From the NCBI GenBank assembly GCA_045591985.1, contig JAZNTV010000077.1, forward strand, positions 18,166-82,165: 64,000 nucleotides of DNA, written 5' to 3'. Every line of letters begins with the position of its first letter. Positions within the stretch are counted from its first letter, which is position 1. This stretch comes from Acutalibacteraceae bacterium (GTDB lineage: Bacteria; Bacillota; Clostridia; Oscillospirales; Acutalibacteraceae). Below, one piece after another: positions 1 through 64,000 of this stretch. A program made the position numbers and the translations under genes. Under the pieces are notes generated by a model. The model was not told the DNA's origin. It did no database searches and worked only from the letters and a program-made list of their open reading frames with translations.

Positions 1-177
1 GGGGATAAACTGGTGTTGCCCCATGTGCGTGAGCGCATTCAGAAAGGCGAGGCGGTAGTGCTTCAAAATATCTCTACGGGCGAGACGTTGGAATTGAACG
101 CCGATTTCTCCGAACGTCAAGTGGCGATGTTACTGGCCGGCGGTTTGCTGGATTACACCCGTGAAATGAATAAGTAA
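1..177 (+). CDS. C-terminal fragment of an aconitase-family swivel-domain protein (3-isopropylmalate dehydratase small subunit-like); 5' end lies outside the window
   Basis: Frame 1 is open from base 1 to the TAA at 175-177. It translates to ...LQNISTGETLELNADFSERQVAMLLAGGLLDYTREMNK, which resembles the LeuD-type C-terminus (..GGL..Y..). Confidence 0.4.
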   Translation, partial: GDKLVLPHVRERIQKGEAVVLQNISTGETLELNADFSERQVAMLLAGGLLDYTREMNK

Positions 178-185
178 CCTCAACG

Positions 186-225
186 AAAAGAGCAAGCGAA
201 ACCGTTTCGCTTGCTCTTTTTTTAT
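186..225. terminator. Bidirectional intrinsic terminator between convergent genes
   Basis: Perfect hairpin aaaagagcaagcgaaac / gtttcgcttgctctttt, flanked by an A-run and a T-run. Confidence 0.6.
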
Positions 226-1076
226 CCCTTTACAGCGCCGCCGGTGACGCCCTCCACATAGTATTTTTGCAGTCGCAAAAACAGCAAGGTGACGGGAATG
301 GCCACCAATACCGAACCGGCACAAAAGGCAGTGAAGTAGCGATAGATATTCTCTTTGGATACCATTTGATAGAGACCCAGTGCCAGCGTGTAATTTTGAT
401 AGTTATCCTTCATGATCACGCTGACGAATATAAAATCCGTCCACGGGATCATAAAGGCGGTCAGGGCGGTATAGGCCAAGATCGGGGTGGACATCGGTAA
501 GGTAATGCGGAAAAAGATCTGGTTTCGTGTGGCACCGTCGAGTGTGGCCGCTTCGTCGAGCGAACGGGGAATGGTATCAAAATAGCCTTTGGCAATGAAA
601 TACCCCATACACGACCCCGCTGAATAGACCAATATCAGCGCGATCAATGATTGCGCCAGGCCCATTACCTTCAGCAGATGATATACAGCGATCATCGTCA
701 TAAAACCGGGAAACATACCGAGTATCAAGCCGGCATTCATAAATTTACGGCGAGAGGGGAAACGCAAACGACTGAAAGCATAACTCACCGACAGCACCAA
801 AAAGGTGCTGATAACACAGGTGCAGATCGACACGATGAGCGTGTTCATATACCATCGCGGATAATTAAACAAGGCGGTGTCGGTAAACAAGCGGCGGTAA
901 TTATCCAACGACCAGCTTTTCGGCAAAAGATAGGGAAGATAGGCTCCGCTTTCACCGCGAAACGAAAGAATAACGAGATAGGCAATGGGGAGCACCCATA
1001 GAATACCAAGCACCGCGAGTAAAAGGTAGATCGTGGCATTGGCGGTGCGCTGTCGTGCGTGATAGCCGACCGTCAT
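222..1076 (-). CDS. Carbohydrate ABC transporter permease (MalG-like)
   Basis: 284-aa ORF with multiple TM helices. Carries the EAA-type loop FDTIPRSLDEAATLDGATRNQIFFRITLP. Overlaps the upstream permease gene by 4 nt. Confidence 0.85.
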   Translation of the reverse strand: MTVGYHARQRTANATIYLLLAVLGILWVLPIAYLVILSFRGESGAYLPYLLPKSWSLDNYRRLFTDTALFNYPRWYMNTLIVSICTCVISTFLVLSVSYAFSRLRFPSRRKFMNAGLILGMFPGFMTMIAVYHLLKVMGLAQSLIALILVYSAGSCMGYFIAKGYFDTIPRSLDEAATLDGATRNQIFFRITLPMSTPILAYTALTAFMIPWTDFIFVSVIMKDNYQNYTLALGLYQMVSKENIYRYFTAFCAGSVLVAIPVTLLFLRLQKYYVEGVTGGAVKG

Positions 1077-2467
1077 TGAAATTGCTCCTCCTTTCGTGCC
1101 GATGCAGACGAGTTGTATACCAACAAGGATAAACCAGCCGACACTAAAAACACGATGATGCCGATGGCGGATGCCAGATTGTAGTTTTGCTGGTCCACCG
1201 TCTGCTTATACAGCCAGGTGACAAGCAGATCGGTTTTACCGGCTTGAAAATAGTCAAGTGAAAGAGGTCCGCCGCCCGTTAAAAGGTAGATCACATTGAA
1301 ATTGTTAAAATTCCCCACAAATTGCGTGATAAGGTAGGGGGTAGTCACAAACAACATATAAGGAAGAGTGATGCTGAAAAAAGTGCGAAACGGCCCTGCG
1401 CCGTCGATACGCGCACTTTCATACATATCCTCGGGGATGTTCATCAGAATTCCGCTTGTAATAAGAATGGTATAGGGAATACCGATCCAGATGTTTACGA
1501 TGATGACGGTGATTTTAGCCAGCGTACCGTCGCTCAAAAACGGGATGGGACTTTGGATCCAACCCAGTTGTTGCAATAGCACGTTGAAGGCGCCGCCCGT
1601 GCCTTCCGATGAGAGCAGTTGTGACATTAACAACAACGTAACGAATTGCGGTACGGCAATGGGGATCACAAACAGTGTACGCCACAAACCTTTTAGGCGA
1701 ATACCGCGTTTGTTGATCATCAGCGCGACCGCCATGCCAAGCAGATAGTTTAAAAAAGTGGCAAATATCGCCCAAACGACCGTCCAGGCAAACAAGCGAA
1801 AAAACGTGGTGGAGGTTTGGCCGTTTCCCGAAAAGAGATTGCGGAAATTCTCGAGTCCTACCCACGTGAAAAGATTGCCCGGCGGTTGATGTGCTTTGTC
1901 GAAATTGGTGAAGGCGATGAGCACCATAAATACCAGCGGCAATACGGTGAAGATGAACACCAAGATGATGGGAGGTGTGAGCAACAACGCGTGGTAACGG
2001 CGGTCGGTAAGCGATCGCAAATCGTCGTAAAAAGTGGGAAGGGGTTCCCCTTTACGCTTGGCGACTTGTGCTTCAAAGGACGCCCGTATATTCGCGGCAT
2101 ATAATCGAAAAAAGACAACGATGAGTACCAGTGTGACAACGCTGAAAAGCAAGATCTCCATCGAGTTGTCGCCGGCGGTGATAAGGTAGATCCCTTCTTC
2201 TTCGTCAAACACACGGTGTTGTGTTTCGGTGCCGAGTGTTGTAAACTTCATAAGATGCGGTGCGCCGAACAAGATGAGATATAAAACGGACAACACTTGT
2301 GTTGTCAAAAACAAGAGGCCTCGCCCGATTTGTCCGCGAAACAAACAGCCGCTTCCCATCAGCAAAAAAGACAGACGGGTGGCAAGATCACCTTGTCGCA
2401 GGGCGGTCAGCATGGTGCGCAACAGACCGCCCTTTTGCCTGCTGTGCCGCCGTTTTACGAGCGTCAT
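1073..2467 (-). CDS. Carbohydrate ABC transporter permease (MalF-like, long N-terminal extension)
   Basis: 464-aa polytopic ORF. EAA loop MNIPEDMYESARIDGAGPFRTFFSITLP. Lies in an operon with the binding protein and the MalG-like permease. Confidence 0.85.
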   Translation of the reverse strand: MTLVKRRHSRQKGGLLRTMLTALRQGDLATRLSFLLMGSGCLFRGQIGRGLLFLTTQVLSVLYLILFGAPHLMKFTTLGTETQHRVFDEEEGIYLITAGDNSMEILLFSVVTLVLIVVFFRLYAANIRASFEAQVAKRKGEPLPTFYDDLRSLTDRRYHALLLTPPIILVFIFTVLPLVFMVLIAFTNFDKAHQPPGNLFTWVGLENFRNLFSGNGQTSTTFFRLFAWTVVWAIFATFLNYLLGMAVALMINKRGIRLKGLWRTLFVIPIAVPQFVTLLLMSQLLSSEGTGGAFNVLLQQLGWIQSPIPFLSDGTLAKITVIIVNIWIGIPYTILITSGILMNIPEDMYESARIDGAGPFRTFFSITLPYMLFVTTPYLITQFVGNFNNFNVIYLLTGGGPLSLDYFQAGKTDLLVTWLYKQTVDQQNYNLASAIGIIVFLVSAGLSLLVYNSSASARKEEQFQ

Positions 2468-2477
2468 GCACTCACTC

Positions 2478-3677
2478 CTATGCTGTGATTTGTTGCACCA
2501 TGGTGTTCAATAGTTCTTCCACCGTACGGGAATAACTTTTGGCTTCCATTGCCGTGCCGAAGGCTTCCAGCGGATCCCACGTGCTGCTGAGCACTTCGCG
2601 TTGCGTAACACCGTAGGCATTCTGTTGTGCCAATGCCGCAAGAGCCACGTTGGCTTTTACAGCTTCGCTGGCAGCTGCCTTCAGATTCGAGGGACCGACG
2701 GCGCGTTTTTCAAATCGTTTGATCTGATTCTCTTCGTTGGTGAGAAATTCGGCCAGTTTCATAGCTTCGACAGGGTGTTTGGTGGCAGAATTGATACCCA
2801 TCAACTTGTATCCCGCAAAACTCGCCATCTGCATTTGCACGCCGCCGCACGTAAAGGTTGGCAACTTTACGGCTGCATAGCCGTTCCCGAGTTTCTCTTT
2901 AATGGTTTCGGCGTTCCACGTGCCGGAAACGCCCGCACAGATCGTGTCGCCGATGCCGCCGGTCAATACAGCGTCGTTGCCGGTAACAAAGGCCGGATCG
3001 GCGCAAAACGCTTTGATGGCTTCACCGGCCTGAATACCGTTTTTATTATTGAAATCACAGGTTTGTTTTCCTTTGTCTGTCAGCCCCAACTTACAACCGG
3101 CCCCCAAAAAGAAGGCGGCATTATACCATCCGTTGGACACATCCATATACACACGTTTGCCAGCACGGTTGGCAGCGGCAAGCAAACCGTCGAGTGTCTG
3201 TACGTCTTCGGCACTCAACACACGGCTGTCGTAATACAAAAAATACCCGTTATCCGCTGTGATGGGGTAAGCGTACAGAGCATCACCCACCGAGGCCGCT
3301 TTGACCGAGCCTTCGCTGTTTTCGGTGGTGATGGTATCCTTATGACGTGTGATCTCATATAACGCCCCTGCCTTGTAAAGGTCGTTCATCTGGTCATCCG
3401 AAAACGCAAACAAGTCGCCGGCGGCGGCGGGGTCTTCCAGCACGCGGGTCTTCGCTTCGTCTTCACCGACTACGCCGAGTGTGATATTATACGTTTTGCC
3501 TTCTTCGGCGTTGGCTTTTTTAAACTCTTCGATCATTTCACCGAGCATCGCCTGATCTTCGCTGGATCCCCATACCTTCAGTGTGATGGTGCCGTTGTCG
3601 CTGTTTCGTCGACAGCTTGTAGGAAGCAGTAATGCCAGCGTGGCTATGATGGCCGCAAGATAACGAATACGTTTCAT
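2478..3677 (-). CDS. Extracellular sugar (maltodextrin-type) ABC substrate-binding protein, probable lipoprotein
   Basis: 399 aa. Signal sequence MKRIRYLAAIIATLALLLPTSC with a Cys at the cleavage site. First gene of the permease operon, next to glgP/malQ. Confidence 0.8.
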   Translation of the reverse strand: MKRIRYLAAIIATLALLLPTSCRRNSDNGTITLKVWGSSEDQAMLGEMIEEFKKANAEEGKTYNITLGVVGEDEAKTRVLEDPAAAGDLFAFSDDQMNDLYKAGALYEITRHKDTITTENSEGSVKAASVGDALYAYPITADNGYFLYYDSRVLSAEDVQTLDGLLAAANRAGKRVYMDVSNGWYNAAFFLGAGCKLGLTDKGKQTCDFNNKNGIQAGEAIKAFCADPAFVTGNDAVLTGGIGDTICAGVSGTWNAETIKEKLGNGYAAVKLPTFTCGGVQMQMASFAGYKLMGINSATKHPVEAMKLAEFLTNEENQIKRFEKRAVGPSNLKAAASEAVKANVALAALAQQNAYGVTQREVLSSTWDPLEAFGTAMEAKSYSRTVEELLNTMVQQITA

Positions 3678-3850
3678 CTCATTCTCTCCTCGATTTATTC
3701 TTTGTCATAGTTTGTGCGGTCTTCGGCGGGTTATACCATGCTGTGCGGGGTTGATTCTTCTTTCCGTTGACAAAAACCGACGAATTCAGTATACAGGTGA
3801 AAAATGCACGATGCGGTCGTCAAGGTCGCCCGGCTACCGAAGAATTACAT

Positions 3851-3887
3851 AAAAAAACAGCGCATCGCTTTATGATGCGCTGTTTTT
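3851..3887 (-). terminator. Intrinsic terminator downstream of glgP
   Basis: Hairpin cagcgcatc-gctttat-gatgcgctg, flanked by A7 and T5 runs, giving a T-run on the minus strand. Confidence 0.6.
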
Positions 3888-3893
3888 CTGATC

Positions 3894-6224
3894 TTATACA
3901 CCCCAAATATCCGCGGCGTATTCTTCGACGGAACGGTCGCTTGAGAATTTGCCGGCGGCGGCCGTGTTCAACAAGCATTTCTTGGTAAATGCTTCGCGGT
4001 CGCACCAATCGCGGTTGGTGCGCAATTTGGCATCGCAATAGGAGAGCATATCCGCCATCAAGAGATAATGGTCGGGCTGATGCCACGAAGCGCCTTCGGT
4101 GATGGCGCTGTACAGTTCGCGGAACATACCCGTGCCGCCGTCATCTACCGTGCCGTCCACCAAGGTTTCCAGCACGCGACGCAGACGCGGTTCGGCATCC
4201 GCCACAGCATTCGGGTCATATTGCGGTTTCAAAGCAGCAACCTCTTCGGCGGAAAGACCGAAGATATAGTTGTTTTCGCGGCCCGCCTGTTCCACGATCT
4301 CGATATTGGCGCCGTCGTAGGTGCCGAGCGTGACTGCACCGTTTAACATGAATTTCATGTTCCCGGTGCCCGAAGCTTCGGTGCCGGCAGTGGAGATCTG
4401 TTCGGATACATCGGCGGCGGGCATAATGAGTTCGGCGGCGGATACGTTATAGTCGGGCAGAAACACCACTTGCATCTTGTCGTTTACCGCGGGATCGGCG
4501 GCGATGATGCGTGCCCATTCATTAATATACTTAATGATGGCTTTAGCACGGAAATAGCCGGGTGCGGCTTTGGCGGCAAAGATATAAACGGTTGGGGCAA
4601 AATCGCGAATACGGCCGTCTTTCAAGCCGAAGTAGGTGTCGGCGATCGAAAAGGCGTTCAGGAGCTGGCGCTTATACTCGTGCAGACGTTTGGCTTGAAT
4701 GTCGAAAATCCACGTGGGGTCGATCTTTACACCGCATCGCGCTTCGATAAAGGCGGCAAGTTGTCGTTTCTTTTCCGTTTTGATCGCGGCAAAATCGGCC
4801 AGGAAACGGCGGTCATCCTGTAAACTTTCGAGTTGTCGCAACTGTGAAAGATCACAAATCCAGCCCTCACCGATACGCGAGGTGATAAGAGCAGAGAGCT
4901 CTTTGTTGGCAAGTCCCAACCAACGTCGTTGGGTGATGCCGTTGGTCTTGTTGTTGAATCGTTCGTGGTACAGCGTATACCAATGCGGGAGAACTTGCGT
5001 TTTCAGCAGTTCGGTGTGCAACTGCGCGACACCGTTGATGGAATGGGAGGCGAAAATAGCCATACGTGCCATGTGCAGGGTGTTTCCTTCGATGATCCAG
5101 TATTTCACGGCTTCTTCGCCCACAAGGCGGTGGCGACGCAATTCCCGCTGCAGCGCGTGGTGCAATTGCTTGACGTACGGCATCAGGTGGGGGAGTACCC
5201 GTGAGAAAAGGTCGAGCCCCCATTTTTCAAGCGCCTCAGGCAACACGGTGTGGTTGGTATAGGCAAATACACGACGGGCCAAATTGAGTGCTTTGGTGAA
5301 AGATACGCCGTCTTCGCATAAGAGGCGGATGAATTCGGGAATAGCTACCACGGGGTGTGTGTCGTTTAACTGTATAGCGAAGCAATCGGCGAAACGATCG
5401 TATCGTGTGCCGTATTTCTTACGAAAACGACGAAGCATATCCTGTATGGAGGCGCTGGCAAAAAAATACTGCTGTTTCAAACGCAGAGTTTTGCCTTCGT
5501 CGGTGTCATCGTTGGGATACAGCACGGCGGAGATACGCTCAGCCTGCATCTTGTCACGTACCGCTTCTTCGTAGCGCTGTGCGTTAAAGGCGGCAAAATC
5601 AAACGGTGCGATAGCTTCTGCTTGCCATAAGCGCAATGTGTTGACGGTGCGTACACCGTAGCCGATGACCGGCATGTCGTACGGCACGGCCCACACCGCC
5701 TCGTTTTCACCGAAGCGAATGCATACGCGTTCCTCTTCGCGGCGGCGCGACCACGGGTCGCCGAAGCGGAGCCAATTGTCCGCCTCTTCGCGTTGAAAAC
5801 CGTCTTCAAAGGATTGCTTGAACAGACCGTAGCGATATCGGATACCATAGCCGTCGAGCGGTATGTCACGCGTTGCGGCCGACTCCAAAAAACACGCGGC
5901 TAAACGACCGAGACCGCCGTTGCCGAGTGCGGCGTCTTCGATCTCTTCGAACACGCGCATATCTACTTTGTGGCGTGAAAGTAACGACGCCACCGTGTCG
6001 GTTTCCTGCATATTGTACAGATTTTGGTAGATCATGCGGCCGATGAGAAATTCCGCCGAAAGATAAGCCACTCGCTTACCTTTCTTGGGTCGCGACCGAC
6101 GGTCGTCCACCGCTGCCAGTGCCGCTTTGGATACCGCATGATACAATTCGGTGGGGGTAGCGTTATCTATCCGCTTTCCGGCGTCGATCCGTAACAGCGT
6201 GCGGATATCTTTTTCTAAACTCAT
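3894..6224 (-). CDS. glgP: Alpha-glucan (glycogen/maltodextrin) phosphorylase
   Basis: 776 aa. Pyridoxal-phosphate lysine motif EASGTGNMKFMLNGA. Typical N-terminal YLSAEFLIGR block. Confidence 0.92.
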   Translation of the reverse strand: MSLEKDIRTLLRIDAGKRIDNATPTELYHAVSKAALAAVDDRRSRPKKGKRVAYLSAEFLIGRMIYQNLYNMQETDTVASLLSRHKVDMRVFEEIEDAALGNGGLGRLAACFLESAATRDIPLDGYGIRYRYGLFKQSFEDGFQREEADNWLRFGDPWSRRREEERVCIRFGENEAVWAVPYDMPVIGYGVRTVNTLRLWQAEAIAPFDFAAFNAQRYEEAVRDKMQAERISAVLYPNDDTDEGKTLRLKQQYFFASASIQDMLRRFRKKYGTRYDRFADCFAIQLNDTHPVVAIPEFIRLLCEDGVSFTKALNLARRVFAYTNHTVLPEALEKWGLDLFSRVLPHLMPYVKQLHHALQRELRRHRLVGEEAVKYWIIEGNTLHMARMAIFASHSINGVAQLHTELLKTQVLPHWYTLYHERFNNKTNGITQRRWLGLANKELSALITSRIGEGWICDLSQLRQLESLQDDRRFLADFAAIKTEKKRQLAAFIEARCGVKIDPTWIFDIQAKRLHEYKRQLLNAFSIADTYFGLKDGRIRDFAPTVYIFAAKAAPGYFRAKAIIKYINEWARIIAADPAVNDKMQVVFLPDYNVSAAELIMPAADVSEQISTAGTEASGTGNMKFMLNGAVTLGTYDGANIEIVEQAGRENNYIFGLSAEEVAALKPQYDPNAVADAEPRLRRVLETLVDGTVDDGGTGMFRELYSAITEGASWHQPDHYLLMADMLSYCDAKLRTNRDWCDREAFTKKCLLNTAAAGKFSSDRSVEEYAADIWGV

Positions 6225-6236
6225 ATATATAACTCC

Positions 6237-7712
6237 TTATCGATTATACAGTGTGACAAATTCTTTCAAATGAACGGCGAGTTCATTGGTGAGGGCATCG
6301 GGAGTCATTCGCCATTTCCAGTTTTCGCCGACGGTAGAAGGGGTGTTCATGCGGGCGCGGCTGTCCAGTGCCAACAGATCTTGCATTTGGAAGATAGCAA
6401 GATCGGCCACACTTTGATAGGCGGCGCGCAACATCCCGACGGGAATGGCGGCACGCCGCTTTACCCCGAGATAGCGCATCATATAGGCGATCTCGCGGCG
6501 GGTAGCGTGCGCACAATAGCCGACGATGGTGTCGTTGTCATGCGTACCGCCGTATACCGCGCGGTTTTTCGGGAAGTTGTGCGGTAAGTGCGGGTTTTCG
6601 GGATTGCCGTCGAAACCGAACAGCAAAACGCTCATGCCGGGATATCCCGTTTGCCGCAAAAGAGTACGCACTTTCGGGTGTAACACACCGAGATCTTCGG
6701 CCAAAATACGCATATCGCCTGCCGCTTCGTCAATGGCATCGGTCAGTAATCGTGCGGGGCCTTGTCGCCATTCGCCGCCGATTGCCGTATCCGATGAGGC
6801 GGGGATCGCGTAATAGCGCGCCATGCCGATGAAATGATCAATACGCAAAGCGTCGTATAGTGCGCGACAAGAGGCTACGCGTTTTTTCCACCAATCAAAA
6901 CCGTCTTCGGCCATACGGTCCCAATCATACAGCGGGTTGCCCCAACGCTGTCCCGTCTCGGAGAACATGTCGGGCGGCACACCTGCTACCGCTGTGGGAT
7001 GGCCGTGTGTGTCCAACTGAAACAGCGAACGGTTGGCCCACACGTCCGCACTGTCGGCGGAAACGTATAACGGAATATCGCCGATCAGCGAAATGCCGCG
7101 TGCATTTACATAGGATTTCAGCGCGTCCCACTGGCAACGGAAGAGATATTGACAAAAGCAAACGAAGCGGATCTCCTCCGCTAAAGCGGCGGTGTATCGA
7201 GCAACAGCCGTCTCTTCGCGCAAACGAATATCTTCGTCCCACTCGCTCCAGTCGCGATACCCGAAATGCGCTTTTACCGCTGTGTATAATGCGTAATCCG
7301 TCAACCAGTGTGCTTCGTTACGGCAAAAGGTATGAAATTCTTCGCTTGGTTTAAATCGCCGATATGCTGTGCGCAAAAGGTCGAATCGCGTGCGAAACAG
7401 GTACTCATAGTCGATATCGTTTACTGTATCGCGAGCGGCGTCGGCTTCTTCGGCCGTGAGCAATCCGGCGTCTACCAAACGATCGGGATCGATAAAATAA
7501 GGGTTGCCGGCAAAAGCGGAAAAGGATTGATACGGGCTGTCGCCGAATCCGGTAGGGCCTACGGGTAATACCTGCCAGTATCGCTGGCCGGCTGCGGCCA
7601 AAAAGTCGGCAAAGGCATACGCGGCGTCGCCGAGTGTGCCGATGCCGTAGGGGGAGGGGAGCGCGCTGACGGGCATCAGTATACCCGCGCCGCGTTTAAA
7701 CGATTTTTTCAT
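6237..7712 (-). CDS. malQ: 4-alpha-glucanotransferase (amylomaltase)
   Basis: ORF track gives 6237-7724. Start refined to MKKSFKRGAGILMPVSALPSPYGIGTLG, which is preceded by AAAGGA. Family blocks such as RIDHFIG are present. Confidence 0.9.
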   Translation of the reverse strand: MKKSFKRGAGILMPVSALPSPYGIGTLGDAAYAFADFLAAAGQRYWQVLPVGPTGFGDSPYQSFSAFAGNPYFIDPDRLVDAGLLTAEEADAARDTVNDIDYEYLFRTRFDLLRTAYRRFKPSEEFHTFCRNEAHWLTDYALYTAVKAHFGYRDWSEWDEDIRLREETAVARYTAALAEEIRFVCFCQYLFRCQWDALKSYVNARGISLIGDIPLYVSADSADVWANRSLFQLDTHGHPTAVAGVPPDMFSETGQRWGNPLYDWDRMAEDGFDWWKKRVASCRALYDALRIDHFIGMARYYAIPASSDTAIGGEWRQGPARLLTDAIDEAAGDMRILAEDLGVLHPKVRTLLRQTGYPGMSVLLFGFDGNPENPHLPHNFPKNRAVYGGTHDNDTIVGYCAHATRREIAYMMRYLGVKRRAAIPVGMLRAAYQSVADLAIFQMQDLLALDSRARMNTPSTVGENWKWRMTPDALTNELAVHLKEFVTLYNR

Positions 7713-7750
7713 ATATTCGACCATCCTTTACAGATGTTAGTATTGCCGTC

Positions 7751-7795
7751 AAAAAGCAAAAAACGCATCACGACGTGTGCGTTTTTGCTTTTTTA
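7751..7795 (-). terminator. Intrinsic terminator after the D-Ala-D-Ala carboxypeptidase gene
   Basis: Hairpin aaagcaaaaaacgca...tgcgtttttgcttt with flanking A/T runs. Confidence 0.55.
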
Positions 7796-7798
7796 TTC

Positions 7799-8839
7799 TT
7801 ATTTCAGCGCAAATCCTGCTTCGTACAGCAAAGTGGATTCGGTGAAACGCAGGTTTTCATCGGCACAGCCCAGTACGATGGCGATCAGTTGGGTACCGTC
7901 TTTTTCCGCAACCGATGCCAGGCAGTAACCGGCTTCATCCGTATAGCCCGTTTTGCCGCCGATAGCGTTGACATAATACGTGGCGGGGAAATTGGTGTTG
8001 AGCAAACGGTTGGTGTTGGTATAACCGAGTTCGTGCCCGCTCGGCGTGGTGAACGAGGCACGTTGCGTACACAACGCTTCACGCACGGCATCGAATTCCC
8101 ACGCAAAACGCAAGATCTTCAGCATGTCGTTTGCCGTGGTCACATGGAAGGTATGATACATGCCGTCGGGATTGACAAAGTGCGAGTCTTCGGCGCCGAT
8201 GGCGGCTAACTCTTCATTCATCAGATCGCAGAAACGAGTGGCAGCCTCAAAGTTGCTGAGTTCTTCTTCGGGATACAACCGCTTTGCTGTGTGTACCGCG
8301 AGACAGTATGCTGCATCACCGCCCGAAGGAAGCAACAAGGCTTGTAACATTTGGGGGAGTGTGAGCTCCATTCCGAGTTTTAAGTAAGCGCTGCTGGCTT
8401 GCGGGTCGGTCAGATATACTTCCTGCCCGACAACAAAGTTTTCACCGTTGGAATATTTCGCGGCTACCGCAGCGGTCATGATCTTTGTCAAGCTGGCGGG
8501 AGAACAAGTTGCCTCGGCGTTGACATCATATAACACGCGCTCGTTGGTGACATCATACAGCAACGCGTTTCGGGCGCTCATAGCACCCGAAAGTTGCGAC
8601 ACGGTCTGGTCGGTAAACGACGGTAAGGTGGTTGCGACGGTCGTGGGGACGGTCGTGGTAGTCTTGTTGTCTCCCGATAACGGCGTGTTGCTGCCGGAAT
8701 CGCCTGTACCGCGGCTGCTGAAATACCAGATGATACCGACAAGCAATGCCAACACAAGGACCGCAATGATGAACACGGGTAACAAGCGGCGAAGCGCGCG
8801 TTTGCGGCGCGAGTTACGGAAGGTTTGGGTCTTATTCAT
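7799..8839 (-). CDS. Serine-type D-alanyl-D-alanine carboxypeptidase (peptidase S11), membrane anchored
   Basis: 346 aa with an N-terminal TM helix. SxxK motif is SLTK and the KTG motif GGKTGYT is present. The SxN position reads SGGD. Confidence 0.8.
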   Translation of the reverse strand: MNKTQTFRNSRRKRALRRLLPVFIIAVLVLALLVGIIWYFSSRGTGDSGSNTPLSGDNKTTTTVPTTVATTLPSFTDQTVSQLSGAMSARNALLYDVTNERVLYDVNAEATCSPASLTKIMTAAVAAKYSNGENFVVGQEVYLTDPQASSAYLKLGMELTLPQMLQALLLPSGGDAAYCLAVHTAKRLYPEEELSNFEAATRFCDLMNEELAAIGAEDSHFVNPDGMYHTFHVTTANDMLKILRFAWEFDAVREALCTQRASFTTPSGHELGYTNTNRLLNTNFPATYYVNAIGGKTGYTDEAGYCLASVAEKDGTQLIAIVLGCADENLRFTESTLLYEAGFALK

Positions 8840-8922
8840 ATCGTAAATTCCTCGCTTATTCTGTCTGATGTTTTGATTATACTACGAAATTGTGGTTTTG
8901 GCAATGTGTATATGTAAAAAGA

Positions 8923-8951
8923 TTGACAAATTTTGCGAAACAAGGTACACT
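8923..8951 (+). promoter_or_regulatory. Putative sigma-A promoter of the padR operon
   Basis: TTGACA, 17-nt spacer, TACACT, about 30 nt upstream of the padR start. Confidence 0.4.
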
Positions 8952-8981
8952 GAACATATTATGATAAAAGGATGCTGTTCG

Positions 8982-9332
8982 ATGCCATACGATAAATCAC
9001 AAATGATGCGCGGCACGTTGGAAGGTTGCATTTTAAAAATTATCCGTATGCGGGAAACATACGGGTATGAGATCTTAATGTTGCTTCGCGAATGCGGCTT
9101 TTCGGATATTTCGGAAGGAACCATTTATCCGTTGCTGCTTCGTTTGGAAAAGCAAGGAAGTATTCGCGCCGAAATGCGCCCGTCGCCGCTCGGTCCGCGC
9201 CGCAAATATTATACCATAACCTCGTCGGGCGACGAGTATCTTTCGGCATTTGAAGACTGCTGGAAACAGTTGACGAATGCGGTTGGGAATGCCATGTGCA
9301 TCGGAGAGGAGGATCGCGGTGAAACGAAATGA
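8982..9332 (+). CDS. PadR family transcriptional regulator
   Basis: Start refined to MPYDKSQMMRGTLEGCILKII after AAAGGA. Winged-helix PadR pattern GYEI...ISEGTIYPLLLRLEKQG. Confidence 0.8.
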   Translation: MPYDKSQMMRGTLEGCILKIIRMRETYGYEILMLLRECGFSDISEGTIYPLLLRLEKQGSIRAEMRPSPLGPRRKYYTITSSGDEYLSAFEDCWKQLTNAVGNAMCIGEEDRGETK

Positions 9333-9993
9333 ATTGCGTACCGTTCGCACACAATTAACATCGGAAAATCGTCGTTCCTTGCGCCGAATCGAGCGGTTCT
9401 TGGATTCCTATTCCCTGAATGAGGTTACCCAAGAAGAGGTGCTGATGGACCTTACGGGTATGGCGTTGGAATGTCAACAGCGCGGTCAGTTGTTTTCGGA
9501 AGCGGTCGGGATGGACGAAGCGGTGTTTTGTCATGAGTTGGTTGCCAACTGTCCGCGCGAAACGTGTACCGAACGTGTGCTTGCGGTGCTGCGGTGGATG
9601 ACGGCGTGGATCGGTTGCGTTTTGCCGGTAATGTTTTTGTTGGAGTGTATGTTTCCGTGGATGAGCGGCGAGATTGCCGACGGATTGTATCATGTACCGC
9701 TGCCGTTTCTTTGCAAATATTTGGCGGCGGTGATTCCCGTTGCAACGGGCATGTATGTATTTAAACGGTTTACCTACCTTTCCCGTTCGCTGGTGTGGAC
9801 CTTATTTGTTGCGGCATTTATGTTTGTTTTTATCACCGTGTCGGAGGTGTCTGCACGGTTGATGAGTACGGTGACTTTGCCGCTTTCGCTGTGGTTGTGG
9901 CTGTGGTTGTTCGGCGGCGCTTTCGCTTTCTTCCACATTGCCAAGCGATGTGTGGCGTTGACGGTGGCCTATCGTCAAAAACGCAGTCGCTGA
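9319..9993 (+). CDS. PadR-associated membrane protein (soluble N-terminal domain plus about 4 TM helices)
   Basis: GTG start after GGAGAGGAGGA, overlapping the padR stop. The hydrophobic C-terminal half is evident. The family assignment (DUF1048-like N-terminus) is only a recollection. Confidence 0.5.
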   Translation: MKRNELRTVRTQLTSENRRSLRRIERFLDSYSLNEVTQEEVLMDLTGMALECQQRGQLFSEAVGMDEAVFCHELVANCPRETCTERVLAVLRWMTAWIGCVLPVMFLLECMFPWMSGEIADGLYHVPLPFLCKYLAAVIPVATGMYVFKRFTYLSRSLVWTLFVAAFMFVFITVSEVSARLMSTVTLPLSLWLWLWLFGGAFAFFHIAKRCVALTVAYRQKRSR

Positions 9994-10009
9994 CAAAGGG
10001 GGACAGACG

Positions 10010-10858
10010 ATGTGTGAAAAGCCGGAATTGCTTGCTAGGCATCGCTTTACGCTGGGGGAGTGCCCTACGTGGGATGAGCGGTCGGGTACGCTGTATTTGG
10101 TCGATATTCCCGAGGGGTCTTATTGCACGATAAACTATGCGAGTGGCGAGATTAAAAAGGAAAAGGTAGCGAATATGCTCGGCTGTCTTGCCTTGTGCGA
10201 GAACGGCGACCTTCTGCTTGCCGCCGAAGACGGCGTTTATCGACGTACGGCGGACGGTACGATGCACTTGGCGCACGCGCCTTGTGTGTTACAGGGTTCC
10301 CGTTTCAATGACGGTAAGGTCGGTCCCGACGGTGCGTTTTATGCAGGAACCGCCGGCGGTGCTGGCGAGGGTGCGTTTTATCGATTGGCGGACGGTGTGC
10401 TTACGCCGCTGTTTGATAAATGCACCTGCTCCAACGGATTGGATTGGACAGCGGACAGCCGCACAATGTACTATTGCGATTCTTTGGAACACAAAATGGA
10501 ACGGTTCAGTGTAAAGGGAGCGGCCTTGCACGGTCGCGAAACCGTATGGGATATTCCGCACGAAGACGGTTTGCCCGACGGTATGACCATCGATCGCAAC
10601 GGTAACGTATGGTTGGCGTTGTGGGGCGGATGGGGCGTTGTATGTATCGATCCAGCGAAACGCCGCCTTTTGCGGCGGATCGATCTGCCGGTCAAACAAG
10701 TTACCTCATGCACCTTTGCCGGAGCGGACCTGTGCGATCTTGTGATCACCACAGCGGCACAAGGACAAGATTTGACCGAGCAACCGGAGGCGGGATATGT
10801 GTTTCGCGTACGTCTTGATGTGGGAGGGTATCCCACACGGCGATATACAAAAGGATAA
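10010..10858 (+). CDS. SMP-30/gluconolactonase/LRE family protein
   Basis: 282 aa. Beta-propeller family blocks: ECPTWDERSGTLYLVDI, RFNDGKVGPDG, NGLDWTAD, PDGMTIDRNGNVWLALWGG. Confidence 0.75.
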   Translation: MCEKPELLARHRFTLGECPTWDERSGTLYLVDIPEGSYCTINYASGEIKKEKVANMLGCLALCENGDLLLAAEDGVYRRTADGTMHLAHAPCVLQGSRFNDGKVGPDGAFYAGTAGGAGEGAFYRLADGVLTPLFDKCTCSNGLDWTADSRTMYYCDSLEHKMERFSVKGAALHGRETVWDIPHEDGLPDGMTIDRNGNVWLALWGGWGVVCIDPAKRRLLRRIDLPVKQVTSCTFAGADLCDLVITTAAQGQDLTEQPEAGYVFRVRLDVGGYPTRRYTKG

Positions 10859-10863
10859 TGAGG

Positions 10864-10899
10864 AAACCACAGCTTGCATACAGCAGGCTGTGGTTTTTT
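10864..10899 (+). terminator. Intrinsic terminator
   Basis: Hairpin aaaccacagc...gctgtggttt followed by a T-run. Confidence 0.6.
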
Positions 10900-10969
10900 A
10901 AAATATTTTTCGACGTGTGAATACAAACGGGGTGTTCAATCGTGTTGTAGGTGAAAGGAGGACTACACA

Positions 10970-11458
10970 ATGCAGCGTATCGATACGGAAAAAGACATCA
11001 GAAGGGTTGTCAATACTTACACGGACACTCTGCAAAAATTGGCGTTTACGTATTTGCACTCGGTTGCAGATGCCGAAGATGCCGTACAAGAAGTTTTTGT
11101 TAAACTGTTGGTGAAGAGGCCGCGGTTTCAAGACAGTGAACATGAAAAAGCGTGGTTGATACGGGCGGTGATCAACGTGTGCAAGGATCGCTTGCGCCGT
11201 GCTGATTACCGAAACGTTCCGATCGAAGAAGCCTTGACGGTGGAAGGTGCCGACACCGACAGCGAGTTGTTGGCAGAAGTAATGCGGCTCCCGGAGACAT
11301 ATCGAACCGTTATACACCTACACTACTACGAAGGGTATACCGTTCGTGAGATTGCCGCCATTATTCGAAAACCGATCGGAACCGTTGCCACCTATCTTTC
11401 CCGCGGGCGACAACAACTGAAAAAACAATTGGAAGGAGATCTATATGAACAAGTATAA
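10970..11458 (+). CDS. ECF-type RNA polymerase sigma-70 factor
   Basis: 162 aa. Region 2 block DAEDAVQEVFVKLL and region 4 HTH block YTVREIAAIIRKPIGTVATYLSRGRQQL. RBS GAAAGGAGG. Confidence 0.85.
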   Translation: MQRIDTEKDIRRVVNTYTDTLQKLAFTYLHSVADAEDAVQEVFVKLLVKRPRFQDSEHEKAWLIRAVINVCKDRLRRADYRNVPIEEALTVEGADTDSELLAEVMRLPETYRTVIHLHYYEGYTVREIAAIIRKPIGTVATYLSRGRQQLKKQLEGDLYEQV

Positions 11459-12203
11459 ACAGGCAATGACAAAACTGCCGTTTGATCCCGCATTCTGTGA
11501 AAAAACCATTCGTGTATTGCAAGCGCAAACAGAAACCGTTCCCGCCAAGTCCGCCCGACAATCCCTGTGGGCATACGGACGGGTCGCATTGGTCGTGGGG
11601 GCGTTGATGATAACATTGACTACCGCTGTGTTTGCGGCCGTCCGCCTGTTGACGCCCAAAGAGGTTGCCGACCATTTCGGGAATTCCGCACTGGCAGCTG
11701 CCTTCGATAGTGAGGGCGCTGTAGTGGTCAACCAAGATGTTGTTGCCGGGGAATACACCATTACTCTCAACGGCATCGTACATGGTAACGATGTTGAGGA
11801 ATACGTGGACAACACGGCGGCGAGTTATATTGTGCTTTCCGTTCGCTATACCGACGGACGAACGATCGCGGCCGAAGAGACATGGGAGAATGATCCGATC
11901 TGTCGCTTTACGGCGTCGCCGTATATCCACGGGAAACGACCGAGTGAAGTGAATTTGTTTACGCTCGAAAGTCGTGCAAGTAAATGTATTATCAATAACG
12001 TGCTCTACCTTCTTTTGGAAACAGACACCTTAGGGGCATTTGCAGGAGAAACGGCGTATTTGGGCGTAGCGGAAAGTGATACAATGGCCGTCTTTACCAA
12101 CGACGAAAAAAGTCCGTTTACCTTGAATGCCGACGGAGCGGTAGTGCTGAAAGAGGCATTTGACGAGGAAATGGCGTGTGCGGTGTTTACGTTGCCGCTG
12201 TAA
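11445..12203 (+). CDS. Putative anti-sigma factor (single-pass membrane protein)
   Basis: Overlaps the sigma gene by 14 nt. Short cytoplasmic N-terminus, one TM helix (VALVVGALMITLTTAVFAAV) and an extracytoplasmic domain. Confidence 0.5.
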   Translation: MNKYKQAMTKLPFDPAFCEKTIRVLQAQTETVPAKSARQSLWAYGRVALVVGALMITLTTAVFAAVRLLTPKEVADHFGNSALAAAFDSEGAVVVNQDVVAGEYTITLNGIVHGNDVEEYVDNTAASYIVLSVRYTDGRTIAAEETWENDPICRFTASPYIHGKRPSEVNLFTLESRASKCIINNVLYLLLETDTLGAFAGETAYLGVAESDTMAVFTNDEKSPFTLNADGAVVLKEAFDEEMACAVFTLPL

Positions 12204-12220
12204 TGGGCGAATACTTTACG

Positions 12221-12252
12221 AGGGGTTGCTTTGGCAACCCCTTTGCTTTTTT
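12221..12252 (+). terminator. Intrinsic terminator
   Basis: Hairpin aggggttgc-tttg-gcaacccct followed by ttgctttttt. Confidence 0.6.
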
Positions 12253-12272
12253 GGTTTTATGCAGAAATGCGG

Positions 12273-12301
12273 TTTACATTTCTTTGCGGATGTGGTAGAA
12301 T
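12273..12301 (+). promoter_or_regulatory. Putative extended -10 promoter
   Basis: TTTACA, 17-nt spacer ending in TGg, then TAGAAT. Confidence 0.45.
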
Positions 12302-12325
12302 ATCCTCTGAGAGGAGTTGAACGCT

Positions 12326-13015
12326 ATGCGTGACGATATTACCAGTATTCCCGTAAGCGAGGTGTTTGAACCGCGAGAGGGGTGCCCGATCTGTCGGATG
12401 CGCGATCGCTTGGAAGAACGTGTCGTGGAATACATTACCGGTGCCGCGATGATGGAACCGGACGTGCGTGAAGACACCAACAAGCAGGGGTTTTGCATTA
12501 CCCATTACCGCCGAATGTTGAAGCGTCGCAACCGTTTGGGGGTGGCACTGATGCTGGAAAGCCATTTGGCCGAAACCGAAAAGAATGTGTTTGCGGGATT
12601 GCCGTTGGTTGGCAAACGCACGACCAAACAAGTGCGTGCGGCGGAAAAGGCGGCTGACAGTTGTTTTGTGTGCAGTCAAGTGGAATGGGGAATGGAGCGT
12701 ATGCTCGCCACCGTTTGCCGTTTGTATGAGCGCGAACGGGATTTTCGCACGTTGTTTGCCGAGCAGGAGCATTTGTGTCTGCCGCACTTTTCGCGGTTGG
12801 CTGTTCCGGCCGGCGGAATGGAGAAGCGTTGGCAACAGGAATTTTTGAAAGCGGCATCGGGACTTTCACGCCAATATCTGAGGGAATTGCGTGCCGATGT
12901 ACATCATTTTACCGAGATGTTCGACTATCGCAACAACGGCGAAGAGGCCGATTGGGGAAACGCGAAAGATTCCATTGAACGTGCCGTGGAATACCTCACG
13001 TCGCGGGAACCGTAA
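12326..13015 (+). CDS. Conserved Cys-rich hypothetical protein (two CxxC...CxxH half-sites; possibly the family annotated as DUF6062)
   Basis: ATG after GAGGAG. Motifs are CPIC..FCITH and CFVC..LCLPH. The family name is from memory only. Confidence 0.55.
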   Translation: MRDDITSIPVSEVFEPREGCPICRMRDRLEERVVEYITGAAMMEPDVREDTNKQGFCITHYRRMLKRRNRLGVALMLESHLAETEKNVFAGLPLVGKRTTKQVRAAEKAADSCFVCSQVEWGMERMLATVCRLYERERDFRTLFAEQEHLCLPHFSRLAVPAGGMEKRWQQEFLKAASGLSRQYLRELRADVHHFTEMFDYRNNGEEADWGNAKDSIERAVEYLTSREP

Positions 13016-13065
13016 ACCTGCGGTGTAAAGGTGAAAACAATTACCATATTTTTCGCCGAAACCTC

Positions 13066-13094
13066 TTGACAAAACACAAAATTTCGTGTATAAT
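13066..13094 (+). promoter_or_regulatory. Putative sigma-A promoter of ylxM-ffh
   Basis: TTGACA, 17-nt spacer, TATAAT (both hexamers consensus). Confidence 0.55.
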
Positions 13095-13124
13095 GAGTTG
13101 TAAAGTTTCGCGACTTTACAACTC
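13095..13124 (+). promoter_or_regulatory. Perfect 12-bp inverted repeat at the predicted transcription start of ylxM-ffh
   Basis: gagttgtaaagt-ttcgcg-actttacaactc, immediately after the -10 hexamer. Confidence 0.5.
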
Positions 13125-13155
13125 ATTTCACTTTACGAGAAGGAGGGAACCGTCG

Positions 13156-13518
13156 ATGGCCAAGAATATGGAGATCGCGTTGCTGTTCGATTTCTATGGC
13201 GAGATGTTGACAGAAAAGCAACGGGATGTCATCGAACTGTATTACGAAGATGATCTGTCGCTGTCGGAAATTGCTGAAAATGAAGGCATCACTCGTCAGG
13301 GTGTGCGGGATTCCATCAAGCGTGCGGAAACGCAGTTGCTGGATATGGAGGAACGACTTGGTTTGGCTAAGCGGTTCCGCGAAATGCAGGAAGGCGTAAC
13401 GGCCATTCTGGAAGCGGCTGACGACATTTTCGCTATCAATGAGCGGTTCGGCTATTCGCGGGAGATCAATGACCGTGCACGCCGTATTCGCGAATTGGCA
13501 CAGCAGTTGACGAAATAA
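13156..13518 (+). CDS. ylxM: YlxM/p13-like putative DNA-binding protein (UPF0122)
   Basis: Start MAKNMEIALLFDFYGEMLTEKQRDVIELYYEDDLSLSEIAE after AGGAGGGA. Conserved position directly upstream of ffh. Confidence 0.8.
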   Translation: MAKNMEIALLFDFYGEMLTEKQRDVIELYYEDDLSLSEIAENEGITRQGVRDSIKRAETQLLDMEERLGLAKRFREMQEGVTAILEAADDIFAINERFGYSREINDRARRIRELAQQLTK

Positions 13519-13531
13519 GGAGGACAGTTCC

Positions 13532-14872
<1,341 letters not shown>

Positions 14873-14945
14873 ACCGTATTCATTTCCGCAAAGCGGATGA
14901 GAATAAACAATATTTTTTAATTTATTTTTTTGGAGGTACCCTAAC

Positions 14946-15185
14946 ATGGCAGTGAAAATCAGACTGAGCCGCATGGGCGCGAAGAAAGCTCCGTTCTATC
15001 GTATCGTGGTGGCGGATTCCCGTTATCCCCGCGATGGCCGTTTCATTGAAGAGATCGGTTACTACAACCCGATGGAAGAGCCCAAGGTTATCAAAGTGGA
15101 CGCCGAGAAGGCGCAGAAGTGGATCGCGAACGGCGCTCAGCCGACCGATACGGTCCGCGATCTGCTGAAGCAGGCGGGCATCTGA
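14946..15185 (+). CDS. rpsP: 30S ribosomal protein S16
   Basis: 79 aa, beginning [26 protein letters not shown]. Confidence 0.95.
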
Positions 15186-15217
15186 TCCCTCGATAATCGG
15201 AAAGGACGGTCTCACAC

Positions 15218-15451
15218 ATGAAAGACTTGTTGTTGACGATTGCCAAAGGTTTGGTGGAAGATCCGGACGCCGTTACGGTGGAACAGGAAGAGGTTGCCGA
15301 AGACGGCACCATTGTTCTGCATCTGCATGTTGCGGAGGAGGATATGGGCCGCGTGATCGGCAAACAGGGCCGCATTGCGAAAGCGATGCGTACTGTGATG
15401 CGTGCCGCCGCTACCCGTCAGGATGTCAAGGTTTCGGTGGAAATCGACTAA
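15218..15451 (+). CDS. khpA: KH-domain RNA-binding protein (YlqC/KhpA family)
   Basis: 77 aa. GxxG KH motif VIGKQGRIAKAMR. Conserved position after rpsP. Confidence 0.85.
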   Translation: MKDLLLTIAKGLVEDPDAVTVEQEEVAEDGTIVLHLHVAEEDMGRVIGKQGRIAKAMRTVMRAAATRQDVKVSVEID

Positions 15452-15456
15452 GACGT

Positions 15457-15487
15457 AAAAAAGCGGGCTGTATGCCCGCTTTTTTTA
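15457..15487 (+). terminator. Intrinsic terminator or attenuator between khpA and rimM
   Basis: Hairpin aaaaaagcgggc-tgtat-gcccgctttttt. Confidence 0.6.
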
Positions 15488-15509
15488 CGAGAAGAGGAGA
15501 GTGTTTGCG

Positions 15510-16016
15510 GTGAAAAAACGGTATCTGGAAGCAGGCGAAGTAGTCAGTACCCACGGTGTGCGCGGCGAAATGCGTGTGCAACCATGGTGTGACAGTCCCG
15601 AGATGCTTGCGAAACTTCGTACATTGTATTGGGATGCCGAAGGGCGTCAGCCCGTGCGAGTAAAATCGCGTCCGCACAAAACGCTGGTACTTGTGAAGGC
15701 GGACGGCATCGATACCGTACAGGATGCCGCCGCACGGCGTGGTCATGTGCTGTATCTCGACCGTCAGGATGTTAAATTGGAAAAAGGCCGGTATTTTATT
15801 TGTGATCTCATCGGCTTGCGTGTTGTAGATGCCGATACCGCCGAGGAATACGGCGTGTTGACCGATGTGAGTGCGACCGGTGCCAACGATGTATATCATA
15901 TGGACTATCACGGTCGTGAAGTGTTGATTCCCGTGATCCCTCCGGTCGTTGATGAAGTGGATGTGGATGGCGGCGTTGTAAGGATTCATCCGTTGGAAGG
16001 GTTGTTTGACGTATGA
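15510..16016 (+). CDS. rimM: 16S rRNA processing protein RimM
   Basis: ORF track start is 15501. The GTG at 15510 is better spaced from GAGGAG. N-terminal block [15 protein letters not shown] and a PRC-barrel C-terminus. Confidence 0.85.
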
Positions 16017-16765
16017 GAATTGATTTTTTGACCCTGTTTCCCGAGATGTGTGAAGCGGTGATGAGCGAAAGCATCATCGGTCGTGCGCGTGCAAAAGGCG
16101 CGCTGGAGGTGCACTGCCACCAGATTCGGGAGTATACGTTGAATAAACAAAAGCAGGTGGACGATTATCCGTACGGCGGCGGTATGGGGATGGTACTGTT
16201 TCCGCAACCGATCGCGGATTGCTTCCGTGCGGTATGTGAACAGACGGGAACGCGTCCGCATCTTGTATACATGTCGCCGCAAGGGGCGGTCTTGACACAA
16301 CAGCGCGCGAAGGAACTGGCGCAGTTGCCGAATTTGTGTATCCTTTGCGGCCACTACGAAGGCGTGGACGAACGCGTGTTGGAGGCATTGGTTGACGAGC
16401 AGATCTCCATTGGCGATTACGTGTTGACCGGCGGTGAGCTGCCCGGCTTGGTGCTCGCGGATTGCGTTGCCAGATTGACTCCCGGCGTTTTGTCGGACGA
16501 AGAGTGCTTTACGGATGAAAGTCACTATTCCGGGTTGCTGGAGTATCCGCAATATACCCGCCCCGCCGAATGGGAAGGACGAGCCGTGCCCGAGATCTTG
16601 CTTAGCGGTCATCACGAGAATATTCGTAAGTGGCGGCGAGAACAAGCCGTGCGCCGCACTTTCCTTCATCGTCCCGATATGTTGGAAAAGGCGGAACTGA
16701 CCGAAAAAGAACGCGCTTTGGTGGACGAGTGGCGGCGAGAAGATGTCGAAAATGCCGAAGTGTGA
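16013..16765 (+). CDS. trmD: tRNA (guanine37-N1)-methyltransferase
   Basis: 250 aa, beginning [12 protein letters not shown]. Other blocks are [12 protein letters not shown] and [10 protein letters not shown]. Overlaps rimM by 4 nt. Confidence 0.95.
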
Positions 16766-16871
16766 CAAAAAAGTATATGTCACATTAAACAAAGAACCCG
16801 TTTGCTTTTTAGTAAATATAGGGCAAAAAAACAAAAATGTGGATTTTCATGACGAAAATCCACAAACGCGA

Positions 16872-16899
16872 TTGACGAAGCAGTTATTTGTGATATAAT
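16872..16899 (+). promoter_or_regulatory. Putative promoter of ptsH
   Basis: TTGACG, 16-nt spacer, TATAAT. Confidence 0.45.
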
Positions 16900-16977
16900 A
16901 TAGCAAGAACATATACACATTTGAAACTTTGCTCATAGGCGGGGAAGCCCGTCTTGAATCGGGAGGAGACTTTTTTC

Positions 16978-17241
16978 ATGTTTGTGAAAGATGTTGTGGT
17001 CCAAAATCAGGTCGGTCTTCACGCGCGTCCCGCGACTTTCTTTATTCAGAAGGCGAACGAGTTCAAGTCGTCCATCTGGGTGGAAAAGGAAGAGCGGCGT
17101 GTGAACGCTAAGAGCTTGCTGGGTGTTTTGTCGCTCGGTATTATCGGCGGTACTCCCATCCGTATCATTGCGGACGGCGCCGACGAACAGAACGCGGTCA
17201 ACGCGTTGGTGGCTCTGGTGGAATCGGGTTTTGCCGAATAA
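16978..17241 (+). CDS. ptsH: Phosphocarrier protein HPr
   Basis: Start MFVKDVVV after GGGAGGAG. His15 context VGLHARPA and Ser46 context NAKSLLGVLSLG. Confidence 0.9.
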   Translation: MFVKDVVVQNQVGLHARPATFFIQKANEFKSSIWVEKEERRVNAKSLLGVLSLGIIGGTPIRIIADGADEQNAVNALVALVESGFAE

Positions 17242-17253
17242 TTTTTGCAAAGC

Positions 17254-17291
17254 AAATCGGTGCAGTCAAACGACTGCACCGATTTTTGTTT
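17254..17291. terminator. Bidirectional intrinsic terminator (ptsH / MATE gene)
   Basis: 14-bp perfect stem aaatcggtgcagtc-aaac-gactgcaccgattt followed by a T-run. Confidence 0.65.
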
Positions 17292-18633
17292 ATTTCATTT
17301 CGTGACGGTGGAGCCAATCCGCTTTGCAATAATATATTGTCAACGCGATCGTACTAAGTGCCCATGTCAGCGGATATACCCAGTTGACGGGTAGGATCGA
17401 ATCGGTAAACTGTGCTGTTATTACGAGGAAAAGTACGCGTATGACACACCAAAACGCCAGCATGGTAACCATCGGTATCGAAGATAACCCTGCGCCGCGC
17501 AACACGGCCGAAAGGCAATGCGAGGCGGCAAGTAAACAATAAAACAACGCACATATGCGTGCTTTATCCACGCCGAATTGCAGCGCTTCGGGAGTGTCTG
17601 TAAAGGCGGCAATCAGAAAAGGTGCCGTTATAAAGAAGATCATACCGATGCATTCGGCAAGTAATATCGAGCAAATTACGCCGAAACGAGCCCCTTTCTT
17701 GGCGCGGTCATAGTGTGCGCCGCCGAGGTTTTGCCCCACAAAAGTCGTGAGAGCGGCGGTGAAACTGGTGATGGGAAGAAAGGCAAACCCCTCGATTTTG
17801 GAATAGGCACCGCATCCCGACATGGCCATGGGGCCGAAGGCGTTAATATTCGATTGTACACAGACGTTGGCGATGGCGATAACGGAGTTTTGCAAACCGG
17901 AGGGGAGACCGTAGCGAATAATTTCCCACAACAACGAACGGTGAAAACGAATCTTTCGCAAAGAAACCCGATAGTCTTCCTTGGTACGCAGCAGACGCCA
18001 TCCGCAAAGGACAACGCTGATGCATTGTGCTAAAACCGTTGCCAAAGCGGCGCCTTCCACATCCATTTCACAAGCAGCGATAAATATGATATCCAATATG
18101 ACGTTGAGGACGGAAGAGACTATAAGATAGTAGAGCGGATGGCGGCTGTCGCCCAGTGCCTGCATGGTTCCCGTGCAGGCGTTATAAAGCACTAAGGCGA
18201 TGCTGCCCGCGAAATAGATGCGCAAATAAGCAATCGCTTGCGGCATTACGTCGGTCGGTGTTTGCATCCACCGAAGGAACAACGGCGTCATGGTGGTGCC
18301 GATCACTGTGAGTAAAAAACCGATTACGAAACTGAAGGCCAAATTGGTGTGGATGGCTTTTGGCATGCGGTCGTTGTCTTCGGCGCCGAAATAACGCGAG
18401 ATGACCACACCGGCGCCGATGGCGATCCCCTGAAACAAACCGACCAACAAAAAGATCAAACTTCCCGTTGAACTGACGGCGGCCAGTGCGGTGTCGCCCA
18501 AAAGATTGCCGACGATCAGCGCGTCGGCCGTGTTGTACATTTGCTGAAACAGGTTGCCTAAAAACAAGGGGATTGCAAAGCGGACCAGCGTTTTGCCGAT
18601 GGGACCTTCGGTCATGCGTGTGGTAGTGTGCAT
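17290..18633 (-). CDS. MATE family efflux transporter
   Basis: ORF track gives 17290-18666. Start refined to MHTTTRMTEGPIGKTL after AAAGGAGG. 12-TM pattern and the typical MATE N-terminus PIGKTLVRFAIPLFLGNLFQQ. Confidence 0.85.
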   Translation of the reverse strand: MHTTTRMTEGPIGKTLVRFAIPLFLGNLFQQMYNTADALIVGNLLGDTALAAVSSTGSLIFLLVGLFQGIAIGAGVVISRYFGAEDNDRMPKAIHTNLAFSFVIGFLLTVIGTTMTPLFLRWMQTPTDVMPQAIAYLRIYFAGSIALVLYNACTGTMQALGDSRHPLYYLIVSSVLNVILDIIFIAACEMDVEGAALATVLAQCISVVLCGWRLLRTKEDYRVSLRKIRFHRSLLWEIIRYGLPSGLQNSVIAIANVCVQSNINAFGPMAMSGCGAYSKIEGFAFLPITSFTAALTTFVGQNLGGAHYDRAKKGARFGVICSILLAECIGMIFFITAPFLIAAFTDTPEALQFGVDKARICALFYCLLAASHCLSAVLRGAGLSSIPMVTMLAFWCVIRVLFLVITAQFTDSILPVNWVYPLTWALSTIALTIYYCKADWLHRHEMK

Positions 18634-18664
18634 CGAGGGTTCGCCTCCTTTCAATGATATATAC

Positions 18665-18692
18665 AAAAGCCGTCCTCGATGAGGACGGCTTA
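18665..18692 (-). terminator. Intrinsic terminator after rpmB
   Basis: Hairpin aagccgtcctc-gat-gaggacggctt, with a T-run on the minus strand. Confidence 0.55.
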
Positions 18693-18715
18693 CACTTTGT
18701 ATGCGGGAGACTCGA

Positions 18716-18904
18716 TTACACCGCGCGGGTAACCTTACCGGACCGCAAGCAACGCGTGCAGGCGTTCACCCGCTTCGGGGAGCCGGCAACGATTGCCTTA
18801 ACGCGCTTCACGTTGGGTTTCCAAGTACGGTTAGAACGTCTGTGCGAGTGAGAGACGTTGTTACCAAACACGATCGCTTTTCCGCAGAAATCACACTTAG
18901 CCAT
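18716..18904 (-). CDS. rpmB: 50S ribosomal protein L28
   Basis: 62 aa, beginning MAKCDFCGKAIVFGNNVSHSHRRSNRTWKPN. Confidence 0.95.
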   Translation of the reverse strand: MAKCDFCGKAIVFGNNVSHSHRRSNRTWKPNVKRVKAIVAGSPKRVNACTRCLRSGKVTRAV

Positions 18905-19121
18905 TACTTCTGCACCTCCTTTTGAACCAGCAGGTAGTTTACAACAGAAGTATGATAACAGATTTCACGCAGAAATGCAAGCCTTTTTTCGTCTTTTTTT
19001 AATGTTTTTTAGAAAGTTGTAAAAAAAGTGCAAATTCCATGCAAATATTCCCGTTTGAATCTTGTAATTTGCGGTAAAATCCTTTATACTATATAGGAAT
19101 ATGAAAAAAGGAGCGACGATC

Positions 19122-19793
19122 ATGTTGTGGTCTGTCTTGGGCGGCGGAATCGGCTCGTTTGGAGAATTGCTGTTTTTGCTGTTCGGTTATATTGTTTTGC
19201 TCGGTGTGATGATGCCGGTACACGAAGCGGCACACGCATGGGCGGCGGTAAAGTTGGGCGACGCGACGTCGAAATGGCACGGACGCTTAACGCTTAATCC
19301 TCTCGCACATTTTGATCCCATCGGTTCGTTGATGATCTTACTTTTCGGCATCGGTTATGCAAAACCGGTGCCGGTGAATCCGTATAATTTCCGCAACCGT
19401 CGGCGTGATATGGCGCTGACAGCGTTGGCGGGGCCGCTTTCCAATATCGCCATGGCCGTTCTCAGCATGGCGTTGTTTCGTGTGATATTGGTTTTCGGCT
19501 ACGCACAAATCGTCCTTTATGCGAACATCGTACTGATCGGTGTGTTTGCACGCGTCAATCTGTCGCTCGCCGTGTTTAATCTGTTGCCGTTGCCGCCGCT
19601 TGACGGCTCACGTATTTTCGGCGCACTGTTGCCCGAAAAGTGGACATACTGGATGGATCAATATCACCAATACGTTCGTATGGCGCTGTTGCTGTTGATC
19701 GTGACGGGTGTATTGGATGGACCGCTGAACTTTTTGATTCGTTTGATCGGCAATGCGGTGTGTATATTGTTCCGTTTACCGAATTTGTTTTAA
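19122..19793 (+). CDS. Site-2 protease family (peptidase M50) membrane metalloprotease
   Basis: Start MLWSVLGG after AAGGAG. HExxH motif is HEAAHAW. Second motif is NLLPLPPLDGSRI. Confidence 0.8.
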   Translation: MLWSVLGGGIGSFGELLFLLFGYIVLLGVMMPVHEAAHAWAAVKLGDATSKWHGRLTLNPLAHFDPIGSLMILLFGIGYAKPVPVNPYNFRNRRRDMALTALAGPLSNIAMAVLSMALFRVILVFGYAQIVLYANIVLIGVFARVNLSLAVFNLLPLPPLDGSRIFGALLPEKWTYWMDQYHQYVRMALLLLIVTGVLDGPLNFLIRLIGNAVCILFRLPNLF

Positions 19794-19805
19794 GGAGTAC
19801 CGCTG

Positions 19806-20567
19806 ATGGATATATCCTATAAGGTCGGCGACTTTGAAGGGCCGCTCGATCTGCTGTTGCACTTGTTGCAAAAGAATAAATTAAATATCTATGACATTCC
19901 CATTGCACAGGTGTTGGATCAGTATATGGATGCTATCCATGAGATGCAGGAATCCGACATGGAGGTCGCCTCGGAGTTTTTGGAAATGGCGGCGCGTTTG
20001 GTGCAAATGAAGTCCTATATGCTGTTGCCCAAGCACGAAGAGGGTGAGCAGTTGCGCGCGGAATTAACGGGTGAGTTGATTGAGTATCAATTGTGCCAAG
20101 AAGCGGCACGTCGCCTGGCAATGCAGGCGGTCGGCGGAGATCTCTTTGTGCGTGAACCCGATGAACCGGAACCCGATCCGACCTATCGGCGTACCCACTT
20201 GCCCGACGAGATACGCGAGGCATATTATGCTGCCGCGGGGCGCGGAAGACGGCGTCAGCCGCCACCCGTGCAAGCGTTCAGCGGGGTAATTTCACGCAAG
20301 ATCGTGTCGGTCTCATCTAAAATTGTATTTGTTCTGCGTCGCTTGCGTGAACGGACGGCGGTGTCTTATCGTTCGCTGTATGACGGTGCCAAGAGCCGTT
20401 CGGATCTGGTGGCTACCTTTTTGGCAGTGTTGGAACTGATCAAAGCCAACCGCATTCGTGTGGACGGAGAAGGCGACAGACAGATGGTACGTGTCGGTGC
20501 GGTGACGGAAGGGGAAGAGATTCCTTTGACCGTGGCGGATGAAGAAACTATAATGACTGAGGGTTAA
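19806..20567 (+). CDS. scpA: Segregation and condensation protein A
   Basis: 253 aa. N-terminal block FEGPLDLLLHLLQKNKLNIYDIPIAQV. Confidence 0.9.
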   Translation: MDISYKVGDFEGPLDLLLHLLQKNKLNIYDIPIAQVLDQYMDAIHEMQESDMEVASEFLEMAARLVQMKSYMLLPKHEEGEQLRAELTGELIEYQLCQEAARRLAMQAVGGDLFVREPDEPEPDPTYRRTHLPDEIREAYYAAAGRGRRRQPPPVQAFSGVISRKIVSVSSKIVFVLRRLRERTAVSYRSLYDGAKSRSDLVATFLAVLELIKANRIRVDGEGDRQMVRVGAVTEGEEIPLTVADEETIMTEG

Positions 20568-20570
20568 AAC

Positions 20571-21164
20571 ATGGAGATAAAACAGTATCAGGCGGCACTG
20601 GAGGCGGTGTTGTTTGCCAGTGGCGAGCCGGTCGCGCTTGAACGTCTGGCGGCGGCACTGGAAGTGGATGCGGAAGATGCCGAACGGTTGGCGGAGGATC
20701 TGGCACAGGATTACCGCACGCGCGGCGGTGGGTTGATGATCGTGCGTTTGGATGATTGTTATCAGATGTATACCAAGCGTGATTTCGCTCCCTATATTCG
20801 CCGTGCCATGGAAATTCGGCGTAACACACCGCTCTCACAAGCGGCGATGGAAGTGCTGGCTATCGTGGCATACAACCAACCCGTGACCAAAGCGGTGATC
20901 GAACAGGTGCGCGGTGTGGATTGCAGCGCGGTGTTACAAGGGTTACAGCAAAAAGGGCTGGTAGAAGAAAAGGGGCGTTTGGAACTACCCGGTCGTCCGT
21001 TGCTTTACGGCACAACGGTGCATTTTCTGCGTTGTTTCGGCGTGTCGAAATTGGAAGAACTGCCGCCGCTCCCGCAGAAAGAAGGCGGCGAACAGGTGGA
21101 GGTTGAAGAACCGACACTCGACGATATGATTCGTGAAAACGAAGAAAACGAGGCGGCGTTGTGA
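20571..21164 (+). CDS. scpB: Segregation and condensation protein B
   Basis: 197 aa. Blocks ALEAVLFASGEPV and LSQAAMEVLAIVAYNQPVTKAVIEQVRG. Directly follows scpA. Confidence 0.9.
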   Translation: MEIKQYQAALEAVLFASGEPVALERLAAALEVDAEDAERLAEDLAQDYRTRGGGLMIVRLDDCYQMYTKRDFAPYIRRAMEIRRNTPLSQAAMEVLAIVAYNQPVTKAVIEQVRGVDCSAVLQGLQQKGLVEEKGRLELPGRPLLYGTTVHFLRCFGVSKLEELPPLPQKEGGEQVEVEEPTLDDMIRENEENEAAL

Positions 21165-21808
21165 TCGCGTTATACATTGCGCTCGGCATACTGCTGTTGT
21201 TGTTGCTTCCGCTGACTGCTCGTTATCGTTTCGGCGGCGAAGGGCGACTTGTCGTTCGCTATTTGGGGATTCCGGTGTATGTATATTCCACTCAAAAAGA
21301 GAAAAAACCCAAAAAGAAACCTAAAAAACGCTCTTCCAAAAGCAAATCCAAAAAAGAGAAAGGCAGCCTTGTCAAGCGTGTGACCGCTCTGTTGAAAGAA
21401 GAAGGTGCCGCCGGTGTACTTACCCTGTTGCAAGAGGTGATCGCCTATGCGGACACCACGATGCGCCATCTGTTTCGTGTATTGCATTTCGGCCGTTGTC
21501 GCATTCATGTTGTATTCGGTGCAAGCGAAGCGTCCGATGTGGCTTTGCGCTACGGTCGTCTGGCGGGTCCGCTCTATTCTGCCCGCAGTTTGGCCTTGTC
21601 GCTTTTGCGTATCCGTCGCCTGGATTTGACGATGTATCCCAATTTCTTGGAAGAAAAGGATACCGTGACGGCGGATATACGCTTACATGCTTGCCCGCTG
21701 TCGGTATTGGTATGGTTGCTTCGCGCCTTATGTAATGGAACAGGGATACTTTCGCATTTTTCAAATACAAAAAGTGAGGATGATAAAAATGGAAAAAAAG
21801 GTCAGTGA
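21161..21808 (+). CDS. Hypothetical membrane-anchored protein with a Lys-rich linker (DUF2953-like, sporulation-associated context)
   Basis: 215 aa with a GTG start overlapping the scpB stop. N-terminal TM helix and a KEKKPKKKPKKRSSKSKSKKEK tract. Lies upstream of ytfJ, as in other Clostridia (recollection). Confidence 0.45.
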   Translation: MIALYIALGILLLLLLPLTARYRFGGEGRLVVRYLGIPVYVYSTQKEKKPKKKPKKRSSKSKSKKEKGSLVKRVTALLKEEGAAGVLTLLQEVIAYADTTMRHLFRVLHFGRCRIHVVFGASEASDVALRYGRLAGPLYSARSLALSLLRIRRLDLTMYPNFLEEKDTVTADIRLHACPLSVLVWLLRALCNGTGILSHFSNTKSEDDKNGKKGQ

Positions 21809-22169
21809 ATTACTCGGCGTCACCATGGAAAAAGTGAAGGAAATGGTGGACGTGGATACCGTGATCGGTACGCCGGTCGTGGTGGAAGGAATGACGTTGA
21901 TTCCTGTGTCTAAAGTGACCTACGGTTTTGCGGGAGGCGGTTCGGATCTGCCGAGCAAAAGTAATAAGGAACTGTTCGGCGGCGGTTCGGGTGCCGGCAT
22001 TACCGTTACGCCCATTGCGTTCATTTGCGTGCAGGAAGGCCGTGTGAACGTGCTGCCTATGGTTACACAACCGAACGCTGTAGATTCGCTGGTGAGTAAG
22101 TTGCCGGATGTGATCGATCGCATTTCGGATGACGTTGCTCGTCGTCGCGAGGGGAAAACGCGAAAATAA
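21789..22169 (+). CDS. ytfJ: GerW/YtfJ family sporulation protein
   Basis: Start MEKKVSELLGVTMEKVKEMVDVDTVIGTP after GAGGA. Blocks LIPVSKVTYGFAGGG and GGGSGAGITVTPIAF. Confidence 0.75.
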   Translation: MEKKVSELLGVTMEKVKEMVDVDTVIGTPVVVEGMTLIPVSKVTYGFAGGGSDLPSKSNKELFGGGSGAGITVTPIAFICVQEGRVNVLPMVTQPNAVDSLVSKLPDVIDRISDDVARRREGKTRK

Positions 22170-22223
22170 CCATCGGAATGATGTTGCGCTGCCACACATA
22201 GAATATGTGTGGGGGGCGGATAT

Positions 22224-23354
22224 ATGAAAACGACGTTTGCTGCAATACTTGTTTCGGCATTTCTCTGTGTGACACTTTATTTTCCTGTAAAGGCAGATGA
22301 CATTACAGTGTCGGCGCAATCCGCCGTTTTGCTTGACGTTGCTACCGGAACGGTGTTGTATTCCAAAAATGCCGATACACCGCGTGCTATGGCCAGTACC
22401 ACTAAGTTGATGACAGCGTTGGTGGCGGCCGAAAACGGCGACTGGTCACAGACGATAACGGTAACTGCCGAAATGGTAGCGGTAGAGGGCTCTTCGCTTG
22501 GGTTACGGGCGGGGGATACGTTGACACTGTGTGATGCGGTGTGCGGTATGCTGTTGAGTTCCGGTAACGACGCGGCGAATGCCGTGGCATTGTCGTTGGC
22601 GCCCACGCTTCCTGATTTTGCTGCCATGATGAATGAGAAGGCGACGGCGCTTGGTATGAAGGATACCTCCTTTGTTACTCCGTCGGGGTTGGATGCGGAA
22701 CAGCATCTCTCTACGGCATACGATATGGCGTTGCTCGGAGCGGCGGTCTTGCAAGAACCGGTGCTCGCCAACATTTGCAAGCAAAAAAGTGCCCCCATCA
22801 CTATTAACGAACGGGAAATTACGGTTAAAAATCACAATCGCTTACTGTCTCTGTATTCCGATTCTGTCGGCTTGAAGACGGGATATACCAAAAAAGCGGG
22901 ACGTTGTTTGGTGTCGGCGGCGGTGCGAGATGGGCTTGTTTTGGTGGCGGTGACTCTGAATGCGCCGAACGATTGGGAGGATCATGTCGGTTTGTATGAC
23001 TACGGTTTTGCCGGTTGGCGTTCGCTTGTTTTTCCGAGAGTGGAATTGACGCCGCTACCCGTTGTCGGCGGCGTGGCAAGTGAAGTCGCTTTACAAGTCG
23101 ACCCTCCTTCGCCGCTAACAGTACCCGCCTCGGAAGCGGGTGAGGTCACGGCTGTGATACATTTACCCCCTTTTGTTTTTGCGTCGACCTCTTGTGGTGA
23201 CGTAGTGGGACGTGTGGAGTATCGGTGCGGTGAAAACGTCATACAAACGTGTTACATTCGTGCGGCTGCGACCGTAGCGGCGCGACCGTCAAAAGATGCA
23301 GAACCGCATTTTTGGAGATATGTGTGTTTGCTATGGAACGGATTGTTCGAATGA
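22224..23354 (+). CDS. D-alanyl-D-alanine carboxypeptidase (DacB/PBP5*-like)
   Basis: Signal peptide MKTTFAAILVSAFLCVTLYFPVKA. Motifs are STTK (SxxK), SGND (SxN) and KTGYT (KTG). The start is uncertain; the ORF track gives 22209. Confidence 0.8.
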   Translation: MKTTFAAILVSAFLCVTLYFPVKADDITVSAQSAVLLDVATGTVLYSKNADTPRAMASTTKLMTALVAAENGDWSQTITVTAEMVAVEGSSLGLRAGDTLTLCDAVCGMLLSSGNDAANAVALSLAPTLPDFAAMMNEKATALGMKDTSFVTPSGLDAEQHLSTAYDMALLGAAVLQEPVLANICKQKSAPITINEREITVKNHNRLLSLYSDSVGLKTGYTKKAGRCLVSAAVRDGLVLVAVTLNAPNDWEDHVGLYDYGFAGWRSLVFPRVELTPLPVVGGVASEVALQVDPPSPLTVPASEAGEVTAVIHLPPFVFASTSCGDVVGRVEYRCGENVIQTCYIRAAATVAARPSKDAEPHFWRYVCLLWNGLFE

Positions 23355-23379
23355 AAACGGTTGTTTATAAGGAGTAGTT

Positions 23380-24171
23380 ATGGCAGAAGAACGGTTGCAA
23401 AAAATCATAGCTGAACGTGGCCTGGCTTCCCGTCGAAAGGCGGAGGAGTTAATTGCACGCGGTAAAGTAAAAGTAAACGGACACGTGGCTACGCTCGGCG
23501 ACAAGGCGGATCCGCGGCGGGATGTGATTTTGGTGGGCGGTAAGCGGCTGACGGCGGCGGAAGCGGCCACCTACATCATGTTGAATAAACCGCGCGGGTA
23601 CGTTACGACTCTAAACGATGAGTTAGGGCGAAAGTGCGTAGCGGAATTGGTCGCTAATGCCGGTGTGCGTGTGTATCCCGTGGGGCGTTTGGATCGTGAT
23701 TCCGAGGGTATGTTGTTGCTCACAAACGACGGCGATTTTGCCAATGCCATTATGCATCCTTCTACACATGTTCCCAAGCGTTATCGTGTCACTGTACGCG
23801 GAAAAGCAGATGATGCGGCGTTACAGACGTTTCGTGACGGCATTGTGTTAGACGGACGGCGTACACTGCCGGCAGACGTATCGGTCGTTTCCGAAGAGCC
23901 GGAGCGCACGGTGTTGGAGGTCGTTTTGTATGAAGGGCGTAATCGTCAGATTCGCCGCATGTGCGAAGCGTTGCAGCTGCAGGTCATTCGGTTGCGCCGC
24001 ACGGCGGTAGGGTCGGTCAAACTGGGGATGTTACCGGTTGGCAAATGGCGGTATTTGACTCCGAAAGAAGTCAAAGCTTTGGTACAAGCCACGGGCGTTC
24101 CGCAAAAAGTGGCGGCCGAGTATATTAAGCGGGGGAGTGTGCCGAATGATCCGTATTCTACCAAACGCTGA
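23380..24171 (+). CDS. rluB: rRNA pseudouridine synthase (RsuA/RluB family)
   Basis: 263 aa. S4 domain RLQKIIAERGLASRRKAEELI and catalytic block VGRLDRDSEGMLLLTNDG. Confidence 0.9.
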   Translation: MAEERLQKIIAERGLASRRKAEELIARGKVKVNGHVATLGDKADPRRDVILVGGKRLTAAEAATYIMLNKPRGYVTTLNDELGRKCVAELVANAGVRVYPVGRLDRDSEGMLLLTNDGDFANAIMHPSTHVPKRYRVTVRGKADDAALQTFRDGIVLDGRRTLPADVSVVSEEPERTVLEVVLYEGRNRQIRRMCEALQLQVIRLRRTAVGSVKLGMLPVGKWRYLTPKEVKALVQATGVPQKVAAEYIKRGSVPNDPYSTKR

Positions 24172-24460
24172 GCGAGACGGCGAATACATTTTGTGGGACG
24201 GCGATGTTGCTTGCGGTAAGGCGTTGGCACGGTTTGACGATCGCGTGCATATCCTCTCGGTAGAGGCACCGGATGCTTTGTTGGCGGAGGGAATGGTGCG
24301 TGCCGTGCTGAATGCCGGGCGGGTACGTGAGCTCGCTTGTGCGGTTTGTGCAAACGAAGAATTGTTCCCGTTGCTTCGTCATCTGGAATTCACACCGTGT
24401 GATGAAGGGATGACCGTGAGCATTCCCGATTTCTTTTTTCGCGGGTGCCAAGGACATTAA
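24146..24460 (+). CDS. Hypothetical protein
   Basis: 104-aa ORF starting after GGGGGAG and overlapping the rluB end. I recognise no motif. Confidence 0.3.
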   Translation: MIRILPNAERDGEYILWDGDVACGKALARFDDRVHILSVEAPDALLAEGMVRAVLNAGRVRELACAVCANEELFPLLRHLEFTPCDEGMTVSIPDFFFRGCQGH

Positions 24461-24586
24461 CAGGCAGGATACTACAAACTTAAAAGGGGTTGTCCGTTTG
24501 TCGGATAACCTCTTTCTGTATGCGATAGAGTTTGAGTAAAATGTATATTTTATGTTGCCTCAAGGTGGGAAATTTCGTTTTTTCTG

Positions 24587-24616
24587 TTGACAGCAAGAGG
24601 GAATATACTGTATAAT
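24587..24616 (+). promoter_or_regulatory. Putative sigma-A promoter of beta-helix/dockerin paralogue 1
   Basis: TTGACA, 18-nt spacer, TATAAT. AT-rich upstream region. Confidence 0.5.
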
Positions 24617-24649
24617 ATAATTAACTTTGTAACGGAAAGGAAGTAGGTT

Positions 24650-27600
24650 ATGAAAAAACGCATTTTGGCAATTGTCCTGTGTGTATGTCTGTTGGTGCCG
24701 TTTATGGCAACAGCCGGCGGTCAGGTCTTTGCTGAAGAGGCAGAAGTGAAGAAGGAGTATATCCTCAGCGAACTGAAAGGACGCGTATCCGTGGTTATGG
24801 ATCTGGGTTCGGTCAGCGCCGGCGGTGGCTTGTTGTACACTTCTCCTGAATTTGATTTCGGTCCGATTGATGTGTCCGGCGAAAACGGCGCTCCGAATTT
24901 TAGCGACGTCGCTATTCAGTTTGACACATACATCCAGGGAACCGATTCGTTCATCGAATACATGACGAGCGGAAAAATGGGTGGACAGTTGGAAGTGACG
25001 AGTAGCGGTATGTGCGACGAAGATGAACTTGGTATGAAGCCCGGAACGGCTTTGAAGTTCACCCCCGGTGAGTGGCGTCGTGTGACTGTCCGCTTGTCCG
25101 ACTTCTATAAGTCCGGCGGTGATTTCGACAGAAAGAAATTTAACTTTGTTCGTATCTATCTTGAAGGTGGTGGGGAAGCGTATACCGGCGCAAGCGGCAC
25201 CTTGAAGATCGTGAACTGGTGCATTGTTGATCTTTCCGTTCCGGCGGAAGAGCGGCCGACCGAAGAGGATCGTCCGCTCGGTGACGGCACGTTCCGCGCC
25301 GATCCGCCGGTGTATGAAAAGATGACGATTGCCGATGGTTACGATAACCGTGTAGACGTGTTTGCGGGTTATAACTTGGAAGAATACCTGAAGAACCATC
25401 CCGAAATTAACATCAACGGCAGCGAAGGCAAGGACTATTCTCCGGTTATCAACTCCTTGTTGGAAAGTCTCGGCGCGAGCGGCGGCGGTGCTTTGTTTAT
25501 TCCGGCCGGCAGATATCCCTGTCGCACAGAGATCAACATACCTGTCGGCACTACGATCGTGGGTGAATGGGCGAATCCCGACCAAAACCCCGAGATCCGC
25601 GGTACGATCTTCGAAGTATACTGCGGCGCAAATGCGACGAACGGCGCGCCGTTTATCTCGATGGATCACCACACAAAGATCAACAACGTGGCGTTCTGGT
25701 ATCCCGAACAGACGGTGGCCTGTGACATTCAGTATCCGCCCACGATCGATATGTATCAGTACACCTTTGTGGAGAACGTGACTTTTGTTAACTCGTTCTT
25801 TGCTATCCAGCAGCAGCGCGGCGCAAACTGCCCGAACGCGTGGAACATCTACGGCACGCCTTTGAATATCGGTGTTGACTTTGATATGGTCGTTGATATT
25901 GCCCGTATTCAAGAAGTGCATTTCTCTCCGGACTATTGGGTGAATTCCGGTTTGCCCGGTGCTCCGACTACGGCCAATGAGATTCAAACGCTGGAAGATC
26001 AGCTTTACAACTATGCAATCGGTATCACCTTGCGTCGTATTGACTGGTCTTACGTGACGTATTCCGACATCACCGGTTACAACGTCGGTCTGATGTTTGC
26101 CGAATCGATCGAAGGCAACCTGCCGAACGGTCAGTGTGTCGGTTTGAACTTTACGGATTGTAAGTACGGTCATTTCTCCTATGGTACGGCGGGTTCGACC
26201 GAGTCGATGCTCGATATTACCATGAAGAATTGTGAGTACGGTGTGTATGTTACCGGCGAACACGACGGTGCTCTGCGTTACTATAACGCAGATATTCAGG
26301 CAACCCAGTATGCGGTGTATCAGGAGTCTGCGTATACGAAGTTGACGTTGATGGCATCCACCGTGCGCGGCGGTCGTGTGTACACCAAGAACGGTAACAA
26401 CACCTTTATTAACAACAAATTCTACACGGCAAAACCGCAGATCGAACTGGATTACGGCACCATTTCGGGTATCGTGATCGGCAACACCGACGTGTATGGC
26501 GATCCGATCAAATGTGAAAACCCCGGTTCTTGTACTTACAGCTATGTAGAAAAGCCTGTCAAGTTGAATGCGTATACCGAAATGACGCGTGAAGAGGCGT
26601 ATGGTAAAGTGCCTGCTCCCGCAAGCGAGAACTATCGTATCCCGACCGATATCGATGTCACCGGTGAGACTGATGCGACCGAAAAGATCCAGTCTTACTT
26701 GACGGAACTCGGTGAACTCGGCGGTGGTACACTGTTCTTGGTTTCCGGTAAGTATCGCATCGATGGCACGCTTTCGGTGCCGACGGGTGTGGAATTGCGC
26801 GGTTCGGCCGACTTCGCTTCGATCCCGAAAGCAGTCAACACCATGTTCTATGTGTACACGCCTGTGGAAGCGGGTAAGGATGAATACACCTCGACCGCTA
26901 CCGTGACGCTTGCGGAAAACAGCGGTATCCGCGGTATCATCTTCAACTATCCCGAGCAGCACAGCACGTATCATGCGACCGAGAAGGTGTATGATCCGAT
27001 CGCTTCTGCCGAACTTGGTGTCGAAACCTATCAGCAGTATTATGAATTTGATTTCCATCCGTATCCGTATGCCATCCGCGGTGCGGGCGCCGATGTGTAC
27101 GTTGTGAACGTGTCGGTGCGTAACGGTTGGAATGGTATCGATCTCAAGACCTATCGTTGCGATAACCACTATGTGGATTATCTCGCGGGTCACTTCTTCA
27201 ACCGCGGTCTTGTGGTTGGTAACGGTTCGACCGGCGGTTACATCCGTAACTACCAGTTCAACTACAACTCCATCTGCCAGGCGCATTCGGAAGTTTGGAA
27301 CGGATTCGGCGGCGAGCCCTCCAGTGTGCAGGTTACTTCGTGGTTCCATCAGCCGATGCAGGCGCAGTTCCAGAACAACTCCATCATCCTGCAGCTCGGT
27401 TATGTAGAAGACCAGCTTGTTTACAACTGCTTCAACTACGCATCGTATATCGGTGTGCATCTGGTTGACGAAGGCGGCCGTGCGGCAAACGCCCGCATCT
27501 TTGGTCACGGTGTTGACTACGGTAACGTTTCCTTGCAGATCGAAGCGGCTGAAGACGTAGAGTTCACCAACATGCAGTTGACGGCGTTCAACCAGTGCGG

Positions 27601-28891
27601 TGATAACGGCAATACCGGCCGTTGGGCGGTCAATCAGGAAGAAAAGCCGATCTATGATATTTGGCTGAAGGATACCTTTGAGGGTGAGATCACCATCACC
27701 AACTTTGTGGAATGGGCCCCCACCCCGACGTCCGGTGTGCGTGTCGACAGCGGTACGCTGAATATGTATAACGCCCAGTTCAGCCACACCAAGTCTCACT
27801 TGTTCGAACTGAACGGTGACGGCAAACTCAACATCATCGGTTTCTGCTGCGATCGTGCGGATAACCCCGCATTGGTGGATAACGATCCCAAGAATCTGCA
27901 TATCACTGCCGGTTACTATTACAGCGAACCCACGGCGACCAAGAATCTCGGTACGTATGAGCATGTGTATCAAGTGGAATATCGTTATTCGGTTCCGAAG
28001 AACGTTATTTTCACGGAAGATTCCGAGATCATGTTTGTGGAATCCTTTGATAGCTATGAACTGACGGAGAATTCGATCATCTCTGTGGACAACTTGAAGT
28101 ATGGTTCGATACGCCGTGGTGCGATCCGTACGCGTTTGTTGGCAAACCAACTGTCTCAGGGTATTAAAGCCGGTCAGGATCGTTACGCGGAAGAGATGCC
28201 GTTTGTGCTTGAGAGCGGTAAGAAGAACGACCTGTATCGTTTGGAATGGCGTGTTATTGTAGATGAAATGCGCGATACGGAAGACAGCGAGATCTATTTG
28301 ATGCTTTCGAATGCGCAGATCAAACAGCAGACGATGTTGACCATTAAGCGTGACGGTTCTGTATACGATCAGAACAATGCCAAGATCGGTACGATCCAGT
28401 TCGGTGAGTATTATCGTTTGGCGGTCGAAGTAGATGCACGTAATGCGAATAATAAGACGGCCACGATCTATCTTTTGAACGACGACAGCCGTGTGATCGG
28501 TAAGGGTACCACCACGGCAATGAGTGCCAACTTCCAAGGCGAAAACACCGTGACCGGTTTCTATTTGGCATCGATGACGACTTGCTTCGACGATGCGCCT
28601 GATACCGAGACGGATATGTCGCTTGACTACTTCTACATCTGCCGCAGCGAAAAGAGCACGATCGGTCGTAATGTGGATCCGAACAGTGTGATGATCGGCG
28701 ATGTCAGCAGCGATGGCAAGGTCGATTCGACCGATGCACGTATGGTGCTGCAGTATTCGGTGAAGAAGATCACCACGTTGCCCGCAGCGGACGCCGCGGA
28801 TGTAGACGGCAACGGCAAGATCGATTCGACCGACGCGCGTTTGATCCTGCAGTATTCGGTGAAGAAGATCAGCGCTTTCCCTGCCGCGTAA
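24650..28891 (+). CDS. Secreted dockerin-bearing protein with two pectate-lyase-superfamily (right-handed beta-helix) modules; putative polysaccharide depolymerase, paralogue 1
   Basis: 1413 aa. Signal peptide ends ..GGQVFA. The two modules open with GGGALFIPAGRYP and GGGTLFLVSGKYRIDG and carry FWYPEQ and FNYPEQ. A 64-aa duplicated dockerin sits at the C-terminus. Confidence 0.85.
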   Translation: MKKRILAIVLCVCLLVPFMATAGGQVFAEEAEVKKEYILSELKGRVSVVMDLGSVSAGGGLLYTSPEFDFGPIDVSGENGAPNFSDVAIQFDTYIQGTDSFIEYMTSGKMGGQLEVTSSGMCDEDELGMKPGTALKFTPGEWRRVTVRLSDFYKSGGDFDRKKFNFVRIYLEGGGEAYTGASGTLKIVNWCIVDLSVPAEERPTEEDRPLGDGTFRADPPVYEKMTIADGYDNRVDVFAGYNLEEYLKNHPEININGSEGKDYSPVINSLLESLGASGGGALFIPAGRYPCRTEINIPVGTTIVGEWANPDQNPEIRGTIFEVYCGANATNGAPFISMDHHTKINNVAFWYPEQTVACDIQYPPTIDMYQYTFVENVTFVNSFFAIQQQRGANCPNAWNIYGTPLNIGVDFDMVVDIARIQEVHFSPDYWVNSGLPGAPTTANEIQTLEDQLYNYAIGITLRRIDWSYVTYSDITGYNVGLMFAESIEGNLPNGQCVGLNFTDCKYGHFSYGTAGSTESMLDITMKNCEYGVYVTGEHDGALRYYNADIQATQYAVYQESAYTKLTLMASTVRGGRVYTKNGNNTFINNKFYTAKPQIELDYGTISGIVIGNTDVYGDPIKCENPGSCTYSYVEKPVKLNAYTEMTREEAYGKVPAPASENYRIPTDIDVTGETDATEKIQSYLTELGELGGGTLFLVSGKYRIDGTLSVPTGVELRGSADFASIPKAVNTMFYVYTPVEAGKDEYTSTATVTLAENSGIRGIIFNYPEQHSTYHATEKVYDPIASAELGVETYQQYYEFDFHPYPYAIRGAGADVYVVNVSVRNGWNGIDLKTYRCDNHYVDYLAGHFFNRGLVVGNGSTGGYIRNYQFNYNSICQAHSEVWNGFGGEPSSVQVTSWFHQPMQAQFQNNSIILQLGYVEDQLVYNCFNYASYIGVHLVDEGGRAANARIFGHGVDYGNVSLQIEAAEDVEFTNMQLTAFNQCGDNGNTGRWAVNQEEKPIYDIWLKDTFEGEITITNFVEWAPTPTSGVRVDSGTLNMYNAQFSHTKSHLFELNGDGKLNIIGFCCDRADNPALVDNDPKNLHITAGYYYSEPTATKNLGTYEHVYQVEYRYSVPKNVIFTEDSEIMFVESFDSYELTENSIISVDNLKYGSIRRGAIRTRLLANQLSQGIKAGQDRYAEEMPFVLESGKKNDLYRLEWRVIVDEMRDTEDSEIYLMLSNAQIKQQTMLTIKRDGSVYDQNNAKIGTIQFGEYYRLAVEVDARNANNKTATIYLLNDDSRVIGKGTTTAMSANFQGENTVTGFYLASMTTCFDDAPDTETDMSLDYFYICRSEKSTIGRNVDPNSVMIGDVSSDGKVDSTDARMVLQYSVKKITTLPAADAADVDGNGKIDSTDARLILQYSVKKISAFPAA
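28697..28888 (+). other. Dockerin module of paralogue 1 (two Ca-binding repeat segments)
   Basis: GDVSSDGKVDSTDARMVLQYSVKK ... ADVDGNGKIDSTDARLILQYSVKK. Confidence 0.8.
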
Positions 28892-28911
28892 AAACAGATA
28901 ATCTTTTATGA

Positions 28912-28957
28912 AATCCCCCGACAATGCGTTCAGGCTCGTTGTCGGGGGATTCTTTAT
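28912..28957 (+). terminator. Intrinsic terminator of paralogue 1
   Basis: 13-bp stem aatcccccgacaa...ttgtcgggggatt followed by cttt. Confidence 0.6.
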
Positions 28958-29010
28958 ATGTAAAAAATTGTTTAAGATATGTAATATATTGTTAATGTAA
29001 TTCTTGTTTA

Positions 29011-29040
29011 TTGACAGCGGCCGGGCCGGGGGAGTATAAT
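29011..29040 (+). promoter_or_regulatory. Putative promoter of paralogue 2
   Basis: TTGACA, 18-nt spacer, TATAAT. Confidence 0.5.
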
Positions 29041-29081
29041 AATTACATTACTTGAATTGAAATTAGGGAGAGGATATACGA

Positions 29082-32000
29082 ATGAAAACACGTTTGGTAT
29101 CGTGCTTGCTGTGTGTATGTTTGCTTTTATCGTGCTGCGGCATGACGATGGGTTCGGTATACGCGGCGGAAGAAGGAGCGAATTATATTATTCGGACATT
29201 CTCTGTGCGTTTTGCCGAAAATATTGTGTTGGGATCGGCCAACGGTGTTCTTGCGACAAAGGGAGAGATGGTTGAAACGACCGACTTGACAAAATACGGT
29301 TACGGAACAGATCCCGATCGCTTGGCTATTCAAGTGGACGTGTACGCCGAGGGAGATGACCTCTTTTGGAGTTTTATAAAAGCAAAGGCGCTACAAGGAC
29401 AGATGGAAGTTACCAGCGGTGGCAAATGTGACGTGGAAGAGATCGGTATCAATCCCGGTATGGCGTTTGCGTTTGAACGCGGTGTGTGGAAACGTGTGAT
29501 CATCCCGCTCTCTCAATTCAACTCCAAAGTCGGCGGTGAGTTTGATCCCACATCGTTCAATTATTTTCGGGTATATTTAGAAGATACGTGCGCGCCTGCC
29601 TTTGCGGGCGGTGTCGGTGTCATTAAACTTCATAACTTTATGTTGGTAGATACAGCGGCCGAGGCGCCCTCGGAAGAGGATCTTCCCGTCGGCGACGGCT
29701 CGTTTGTTCCGGCGCCTCCTGTGTTCCGAAAAATGAATGTCACTCCCGGGTACAATAAGGGAATGACGGTGTTTGCGGGATATAATCTGAAAGACTATCT
29801 TGAAGAACATACCGAGGTTTCGGTGTTGAATGCCAAAGGGGAAGAGGACTACAGTTCAGTCGTCAACTCGTTGCTCAGCGGTTTGGCATCGGTGGGCGGC
29901 GGTTCGCTGTTCATTCCGGCGGGCGAATATGCTTTTCGCCGTGATATTTACGTGCCGGACGGCACCGCGATCATCGGCGAATGGGTGAGTCCCGATGAAA
30001 ACCCGGAGGCACGCGGTACCATACTTAAAGTATACAGCGGTAAGGGGAGCGAAAACGGCGCGTTTATTTCCATGGGTGCTCATACCGTGGTGCAAAACGT
30101 AAGTTTTTGGTACCCTGAACAAACGGTAGACGAGTTCGCGGTGTATCCGCCGACTATCGATCTGAACCAGTATACCTTTGCGAAAAACATAACCTTATAT
30201 AACTCGTATTTCGGTATTCGTTCGCTGACAACGGCAAACTGTCCGAATGCGTGGAACATCTATGGTACGCCTTTGAATATCGGTCTGGATTTCGATATGG
30301 TTATCGATATCGCGCGTATCGAGGAGATCCATTTTTCTCCCGACTATTGGATCGAATCCGAATTGGACGGTGCTCCGACGAGTGCCGCCGATATTAAAGC
30401 GTTGGAAGATCAGTTGTATAACTACGCCATCGGTATCACCTTGCGCCGTATCGACTGGTCGTATGTGACCTATTCGGATATCGAAGGGTATAACACGGCG
30501 TTGATGTTTGCACAGTCGATCGACGGCAACTGGCCGAACGGTCAGTGCGTCGGTTTAACCTTTACCGATTGCAAATACGGTCACTTTGCGTACGGTGTTG
30601 CCAACACCACCGAATCTCTGCTCGATATCACCATGGAAAACTGCGAGTACGGTGTGTACATCACGGGCGAAGCGGACGACCGCATTTATTATGACGGTGC
30701 GATCCGCTACTACGACTCCGATATCGAAGCGTCCCAATACGCGGTATATCAAGAGAGCAATAATCAGCGGTTGAACATAATCGCCTCGGTTATTCGCAAC
30801 GGTCGTGTATACACGAAAAACGGCAACAATGTTTTTATCAACAACGAATTCCAAACCGTAGTACCGCATATTGAGTTGGATTACGGTACGGTGACAGGAA
30901 TTATGATCGGTAATACCGATGCTTACGGCGATCCGATCAAGTTTGAAAACCCGGGACGGTGTGAGTATACCTATAAAGAAGAGCCGATCGAAATAGATAC
31001 CTATGAGAAGATGACACGAGAGGAAGCGGCCGCTCGCGTGGTCGGTCCCGCCAGTGACAACTATCGCATCCCCACCGATCTGGATGTGAGTGGTGTGACG
31101 GACATGACCGAGAAGATACAAAACTATTTGACCGAACTCGGCGAAAACGGTGGCGGTACTTTGTTTTTGATGCCGGGCAAATATCGTATCGACGGTACAC
31201 TTTCTGTTCCGAGCGGCGTGGAACTGCGCGGTTCGGCGGAATATGCGTCGATTCCCAAAGCGATCAACACCATCTTCCAGGTGTATACGCCTGTGGAAGC
31301 AGGGGAGGATGCCTATACGTCGACGGCGACCGTTACTTTGGCGGAAGGCGCTGGCCTTCGCGGCATTATCTTCAACTATCCCGAGCAAGGTCAGACCTAT
31401 CGTGAAGGTGAAAAAGTGTTGGATCCGATCGTGTCGGAACAGACCGGTATCGATACGTATGTGCAGTATTACGAGTTTGATTTTCTGCCGTATCCTTATA
31501 CCGTGCGCGGTACGGGTGCCGATGTGTATCTTGTGAACGTAACGATGCGGAACGCATGGAACGGTGTGGATTTTATGACCTACCGTTGCGATAACCATTA
31601 TATCGACTATTTGGCAGGCCATTTTTATAATCGCGGCATGGTGGTCGGTAACGGGGCTGTGGGCGGTTATATCCGCAACTATCAGTTCAATTACAATTCC
31701 ATTATGATAAACGCGCAAAACTGGTCCGGCTGGGGCGGTATTCCCAATTCGGAGATTACCACTGCAGATTTCCATCAGCCGATGCAGGCGCAGATCATGA
31801 ACAATACCATCATTCTGCAACTCGGTCACGTGGAAGATCAACTTGTGTATAACAATTTCAATTACGCTTCTTATATCGGTGTGCATCTCATCGCAGAGGA
31901 CAGCGGCGCGGCTGATGTGCGTATTTTCGGACACGGCGTGGACGGCGGTGTCGTATCGGTGCAGATCGAAGAGGCCGAACACGTGGAGTTCACCAACTTG

Positions 32001-33317
32001 CAGTTGACTTCGTTCAACCTTTACGGTGACAACCGTAACACCGACCGTTGGGCGGTGGATGAAAGCAAACAACCGCTCTACACTATTTGGGTGAAAGACA
32101 CCTTTGACGGTGAAATTTCCATCTATAATTTTGCCGAATGGGCGTACGGCCCGCATGCGGGTATACGTGTCGATAGCGGTGTGGTGAACGTGTATAACGC
32201 ACAGATCAACCACGAAAACGACCAGAAAGTGCTGTTTGAGTTGCACGGAGACGGTGAACTGAACGTGTACTCCTTTGCTTCGTGGCGTGAAGACAAACCC
32301 ATTGTGGCAGTAGGCTCTCCCGAAAATTTGCATATTACTGCCGGTTTCTATTACAATGAATTTCAAAATACCGATTTGCTCGGCACGTTTGACGCGATGT
32401 ATCCGTATTCCCGCGAATATGCCGTGCCGAAAAACGTGCGTTTCACCGAAGATTCCGAAGTGGTGTTCGCGCAGTCGTTTGATACCTATGAATTGACCGA
32501 AGACAGTGTCGTTACGGTGGATAATCTGAAATACGGTACGGTACGGCGCGGTACGATTCGCGCACGGTTAACGGCAAAGGATATCGTGCAAGGTTTCAAA
32601 GCAGGGCAGGACAAGAACGCATCGTTGCCGTTTGCATTGGAAAGCGGCCGCACGAACGATCTTTATCGCATGGAATGGCGTCTGGTTGTCGATGAAATGC
32701 GCGATGCCGAAGAAAGTGAGATCTATCTCTTCCTTTCAAACGCTAACGTGAAGACACAGAATATGCTGACGGTCACATCGGACGGCACGGTGTACGATGC
32801 GAGCCAAAACAAGATCGGCACGATTCGGTTCGGTGAGTATTATCGCTTGGCGGTCGAAGTTGATGCGCGTAATGCAAACAACAAGACTGCTACGGTCTAT
32901 TTGTTAAACGATGATAGTCGTGTGATCGGAAAAGGGGCTGCTTTGAGATTGGATAACGCCTTCCAAGGCGAGAATACGGTGACAGGTTTCTGGCTTGCGG
33001 CTACGGCTATGCCGAACGATATGCCCGAAACCGAGACGGATATGTCGCTGGATTATTTCTATATCCTCCGCAGTGAAACAAGTACGATTGGCCGTAACGT
33101 AGATCCGAACAGTGTGATGATCGGCGATGTCAGCGGTGACAGCAAGATCGATTCGACCGATGCACGTATGGTGCTGCAGTATGCGGTGAAGAAGATATCG
33201 TCGCTACCCGCTGCGGATGCCGCGGATGTGGACGGTAACGGCAAGATCGACTCGACCGATGCACGCTTGATTTTGCAGTATTCCGTGAAAAAGATCAGCA
33301 CCTTCCCGGCTGCATAG
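29082..33317 (+). CDS. Secreted dockerin-bearing double beta-helix protein, paralogue 2
   Basis: 1411 aa and collinear with paralogue 1. Signal peptide MKTRLVSCLLCVCLLLSCCGMTMGSVYA. Motifs GGGSLFIPAGEYA, FWYPEQ, GGGTLFLMPGKYRIDG and FNYPEQ, plus a dockerin. Confidence 0.85.
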   Translation: MKTRLVSCLLCVCLLLSCCGMTMGSVYAAEEGANYIIRTFSVRFAENIVLGSANGVLATKGEMVETTDLTKYGYGTDPDRLAIQVDVYAEGDDLFWSFIKAKALQGQMEVTSGGKCDVEEIGINPGMAFAFERGVWKRVIIPLSQFNSKVGGEFDPTSFNYFRVYLEDTCAPAFAGGVGVIKLHNFMLVDTAAEAPSEEDLPVGDGSFVPAPPVFRKMNVTPGYNKGMTVFAGYNLKDYLEEHTEVSVLNAKGEEDYSSVVNSLLSGLASVGGGSLFIPAGEYAFRRDIYVPDGTAIIGEWVSPDENPEARGTILKVYSGKGSENGAFISMGAHTVVQNVSFWYPEQTVDEFAVYPPTIDLNQYTFAKNITLYNSYFGIRSLTTANCPNAWNIYGTPLNIGLDFDMVIDIARIEEIHFSPDYWIESELDGAPTSAADIKALEDQLYNYAIGITLRRIDWSYVTYSDIEGYNTALMFAQSIDGNWPNGQCVGLTFTDCKYGHFAYGVANTTESLLDITMENCEYGVYITGEADDRIYYDGAIRYYDSDIEASQYAVYQESNNQRLNIIASVIRNGRVYTKNGNNVFINNEFQTVVPHIELDYGTVTGIMIGNTDAYGDPIKFENPGRCEYTYKEEPIEIDTYEKMTREEAAARVVGPASDNYRIPTDLDVSGVTDMTEKIQNYLTELGENGGGTLFLMPGKYRIDGTLSVPSGVELRGSAEYASIPKAINTIFQVYTPVEAGEDAYTSTATVTLAEGAGLRGIIFNYPEQGQTYREGEKVLDPIVSEQTGIDTYVQYYEFDFLPYPYTVRGTGADVYLVNVTMRNAWNGVDFMTYRCDNHYIDYLAGHFYNRGMVVGNGAVGGYIRNYQFNYNSIMINAQNWSGWGGIPNSEITTADFHQPMQAQIMNNTIILQLGHVEDQLVYNNFNYASYIGVHLIAEDSGAADVRIFGHGVDGGVVSVQIEEAEHVEFTNLQLTSFNLYGDNRNTDRWAVDESKQPLYTIWVKDTFDGEISIYNFAEWAYGPHAGIRVDSGVVNVYNAQINHENDQKVLFELHGDGELNVYSFASWREDKPIVAVGSPENLHITAGFYYNEFQNTDLLGTFDAMYPYSREYAVPKNVRFTEDSEVVFAQSFDTYELTEDSVVTVDNLKYGTVRRGTIRARLTAKDIVQGFKAGQDKNASLPFALESGRTNDLYRMEWRLVVDEMRDAEESEIYLFLSNANVKTQNMLTVTSDGTVYDASQNKIGTIRFGEYYRLAVEVDARNANNKTATVYLLNDDSRVIGKGAALRLDNAFQGENTVTGFWLAATAMPNDMPETETDMSLDYFYILRSETSTIGRNVDPNSVMIGDVSGDSKIDSTDARMVLQYAVKKISSLPAADAADVDGNGKIDSTDARLILQYSVKKISTFPAA
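33123..33314 (+). other. Dockerin module of paralogue 2
   Basis: GDVSGDSKIDSTDARMVLQYAVKK ... ADVDGNGKIDSTDARLILQYSVKK. Confidence 0.8.
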
Positions 33318-33333
33318 ACTCTCAAATACATCC

Positions 33334-33372
33334 ATCCCACCCCGAGAAGTACTTGTCGGGGTGGGATTTTTT
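33334..33372 (+). terminator. Intrinsic terminator of paralogue 2
   Basis: Stem atcccaccccga...tcggggtgggat followed by tttttt. Confidence 0.65.
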
Positions 33373-33442
33373 CACTTATCAACGGCCATATGCAAAAAGT
33401 TATCAAAAGTATGCAATTTCTGCTTGGATATTTATATACATA

Positions 33443-33472
33443 TTGACAACGCGTGGTGATACAATGTATAAT
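33443..33472 (+). promoter_or_regulatory. Putative promoter of paralogue 3
   Basis: TTGACA, 18-nt spacer, TATAAT. Confidence 0.5.
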
Positions 33473-33505
33473 TGTTTTATCCTAAGAAAAGTGAGGACGA
33501 CCAAT

Positions 33506-36500
33506 ATGAAAAAGCGACTCCTGGCGTTGCTGCTCTCGATTTGTTTGCTGATTCCGTTTATGGGTATCTCGGCAGGCGACGTGTTTGCGGCTGAGGGGGA
33601 AAAATCGTTCATTATCAAAGAACTTTCTCCCTATGTTTCTACCACGATCGATCTTAACGGCAACGGTGTGTTGTTTACCGCACCGGCGGCAAATTTTGAT
33701 GCAATGGATCTTTCCGGTAAAGGCGAGTATGATTTTGAAGATGTCGGTATTATGATCGACACCTATCTTGCCGGTTCCGAAAAGTTTATGGATTATATGT
33801 ACAAGGGGCGTTTCGGCGGTCAGTTTGAGATCACTTCCAGCGGTACTTGCGATAAACAGGAGTGGCGCTGTAACCCAGGCTCGGTTGTTAAGTTTGAAAA
33901 AGACGGTTGGAAGCGGGTTATCATTCCGCTGACGATGTTCAGCGGCACCGCGAAAGACGATTTTGATAAGTCCAAATTTAACTATATTCGTTTGTACTTC
34001 CAGGGCGGCGGCCTGGCAGGGGAAAGCGGTACGGTAAAGCTCATTAACTGGGCGCTGGTCGATCTTACCGTACCCGAAGAGGAACGTCCTTCTACAGAAG
34101 AACGTCCGCTTGGTGACGGTACGTTTGAGGCGGATCCGCCTGTGTTCAAAAAGGTGAACATCTCTGCGGGCTTCGACGACAGTGTAGCCGCTTTTGCGGG
34201 CTATAATCTGCAGGAATATATCAACGAGCATCCCGATGTAAAGATTACCGACAACAACGGTAATCTCGATTACACCTCGGTTGTAAACTCGTTGTTGGAA
34301 GGCTTGAATGCGGCAGGCGGCGGTGCGCTGTTTATCCCTGCCGGTGAGTGGCCGTTCCGCGGTAACATTATGTTGCCTGCAGGCACCTCTATTTTCGGTG
34401 AGTGGGCCAATCCCGACGAAAACCCCGAAGTGCGCGGCACGGTGCTCGAAGTATACACCGGTGCGGGTGCTTCGGACGGCACACCCTTTATTCAAATGAT
34501 GCAACATTCGCAGGTGAAAAACTTGGCGTTCTGGTATCCCGAACAGTCGGTGGATACCTTTACCCAGTATCCGCCTACGATTTCGACCTATCAGTACACC
34601 TTCGTGCAGAACGTGACGTTGGTCAACTCCTATTTCGGCATTCAAAATAACACGGGCGCTAACTGCCCGAATGCGTGGAACGTCTATGGCACGCCGCTTA
34701 ACGTCGGTTTGGATTTTGATCACGTTATCGATATTGCGCGTGTGGAAGAGTTGCACTTTGCTGCCAAATACTGGATGTATTCGGGCCTGTCAAATGCACC
34801 GACTTCCAAAGCTGACGTGCAGAAACTGGAAGATCAGCTGTATAACTACGCGATCGGTATCACTCTGCGTCGTATCGACTGGTCCTATGTGACCTATTCG
34901 GATGTCGTGGGTTACAACATCGGTCTGCTGTTTGATCTTTCCACCAACGGCAACAACTACCCGAACGGTCAGTGCGTCGGTCTGAACTTTACCAATTGTA
35001 AATACGGTCACTTCTCCTATGGTGCGTCGAGTTCGACGGAATCGTTGCTCGACATCACTATGAAGAACTGTGAATATGGCATTTACTCGACAGGTACGGT
35101 CAGCGGCGTTATTCAGTATTACAACGCGGACATTCAAGCGACCGAATACGCCGTGTATCAAGAAAGTTCCGGTGTAAAGCTGAGCTTGATGGCTTCCACT
35201 GTCCGCGGCGGTCGCGTGTATACCAAGAACGGTAACAATATTTTCATCAACAACAAGTTCCTGACGGCAGCACCGCAGCTGGAACTGGACTACGGTACGG
35301 TGGCGGCTATTGTGCTCGGTAACACCGATGCATATGGCGACGAAATCAAGTACACCAACCCCGGTCGTTGCACCTTCAGTTATGACAAAACAAAGGTGGA
35401 TTTGAAGCCGTATACCAAGATGACGCGTGAGGAAGCGAAGGGGTATATCAAAGCTCCCGAAAGCAAGAATTATATCGTTCCGGATGATTTGGATAACAAG
35501 AATCAAGAGGATATGACCGAAAAGATCCAGGCGTATTTGACCGAGCTCGGTAATAACGGCGGCGGTATCTTGTTCTTGAAACCCGGCAAATATCGCATCG
35601 ACGGTACTTTCGTCATCCCCACGGGGGTGGAACTGCGCGGTTCGGCGGACTACGCTTCCGTGCCGAAAGCGGTCAATACGATGCTGTACATCAACACTCC
35701 CATTGAAGAAGGTAAGGACGAGTACACCTCTACCGCTACCATTACAATGGAAGAGAACAGCGGTATCCGCGGTATCATCGTGAACTATCCGCATCAGAAC
35801 GAGAAGTTCCGCAAGATCGATACGGTAATCGATCCCGTCAAGTCCAAAGAGGAAACCGATAAAGCACAAGAAGCGGAAAACCTCGCAGCAGCGGCGGCCG
35901 GTCGCAAGCCTGTTGAAGTCGCTCCCATTGACGTGATGGTGGATTACTACGAATTCGATTTCGTGCCGTATCCCTACACCATTCGTGGTACGGGTGCGGA
36001 TATCTACGTGGTGAACGTGTCTATCCGTAACGGTTGGAACGGCGTGGACTTTATGACCTACAAGTGCGATAATCACTATATTGATTATCTGGCGGGTCAC
36101 TTCTTCAACCGCGGTATCGTTGTCGGCGGTGGCTCGGAAAACGGCTACGTCCGTAACTTCCAGTTCAACTACAACTCCATCTATCAGGCGGCAGGTGATA
36201 TCTGGTCCGGCTTCGGCGGTGAACCGGCGAAATCCGGTGTTGCCAGTTACTTCCATCAGCCGATGCAGGCACAGTTCAACAACAACTCCATCATTCTGCA
36301 GCTCGGTCACGTGGAGAACCAGCTCGTGTACAACTGCTTTAACTACGCATCCTATATTGGCGTTCATGCGATCGCCGAGCCTACGGGTGCGGCGGATGCC
36401 CGTATCTTCGGCCACGGTGTGGACTACGGTACGGTGTCGTTGAAGGTTGAAGCCGCTGAACGTTTGGAATTCACCAATATGCAGCTTACCTCCTTCAACC

Positions 36501-37795
36501 AGTGTGGTTCGGACGGTAATACCCAGCGTTACGCGGTGGACCAGAGCAAGATCCCGCTGTATGATATCTGGTTGACCGATACCTTTGAAGGTGAGATCAC
36601 CGTTACCAACTTCACCGAATGGGCACCGTCCCCGACAGCGGGTGTGCGCGTGGATAGCGGTCGCTTGAATATGTATAATGCGCAGTTCAGCCATACGGTG
36701 AGCCATTTGTTCGAATTGAACGGCGATGGTGAACTGAATATCGTCGGCTTCAGTTCCACTCGCGCCGATAAGCCGAAGATCGTAGATAACGAACCGGAAA
36801 ACCTGTTCATCACGGCCGGTTTCTATCAGAGCGAATTGCAAAATCTGGATGGTATCGGTAAATACGAGCACGTGTATCCTCGTGTGACCCATTATTCCGT
36901 GCCGAAGAACGTGACCTTTACCGATGATTCGCAGATCGTCTTCGTTGAATCCTTCGATGAATACACCTTTAACACATCCTCGACATTCCAGACGGATGAT
37001 ACGCGTTATACCACGTTGCGTCGCGGTGCTGTGCGTATGCGCCTGACCGAGAGTCAGTTATCAAACGGTCTTAAGATCGGTCAGGATAAGAATAAAGAGA
37101 AACCGTTCGCGCTCGAATCCGGCAAGAAGGATTCGCTGTATCGCATGGAATGGCGTATCAACGCAAGTGAGATGCGCGGAACCGAAGACAGCGAGATCTT
37201 CCTGTACTTCTCCAATGACAACGTTGACCGTCAGATCGTATTCACTATCAAATCCGATGGTACGGTATACGATCAAAACGGCACGGCGTTCGCTAAGATG
37301 AACATTGACGGCACGTATTATCGTTTGGCAATCGAAGTGGATGCCCGCAATGCCAATAACAAACAAGCAACGGTGTATTTGTTGGATGATAACAGTCGTG
37401 TGATCGCGAAGAGTACGACCTCGTCGCTGAATAAAAACTTCCAAGGCGAGAACACAGTTACCGGTTTTTGGTTTGTAACGATGGCTTCGCCCTACGACGC
37501 GCCTGACACCGAGACGGATTTTTACGTTGATTATTTCTACATCTGCCGCAGTGAAACGAGCACTATCGGCCGTAACGTGGATCCGAACAGCGTGATGATC
37601 GGTGATGTCAGCGGTGACGGTAAGATCGATTCGACCGATGCACGTATGGTGTTGCAGTATTCGGTGAAGAAGATCACCTCGTTGCCCGCAACGGATGCCG
37701 CAGATGTGGACGGCAACGGTAAGATCGATTCGACCGATGCGCGTTTGATCCTCCAGTATTCCGTTAAGAAAATCAGCGCATTCCCTGCAGCATAA
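33506..37795 (+). CDS. Secreted dockerin-bearing double beta-helix protein, paralogue 3
   Basis: The ORF track start at 33353 is a TTG read-through. True start is MKKRLLALLLSICLLIPFMGISAGDVFA after GTGAGGA, giving 1429 aa. Same module order, with an extra acidic/Ala-rich insert in beta-helix 2. Confidence 0.85.
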   Translation: MKKRLLALLLSICLLIPFMGISAGDVFAAEGEKSFIIKELSPYVSTTIDLNGNGVLFTAPAANFDAMDLSGKGEYDFEDVGIMIDTYLAGSEKFMDYMYKGRFGGQFEITSSGTCDKQEWRCNPGSVVKFEKDGWKRVIIPLTMFSGTAKDDFDKSKFNYIRLYFQGGGLAGESGTVKLINWALVDLTVPEEERPSTEERPLGDGTFEADPPVFKKVNISAGFDDSVAAFAGYNLQEYINEHPDVKITDNNGNLDYTSVVNSLLEGLNAAGGGALFIPAGEWPFRGNIMLPAGTSIFGEWANPDENPEVRGTVLEVYTGAGASDGTPFIQMMQHSQVKNLAFWYPEQSVDTFTQYPPTISTYQYTFVQNVTLVNSYFGIQNNTGANCPNAWNVYGTPLNVGLDFDHVIDIARVEELHFAAKYWMYSGLSNAPTSKADVQKLEDQLYNYAIGITLRRIDWSYVTYSDVVGYNIGLLFDLSTNGNNYPNGQCVGLNFTNCKYGHFSYGASSSTESLLDITMKNCEYGIYSTGTVSGVIQYYNADIQATEYAVYQESSGVKLSLMASTVRGGRVYTKNGNNIFINNKFLTAAPQLELDYGTVAAIVLGNTDAYGDEIKYTNPGRCTFSYDKTKVDLKPYTKMTREEAKGYIKAPESKNYIVPDDLDNKNQEDMTEKIQAYLTELGNNGGGILFLKPGKYRIDGTFVIPTGVELRGSADYASVPKAVNTMLYINTPIEEGKDEYTSTATITMEENSGIRGIIVNYPHQNEKFRKIDTVIDPVKSKEETDKAQEAENLAAAAAGRKPVEVAPIDVMVDYYEFDFVPYPYTIRGTGADIYVVNVSIRNGWNGVDFMTYKCDNHYIDYLAGHFFNRGIVVGGGSENGYVRNFQFNYNSIYQAAGDIWSGFGGEPAKSGVASYFHQPMQAQFNNNSIILQLGHVENQLVYNCFNYASYIGVHAIAEPTGAADARIFGHGVDYGTVSLKVEAAERLEFTNMQLTSFNQCGSDGNTQRYAVDQSKIPLYDIWLTDTFEGEITVTNFTEWAPSPTAGVRVDSGRLNMYNAQFSHTVSHLFELNGDGELNIVGFSSTRADKPKIVDNEPENLFITAGFYQSELQNLDGIGKYEHVYPRVTHYSVPKNVTFTDDSQIVFVESFDEYTFNTSSTFQTDDTRYTTLRRGAVRMRLTESQLSNGLKIGQDKNKEKPFALESGKKDSLYRMEWRINASEMRGTEDSEIFLYFSNDNVDRQIVFTIKSDGTVYDQNGTAFAKMNIDGTYYRLAIEVDARNANNKQATVYLLDDNSRVIAKSTTSSLNKNFQGENTVTGFWFVTMASPYDAPDTETDFYVDYFYICRSETSTIGRNVDPNSVMIGDVSGDGKIDSTDARMVLQYSVKKITSLPATDAADVDGNGKIDSTDARLILQYSVKKISAFPAA
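37601..37792 (+). other. Dockerin module of paralogue 3
   Basis: GDVSGDGKIDSTDARMVLQYSVKK ... ADVDGNGKIDSTDARLILQYSVKK. Confidence 0.8.
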
Positions 37796-37807
37796 TCTGT
37801 AACTTTC

Positions 37808-37846
37808 AAAGAACTCCACAGACCCGAAGGTCTGTGGAGTTCTTTT
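37808..37846 (+). terminator. Intrinsic terminator of paralogue 3
   Basis: 17-bp perfect stem aaagaactccacagacc-cgaa-ggtctgtggagttcttt. Confidence 0.6.
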
Positions 37847-37953
37847 ACACGGGCGTGGATTTGTGGGTTTAACATAAGTTAAACTAAATTTATCACATTT
37901 GTAAAATCGGAACAAATTTCAGAGTTTTTTCTACTGTAACTTTATAAATTCCA

Positions 37954-37982
37954 TTGACAGAAAGACGGAATTGTGGTAAATA
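37954..37982 (+). promoter_or_regulatory. Putative extended -10 promoter of paralogue 4
   Basis: TTGACA, 17-nt spacer ending in TGg, then TAAATA. Confidence 0.4.
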
Positions 37983-38047
37983 TAGTATGCAGGGAAGAGT
38001 GGCATTTCGTGCCGCTCTACACAGTTTATATCGAAAAGGAGAACACA

Positions 38048-41000
38048 ATGAAAAAGCGTATTCTTTCGGTCTTGCTTTCGGTCTGTCTGTTGCTTCCGCT
38101 GGTGTCGGTGGCAGGCATTCAGCCCGTGTCGGCAGCCACCAACTCGGATTACATCATCAAGGAACTTCCGGCGTTCCAAGCCAACGTAACGGCGACGTTG
38201 TCGGCGGGTGGCAGTTTGTGGACGTCCAGTAACGTGAAGTTCGATCCGGTCGATCTGACCAAATACGGTTACAATGAAGATCCTGCCAACGTTGGTTTCC
38301 AGATGGACACCTTCGTGACGGGTGATGCCGCGTTTATGGACTATATGAACAGCGGCTATCTCGGCGGTCAGATGGAGATCACTTCCAGCGGCGTGGCGGA
38401 TAAAAACGAAGCGATGGCGTGGCCGAACAATCTGAGTTTCGGCGAAGGGGAATGGATACGTATCACCATTCCGTTCTCCAAATATTCGGGCAAAGATTTT
38501 AAACCGAATAGTTTTAACTTTACCCGTGTATATTTGAACGGCCCCGAAACGCACGCACCTGCCAAGTATTTTGGCGCTACCGGTACGTTCAAGATCGCCA
38601 ATCTCTGCATCGTGGACTTGCGCGTTCCCGAAAACGAGCGTCCCACGGCGGCGGAGATGCCGCTTGGCGACGGTACGTTTGAGCCCGAAGCGCCTGTGTG
38701 GAAAGAAGTGGAGTTTTCGCCCGGTTACGACGACAGTGTGAAATACGTAGCGGGTTATAACCTTGCGGAATACGTCGCGGAACACGAAGCACAGTTGCGC
38801 GAAAAGGGCTTCGACGGCAGCGACTACACGGCGGTGGTCAACTCGCTTTTGGAAGGCTTGAACCTTGCGGGCGGCGGCACGCTGTTCATTCCTGCGGGTC
38901 ATTATCCGTTTTATGGTGAGTTGCGTGTGCCGGCCGGTATCAGCATCGTTGGCGAATGGTCGAATCCGGATGAAAATCCCGAGATTCGCGGCACGGTTTT
39001 GGAAGTGTACGGCGGCCGCGGCAGCATGGACGGTGCGGCGTTCATCAACATGGGGTCCAGCAGTAAGGTGAGCAACCTCAGCATTTGGTATCCCGAACAG
39101 TCGGCGGAAAACATTGTACAGTATCCGCCCTCCATCAGCACAAATGGATATGCTGTGGTACAGAAAGTGACTTTGGTCAACTCCTATTTCGGCATTCAGA
39201 ACGTAAACACCTGTAACTCTCCCAACGCATGGGACGTGTATGGCACTCCTTTGAATATCGGTATTGATTTCGATAACGTCATCGATATTCACCGTATTCA
39301 GAACATTCATTTCGCGGCAAAATATTGGGAGCGTTCGGGGCTTGCAAACGCTCCGACCACTGCGACACAAAAGCAGTTGCTGAAAGATCAGTTGTACAAC
39401 TACGCCATCGGCATCACGGTGCGCCGTATCGACTGGTCGTACGTTGGGTTCAGTGATATTAAGGGCTACAATATCGGCTTGTTCTTCGACGTTTCCGCCG
39501 GCGGCGGTTACCCGAACGGTCAATGTATGTCGATGACGTTTACCGACTGCAAATATGCCGTGTTTGCCTACGGTATCAGCAGCTGTTCGGAAATGTTGTC
39601 GGATTTCGTGATCAAAAACTGTGAATACGGCATTTATACCGACGTCGATGCCGACGGTATTTTGCAGATGGCGAACATGGAGATCTCGGCGACCCAAGAA
39701 GCCATTCATCAAGGCGGCAAGGTGCGCATGAGTATCGTGAACTCCACCATCCGCGGCGGTGAAGTGGTGCTTGAAGGCGGCAACAACATCTTCATGAACA
39801 ACACGTTCCAAACGGCTGCACCCCATATTACGATGGATTACGGCACGGTGTCGGCGGTGGTGATCGGCAATACTGATTCGTACGGTGACGAGATCAAATA
39901 CGATAACATTGCGTTGTGTACCTTGAATTATGAAGCCGAAAAGGCGGATATTGCGGAGTATACGCCCGTTACGCGCGAAGAGTTGTTCAAGGATGAGGAT
40001 TACGCCCCCAAAGGGGACACCGTACTTTTCCCGCAGGAGATCGATACGACGGGTATGACCGATGTGACCGAAAAACTGCAGGGTTACCTGACGCAGCTCG
40101 GCAACCTCGGCGGCGGTACGTTGTATCTCATCCCCGGTATCTACCGTATTGATGGTACTCTTTCGGTTCCCGAAGGGGTGCAACTGCGCGGCTCACTCGA
40201 TGTGGGCGCACAGCCTGTGGCAAAGAACACTATCTTTATGGTATACACACCCGTCGAAGCGGGTAAAGACCAGTATACTTCCACCGCTACCATCACCTTG
40301 GCGAAGAACAGCGGTATCCGCGGTATCATCTTCAACTATCCCGAACAGAATGCGACCTTCACCAAAGAAGCGGTGACGGTCGGCGAAGGGGATAAGGCGG
40401 TCACGGAAGATTGGTATTACTTCGATTTCGTGCAGTATCCCTTCCTTGTGCGCGGTGCGGGCGAAAACGTCTACCTCATCAATACCACCTTCCGCAATGC
40501 GTGGAACGGTGTGGACTTCAAAACCTACCGTTGTGATAATCACTACATCAGCTATTTGGCAGGTCACTGCTATAACCGCGGTGTGGTGGTCGGTAACGGC
40601 ACCACCGGCGGTGTGATCCGCGACATTCAGTTCAACTACAACTCGATCCTCAGCGCGCCCGGTAAGTGGGCAGGCTTTGGCGGGTTTGAGAACAGCGGTG
40701 CGATCTCGGGCGGTTTCCATCAGCAGATGCAGGCGCAGTTCAACAACAACTCTATTGTCATTCAGCTGGGTGACGTAAACGACCAGATCGTGTACGATTG
40801 CTTCAACTATGCAGGTTACATCGGCACGCATTTGGTGGAGGAAAACGGCGAAGCCGCCAACGTGCGTCTCTTTGGTCGCGGTATCGACTATAACACGGTC
40901 GGCACCAAAATAGAAGCAGGGGAAAACGTGGAATTCCTCAGTTATCAAGCGTGTGCGTTTAACCAGAACGGTTCCAACGGCGGCACCGGCCGCTGGGCGG

Positions 41001-42244
41001 TGGATCAGGAGACCACCCCGATCTACGACATCTGGGTGACCGATACGTTTGAGGGTAAACTGTCGCTCGTCAACATGGTGGAGTGGGGTCCCTCGGCGAA
41101 CGCGGCGATCCGTGTGGATAGCGGTGAACTCATCGTCACCAACGCCACCATTCGACACGACAATACCAAGCGTTTTGAAATGAACGGTGACGGTGTTCTG
41201 AAGATGTATGCCCTGCAATTGGATGGTAACTGGGCGGATGAACTGGCCGATGCCAATCAAGATCAACTCTTTATTAAAGGTGGTTGTTATGCCATCGCGC
41301 CGCCCGAACAGGCAAAAATGGGCGAATTCCTGTATATGAACCTCAACCGTACCCGTTGGTCGGTACCGAAGAACGTGTCCTTTGCAGAAGGAACCGAACT
41401 GATGGTTACCGAAGCTTTTGACGGCTATGAATTCAACAGTGAGAGCGGATATCGCGTTTATGACGCGACCGGGGTGACGGAACGTCGCGGCGAAGTGCGT
41501 TTGCGTATGAATGCGTCGCAATATATACAGGGAATCATGACAGGTCAAAACGCCAAAGAGGTACCCGCATTTGAACTCACAAGCGGTAGCGAAAACGATC
41601 TGTATCGTTTGGAATGGCGCCTTAAGGTGGACTCGATGCGAGATACCGAAGACAGTGATATTTCCTTGTCTGTCTCTACGATCGATCGTAATGTACGCAG
41701 TGAAGAGGTGTTTACTATCACGCGCGACGGTGCGGTGTATCTGAAGGACGACACACTCCTGGGAACGATTACGTTCGGTACTTACTATCGGGTAGCAGTG
41801 GAATACGACGCGCGTAATAAAGATCAAAAAACTATGACGGTCTACTTGTTGGATGACAATAACGGTATTGTCGGAAAGGGGACTGCCACAGTAATGCCCG
41901 ACGTTTTCCAAGGAGAAAAAAACATTTCCGGCTTCCTGCTTAGCAGCATGTCGATGTCGGACGATGCACCGGAGACCGAGACCGACTACACCCTTGACTA
42001 TTTCTACGCTCTGCGCGGCAAAGAAAGTACGATTGCGGCAGGTACTCTGGGCGATGTGGACGGTAATGGTACGGTCAACTCTACCGATGCACGACTGGTG
42101 TTGCAGTATGCGGTGAAAAAGATTGCCGCACTACCGAATGCCGGTGTTGCGGATGTGGACGGTAACGGGGACGTGAATTCCACCGATGCGCGTCTTATCT
42201 TGCAGTATGCGGTGAAGAAGATCCATAAATTCCCGGCGGCATAA
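38048..42244 (+). CDS. Secreted dockerin-bearing double beta-helix protein, paralogue 4 (most divergent)
   Basis: True start is MKKRILSVLLSVCLLLPLVSVAGIQPVSA after AAGGAG, giving 1398 aa. Motifs GGGTLFIPAGHYP, IWYPEQ, GGGTLYLIPGIYRIDG and FNYPEQ. The dockerin sequence is distinct. Confidence 0.85.
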   Translation: MKKRILSVLLSVCLLLPLVSVAGIQPVSAATNSDYIIKELPAFQANVTATLSAGGSLWTSSNVKFDPVDLTKYGYNEDPANVGFQMDTFVTGDAAFMDYMNSGYLGGQMEITSSGVADKNEAMAWPNNLSFGEGEWIRITIPFSKYSGKDFKPNSFNFTRVYLNGPETHAPAKYFGATGTFKIANLCIVDLRVPENERPTAAEMPLGDGTFEPEAPVWKEVEFSPGYDDSVKYVAGYNLAEYVAEHEAQLREKGFDGSDYTAVVNSLLEGLNLAGGGTLFIPAGHYPFYGELRVPAGISIVGEWSNPDENPEIRGTVLEVYGGRGSMDGAAFINMGSSSKVSNLSIWYPEQSAENIVQYPPSISTNGYAVVQKVTLVNSYFGIQNVNTCNSPNAWDVYGTPLNIGIDFDNVIDIHRIQNIHFAAKYWERSGLANAPTTATQKQLLKDQLYNYAIGITVRRIDWSYVGFSDIKGYNIGLFFDVSAGGGYPNGQCMSMTFTDCKYAVFAYGISSCSEMLSDFVIKNCEYGIYTDVDADGILQMANMEISATQEAIHQGGKVRMSIVNSTIRGGEVVLEGGNNIFMNNTFQTAAPHITMDYGTVSAVVIGNTDSYGDEIKYDNIALCTLNYEAEKADIAEYTPVTREELFKDEDYAPKGDTVLFPQEIDTTGMTDVTEKLQGYLTQLGNLGGGTLYLIPGIYRIDGTLSVPEGVQLRGSLDVGAQPVAKNTIFMVYTPVEAGKDQYTSTATITLAKNSGIRGIIFNYPEQNATFTKEAVTVGEGDKAVTEDWYYFDFVQYPFLVRGAGENVYLINTTFRNAWNGVDFKTYRCDNHYISYLAGHCYNRGVVVGNGTTGGVIRDIQFNYNSILSAPGKWAGFGGFENSGAISGGFHQQMQAQFNNNSIVIQLGDVNDQIVYDCFNYAGYIGTHLVEENGEAANVRLFGRGIDYNTVGTKIEAGENVEFLSYQACAFNQNGSNGGTGRWAVDQETTPIYDIWVTDTFEGKLSLVNMVEWGPSANAAIRVDSGELIVTNATIRHDNTKRFEMNGDGVLKMYALQLDGNWADELADANQDQLFIKGGCYAIAPPEQAKMGEFLYMNLNRTRWSVPKNVSFAEGTELMVTEAFDGYEFNSESGYRVYDATGVTERRGEVRLRMNASQYIQGIMTGQNAKEVPAFELTSGSENDLYRLEWRLKVDSMRDTEDSDISLSVSTIDRNVRSEEVFTITRDGAVYLKDDTLLGTITFGTYYRVAVEYDARNKDQKTMTVYLLDDNNGIVGKGTATVMPDVFQGEKNISGFLLSSMSMSDDAPETETDYTLDYFYALRGKESTIAAGTLGDVDGNGTVNSTDARLVLQYAVKKIAALPNAGVADVDGNGDVNSTDARLILQYAVKKIHKFPAA
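42050..42241 (+). other. Dockerin module of paralogue 4 (variant sequence)
   Basis: GDVDGNGTVNSTDARLVLQYAVKK ... ADVDGNGDVNSTDARLILQYAVKK. Confidence 0.8.
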
Positions 42245-42250
42245 ATGAGA

Positions 42251-42290
42251 AAAAAACAGAGAAAATCGTTTGATTTTCTCTGTTTTTTTA
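42251..42290 (+). terminator. Intrinsic terminator of paralogue 4
   Basis: Stem acagagaaaatc-gttt-gattttctctgt flanked by A7 and T7 runs. Confidence 0.65.
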
Positions 42291-42309
42291 TAAATTTCTG
42301 TTTTTTTGG

Positions 42310-42338
42310 TTGCGGTATGCAGCTTTATCTGTTATAAT
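42310..42338 (+). promoter_or_regulatory. Putative promoter of thyX-tmk
   Basis: TTGCGG, 17-nt spacer, TATAAT. Confidence 0.4.
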
Positions 42339-42381
42339 AAATCTATGTATAGTTATCAGTAAGGAAAAGGAGCTGATCCCT

Positions 42382-43146
42382 GTGAAGGTGAAACTGATCA
42401 CACATACCCCCGATCCGGAACAGACGATTGCGGTTGCCGCCCGTCTTTGCTATTCGCCCGCTACGATCGACGAAGTGAGCGAGGCTCTCACACCCGAAAA
42501 AGCGGCCAAATTTGTGGAAATGCTTGGCGATCTCGGACATGACAGTCCGGTAGAGCACGCAACCTTTACCTTTGGTATCGAGGGAGTTTCCCGTTCGCTG
42601 TTGGCGGAAATTACGCGCCATCGTATCGCTTCGTTCAGCGTGCAAAGTCAACGTTATGTGGCAGAAAATAATTTCTCGTATGTTGTGCCGCCCGCCATTG
42701 CGGACATTCCCGAAGCAGCCGAAGAGTTTCAGCTTGCCATGGCCGAGGATCAAGCACACTATGAACATTTGGCAGACATCTTGCGTGCAAAGCACCGTGC
42801 CGCCTTTGAAGCCGAAGGGATGACTCCCGAAGCGGCGGCCAAAGCGGCGGAAAAACGGGCAATTGAAGATGCGCGCTTCGTATTGCCGAATGCTTGTACC
42901 ACCAAGATCATTATGACGATGAATGTGCGTAGTTTGCGCAATTTCTTTCATCTGCGTTGTTGTAATCGTGCCCAGTGGGAGATTCGCGCATTGGCAACCG
43001 AAATGCTGCGCCTGTGCTATGGTGTGGCGCCGCATTTGTTCCAAAAATCGGGTCCCTCGTGTGTGTCCGGCCCCTGTCCCGAAGGGAAGATGTGTTGCGG
43101 AAAAACGGCCGAGGTGCGAGAGAAATTTGCCGCATTGAAAGGATGA
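42382..43146 (+). CDS. thyX: FAD-dependent thymidylate synthase
   Basis: GTG start after AAGGAAAAGGAG. ThyX signature RHRIASFSVQSQRY. Confidence 0.9.
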   Translation: MKVKLITHTPDPEQTIAVAARLCYSPATIDEVSEALTPEKAAKFVEMLGDLGHDSPVEHATFTFGIEGVSRSLLAEITRHRIASFSVQSQRYVAENNFSYVVPPAIADIPEAAEEFQLAMAEDQAHYEHLADILRAKHRAAFEAEGMTPEAAAKAAEKRAIEDARFVLPNACTTKIIMTMNVRSLRNFFHLRCCNRAQWEIRALATEMLRLCYGVAPHLFQKSGPSCVSGPCPEGKMCCGKTAEVREKFAALKG

Positions 43147-43153
43147 GTCGGTA

Positions 43154-43822
43154 ATGGGACGTTTGATCGTGGTTGACGGCTTGGACGGGTGCGGAAAAAG
43201 CACCCAACTGGAACGTTTGAACGTGTATTTAGGTCAAAGCGGGATATCCTACAAACAAATTTCGTTTCCGGATTATCAAAATCCGTCTTCTGCTTTGGTG
43301 AAACTGTATTTGGACGGCAGTCTCGGCAAGACGCCGGCGGATATCAACGCCTATGCGTCTTCGTCGTTTTATGCGGTGGATCGCTATGCCAGTTTCAAAC
43401 AGTTTTGGCAGACAGAATATGAACGCGGTGATCTGATCGTGGCAGCACGTTATGTGACATCCAACGCGATTCATCAGATGTCCAAATTGCCTCGCGAAGA
43501 GTGGGACAACTATCTTTCGTGGTTGGCAGAATATGAGTATGATCGTCTGGGACTGCCGCGTCCGAACAGTGTAGTGTTTTTAGATATGCCTCCTGCTGTG
43601 GCAGATAAACTGGTTATGTCTCGTTATGCAGGGGATGCGGCCAAGAAAGATATCCACGAAAAAGATACATCGTATCTTGCGGCTTGCCGTCCTGCGGCGT
43701 TATACGCGGCCGAAAAATGGGGATGGCATGTTATTTCCTGTGCCGAGGGGGATGTGCCGCGTGCCGTGGAAGCAATTACCGAAGATATTATCCGTGCGGT
43801 TAAAGGGGATATGGCATTTTGA
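43154..43822 (+). CDS. tmk: Thymidylate (dTMP) kinase
   Basis: 222 aa. P-loop region IVVDGLDGCGKSTQ. Confidence 0.85.
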   Translation: MGRLIVVDGLDGCGKSTQLERLNVYLGQSGISYKQISFPDYQNPSSALVKLYLDGSLGKTPADINAYASSSFYAVDRYASFKQFWQTEYERGDLIVAARYVTSNAIHQMSKLPREEWDNYLSWLAEYEYDRLGLPRPNSVVFLDMPPAVADKLVMSRYAGDAAKKDIHEKDTSYLAACRPAALYAAEKWGWHVISCAEGDVPRAVEAITEDIIRAVKGDMAF

Positions 43823-44715
43823 TGTTTAGCACGCCGTTTCATACGCCGACATACGCGGAGGCTGCACAGTGTATTCCGCTTCTAAAACAGGCGCCGTCTC
43901 GTTGTTGTGAATATTCGTTTGCCAATATGATGATGTGGCGTGAATATTTCGATACGCAGATAGCGTATAACGACGATGCGATCGTTGTGCGTTTCGGTGG
44001 TGAAATGCCGCACTATCTAGCACCGGCCGGCGGCGCGGCCATGCAGACGCTACGCGGGTTGTATGACGACGCCGTGTCCCGTGAAGAGCCTCTTCATGTA
44101 TTCGGATACGATGAGGAGGATATTCGGCGTTTGCAGAATAATTTTTCGATCGAATCCCGTACGGAATACCGCGACGAATTTGACTATCTCTATCTTGTTG
44201 AAGATTTGGCAAACTTGTCGGGTCGGAAATATCATGCTAAGCGCAATCATATTGCGGCCTTCTCGCGAGAGTATGTGTGGCAGTATGAAGAGTTGGATGA
44301 TAAGAACGTTGTTGATGTTGCATCGGCCGCCGATGCGTGGTATCGGCAACGGGTTTCGGCTTACGGCGATGCCGACGGAGCACTCAGTGCGGAAAACCGC
44401 GCGATACACGAATTGTTGGAGCATCGCCGTGAACTCGAACTTGTCGGCGGGCTGATTCGTGTGGAAGGGAAGGTGGCGGCGTTCACATTCGGTGTATCGT
44501 TGACCGACGATACTTTTGATACACTGGTGGAAAAGGCGCTCACGCCTTACGATAAAGCCTACGCTGTGATCAATCGTGAGTTCGCCCGTAACACCTTGCA
44601 AGGGTATACCTATGTAAACCGTGAAAACGACGTGGGATCGGAAGGGTTGCGACGTGCCAAACTGTCGTATTATCCTGTAGCGCTGGTAAAAAAGATCATG
44701 TGTACGATCCGCTAA
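43819..44715 (+). CDS. DUF2156-domain protein (homologous to the aminoacyl-phosphatidylglycerol synthase C-terminal domain), soluble
   Basis: 298 aa and overlaps tmk by 4 nt. Blocks CCEYSFANMMMWREYF and GRKYHAKRNHI are typical of the family (recollection). No TM helices. Confidence 0.65.
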   Translation: MMFSTPFHTPTYAEAAQCIPLLKQAPSRCCEYSFANMMMWREYFDTQIAYNDDAIVVRFGGEMPHYLAPAGGAAMQTLRGLYDDAVSREEPLHVFGYDEEDIRRLQNNFSIESRTEYRDEFDYLYLVEDLANLSGRKYHAKRNHIAAFSREYVWQYEELDDKNVVDVASAADAWYRQRVSAYGDADGALSAENRAIHELLEHRRELELVGGLIRVEGKVAAFTFGVSLTDDTFDTLVEKALTPYDKAYAVINREFARNTLQGYTYVNRENDVGSEGLRRAKLSYYPVALVKKIMCTIR

Positions 44716-44729
44716 AGGAGGCGTATGCC

Positions 44730-45551
44730 GTGAATGAATTCGTTTGGGCGGGTGAGGAACGCCTTTCGGATATCGTTTCATTGTGGAAACAGGGGTTCCC
44801 TGCCGATAGTGAAGAGGATATACTCACGTTTTGGAACGCCCTAAAAGGGGAGGCGCGCTGTTTACTTTTCATAGCAGAGGGAACGCCGTGTTCAATGGCA
44901 TTTGTCATTCCGGCCACGATGAACGGTTGTGCAGTCTGGTATGTATACGCGGCCGCAACAGCTTTAGCCTATCGCAGACAAGGGCGTTTTGCATCGCTGC
45001 TTTGTGAATTATCCCGTCGTGCACAGTCCGAAAAGGTGGGCGGCCTGTTCCTGCGGCCGGCCACACCGTCATTGTTTGGGTATTATGCGCGTTTGGGGTT
45101 CGTTCCGTTGTTTTATGTCGAAGAATCTTTCTGTAAAGTCAATGACCTTTTCAGTGACGATGCCATAGTTTGGGAACCGGTGACACAGAGTTATGCTGTG
45201 CAACGCAACGGTTGGCTTGCGCGTCTTAACGTGCCTGCGGTTAAATGGTCGGAGAAGACAACAGAATACGCCGTAGATCTGCTCGAAAACGGCGGTATGT
45301 TGGTTTCTGACAAGGGGTTGGTGATGTATCGCCGACTGGATGAAAGAGTGGAAATTACAGAGTTGTTGTGTGCACCGAAGGATTCTTTAAGGGTTATCGA
45401 ATCGCTGTCAAGGTATTTCGCTTGTCAGAAAATACGCGTTTATCGGCCGCCGTCGGCAGAGAAAACTGCACAAGCATACGGTATGTTTTGCGTAATCGAT
45501 GGATCATCGGTTGCGGGTGATATGTGGTACATGGGATTTTCATTGGAATAG
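44730..45551 (+). CDS. GNAT family N-acetyltransferase
   Basis: GTG start 8 nt after AAAGGAGG (the ORF track ATG is at 44700). Acetyl-CoA loop pattern YRRQGRFASLL. Confidence 0.6.
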   Translation: MNEFVWAGEERLSDIVSLWKQGFPADSEEDILTFWNALKGEARCLLFIAEGTPCSMAFVIPATMNGCAVWYVYAAATALAYRRQGRFASLLCELSRRAQSEKVGGLFLRPATPSLFGYYARLGFVPLFYVEESFCKVNDLFSDDAIVWEPVTQSYAVQRNGWLARLNVPAVKWSEKTTEYAVDLLENGGMLVSDKGLVMYRRLDERVEITELLCAPKDSLRVIESLSRYFACQKIRVYRPPSAEKTAQAYGMFCVIDGSSVAGDMWYMGFSLE

Positions 45552-45568
45552 AAGAAGGTGCATACATT

Positions 45569-46108
45569 ATGGTATACGTTTTTTTGGCAAACGGTTTTGA
45601 AGAGATCGAAGCGTTGGCTCCTGTAGATATCATGCGTCGAGCGGGCCTTTCGGTTCGGACGGTCGGTATCGGCGGCCGCACGATAACGGGGGCACACGGC
45701 ATTGCCGTAACGGCGGATATGGAGGACAAGGCGTTTACGGCAGAAGATATGGAAGCGGTGGTGCTTCCGGGCGGTATGCCGGGCACCGTAAATCTGGAAG
45801 CCAGTGAAATGGTTTTACAAACTGTGGATACGGCGGCGAGTCGGAACATATGGATCGCCGCTATCTGTGCCGCACCTTCTATACTAGGGCACCGTGGTTT
45901 GTTGCAAGGGAAAAACGCTACGTGTTACCCCGGGTTTGAATCGGCATTACACGGTGCCGTGTTGTCGTCGCAAGGGGTCGTTCGCGATGGACATATCCTC
46001 ACTGCGTGCGGTGCCGGTGTGGCGTTGGAGTTCGGTTTCCAACTGGTAGCCGCTCTGTGTTCCGATGAAAAGGCGGACGCATTGAGGGGGGCGATGAGAT
46101 GCCTGTAG
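45569..46108 (+). CDS. DJ-1/PfpI (ThiJ) family protein
   Basis: Start MVYVFLANGFEEIEALAPVDIMRRAG. Nucleophile elbow AAICAAP. Confidence 0.85.
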   Translation: MVYVFLANGFEEIEALAPVDIMRRAGLSVRTVGIGGRTITGAHGIAVTADMEDKAFTAEDMEAVVLPGGMPGTVNLEASEMVLQTVDTAASRNIWIAAICAAPSILGHRGLLQGKNATCYPGFESALHGAVLSSQGVVRDGHILTACGAGVALEFGFQLVAALCSDEKADALRGAMRCL

Positions 46109-46716
46109 CAGATATTCGTCCCATTAAAGAAGGGTTGCGACAGAAATATAAACAACAGCGTGCCGCAATGACACCGGAAGAAAAGGCGCGAGTAGATGAA
46201 ATTATTGCCGCACGCGTAGCGTCGTTGTGGCAATACCAGCGTTGTCGTTTGTTGCTTGTCTATGTGTCTACTAAAATCGAAGTGGATACGTTTCGGATAA
46301 TCGAGCGTGCGTTGGCGGATGGGAAAACCGTTGCGGTTCCGCGATGCGTGCCGGGTACACGTCAGATGGAATTCTATCGCATTGATTCTGTAAACGATCT
46401 GGCGCCCGGTACATTCGGTGTTTTGGAGCCGATCCCGGGAGTCCACGAATTGTTACGCGAATTTCCCGACAGTTTGTGTATTGTTCCTGCACTCAGTTAC
46501 GATTGGCACGGATACCGACTGGGATACGGCAAAGGGTATTACGATCGGTTTTTGTCAAAATATGACGGTGTGATGATCGGTATTTGCTACAGCGATTGTG
46601 TACAGCGCAAATTACCCCACGGTCGGTTTGACCGCCCGGTGGAACTGTTGGTTACCGAACGCTATTTGCGCCGTACCGCTACACACACCCGCCGTGAATT
46701 TTACGGAACACGCTAA
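46099..46716 (+). CDS. 5-formyltetrahydrofolate cyclo-ligase
   Basis: 205 aa. C-terminal block GYRLGYGKGYYDRFL. Confidence 0.85.
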   Translation: MPVADIRPIKEGLRQKYKQQRAAMTPEEKARVDEIIAARVASLWQYQRCRLLLVYVSTKIEVDTFRIIERALADGKTVAVPRCVPGTRQMEFYRIDSVNDLAPGTFGVLEPIPGVHELLREFPDSLCIVPALSYDWHGYRLGYGKGYYDRFLSKYDGVMIGICYSDCVQRKLPHGRFDRPVELLVTERYLRRTATHTRREFYGTR

Positions 46717-46746
46717 ATTTATCACTCATATAGGAGGTAACGCCTC

Positions 46747-48171
46747 ATGTCGGATAATTTGGAAGAGATTTTGACCGAGTTGGAATTGAACAGACGCGCT
46801 CGTGAGTCGGCCGATACAGATCCTTTGACGGCCAGTCAGGAAGAACGCCGCGAAAAAGTGGCGTCATTCCGCCTGGAGATGGATCTGGACGGAGAGTTCG
46901 GTGAATACGAAGAACCGACAGTCTCAACCCCTGTTTCGGAAACGGAACATAGCGAGGAAGAAAAAACAGAAGAGACGACAGAAGCGGTAGAAGCAACGGA
47001 GCCTGTTCCCGCGAAAAAAGTTCCGCAAGCGGCGGAACCCCCAAAAGAGAAACCCGCTCCTCAAAAAGAGAAAAACGCAAAGAAGCGCCCACGTATGGAT
47101 GCGAAAGAGCGTGAAATGTTGGGGTGCGCCGGCGGTATTTTTTATGTGTTGGCGATTTTGGGCGTTTCGTTGGTGTTGGCGTGTTTAATCATTATGGCTG
47201 CTCTGGATCTTACCGGGCTGAACAAATCGGGCGTGGATGTGCGCGTGACATTGGAAGAAGGCGCAACTACCGCAACGGTAGCGCAGACCTTGAAGGAACA
47301 TGGTTTGATCGACCACACGTTCTTCTTTAAACTGTACTCCAATCTCACCGGCGACGACAGCGAATACCGCTCGGGTGTGTATACGTTATCTGCCAACATG
47401 GGGTATGGTAATATTGTGGACCGTTTACGCGCCGGTGTGCCGCGCACGGTGGTGTCCGTCACGATCCCCGAAGGATTTACTATCGACGATATCGCGCTTC
47501 TGTTGGAGGAGAAAGCCGTATGCACGAAGGGGGCGTTTTATGACGCGGTGCTCACCGGGGATTACTCCGACTATTCGTTTGTCGCCTCTCTTCCAAAGGA
47601 AGAGGGAACGTACGCGGGGCGTGGCTATGCTTTGGAAGGATATATGTTCCCGGATACCTACGAATTTTACACGGGTAGTACAGGCGAAACGGTCGTGCGT
47701 AAATTACTGAACAATTTCGATAACCGTGTGGATACGACCTATAAAACGACGATTGCCGCTATGGGAATGACGGTTAATGACGTTGTCACCTTAGCCTCGA
47801 TCGTACAGGCGGAAGCCGGTAGCGATGAATGGTCACGCGTTGCGCGCGTCCTGATCAATCGTTTGAACAATGCGGCGGAATTCCCGTGTTTACAGTGTGA
47901 TGCCACCATCAACTATTACAAAGGACTGGATCTTTCGGTAAGCGGATTGACAGTCGATCAGAACGCCTATGATACGCATGTGCGCAAAGGGTTGACACCG
48001 GGCGCGATTTCCAATCCCGGCATGAAAGCCATCAAAGCGGTGCTTTCGCCGTCCGAAGCCGATGATGTCAAGGATTGCTACTATTTTGCGACCGATTTGG
48101 AAACCGGTATCACGTATTATTCGCGCACCTATGCAGAGCATCAGGCAATCTGTGCCCAGTATGGAATTTAA
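46747..48171 (+). CDS. mltG: Endolytic murein transglycosylase MltG (YceG-like) with a long acidic N-terminal cytoplasmic extension
   Basis: 474 aa with one TM helix. YceG blocks GYMFPDTYEF and LASIVQAEA. Confidence 0.85.
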   Translation: MSDNLEEILTELELNRRARESADTDPLTASQEERREKVASFRLEMDLDGEFGEYEEPTVSTPVSETEHSEEEKTEETTEAVEATEPVPAKKVPQAAEPPKEKPAPQKEKNAKKRPRMDAKEREMLGCAGGIFYVLAILGVSLVLACLIIMAALDLTGLNKSGVDVRVTLEEGATTATVAQTLKEHGLIDHTFFFKLYSNLTGDDSEYRSGVYTLSANMGYGNIVDRLRAGVPRTVVSVTIPEGFTIDDIALLLEEKAVCTKGAFYDAVLTGDYSDYSFVASLPKEEGTYAGRGYALEGYMFPDTYEFYTGSTGETVVRKLLNNFDNRVDTTYKTTIAAMGMTVNDVVTLASIVQAEAGSDEWSRVARVLINRLNNAAEFPCLQCDATINYYKGLDLSVSGLTVDQNAYDTHVRKGLTPGAISNPGMKAIKAVLSPSEADDVKDCYYFATDLETGITYYSRTYAEHQAICAQYGI

Positions 48172-48184
48172 GGGAGAAACGATA

Positions 48185-49162
48185 ATGCATTGTCCGAAAT
48201 GCAACTGTGAACGGGAGACGCGTCGCGGCGCGTGTCCCGTTTGCGGTTACAGCCGAAAACGGCTGATTTTGATTATTATTGCGATCTGTGTGGCTGCTGT
48301 GATGTTGATTTCCCTTGCCGTGTGGGGTGTTGCGGTATTGTTCGGGCGCTTGAACGGTGCGGTAACGCCGCCGACGGCGGACAAGCCGGCAGACCCTACC
48401 GCGACGGTGACATGGCCTACACTTTCACGTACCGTGACGGTAACGATTCCCGAGGGGTATACCCTTTTGAAGATTGCGGATACCCTCGAAGAAGCCGATG
48501 TCTGTGACGCCGAGGAATTCATAAAAGCGGCGCAGGAAGGCGACTATTCCGATTACGCTTTTCTAAACGACGTTACGACCGTGAATGAGGACGGAACGCC
48601 GAACGGACGACATTTTCGTCTGGAAGGGTATTTGTTCCCCGATACCTATGAGTTTTATCGCCATAGTCACGGTGAGGCGGCCGTGCGTCGTTTTTTGGAT
48701 AATTTTGAGCGGAAGGCGGAAGCGTGGCGATCTGCCCTGGAAACGAGCGGCCTTACGTTGGACGAAGCGGTAACGTTGGCATCGATTATTCAGCGTGAAG
48801 CGAAAACACCCACGGATATGTATCGCGTGTCGCGTGTGTTACACAATCGTTTGGAAAGTCCCGCTTATCCGCGGTTGCAATGTGACGTTTCCACGGCGTA
48901 TTTGCGCGAATTGGAAAGTGTGGGGGAGACACCCGATCGGACGGTATACGATACATACCATTGTAACGGTTTGCCTGTTGGTGCAATTGCCAATCCGGGC
49001 GCTGCGGCTTTGGCGGCCGCCGTTTCGCCCTCGACCGAAGAGATTTGTGCGGGCTGTTATTTCTTTGTGATCGATCCTGCCGACGATGTGGTATATTATT
49101 CCAAAAGCTATGCTGAGCACTTAGCGGTATGGGCCGAGATCCAAGAGCGACAGGGGGAATGA
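48185..49162 (+). CDS. Second MltG/YceG-like transglycosylase with an N-terminal zinc-ribbon
   Basis: Start MHCPKCNCERETRRGACPVCG after GGGAG, then a TM helix. YceG blocks GYLFPDTYEF and LASIIQREA. Confidence 0.8.
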   Translation: MHCPKCNCERETRRGACPVCGYSRKRLILIIIAICVAAVMLISLAVWGVAVLFGRLNGAVTPPTADKPADPTATVTWPTLSRTVTVTIPEGYTLLKIADTLEEADVCDAEEFIKAAQEGDYSDYAFLNDVTTVNEDGTPNGRHFRLEGYLFPDTYEFYRHSHGEAAVRRFLDNFERKAEAWRSALETSGLTLDEAVTLASIIQREAKTPTDMYRVSRVLHNRLESPAYPRLQCDVSTAYLRELESVGETPDRTVYDTYHCNGLPVGAIANPGAAALAAAVSPSTEEICAGCYFFVIDPADDVVYYSKSYAEHLAVWAEIQERQGE

Positions 49163-49165
49163 CGA

Positions 49166-50386
49166 ATGCCTAAAAAACCGGAAGTTTTAGCTCCCGCAGG
49201 GGATGCCGAACGTTTGGATTCCGCGCTGCAATACGGTGCGGATGCCGTGTATCTATCCATGACCGAATTCGGTATGCGAACAGCTCCGCAGAATTTTGAC
49301 GAGACAGCGCTTGTAACTGCTGTTCAAAAAGCGCACAACAAAGGTGTTGCGGTGTATTTGACCTGCAATATTTTACCGCGGAATGATGAGATCGAACGAC
49401 TGCCTCGTTATTTTGAAGCGGCGACAGCAGCAGGGGTCGATGCGCTTATTGCGGCAGATTTGGGCGTTATCGGCATGGCTAAACGCCATGCACCGCACAT
49501 TCCTCTACATATCTCCACGCAATTTGGTGTGGTGAATTATCAAACCGCTTCGGAACTCTACGATATGGGGGCTTCACGAGTGGTGCTTGCACGGGAACTT
49601 TCCATGGAGGAAATTGCTGAGATCCGTGCGAAAACCCCTTCCCAATTGGAACTGGAGGCTTTTGTACACGGCGCTATGTGCATGTCGTATTCGGGGCGTT
49701 GCTTGATCTCCAACTATCTTGCGGGACGCGATGCCAACCATGGGGATTGTGCACAACCTTGTCGCTGGCGTTATGAAGTGGTGGAACCGTCCGCTCCCGA
49801 AGCGCGCTATACGGTGGAAGAGACGAAAAACGGGTCGTTTATTTTCAATGCCAACGATTTGAATATGATCGAACATTTGCCTGCGTTGTATCATGCGGGG
49901 GTAACATCGTTTAAAATTGAGGGGCGCGCGAAAGCGGCGTATTATACCGCCGTTACCACCAATGCCTATCGCGTGGCAACCGATGGATTTGTTGCCGCAG
50001 GATATGCTGCGGATTATCGTCCCGAAGAATGGGTGATAGAGGAACTGCAGAAAGTCAGCCATCGTCCGTATACCACCGGCTTCTATTTCGGTATACCGAA
50101 TCAAAATCTGGCATACGGCGGTTACGTGCGGGAGTATCAAGTGGCGGCGGTTGCCGTAGATTGGAAAGACGGTGTTCTCACGGTAAGCCAGCGCAATCGT
50201 TTTTTAAGAGGGGACATGTTGGAAGTGTTGGAAGCAGGGCGACAACCGTTTTCGCTTTCGGTTTCTGACTTGTTTGACGAAGAAGGGACGATCATCGATG
50301 CGGCACCCCACCCGACGATGATATGTCGGATCCCGTGTGAACGACCTGTTGCAGCAGGCAGTTTACTTCGCAGAGCATTAGAATAA
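49166..50386 (+). CDS. Peptidase U32 family protein (YrrO/TrhP-like)
   Basis: 406 aa. U32 consensus region ELEAFVHGAMCMSYSGRCLIS. Position after mltG matches the Bacillus yrrL-yrrNO region. Confidence 0.8.
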   Translation: MPKKPEVLAPAGDAERLDSALQYGADAVYLSMTEFGMRTAPQNFDETALVTAVQKAHNKGVAVYLTCNILPRNDEIERLPRYFEAATAAGVDALIAADLGVIGMAKRHAPHIPLHISTQFGVVNYQTASELYDMGASRVVLARELSMEEIAEIRAKTPSQLELEAFVHGAMCMSYSGRCLISNYLAGRDANHGDCAQPCRWRYEVVEPSAPEARYTVEETKNGSFIFNANDLNMIEHLPALYHAGVTSFKIEGRAKAAYYTAVTTNAYRVATDGFVAAGYAADYRPEEWVIEELQKVSHRPYTTGFYFGIPNQNLAYGGYVREYQVAAVAVDWKDGVLTVSQRNRFLRGDMLEVLEAGRQPFSLSVSDLFDEEGTIIDAAPHPTMICRIPCERPVAAGSLLRRALE

Positions 50387-50397
50387 TAAAAAGCATC

Positions 50398-50429
50398 TGC
50401 CCTCGGCAGATGCTTTTTTGTATAGCGGG
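50398..50429 (+). terminator. Intrinsic terminator
   Basis: Hairpin aaaaagcatctgcc-ctc-ggcagatgcttttt. Confidence 0.65.
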
Positions 50430-50470
50430 GAGCGGGAGTGTGCACACTGGATAATAAGGAGTGTGTAATC

Positions 50471-52069
50471 ATGACCAAACGTGCAGTGTGTATATGTCTT
50501 TTGTTTTTCGGCGTTTTTTGCGGGCTGACAGCACGATATCTCTCGCTTTGTGAAAATCCGTCCGCCGATGCGGTGACCGAACAATCGATGGCCTCGGTGA
50601 CCGTTGCCGTTTCACGCGGGACGATATACGACCGCCATGGGACTCCGCTTGTGAATCGCCAAAAGGAGTTGCGCCTCTGTATTGCACCGTATACGCGTAC
50701 AATGAGTGCGTTGGCGGAACAACTGTCGGATGAAGTGTTTTTGCCGTTGTCGGAACGCTTAAAAAGCGGACGGCCCATTGTGACCATAGCGGATGAGTCT
50801 TTTCCCGATGTGCGCGGTGTGTTGCGCTTTCATACACCGACACGCTACGGCGAGCGGGTATACGCTCCGCATCTTTTGGGATACGTAAGCGGCGAGGGAC
50901 GCGGCGCGGTCGGTTTGGAAATGGCATACGATACGTTTTTGGCCGCTTGTGAGGGGCGTGTGACCGTTACCTATGAAATCAACGCGGCGGGGCATCTGCT
51001 GACCGACAAAGCACCGCTTGTGAACGATACGATGACAAACGCGCGCGCAGGATTGGTGCTTACGTTGGATCGGGATATTCAGCAATACGCCGAACACACG
51101 GCGGAACAGATGCTGCCCAAAGGGGCGGTGCTGATTGCCGATGCATCAACCTCCGAGATCCTGGCTGCTGTCAGTACTCCTTCGTTTCAACCTTCAACGG
51201 TAGCTTCGCTGTTGGAAGCAGAGGATTCGCCGCTTCTGGATCGTACACTGTGTAACTATAATTGCGGATCGGTATTTAAAATCGTTTCGGCCGCGGCGGC
51301 ATTGGAATACGGTATTCCCGTTTCACGGCAGTATGCTTGCCACGGTGCGTGTGAGGTGGACGGTGTAACGTTCCATTGCCATAATCGTTTAGGTCACGGC
51401 GTGCTGGATATGACGGAGGCATTTTCGCTTTCTTGCAACTGTTATTTTATTCAGTTGATCGCCGATGTCGGTGCAGAATTGCTGTATCAAACGGCTGTTG
51501 ATTTAGGATTTGACCGTGCGGTCATACCGGCCGAAAACTACAAAACCGCGCGCGCGGTGTTACCGACTTTGGGAGAATTACAAAGCGGTGCGGCCGCATT
51601 GGCAAACCTGTCGTTTGGGCAGGGAACGCTGTTGGCGACGCCGTATCATATGATACAGCTGTTATCGGCGGTCGTAAACGACGGCGAGATGCACCGTCCG
51701 TCGGTGGTATACGGCACAATGGATATTGACGGAGTTGTAAAGGCAAATGACATTACACCTCCGCAAACGGCATTTTCGCCCGCAACGGCAGCCGTGTTGC
51801 GGCAATTGATGGTAGCGGCTGTGGCAGAAGGGGCAACAGGGGAGGGGGCGGCGCCCGCCAACGGTGGTGCCGGCGGAAAGACCGGAACGGCAGAGAGCGG
51901 GTGGATCACCGAAAACGGCGAAACGGTACAAAACTGGTTTGTCGGTTATTATCCCGCCGATGAGCCGCGATATCTGATCGCGGTTTTGGCCGAGGATTAC
52001 AACAATACCAATACGGCGGCAGCGACGGTTTTCAATCGTTTGTGTGACGGATTGTATACAATTTCATAA
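50471..52069 (+). CDS. Class B penicillin-binding protein (FtsI/SpoVD-type transpeptidase)
   Basis: Start MTKRAV after AAGGAG, followed by a TM anchor. Motifs are SVFK (SxxK), SCN (SxN) and KTGTA (KTG). Confidence 0.85.
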   Translation: MTKRAVCICLLFFGVFCGLTARYLSLCENPSADAVTEQSMASVTVAVSRGTIYDRHGTPLVNRQKELRLCIAPYTRTMSALAEQLSDEVFLPLSERLKSGRPIVTIADESFPDVRGVLRFHTPTRYGERVYAPHLLGYVSGEGRGAVGLEMAYDTFLAACEGRVTVTYEINAAGHLLTDKAPLVNDTMTNARAGLVLTLDRDIQQYAEHTAEQMLPKGAVLIADASTSEILAAVSTPSFQPSTVASLLEAEDSPLLDRTLCNYNCGSVFKIVSAAAALEYGIPVSRQYACHGACEVDGVTFHCHNRLGHGVLDMTEAFSLSCNCYFIQLIADVGAELLYQTAVDLGFDRAVIPAENYKTARAVLPTLGELQSGAAALANLSFGQGTLLATPYHMIQLLSAVVNDGEMHRPSVVYGTMDIDGVVKANDITPPQTAFSPATAAVLRQLMVAAVAEGATGEGAAPANGGAGGKTGTAESGWITENGETVQNWFVGYYPADEPRYLIAVLAEDYNNTNTAAATVFNRLCDGLYTIS

Positions 52070-52150
52070 GTTTTTTCATGTTTTCGGTTGCAACACGGCG
52101 GGAGTTGTGCTATGATTAACGGTAGGTTATCGGAAAGGAAGTAGAGTATA

Positions 52151-53257
52151 ATGACTAAGATCGATATATTTTCCGGCTTTTTGGGTGCCGGTAAGACCAC
52201 ACTGATCAAAAAACTGATCAAAGAGGCGTATAACGGCGAAAAACTGGTGTTGATTGAAAATGAGTTCGGTGAAATCGGTATCGATGGCGGTTTCCTGCAG
52301 GATGCCGGTGTCGAGATCACCGAAATGAATTCGGGTTGTATCTGCTGCAGCTTGGTGGGCGATTTTTCCGAAGCGCTTAAAAAAGTCTTGGCGGAATTCG
52401 CACCCGATCGCGTATTGATCGAACCTTCGGGGGTGGGCAAACTCAGCGATGTTATTCGCGCTGTTCAAGATGTGAATGACGCCGCTATGCAGCTCAATGC
52501 GTTTACCACGGTTGTGGACGCGGGAAAAGCCAAAATGTATATGAAGAATTTCGGTGAATTCTTCAACGATCAGGTGTCAAGTGCGGGCGCGATCGTGTTG
52601 AGCCATACCGAAAAGTTGAGTGAGGACAAGTTGGAAGCGGTCATCGCCTTGTTGCGTGAACATAATCCTTCGGCCGTAATTGTGACTACTCCGTGGAATG
52701 AACTGGATGGCAAGCAAATTTTGGAAGCTACCGAGCGCACACACACCTTGGAAGCGGAGTTGCATCGTTTGGCGGAAGATGCCGATGTTTGCCCGACTTG
52801 CGGTCATCATCACGACCACGACCACGATCACGAGTGCGGATGCCACGAGCATCATCACGACCACGATCACGAGTGCGGATGCCACGAGCACCATCACGAC
52901 CATGATCATGAGTGCGGATGCCACGAGCACCATCACGACCATGATCACGAATGCGGGTGTCACGAGCATCATCACCACCATGCGGAGGAGGTGTTCCAGA
53001 GCTTTGGCCGCGAAACGGCACGTCGTTACACGGCAGAGGAACTGAATGCCATACTGAAGGCGTTGGAGGACGAGCAGACATACGGTCACGTTTTGCGCGC
53101 GAAAGGGATCGTTAACGGCCAAAACGGTTGGTTGCATTTCGATTACGTTCCCGGCGAAGCCGATGTGCGCGACGGTGCAGCAGGTGTTATCGGTCGTTTG
53201 TGTGTGATTGGTGCCGGTCTGAAGGACGCGGCACTGGAAACGCTGTTCGGTCTGTAA
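52151..53257 (+). CDS. COG0523 (CobW/HypB/UreG-type) GTP-binding metallochaperone with a Cys/His-rich repeat insert
   Basis: 368 aa. P-loop GFLGAGKT, metal motif GCICCS, and a 4x HECGCHEHHH(DHD) insert between the GTPase and C-terminal domains. Confidence 0.85.
   Translation: MTKIDIFSGFLGAGKTTLIKKLIKEAYNGEKLVLIENEFGEIGIDGGFLQDAGVEITEMNSGCICCSLVGDFSEALKKVLAEFAPDRVLIEPSGVGKLSDVIRAVQDVNDAAMQLNAFTTVVDAGKAKMYMKNFGEFFNDQVSSAGAIVLSHTEKLSEDKLEAVIALLREHNPSAVIVTTPWNELDGKQILEATERTHTLEAELHRLAEDADVCPTCGHHHDHDHDHECGCHEHHHDHDHECGCHEHHHDHDHECGCHEHHHDHDHECGCHEHHHHHAEEVFQSFGRETARRYTAEELNAILKALEDEQTYGHVLRAKGIVNGQNGWLHFDYVPGEADVRDGAAGVIGRLCVIGAGLKDAALETLFGL
52829..52984 (+). repeat. In-frame 39-nt tandem repeat, 4 copies, encoding HECGCHEHHHDHD
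   Basis: Repeat units start at 52829, 52868, 52907 and 52946 (period 39 nt), with a few synonymous differences. Confidence 0.9.
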
Positions 53258-53269
53258 GAAGGTGAGAAG

Positions 53270-54217
53270 ATGGAAACTCCCGTATATTTGTTTACCGGCT
53301 TTTTAGAGTCGGGAAAAACACGGTTTATCCAAGGTACGCTTGAAGATAAGCGGTTTAATGCCGGGGAATCCACCCTCCTTTTGCTGTGTGAAGAAGGAGT
53401 GGAAGAGTACGATCTTTCCCGTATGCCGAACGGCGGCAAGAACATCACCATACAAGTGGTGGAAGAGGAAGAAGAACTCACACCTGCGGCGTTGTCCGAC
53501 TGGAAAAAAGCGTGTAATGCCAAGCGCGTCATGGTGGAATACAACGGTATGTGGATGTTGGATCGGTTGTATAATGCGATGCCGCCGGAGTGGGTGATCT
53601 ATCAGGAACTCTGTTTTGCCGATGCAACTACGTTTTTGACCTATAACGCCAATATGCGCAGTTTGGTAGTGGATAAGTTGAACAGTTGCGAATTGATCGC
53701 GTTTAATCGCTATCGGGCAGATATGGATAAGATGGCTTTTCATAAGATCGTGCGTGCCACTTCGCGTCGTGCGGATATTGCGTACGAATACGAGAACGGT
53801 AATGTCGAATACGACGATATCGAAGACCCGTTGCCGTTTGACGTTAATGCTCCTGTTATAGAGATTGCGGATAACGACTATGCGCTGTGGTATCGTGATT
53901 TGAACGAAAATATGAATACTTATGCAGGGAAAACCGTGAAGTTCAAGGGCCTTGTAGCGGTGGAAGGGAAGATGCCGCCCGACAGTTTTGTGATCGGTCG
54001 ACATATTATGACTTGCTGTGAAGACGATATTGCCTACGGAGGTTTGATCTGTGACTGGAAAGGAGCCAAAACGCTTAAACAGCGTGATTGGGTGATGCTG
54101 ACAGCACGCCTTGCGGTGGAATATCATAAGGCGTATCGCAAAAAGGGCCCCGTCTTAAAGGCCGTCAAAGTGGAACATGCCGAAGTGCCCGAACAGCAGA
54201 TTGCCACCTTCTTTTGA
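53270..54217 (+). CDS. CobW-like NTPase domain lacking the CxCC motif, fused to a DUF1980-like C-terminal CC-motif domain
   Basis: 315 aa. P-loop GFLESGKT is present and there is no CxCC. The C-terminal motif IMTCCEDD resembles the CC(A/E)xD signature I recall for TIGR03943/DUF1980. Confidence 0.55.
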   Translation: METPVYLFTGFLESGKTRFIQGTLEDKRFNAGESTLLLLCEEGVEEYDLSRMPNGGKNITIQVVEEEEELTPAALSDWKKACNAKRVMVEYNGMWMLDRLYNAMPPEWVIYQELCFADATTFLTYNANMRSLVVDKLNSCELIAFNRYRADMDKMAFHKIVRATSRRADIAYEYENGNVEYDDIEDPLPFDVNAPVIEIADNDYALWYRDLNENMNTYAGKTVKFKGLVAVEGKMPPDSFVIGRHIMTCCEDDIAYGGLICDWKGAKTLKQRDWVMLTARLAVEYHKAYRKKGPVLKAVKVEHAEVPEQQIATFF

Positions 54218-54273
54218 TAATTTTCAAAATTTCGGACATACTGTTACCGATCCTAGGAAAGGGCGGTAACGGT

Positions 54274-55707
54274 ATGTCCCTCTTTTTTTCAAAAAATCTG
54301 AAAGAAAATACAACGTTGTTGCGTCAATTGCTTCGTGTTTCGGCGAGTTTTGACATTGTTTTGCGTGACATAACGGTGGCAGATCTTTCGGCGGCCATTG
54401 TGTTTGTGGATGGATTCGTAAAAGATGAAACCATGTCGAAAATGTTGCAGTTTTTTGTGAATCTGCAACCCGAGAAAGTGAAGAAACTGAAGAGCGCCGA
54501 TGAGTTTGCGGCACAGTTTGTTCCTTATACCGAAGTGGCGGTTTCGGATCAACCCGATGCCGTGGTGACGGCAGTCCTTTCGGGGCAATTGGCGCTGTTG
54601 ATAGACGGATACGACAAGGTAATATTGGTAGATTTGCGTACTTACCCTGTACGCGGCGTATCCGAGCCCGAGTCGGATCGTGTGTTGCGCGGCTCACATG
54701 ACGGTTTTGTGGAAACGTTAGTATTTAATACTGCATTGATACGTCGTCACCTGCGCGACGCTCGTTTGACAATGGAGTATCGACAGATCGGCGACGTTTC
54801 CAAAACCGATGTGATCATGTGTTATCTGGACGGTGTTGCCCCGTCGAAACACGTAAAGACGCTGCGCGAAAAGTTGGACGCGATTACGATTCCGAGCCTT
54901 ACGATGGGGCAGGAGAGTTTAGTGGAATGTCTGTTTCGTAAACAGCAATGGTATAATCCCTTCCCGAAAGTACGGTATACCGAGCGTCCCGATGCTGCTG
55001 CGGCGGCGGTGGCGGAAGGGCGTATTTTGATAATTGTGGACGGCACACCGGTGGTGATGATTCTGCCTTCCGGAATTTTCGATTTTGTGCAAGATACCAA
55101 CGATTACTACTTCCCACCGTTGGTGGGATCGTATCTTCGGTTGGTGCGTATTATCGTTTTCGGTTTCACTATTTTTGTAACACCGGTTTGGTTTTTGCTG
55201 ATAACCAATCCCGATTGGATCCCTCCGTGGCTCGAATTCATTCGTATCAAAGAGCCGAATACCATACCGGTCATCATCCAACTCTTGATGGTCGAGGTGA
55301 TTATTGATGCCATCCGTTTGGCATCGTTGAACACACCGAGTGCGTTGAACAATGCATTCGGCGTTGTCGGTGCGTTGATCCTCGGCGAATTTGCCGTAAC
55401 GGCAGGGGTGTTTGTGGCAGAGGTGTTATTGTATATGGCAGCGGTCGCAGTAGCCACGTTCACACAACCCAGTTTCGAATTGGGGTATGCTTTTAAATTG
55501 TCACGAATGCTGTTCTTGGTATTGACCGCCCTGTTGGGGATTTGGGGGTTTATCGGCGGAATATTGCTGGTGTTATCGGTATTGGCTACCACACAAACAG
55601 CGCTCGGTACAGGGTATCTGTATCCCATCGTACCGTTCGATAAGGTGGCATTTCGCCGATTGGTGATGCGGCGCATATTGCATCGAAACAATGCGCTGAG
55701 AAAATGA
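54274..55707 (+). CDS. GerA-family spore germination protein (A-subunit / SpoVAF-like), orphan
   Basis: About 477 aa from MSLFFSKNLKEN. Soluble N-terminal domain plus a C-terminal polytopic region, with GerA-family blocks (recollection). Start is uncertain; the ORF track gives 54214. Confidence 0.7.
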   Translation: MSLFFSKNLKENTTLLRQLLRVSASFDIVLRDITVADLSAAIVFVDGFVKDETMSKMLQFFVNLQPEKVKKLKSADEFAAQFVPYTEVAVSDQPDAVVTAVLSGQLALLIDGYDKVILVDLRTYPVRGVSEPESDRVLRGSHDGFVETLVFNTALIRRHLRDARLTMEYRQIGDVSKTDVIMCYLDGVAPSKHVKTLREKLDAITIPSLTMGQESLVECLFRKQQWYNPFPKVRYTERPDAAAAAVAEGRILIIVDGTPVVMILPSGIFDFVQDTNDYYFPPLVGSYLRLVRIIVFGFTIFVTPVWFLLITNPDWIPPWLEFIRIKEPNTIPVIIQLLMVEVIIDAIRLASLNTPSALNNAFGVVGALILGEFAVTAGVFVAEVLLYMAAVAVATFTQPSFELGYAFKLSRMLFLVLTALLGIWGFIGGILLVLSVLATTQTALGTGYLYPIVPFDKVAFRRLVMRRILHRNNALRK

Positions 55708-55715
55708 TTAAAAAA

Positions 55716-55748
55716 CGATCCTACAGGTTTTTCCTGTGGGATTGTTTT
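55716..55748 (+). terminator. Intrinsic terminator
   Basis: Hairpin cgatcctacagg-ttttt-cctgtgggattg followed by tttt. Confidence 0.6.
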
Positions 55749-55759
55749 GCGTAGGGGTA

Positions 55760-55788
55760 TTGACATTTTTCGCGGTTTCTATTATATT
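55760..55788 (+). promoter_or_regulatory. Putative sigma-A promoter of potABCD
   Basis: TTGACA, 17-nt spacer, TATATT. It leaves a leader of about 170 nt before potA. Confidence 0.5.
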
Positions 55789-55966
55789 AATATAAATAGT
55801 GCTAACAGCATCTAAGCAACATATCAGCGGTATCCGGCAACGCCGCAGTCGCCGAAGAAAGATCTTTGCAGACGACTGTGAAAAACCCTTTGCGGAGGGC
55901 GTTGTTCAAAGTATCGCGTTCTCCGTGGAAATCGGGGGATCTAAACCGCAAAGGGGGATGCTTCTT

Positions 55967-57109
55967 ATGGAAGACATTATCAAACTGCAAGACATTGCCG
56001 TATCGTTCGACGGCGAACCTGTGCTGGAGGGCTTGAACCTCAACATTAAAAACGGTGAATTCGTAACGTTACTCGGTCCTTCCGGTTGCGGAAAGACAAC
56101 GACGTTGCGCATCATCGGCGGGTTTGTTACGCCGGATCGCGGTGATGTCTTTTTTCATGGCCGTCGTATCAACGATATTCCGCCCCACAAGCGTGCGCTG
56201 AATACGGTGTTTCAGCGATATGCGTTGTTTCCGCATCTGAATGTGTATGAAAACGTGGCGTTTGGTATGCGGATACAAAAAAAGAAGAAGGCAGAGATCG
56301 ACGAAACCGTGCATCGCATGCTTGCTTTGGTGAACCTGAAAGGGTTTGAAAAGCGTGCGGTATCCACTTTGTCGGGCGGTCAGCAGCAACGTGTGGCGAT
56401 TGCGCGCGCATTGGCGAACAATCCCGGTGTATTGTTACTTGACGAGCCGCTTTCGGCGCTGGATCTTAAATTGCGCAAGGATATGCAGGTGGAACTGAAG
56501 AACATCCAAAAAAGTCTCGGTATCACTTTCGTATATGTCACCCACGACCAGGAAGAGGCGCTTTCGATGTCGGATACGGTGGTCGTGATGGACGGCGGCC
56601 GCATTCAGCAGATCGGCTCGCCGCAGGATATCTACAATGAGCCGCAGAACGCTTTTGTGGCGGACTTTATCGGTGAAAGCAATATCTTAGACGGTGTGAT
56701 GCACGAAGACTATTTGGTGGAGTTTTTCGGTCGTAAGTTCAAGTGTCTCGACAGTGGGTTTGAGCCGATGGAACCGGTGGATGTGGTTATTCGTCCGGAA
56801 GATATTGATATTGTGGATCCGGAAAAGGGCAATCTTGTCGGTACGGTGACCGAAGTGACTTTTAAGGGCGTGCATTTTGAAACGATCGTCGATTTCAAAG
56901 GTTTTAAATGGTTAATTCAAACGACCGATTATTACGCTCCCGACAGTGTGATCGGCATCGTACTCAATCCCGAGGATATTCATATTATGAAGAAATCCGA
57001 ATATTCCGGTATGTTCGGTGACTACAGTTCTTATTCCGAAGAGTTCGAGGAATTGGCCGACCCGAACGCCGGAATAGCGGAAGAGCCGACAGAGGAGGAG
57101 GACCGATGA
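55967..57109 (+). CDS. potA: Spermidine/putrescine ABC transporter ATP-binding protein
   Basis: Start [14 protein letters not shown] after AAGGGGGA (the ORF track start at 55799 is a read-through). Walker A is GPSGCGKTT and the signature is LSGGQQQR. Confidence 0.9.
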
Positions 57110-57924
57110 AAAGCAAAAGCGCTGCTGCTCCCTTCGGGCTGTGGATGCTGATGTTCACCGTCGTGCCGTTGGCTATGGTGCTGTGGTTTGCGTTTACCGA
57201 TGAAAACGGCGCGTTTACCATGGCCAATCTGTTCGCAGTGAAGGATTTTATCCCTACCTTTTGGAAATCCATTTGGATGGGTGCAGTATCTACTCTTCTT
57301 TGTCTGGTTTTAGCGTATCCGCTGGCATACAGTATTTCGCGCACATCTGCCCGCGCACAAACCGTAATGGTGATGCTCGTTATGCTGCCGATGTGGATGA
57401 ACTTTTTGCTTCGCACATATGCCTGGATGTCGCTGCTTGAGGATAAAGGGCTTATCAATCAGATGTTAACGAACATCGGGTTGAAGCCGGTACATATGAT
57501 CAATACCGACGGTGCGGTCATTCTCGGTATGGTGTACAACTTCTTACCGTACATGGTCATTCCGCTGTATTCGGTGATGATCAAGATCGATAATCGCCTG
57601 ATCGAAGCGGCGCAAGATCTCGGTTGCAGCGGTGCGCATATTTTCCGCCGTGTGGTATTGCCGCTCTCGAAACCCGGCATCGTTTCGGGTATCACAATGA
57701 CCTTCGTTCCCGCAGTAAGCACGTTTGTGATAACCAAACTGCTCGGCGGCGGTAAGGATATGCTTATCGGTGACGTGATCGAACTCCTGTTTATGGGCAG
57801 CAGCAAGAACTATAACGTTGGCGCAATGCTCTCTTTGTTGCTCATGGTATTGATGGTTGTATGTATGACCGCGATGCGCTTTGTGGACAACCAAGAGGAT
57901 GAAATGGGGGGGCTGATGGTATGA
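57106..57924 (+). CDS. potB: Spermidine/putrescine ABC transporter permease
   Basis: 272 aa, polytopic. EAA loop [21 protein letters not shown]. Overlaps potA by 4 nt. Confidence 0.85.
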
Positions 57925-58727
57925 AATGGCTCTCTCGTGTATATAACGGTATCATCTTCCTGTTTTTATATTTGCCTATCGTGGTGTTGGTCGTTTTCTC
58001 GTTTAACGATTCCAAAAACCGTGCCCGCTGGGACGGTTTTACCCTCGATTGGTATAAAGATCTGTTCCAAAATGAGCTGATCTTGGAATCACTCAAGGTC
58101 ACCTTAACGGTGGCGGTGCTTGCGGCATTGGCGGCAACCATCATCGGTACGGCGGCGGCTGTTGGCATTCACGGTATGAATCAGCGGATGAAACGGACAT
58201 TCTTGTTTGTGAACAACATTCCGATGGTCAGTCCCGAAATTGTCAGCGGTGTGGCGTTGATGCTGATGTTTGTGTTTATCTATCGGGCAACGGGTTTGCT
58301 TCGTCCCGGTTTTGCCACCTTGTTGATCGCACATATCACTTTCTGCATACCGTATGTTGTGTTACAGGTGATGCCGAAATTGCGCCAAATGAATCGCCAC
58401 ATGTACGAAGCGGCGTTGGATCTCGGCTGTTCGCCCGTCAGCGCCTTTTTACGGGTGGTAATGCCTGAAATTATGCCGGGTGTTGTAACCGGCGCGTTGA
58501 TGGCGTTCACTATTTCGCTCGACGATTTCGTTATCAGTTATTTTAACTCGGGTTCGACGGCACAGACGCTGTCGGTCACCATTTATTCAATGACCAAAAA
58601 GCCGATCACACCCGAAATCAACGCACTGTCTACGTTGATGTTCGGTGCGGTATTGCTTTTGTTGTTACTTGTAAATCTCGGACAGATCCGCGATGACGCC
58701 CGTAAGACAAAGGGCGCGCGGCGATAA
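57921..58727 (+). CDS. potC: Spermidine/putrescine ABC transporter permease
   Basis: 268 aa. EAA loop YEAALDLGCSPVSAFLRVVMP. Overlaps potB by 4 nt. Confidence 0.85.
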   Translation: MKWLSRVYNGIIFLFLYLPIVVLVVFSFNDSKNRARWDGFTLDWYKDLFQNELILESLKVTLTVAVLAALAATIIGTAAAVGIHGMNQRMKRTFLFVNNIPMVSPEIVSGVALMLMFVFIYRATGLLRPGFATLLIAHITFCIPYVVLQVMPKLRQMNRHMYEAALDLGCSPVSAFLRVVMPEIMPGVVTGALMAFTISLDDFVISYFNSGSTAQTLSVTIYSMTKKPITPEINALSTLMFGAVLLLLLLVNLGQIRDDARKTKGARR

Positions 58728-58746
58728 GAAAGGACGGCATACGCAA

Positions 58747-59811
58747 TTGAAAAGACTGGCACTGTTTCTGATTGTGGCACTGTTGTTGCCGTTCGTATTG
58801 TGCGGATGCTCGAAAGAGACAAAGAACACCTTAAACGTTTTCAACTGGGGCGAGTATATCGACGACGAGATTTTGGATGTTAACCGTGCGTTTGAAGAAG
58901 CCACCGGCATTAAAGTGAATTATAAAACGTTCGATTCCAATGAATCGATGTATACACTTATCAGCACGGGGGCGGCAGATTACGATGTGATCTTTCCTTC
59001 GGATTATATGGTCGGCCGCATGATCGACGAAGGGTTGCTTGCCGAACTGAATTTTGAGAACATCCCCAACTACCAATATATCGATGATAAGTACAAAGGG
59101 ATGGTGTATGATCCCGAAAACCGTTATTCCGTGCCGTATATGTGGGGAACCGTCGGTATCTTTTACAACACAAAGTATGTGTCACGCGAAGAGGTTGAAT
59201 CGCAGGGATGGGGAATTCTCTGGAACAAGAAATACCAAGACAAAATCTATATGTTTGATAATCCGCGCGATGCCTTTGCCGTTGCCGAAGCGTATCTCGG
59301 CTATTCGCTCAACACGACAAATGAAACCGAAATACGGGCGGCATATGATAAGTTGATCGAGCAAAAAGAACTGCTCCAAGGGTATTATATGGATCAGATC
59401 TTCCAAAAAATGATCAACGAGGAAGGCTGGATCGCTCCGTATTACGCGGGCGACGGCAGTGTAATGATGGATCCTGACGAAGGAAACACCGATATCGCGT
59501 TTTATGCACCACCCGGCACCAATATGTTTGTGGATGCTATGTGTGTACTGAAAAATTCGGATATGAAGGCGGAAGCCGAGGCATACATCAATTTCTTGTG
59601 CAGTACGGAGGCGGCCTTGGCCAACGCGGAATACATCGGGTATTCCACGCCGCATACCGAGGTGCTGGCGTTGCTGGATCCGGAATTGGCGGAAGATCCG
59701 ATGTATTATCCCGACGCGGCCTTCTTGAAGACGACGGAAGTGTTTATCACGCTACCCGATAAGACGAACAAGCTGATGAATGAGTTGTGGATCAAATTGA
59801 AGATCCATTAA
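58747..59811 (+). CDS. potD: Spermidine/putrescine ABC substrate-binding lipoprotein
   Basis: Lipobox FVLCGC. Family block LNVFNWGEYIDDEIL. Start is uncertain: TTG at 58747 is chosen here, while the ORF track gives 58693, overlapping potC. Confidence 0.8.
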   Translation: MKRLALFLIVALLLPFVLCGCSKETKNTLNVFNWGEYIDDEILDVNRAFEEATGIKVNYKTFDSNESMYTLISTGAADYDVIFPSDYMVGRMIDEGLLAELNFENIPNYQYIDDKYKGMVYDPENRYSVPYMWGTVGIFYNTKYVSREEVESQGWGILWNKKYQDKIYMFDNPRDAFAVAEAYLGYSLNTTNETEIRAAYDKLIEQKELLQGYYMDQIFQKMINEEGWIAPYYAGDGSVMMDPDEGNTDIAFYAPPGTNMFVDAMCVLKNSDMKAEAEAYINFLCSTEAALANAEYIGYSTPHTEVLALLDPELAEDPMYYPDAAFLKTTEVFITLPDKTNKLMNELWIKLKIH

Positions 59812-59824
59812 GAGGTGTTGTGTT

Positions 59825-60613
59825 ATGAGCAAACTGCCTTTGTGGGAGACCGTTCCGGGATTTTGTGAAGAAACACCCGCCATCCTTCCGTACGTTCCCG
59901 CTGAAAAGAAGAGCGATGCCGCCGTGGTGATCTTTCCCGGCGGCGGTTACAGCGGTCGTGCCGCCGATCATGAAGGAGATCAGTTTGCACGGTTTTTCAA
60001 CGAGGCGGGGATTACAGCCTTTGTGGTGGAGTATCGTGTATATCCTCATCATTTTCCGTCGCCGATGCTGGATGGTCGCCGTGCTGTGCGTTTTGTGCGT
60101 GCTCATGCGGCGGAATTCGGTATTGCAACCAATAAGATCGCGGTGATGGGTTCTTCGGCCGGCGGTCATTTGGCAGCGACAGTGGCCACCTATCAAGGCG
60201 AAGAACCACGAGATACACTCGATGCCGTAGACGGCGAAAACGGGGTTCCGAATGCACAGATCTTGTGTTATCCCGTAATCTGTGCGCCTGCAGAGGATGG
60301 TGTAGCACACGTGGGGAGTTATGAAAATCTCCTTGGTAATGCCCCGTATGTTACGGCGGAGGCGGTAGATCCTTCAAAAAACGTGACCGATTCGACACCG
60401 CCTGCTTTCATCTGGCACACAGCGGATGACGATGTGGTTAATGTAATCAACAGTTATACATATGCCACGGCATTGCGTAACCGTAATGTGTCGCTTGAAA
60501 TGCACATCTATCCGCACGGTTCCCACGGATTGGGGCTCGGTGCAGGCGAACCGTATGTACGCCCGTGGGCTGACAACTTGCTTCGTTGGTTCGGCTGGCT
60601 TGGCTGGTTATAA
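59825..60613 (+). CDS. Alpha/beta hydrolase (acetyl-esterase-like), no signal peptide
   Basis: 262 aa. Oxyanion region VVIFPGGGY and nucleophile elbow GSSAGGH. Confidence 0.75.
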   Translation: MSKLPLWETVPGFCEETPAILPYVPAEKKSDAAVVIFPGGGYSGRAADHEGDQFARFFNEAGITAFVVEYRVYPHHFPSPMLDGRRAVRFVRAHAAEFGIATNKIAVMGSSAGGHLAATVATYQGEEPRDTLDAVDGENGVPNAQILCYPVICAPAEDGVAHVGSYENLLGNAPYVTAEAVDPSKNVTDSTPPAFIWHTADDDVVNVINSYTYATALRNRNVSLEMHIYPHGSHGLGLGAGEPYVRPWADNLLRWFGWLGWL

Positions 60614-60614
60614 A

Positions 60615-60673
60615 ACAAAAAACACAGCATTGTGTGACATCCCTATGAGAAGTTTCACAATGCTGTGTTTTTA
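60615..60673. terminator. Bidirectional intrinsic terminator (esterase / araC-family gene)
   Basis: 14-bp stem aacacagcattgtg...cacaatgctgtgtt flanked by A and T runs. Confidence 0.6.
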
Positions 60674-61402
60674 TTTAACGACCGAACGAATGGCATGAGC
60701 AAGGGTGGAGGCATCGGCATAACCGCACAGTTCGGCGGCTTGCATTTGCGTGTGTGTGCCGCCTCGTAACAAGGATAGCGCAATATTTACCCGATGGCTT
60801 TTGATATATTGATAGGGTGTGGCACCGGTATATCGCTTGAATTTACGAATGAATACGTTGGTTTCAAGATGATAGCGAGCGGCCAGGTCTTTGACGGATA
60901 ATTTTTCGGCATAATGTTTGTGGATATATTCCACTGCGTCTTCTACGTCGCGATCGCCAATAGCAGAAAGGCCGAATTCATCGCGAATCAGTGTCAGTAA
61001 TCCTTCTAAATACCGAGTTGTCAGTGCACGATAGTGGTTGTCGCTTGTGAAAAACGGATGTTGTTCCGCAAGAAGCGCTAAAGGCGAAAAAGCGGCCGAC
61101 AACAGCGGGTAATCGTTGAGCGATACGGCCAGCACTTCGTTGTGATATAAAGCAGGGGAGGCGATGAAATCAAAATACGTATGATCCACACACGTGGATT
61201 CATCGGTGTAGGGGCGAAACGCTAAGTTTTGCGGATACAGATACAATATGTGCGGTTTCATCGTCATTTCGCGTCCATTTACATTACACAGTATCGTGCC
61301 GCTGTGGATGTAATGTAAACGACATACGCCGCCGCGCGGAGCAATATACCACTCGCGCCCCATGGTTTGTCTGCCGTAAGTTAAAAAGGATATTTGGCGC
61401 AT
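60671..61402 (-). CDS. AraC family transcriptional regulator (cupin sensor plus HTH)
   Basis: 243 aa. C-terminal double HTH FKRYTGATPYQYIKSHRVNIALSLL...AAELCGYADASTLAHAIR. Confidence 0.85.
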   Translation of the reverse strand: MRQISFLTYGRQTMGREWYIAPRGGVCRLHYIHSGTILCNVNGREMTMKPHILYLYPQNLAFRPYTDESTCVDHTYFDFIASPALYHNEVLAVSLNDYPLLSAAFSPLALLAEQHPFFTSDNHYRALTTRYLEGLLTLIRDEFGLSAIGDRDVEDAVEYIHKHYAEKLSVKDLAARYHLETNVFIRKFKRYTGATPYQYIKSHRVNIALSLLRGGTHTQMQAAELCGYADASTLAHAIRSVVK

Positions 61403-61575
61403 AATTCTCTCCTCATACTATTTCTAACAACAAGTATAGCAAACACTTTGCGATTAGTCAACGTATTCTATACAACGAAGTCGATTTTGAACAATAAATG
61501 GGTTTCTTTTTACCATTGCGTTTTCTGAAGATGCACAGTACCATAAAAGGGTAATCTAAAAAGGGGGCAGAAACC

Positions 61576-62538
61576 ATGGATAACAAACAGTGGTTTAAAG
61601 AGGCACAGTTCGGTATGATGATCCATTTCGGTCTGTATTCGTTGCTCGGCGGCGAATGGAAAGGCGAGTGTATGGAGCCGATTGCCGAATGGGCGCAATC
61701 GTATTTCCGTATTCCGAACAAAGAATACCATCGTCTGGCAGAAGCATTTAATCCCATCTATTTTGATGCAGAAGAATGGGTGAAGATCGCGAAAGAAGCA
61801 GGGATGAAATATTTTGTTGTGACCTCGAAGCATCACGAAGGATTTGCCCTGTTTAAGTCCGAGGCGGATTCGTTTAATGTGGTAGATGCCACGCCATTTG
61901 GCCGTGATATCATTGCGGAATTGGCTGAGGCGTGTCGAAAGCACGATATGAAGTTCGGCCTTTATTATTCGCAGGCGATCGATTGGGCGCATCCCGATGC
62001 GATTTGTTACGACGGCTCGAAAAATCTGGATGTGATGTCTTGGGGCAACGATTGGGATTTCCCGGATGCTTCGGTAAAGGATTATCGCCGTTGTTTTGAA
62101 GAGAAGATCCGTCCGCAGGTAAAGGAGATCTTGACGAAATACGGCGATCTGTGCCTTATTTGGTTCGATTGCCCCGCAGGTTTGCCTACCGAGTACAGCC
62201 AAGAACTCTACGACATGGTGAAACAGTATCAGCCGAACTGCCTTATCAACTCGCGCATCGGTGTCGGTCAGTGCGATTATGGTTCGGCCGGTGATAACGA
62301 GATCCCCGACGATGACAAAGGTTGCGAGTTGTTTGAAACGCCCGCGACGTTAAACGATACGTGGGGTTTTAAGCCTGTCGACCAGAATTGGAAATCGGCG
62401 GATGAGGTGCTTCGTTTGAAAGAACATCTGAACGATCGCGGTATCAACTATCTTTTGAATGTCGGCCCGGATGCACTCGGTCGTTTCCCGGCAAAGTCGG
62501 TAGAGATCCTGCGTGAAGTCGGTCGTCGCAGCAAATAA
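61576..62538 (+). CDS. Alpha-L-fucosidase (GH29), catalytic domain only
   Basis: 320 aa. Blocks WFKEAQFGMMIHFGLYS, YFVVTSKHHEGFALF and LIWFDC. No signal peptide. Confidence 0.8.
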   Translation: MDNKQWFKEAQFGMMIHFGLYSLLGGEWKGECMEPIAEWAQSYFRIPNKEYHRLAEAFNPIYFDAEEWVKIAKEAGMKYFVVTSKHHEGFALFKSEADSFNVVDATPFGRDIIAELAEACRKHDMKFGLYYSQAIDWAHPDAICYDGSKNLDVMSWGNDWDFPDASVKDYRRCFEEKIRPQVKEILTKYGDLCLIWFDCPAGLPTEYSQELYDMVKQYQPNCLINSRIGVGQCDYGSAGDNEIPDDDKGCELFETPATLNDTWGFKPVDQNWKSADEVLRLKEHLNDRGINYLLNVGPDALGRFPAKSVEILREVGRRSK

Positions 62539-62539
62539 G

Positions 62540-62581
62540 AAAAAAAGACAAGCAGTTCAATAAAAACTGCTTGTCTTTTTT
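62540..62581. terminator. Bidirectional intrinsic terminator
   Basis: Stem aaaaaaagacaagcagtt...aactgcttgtctttttt. Confidence 0.65.
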
Positions 62582-62584
62582 GGT

Positions 62585-64000
62585 TCATTCTTCTCCGAAA
62601 CATTCAGGGGAGCGCATCATATTGGGTGCGGTAATCAAACCGGCTGCTCCGCAGAAACCGCAGTTGGCAACCGATGCATCCGCTACCTTAACAGTGGGAC
62701 TGTATTGCAGAAAACCCGCAAGGTTCAGTTGGGCATTTGCCCCTACGCGGGAGAGTTGCACTTCGTCAACGTAGGTGTTTCCCATCGTGACACCGCAACC
62801 GGAGTTGATGTTGGTCACGTTCACGGTACCACCGTCCACCCAGAAGATGACATGCGGCTGTGTCCACGGTTCGATATTCGCCACGTCGAGCACACCCTTA
62901 AAGGTGTCGCGGGTGCGAATGGCGGCGATCTCGGTCACGGGGGTGAAGGTGTAATTCTTATAGGCAAACGGCGTCATTTGCGTGTTCAGCATAACGATGC
63001 GCTTGCCGCCGTGTACGTCCACGGGTTGGGTAACGTAATCCGCCGCGAAACCGATGGTGACGGCGGTGGTGTCGTCGCCCGCGATCTTCAGCGCTTTGGC
63101 GCTGCCGTAGGTGAAGCACCCGAACACCATCTCATCCTGTACGTTGTTCAGCACAAAGGTGTAGCATTCGTGTTGCAGATGCTCGAAGAAGTGCATTGCT
63201 ACCATGCCGCGGAAATTCAGATCCTGCGGCCAGCCGTAGCCGCGCATCAGCGGTTGCAGATTGAACTGCGCATCGCGAATGATGCCGTCTCGACTGTTCA
63301 TCACCACCGCACCGCGGTTCATATACAGACCGGACAGGCCGTCGATGTAGTGACGGTCGCACCCGTCAAACAGCACACCGTTGTAGGTGTTAAAGGATGA
63401 CACGTTAACGGCATACACGTCGGGGGCATCTTTGGCATAGATGTTGTAATCGAAGGGGATGAGTTTGCCCGTCTCGTCCGCGTTTTTGGCGGTTTGCGCA
63501 GGATTGCAGAAAGTGACACCGCGAATACCCGCGTGGGCAGACAATTCAAACGCATGACCGTAGAAGTCCACGTCGATCACCGTGCCGATATTATAGGGTA
63601 ACTGTGCGAAGTTGGCCGCACCGCACACTTCGGTGTCGGCGGGAACATAGACTGTGTTCAACAGCAGATAATGGCCCGTCGGCAGGAAGAGCGTGCCGCC
63701 CGTTTCACCGACTTTTTTAAGGCAGGCATTCAATGCGGCGGAAGCGTCTGCTTGACCCGACGTGTCAAGAGTGACCCCCAATTCGTTTGCCAGTGCATCG
63801 GCCGTGAAGGCGTTGCGGCAGGCGGGCGCTTTTATCTGCATTTTTGCCTGTTCGATTTGTTTTTGATTCAAACGATAAGAGACAGCGTGCGGCACGATAT
63901 CCGCCGTGAATTGATACACGACATCTTCACCGTTAACGGCGATATGGTGTTGGGCAAGACCGCTGTTGCCCGCAAAATTGGCGTTAACTTTACCTTCTAA
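62585..64000 (-). CDS. Single-module beta-helix protein homologous to module 2 of the four dockerin paralogues; no dockerin; N-terminus lies outside the window
   Basis: The frame stays open to base 64000 (no stop upstream of the GTG at 63919). Motifs GGTLFLPTGHY, IRGVTFCNPAQ, DVYAVNVS and CDRHYIDGLSGLYMNRGAVV align with the array proteins. Confidence 0.75.
   Translation of the reverse strand, partial: LEGKVNANFAGNSGLAQHHIAVNGEDVVYQFTADIVPHAVSYRLNQKQIEQAKMQIKAPACRNAFTADALANELGVTLDTSGQADASAALNACLKKVGETGGTLFLPTGHYLLLNTVYVPADTEVCGAANFAQLPYNIGTVIDVDFYGHAFELSAHAGIRGVTFCNPAQTAKNADETGKLIPFDYNIYAKDAPDVYAVNVSSFNTYNGVLFDGCDRHYIDGLSGLYMNRGAVVMNSRDGIIRDAQFNLQPLMRGYGWPQDLNFRGMVAMHFFEHLQHECYTFVLNNVQDEMVFGCFTYGSAKALKIAGDDTTAVTIGFAADYVTQPVDVHGGKRIVMLNTQMTPFAYKNYTFTPVTEIAAIRTRDTFKGVLDVANIEPWTQPHVIFWVDGGTVNVTNINSGCGVTMGNTYVDEVQLSRVGANAQLNLAGFLQYSPTVKVADASVANCGFCGAAGLITAPNMMRSPECFGEE

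Follow-up and report, generated by a model that had tools for sequence, protein, structure and literature searches.

A tandem array of four dockerin-bearing double beta-helix proteins in a gut Clostridia genome, probable secreted glycan hydrolases remotely related to GH55

In a 64,000-nucleotide stretch of a gut Clostridia genome (the window), four collinear plus-strand genes stand in tandem and encode proteins of 1413, 1411, 1429 and 1398 aa. We consider it likely that they are sub-specialised, scaffold-displayed secreted glycan hydrolases belonging to an uncharacterised family related to GH55, anciently duplicated and probably highly expressed. The open reading frames lie exactly where the sequence-only reading had placed them, and the long identical runs it quoted are present with small deviations, NSPNAWDVYGTPLNIG in gene 4 and TYKCDNHYIDYLAGH in gene 3. 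Protein identity to gene 1 is 65% for gene 2, 66% for gene 3 and 53% for gene 4, the most divergent paralogue; at the DNA level the four are 45-78% identical. An rluB-like gene borders the block on one side and thyX and tmk on the other, and a scan of the flanking ORFs agreed with the earlier observation that mobility genes are absent there. The features are as follows.

24587..24616, + strand: gene 1 promoter, TTGACA, 18 nt, TATAAT, 12/12 consensus
24650..28891, + strand: gene 1, 1413 aa, identical to database protein P0001
24731..25264, + strand: gene 1 N-terminal module, beta-sandwich-like, putative glycan-binding, weak SGBP_B_XBD match
25337..27961, + strand: gene 1 double right-handed beta-helix core (AF2 model), top PDB matches GH55
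27962..28654, + strand: gene 1 C-terminal module, concanavalin-A-like lectin fold (AF2 and Foldseek)
28685..28882, + strand: gene 1 dockerin, type I, PF00404 score 41.4 bits (cut-off 22.9), with PDB dockerin matches
28907..28958, + strand: gene 1 terminator hairpin, dG -28.7 kcal/mol, z -5.6, then a weak U tract AUUCUUUAU
29011..29040, + strand: gene 2 promoter, TTGACA-18-TATAAT, 12/12 consensus, site also in loci L001-L004
29082..33317, + strand: gene 2, 1411 aa, gene 1 architecture, identical to P0014, with orthologues on 4 further contigs
33334..33373, + strand: gene 2 terminator hairpin and U tract, dG -25.7 kcal/mol, z -5.4
33443..33472, + strand: gene 3 promoter, TTGACA-18-TATAAT, 12/12 consensus
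33506..37795, + strand: gene 3, 1429 aa, gene 1 architecture with a C-helix insertion of ~20 aa, identical to P0007
37809..37849, + strand: gene 3 terminator hairpin and U tract, dG -29.4 kcal/mol, z -7.1
37954..37982, + strand: gene 4 promoter, TTGACA, 17 nt, TAAATA, TG-n extended -10, read by eye
38048..42244, + strand: gene 4, 1398 aa, identical to P0026, own orthogroup on 6 contigs
42250..42289, unstranded: gene 4 terminator hairpin, dG -21.4 kcal/mol, z -6.7, detected on the minus strand as well

In the gene 1 protein, a signal peptide (residues 1-27) is followed by an N-module of ~175 aa (28-205), an N beta-helix (~230-650), a C beta-helix (~660-1104), a C-module (1105-1335) and a dockerin (1346-1411). 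Pfam matches, AF2 folds and signal peptides recognised by eye (MKKR, a hydrophobic stretch, then VFA|EE) agree on the architecture proposed before. The AF2 model of the core (pLDDT 93.7, pTM 0.93) is confidently composed of two tandem right-handed beta-helices, which are homologous to one another (E 8e-10) via a common YPEQ motif. Two PF12708 matches had been expected per protein and were obtained in all of them, above the Pfam cut-off in genes 1 and 2 but below it in genes 3 and 4.

The top PDB matches of the core are GH55 structures, both by fold (5m5z, 3eqn, 8jhh and 4pex, E 1e-8) and by sequence profile (E 6e-14 and 7e-17). The relationship of the core to GH55, a family including fungal beta-1,3-glucanases, is remote, with 9-12% identity and whole-chain TM values of 0.30-0.42. 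The HMMER alignment is limited to the cap motifs and to a stretch that runs from the end of the N-helix through the linker into the C-helix cap, where the homology is specific; the catalytic coils have no detectable similarity to GH55. In the 247 relatives that we aligned, down to ~27% identity, six Asp residues (D412, D416, D465, D831, D838 and D956) are 89-100% conserved, and all six are invariant in the four paralogues. R419, R463, R761, several aromatics and an Asp-x-His-Tyr motif (D838-x-H840-Y841) are conserved too, and the conserved positions fall in both helices. Catalysis in GH55 depends on an acid Glu-x-x-Tyr, a Glu-His, a relay and an aromatic block (PMC10637969). The GH55 Glu residues have no conserved Glu counterpart in the 247 relatives, whose conserved carboxylates are all Asp, and because of this the catalytic assignment is made purely by analogy. 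With similarity confined to the helix caps and the region between the domains, and with the GH55 Glu not conserved, the proteins are not placed with confidence in any family whose specificity is known. The earlier judgement that the family could not be assigned by eye is thereby refined to a remote GH55 relationship.

Could the array simply encode ordinary GH55 enzymes, that is, inverting exo- or endo-beta-1,3-glucanases (laminarinases) on a cellulosome-like scaffold, which would target fungal, yeast, algal or callose beta-glucan and be called GH55 by dbCAN? GH55 structures do lead both the profile and the fold matches, and PcLam55A (3EQN/3EQO), CtLam55 (5M5Z), MnLam55A (8JHH) and SacteLam55A (4PEW/4PEX) likewise carry two linked tandem beta-helices in one chain. 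One distant homologue is named 'glycoside hydrolase family 55 protein' by NCBI. GH55 is itself diverse, as a P. chrysosporium fragment matches MnLam55A with an E of only 3.7e-5 and SacteLam55A not at all, and GH55-annotated genes were reported to be enriched in a rumen metasecretome (PMC4035507). The low TM values and the unmatched Glu/Tyr, Glu-His, relay and aromatic-block residues nevertheless speak against this explanation, and phmmer searches with the gene 1 protein and two minimal relatives found no GH55 beyond the generic cap. The array proteins also extend the GH55 plan by an N-terminal module, a C-terminal module and a dockerin. Laminarin loci typically contain GH16, GH17, GH3 or GH30 genes. 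The Bacteroidota relatives of the array lie instead beside GH43 and GH92, and GH2 is another associate of the family. On balance we regard ordinary GH55 laminarinases as unlikely.

The T9SS-secreted Bacteroidota relatives P0065 and P0073 are members of the double-helix family of the array (E ~1e-100, 30-32% core identity), and its conserved Asp residues are kept in both. Neither has the N-module, the ConA-like C-module or the dockerin; in their place are CBM32-like (F5/8-type-C), Big_2 and Por-tail domains, and the genes lie within SusC/SusD PULs with GH43 and GH92, the GH43 being of the arabinofuranosidase/xylosidase type. Distant relatives are fused to CBM6, CBM35, F5/8-type-C or GH43, and their loci contain SusC/SusD with GH43 and GH92 or adjoin GH2. 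The clostridial members mostly have housekeeping neighbours, which are uninformative on substrate.

A further reading is that the proteins are polysaccharide lyases or C5-epimerases, resembling PL6 or AlgE, with an acidic polysaccharide as substrate. Both AlgE epimerases and two-domain PL6 alginate lyases occur among the fold and profile matches, and the conserved Asp residues together with R419, R463 and R761 could suit a lyase site. The AlgE and related matches, however, reduce to an N-cap motif of 45-60 residues (GDGxTDxTxAIQ ... GGGxhxhPxGxY), which opens each helix and is common to all PF12708 (Pect-lyase_RHGA_epim) proteins, among them GH28-related enzymes, AlgE epimerases and phage tailspikes. 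The likeness to these proteins ends at the cap, and those compared are single-helix. The GH28 catalytic motif set NTD/DD/GHG/RIK is not conserved in the array, GHG of gene 1 being GRG in gene 4. The PL6 structures align with TM of just 0.16-0.21 and rmsd above 20 A. Relatives are accompanied by hydrolases of neutral sugars (GH43, GH92 and GH2), and among the neighbours with Pfam annotation none was noted that belongs to a uronate pathway. A lyase or epimerase is thus quite improbable.

The modules flanking the core are lectin-like or binding-like. For the N-module of gene 1 alone SGBP_B_XBD was matched at E 5.8e-4, and in 6 of 17 family members a match was found (best 8.6e-5), all under the Pfam cut-off; we regard it as a putative glycan-binding module with a weak SGBP-B-type resemblance. 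The C-module gave no matches in sequence-level searches. Legume lectins top the Foldseek matches of its gene 1 AF2 model (pLDDT 89.7), at E 1e-7 and TM 0.43-0.48; the highest TM, 0.61, was reached with a domain of BT_1020, an entry deposited as a sialidase. Such modules, the presence of pneumococcal PfbA (3zpp, 4mr0) among the matches and the candidate status of the catalytic residues would fit non-catalytic adhesins or structural scaffold cargo, in which the helices serve as rigid spacers or binding surfaces. We consider this highly improbable, in view of the near-invariance of six carboxylates, aromatics and the Asp-x-His-Tyr motif across both helices of 247 proteins. The conserved Asp residues, the fusions to GH43 and CBMs and the SusC/SusD or GH2 contexts in glycan-utilisation loci argue for enzymes rather than inert proteins.

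All four proteins end in a Dockerin_1 domain, as had been expected, scoring 38-45 bits where the Pfam cut-off is 22.9. The dockerins are of type I and symmetric. In gene 1 the two F-hand repeats are DVSSDGKVDSTD and DVDGNGKIDSTD, and ARxxLQYSVKKI comes after each of them; the dockerin of gene 4 lacks the RNVDPNSVMI linker. The dockerins are predicted to bind cohesins; a scan of ORFs in the window turned up no cohesin. The cohesin-dockerin complexes of gut Clostridia, namely cellulosomes, the Ruminococcus bromii amylosome and the Limousia 'mucinolysome' (PMC12997984), likewise contain secreted enzymes that end in a type I dockerin, and two near-identical F-hand repeats are shared with these. 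The array differs from them in consisting of four single-family paralogues in tandem, in separate transcription units. Limousia genomes were originally filed under Acutalibacteraceae (PMC12997984), as are some of the MAGs with the closest array relatives; the catalytic family of the array is missing from the main text of that paper, where the terms GH55, beta-helix and pectate do not occur.

Orthologues of each gene, in the same array order, occur on no fewer than four other MAG contigs, and among these are contigs with the label Acutalibacteraceae or Oscillospiraceae. Every gene forms its own orthogroup, on 5-6 contigs, and synteny with rluB is kept across the related MAG loci examined. Because each paralogue has same-order orthologues elsewhere, the duplications are older than speciation. 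The family comprises ~500 clusters at 50% identity, its named relatives being labelled only 'hypothetical protein'. Identical tandem arrays do occur in related MAGs, which is one half of what the earlier reading had set as evidence against it. The N-module is the most paralogue-specific region (identity 0.39 between paralogues in one genome versus 0.71 between orthologues), whereas dockerin identity is higher among the copies of one genome (0.84) than for orthologues (0.73). By these identities the dockerins evidently evolve in concert within a genome, which favours scaffold display. Descent from phage tailspike or depolymerase genes, where PF12708 is common and some of which are among the fold matches, or from a recently amplified or mobile cassette, is effectively refuted by the generic viral matches (TM at most 0.33), a GC in line with that of the surroundings, the synteny, the old orthogroups and the DNA divergence; the lack of mobility or phage genes among the flanking ORFs scanned and the signal peptides and dockerins also speak against it.

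The promoter and the strong hairpin terminator that had been claimed for each gene were both recovered and support four separate transcription units rather than an operon. Genes 1-3 have the solely detected 12/12 sigma-70 sites of an 18.6-kb scan (24587, 29011 and 33443); the gene 4 promoter scores under the threshold of the scan and was found by direct reading. The promoter hexamers recur upstream of array genes in the related loci L001-L004 with different spacers, including a gene 1-equivalent promoter before the first array gene whose spacer is divergent, and the spacer motif GGTGATACAATG of gene 3 is kept in L001, L002 and L004 too. The terminators range from -21 to -29 kcal/mol (z -5.4 to -7.1), and that of gene 4, being A/T-flanked, is possibly bidirectional. 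Codon usage is biased (Nc 41.6-46.6 versus 45.8-52 in neighbouring genes), with TTA, CTA and TCA codons nearly missing, which along with the promoters suggests high expression.

To see in the array the best candidate for an undescribed polysaccharide-depolymerase system, as was done earlier, is reasonable, yet it claims too much, since we infer activity, substrate and cohesin partner alike. As scaffold-displayed glycan hydrolases, the proteins would be exported by the Sec signal peptide and then docked through the dockerin on a cohesin scaffold, the gene for which would lie elsewhere in the genome. The N- and C-modules would hold a non-cellulosic glycan, and hydrolysis would presumably take place, by analogy with GH55, in a cleft between the helices whose lining would comprise the near-invariant Asp residues, with D412, D416 and D465 on the N-helix side and D831, D838-x-H840-Y841 and D956 on the C-helix side. 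With the catalytic machinery kept and the N-module differing most, each paralogue would most likely recognise a different glycan or a different context of one complex glycan.

Four genes on the same strand make up the array. The ORF listing and translation returned them at the positions and lengths that the sequence-only reading had given, and each ends in a dockerin region:

24650-28891, + strand: G1, 1413 aa; dockerin region 28655-28888 (+)
29082-33317, + strand: G2, 1411 aa; dockerin region 33080-33314 (+)
33506-37795, + strand: G3, 1429 aa; dockerin region 37560-37792 (+)
38048-42244, + strand: G4, 1398 aa; dockerin region 42010-42241 (+)

End-to-end alignment of the proteins to G1 gave identities of 65, 66 and 53% for G2, G3 and G4, respectively, with hundreds of invariant columns, and bore out the claimed collinearity over the whole length. 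The long identical runs quoted from the sequence are present with two small deviations, NSPNAWDVYGTPLNIG in G4 and TYKC instead of TYRC in G3. The proposed architecture (signal peptide, N-terminal module, two beta-helices forming the core, C-terminal module, dockerin) stands as well, and the observation is a real one. As had been described, the array lies between an rluB-type pseudouridine synthase gene on one side and thyX and tmk on the other, and the scan of flanking ORFs turned up no mobility genes. The GC content is level throughout the block, and no Rfam families or tRNAs were found in the window. A 107-aa ORF at 24137-24460 (+) overlaps the end of rluB and occupies most of the gap before the G1 promoter; the related locus L001 has a called gene of 103 aa at the matching place (9513-9824). 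Two other loci of the window are listed here as side observations:

222-7724, - strand: maltodextrin/glycogen-utilisation-like cluster with two ABC permeases, a solute-binding protein, a 775-aa glycogen/maltodextrin phosphorylase and a GH77 4-alpha-glucanotransferase
46747-49162, + strand: two YceG/MltG-like genes (474 and 366 aa) side by side with a slight overlap

The dockerin assigned to each C-terminus was confirmed by Pfam. PF00404 (Dockerin_1) scored 41.4, 40.2, 45.1 and 38.0 bits in G1 to G4, all above the cut-off of 22.9, and phmmer of G1 matched PDB dockerins at E about 1e-8. Two duplicated calcium-binding F-hand loops (D-x-[DNS]-x-[DN]-G-x-x-x-x-x-D) were found, DVSSDGKVDSTD and DVDGNGKIDSTD, each followed by an ARxxLQYSVKKI helix. 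The repeats are near-identical, of the form D-V-x-x-[DN]-G-x-[VI]-[DN]-S-T-D-A-R-x-[VI]-L-Q-Y-[AS]-V-K-K-I, and both carry a Ser-Thr pair. Judged by sequence, the PF00404 score and the duplicated F-hand loops both indicate dockerins of type I. Repeat symmetry in type I dockerins is compatible with dual-mode cohesin binding, and such binding by the array dockerins would be compatible with the symmetry seen here. Within the window, dockerin motifs are confined to the four array genes, and no cohesin was found among the ORFs scanned. Among G1, G2 and G3, dockerin identity is 90-93% for protein and 87-91% for DNA; the RNVDPNSVMI linker is missing from the G4-type dockerin.

Then, what kind of core do these dockerins carry? 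The AF2 model of G1 residues 200-1120, based on a 55-sequence alignment, consists of two beta-helices (pLDDT 93.7, pTM 0.93), which are homologous to each other (E 8e-10) over the first ~107 residues, where both have a YPEQ motif. The two PF12708 matches expected per protein were found in all four, but against the 27-bit gathering score only G1 (33.3) and G2 (31.4) lie above it, whereas G3 (23.4) and G4 (13.9) lie below. Going by the modelled structure, the beta-helix fold is clear. A Foldseek search with the core model ranked GH55 entries first, with 900-1000 aligned columns but a TM of only 0.30-0.42 and 9-12% identity, and the predicted arrangement of two tandem right-handed beta-helices in one polypeptide is the rib-cage architecture of GH55. 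Phmmer of G1 against PDB sequences found no GH55 at E<=1, the dockerins being the only matches. Family profiles against the PDB placed GH55 first (CtLam55, 5m5z, E 6e-14; P. chrysosporium PcLam55A, 3eqn, E 6e-13), and a profile of minimal family members reached GH55 at E 7e-17. The profile alignment to GH55 is limited to the N-cap plus the last N-helix coils, the linker and the C-helix cap, and the N-cap stretch is common to all PF12708 proteins; phmmer of the minimal members P0120 and P0105 against the PDB gave cap-motif matches only. GH55 itself is very diverse: a fragment of PcLam55A (3EQN) fails to find SacteLam55A in the PDB. A search for full-length GH55 sequences with the same fragment returned fungal exon fragments only.

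In GH55 the catalytic residues are an acid Glu followed by Tyr at +3, a Glu-His pair, a Glu/Ser/Gln/Glu proton relay and a Trp-x-Trp aromatic block, and the general acid Glu is located in the C-domain (PMC10637969). An alignment of 247 relatives to the core shows only Asp among the near-invariant carboxylates: D412, D416 and D465 belong to the N-helix, and D831, D838 (part of D-N-H-Y) and D956 to the C-helix (G1 numbering). A single C-helix Glu, E715 of the cap, reaches a conservation of 75% or more. Compared by sequence pattern, the conserved residues of these relatives gave no match to the GH55 catalytic signature (PMC10637969). The array core has the fold and architecture in common with GH55, but not visibly the catalytic signature. 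NCBIfam has no informative model for the array proteins, and NCBI labels one distant relative, P0060, as 'glycoside hydrolase family 55 protein'. Most probably, the array encodes four glycan hydrolases that are sub-specialised and displayed on a scaffold, and that belong to an uncharacterised family related to GH55. That they are ordinary GH55 laminarinases, which agrees with the fold and architecture but not with the conserved residues, is improbable, and lyase or epimerase chemistry on this beta-helix core is very unlikely.

The modules on either side of the core were analyzed as well. The model of the G1 C-terminal module is all-beta (pLDDT 89.7), a concanavalin-A-like jelly roll. Foldseek matched it at E about 1e-7 (1.4e-7) and TM 0.43-0.61 with legume lectins on top; the highest TM (0.61) was reached with a domain of BT_1020, a protein whose deposited name is sialidase. 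Sequence searches with this module returned noise only, with no sequence-level match. On the strength of the model, the module has a concanavalin-A-like lectin/glucanase fold with putative sugar binding. The best score of the N-terminal module against the SGBP-B xyloglucan-binding domain (PF18329) was 20.5 bits, under the 26.4-bit gathering score; such sub-threshold matches recur in 6 of 17 members (best E 8.6e-5), and the module profile gave a single match in the PDB, 6d2y, at E 1.2. An SGBP-B-like glycan-binding domain can be taken as a lead only. Six relatives (P0047, P0249, P0245, P0053, P0050 and P0247) carry two tandem N-terminal modules ahead of the helices, which is consistent with an independent, shuffled putative binding module. 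It is a slim chance that the four proteins are non-catalytic adhesins. A phage or mobile origin of the array is effectively refuted; origin from a phage was rejected because the viral fold library gave generic beta-helix matches only.

An exhaustive HMMER scan found 496 representatives (50% clusters) of the double-helix family at E<=1e-30, spanning Clostridia, Bacteroidota and at least one further lineage (Anaerohalosphaera). The labels of named relatives are hypothetical protein, 'GH28-related', 'discoidin domain-containing', 'carbohydrate-binding protein' and, once, GH55. Among the relatives examined, the complete architecture (N-terminal module, two helices, ConA-like module and dockerin) occurs in about 50-80 proteins, all of them clostridial, and fusions to GH43, CBM6 or CBM35 occur in some relatives. 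Distant Bacteroidota homologues (30-32% identity) lie within SusC/SusD/DUF3823 loci (L011, 3138-23228; L012, 3356-14575), where the homologue is followed by one to three GH43 genes (arabinofuranosidase/xylosidase type); L011 (Sunxiuqinia) additionally has two GH92 genes and an oxidoreductase downstream. In a further locus, L015, a GH2 gene adjoins two homologues. A fifth paralogue, 57% identical to G1, lies outside the array in the genome of a close relative, the Oscillospiraceae MAG SIG588 (L007, 3632-13417). It is flanked by genes for an AraC-type regulator, a GH2 of 923 aa and a GH32-like protein, a setting in which sugar utilisation by the family may be regulated. These neighbours and fusions (GH43, GH92, GH2 and CBMs) point weakly to a neutral heteroglycan rather than laminarin. 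Literature on GH55 or PF12708 with dockerins or PULs yielded no description of the double-helix family, and no solved structure or assay was found for any member.

A more specific proposal can be made tentatively, and we consider it rather unlikely as a whole. The core would be a new GH family in a GH55-related clan, with an Asp-based site and a specificity unlike beta-1,3-glucan, and the four conserved paralogues would divide the labour, each bringing a recognition module of its own, to take apart a single complex non-cellulosic glycan on a cohesin scaffold dedicated to this task. The glycan could be a heteroglycan of fungal, plant or host origin with Ara, Xyl, Gal or Man.

The sequence-only reading had further given each gene its own promoter and hairpin terminator, and the signals support this. 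In a promoter scan of 18.6 kb, perfect 12/12 TTGACA-18-TATAAT sites were found at 24587, 29011 and 33443, each 34-42 nt 5' of a start codon, and no other 12/12 site was found. The G4 promoter, identified by eye, pairs TTGACA at 37954 with a TG-n-TAAATA extended -10 across a 17-nt spacer. A consensus-like -35/-10 pair with a 17-18-nt spacer recurs 5' of array genes in four related loci with diverged spacers, and reads as a phylogenetic footprint. A hairpin of -21 to -29 kcal/mol (z-scores -5.4 to -7.1) lies 3' of each of the four genes, with a clear U tract at three of the four. Codon bias is stronger in the array genes (Nc 41.6-46.6) than in 13 other window genes (45.8-52). TTA, CTA and TCA are nearly absent (0-7 per 1000 vs 7-24 in the 13 neighbours); the array genes shun TTA, TCA, CGA, CGG, GGA, GGG, ATA and ACA and favour GGT, CGT, ATC and AAG, a pattern typical of highly expressed genes. 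Taken together, promoters, hairpins and codon bias support four separate transcription units, probably highly expressed.

The 5' leader of G4 is ~60 nt, as compared with about 25-35 nt in the other three, and carries an inverted repeat, AGAGTGGCA...TGCCGCTCT, at 37996-38018 (+), directly 5' of the ribosome-binding site. The repeat is absent from the other leaders and could be a gene-specific regulatory element. A 1454-aa stop-free ORF at 24560-28924 (-) spans all of G1 in antisense, and shorter antisense ORFs (424-750 aa) are present opposite G2 to G4. The ORF opposite G1 was rejected as a gene: none of the 1413 codons of G1 is TTA, CTA or TCA, the reverse complements of the stop codons, and the open frame is a by-product of this codon bias.

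The G1-G2-G3-G4 order after rluB is also found in the MAGs that carry the closest relatives; some of these MAGs have Acutalibacteraceae or Oscillospiraceae as their label. In a neighbour-joining tree the array genes fall in four separate orthogroups, each with members from 5-6 contigs; the duplications are thus older than these species. Recent amplification or whole-gene conversion was rejected, as paralogue DNA identity outside the dockerin is 45-78% and no identical run exceeds 38 nt. The regions of the proteins behave differently.

Identity of array protein regions between paralogues in the same genome and orthologues in different genomes
N-terminal module: paralogues 0.39; orthologues 0.71
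Core: paralogues 0.66; orthologues 0.81
Dockerin: paralogues 0.84; orthologues 0.73

By these values the N-terminal module is paralogue-specific and the dockerin tracks the genome, as would be expected if all copies must fit one cohesin. The likeness of dockerins within a genome may come from gene conversion or from selection. The earlier claim of novelty survives in part: named relatives carry the label 'hypothetical protein', but such arrays are already in public MAGs. What is new is the uncharacterised enzyme family, whereas the display system is of a known kind.

The array proteins remain a candidate enzyme family. If active, they would give a first handle on ~500 protein clusters (50% identity, E<=1e-30) of a double-helix family whose members frequently carry fused CBMs or GH43 and lie inside glycan-utilisation loci. 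With active array proteins, cohesin-dockerin display in the lineage of these relatives, some of whose MAGs are labelled Acutalibacteraceae, would reach beyond starch and mucin. Module-level evolution, too, shows cleanly in this natural array: the recognition-like module diverges between paralogues, the core stays conserved, and the dockerins of one genome are homogenised.
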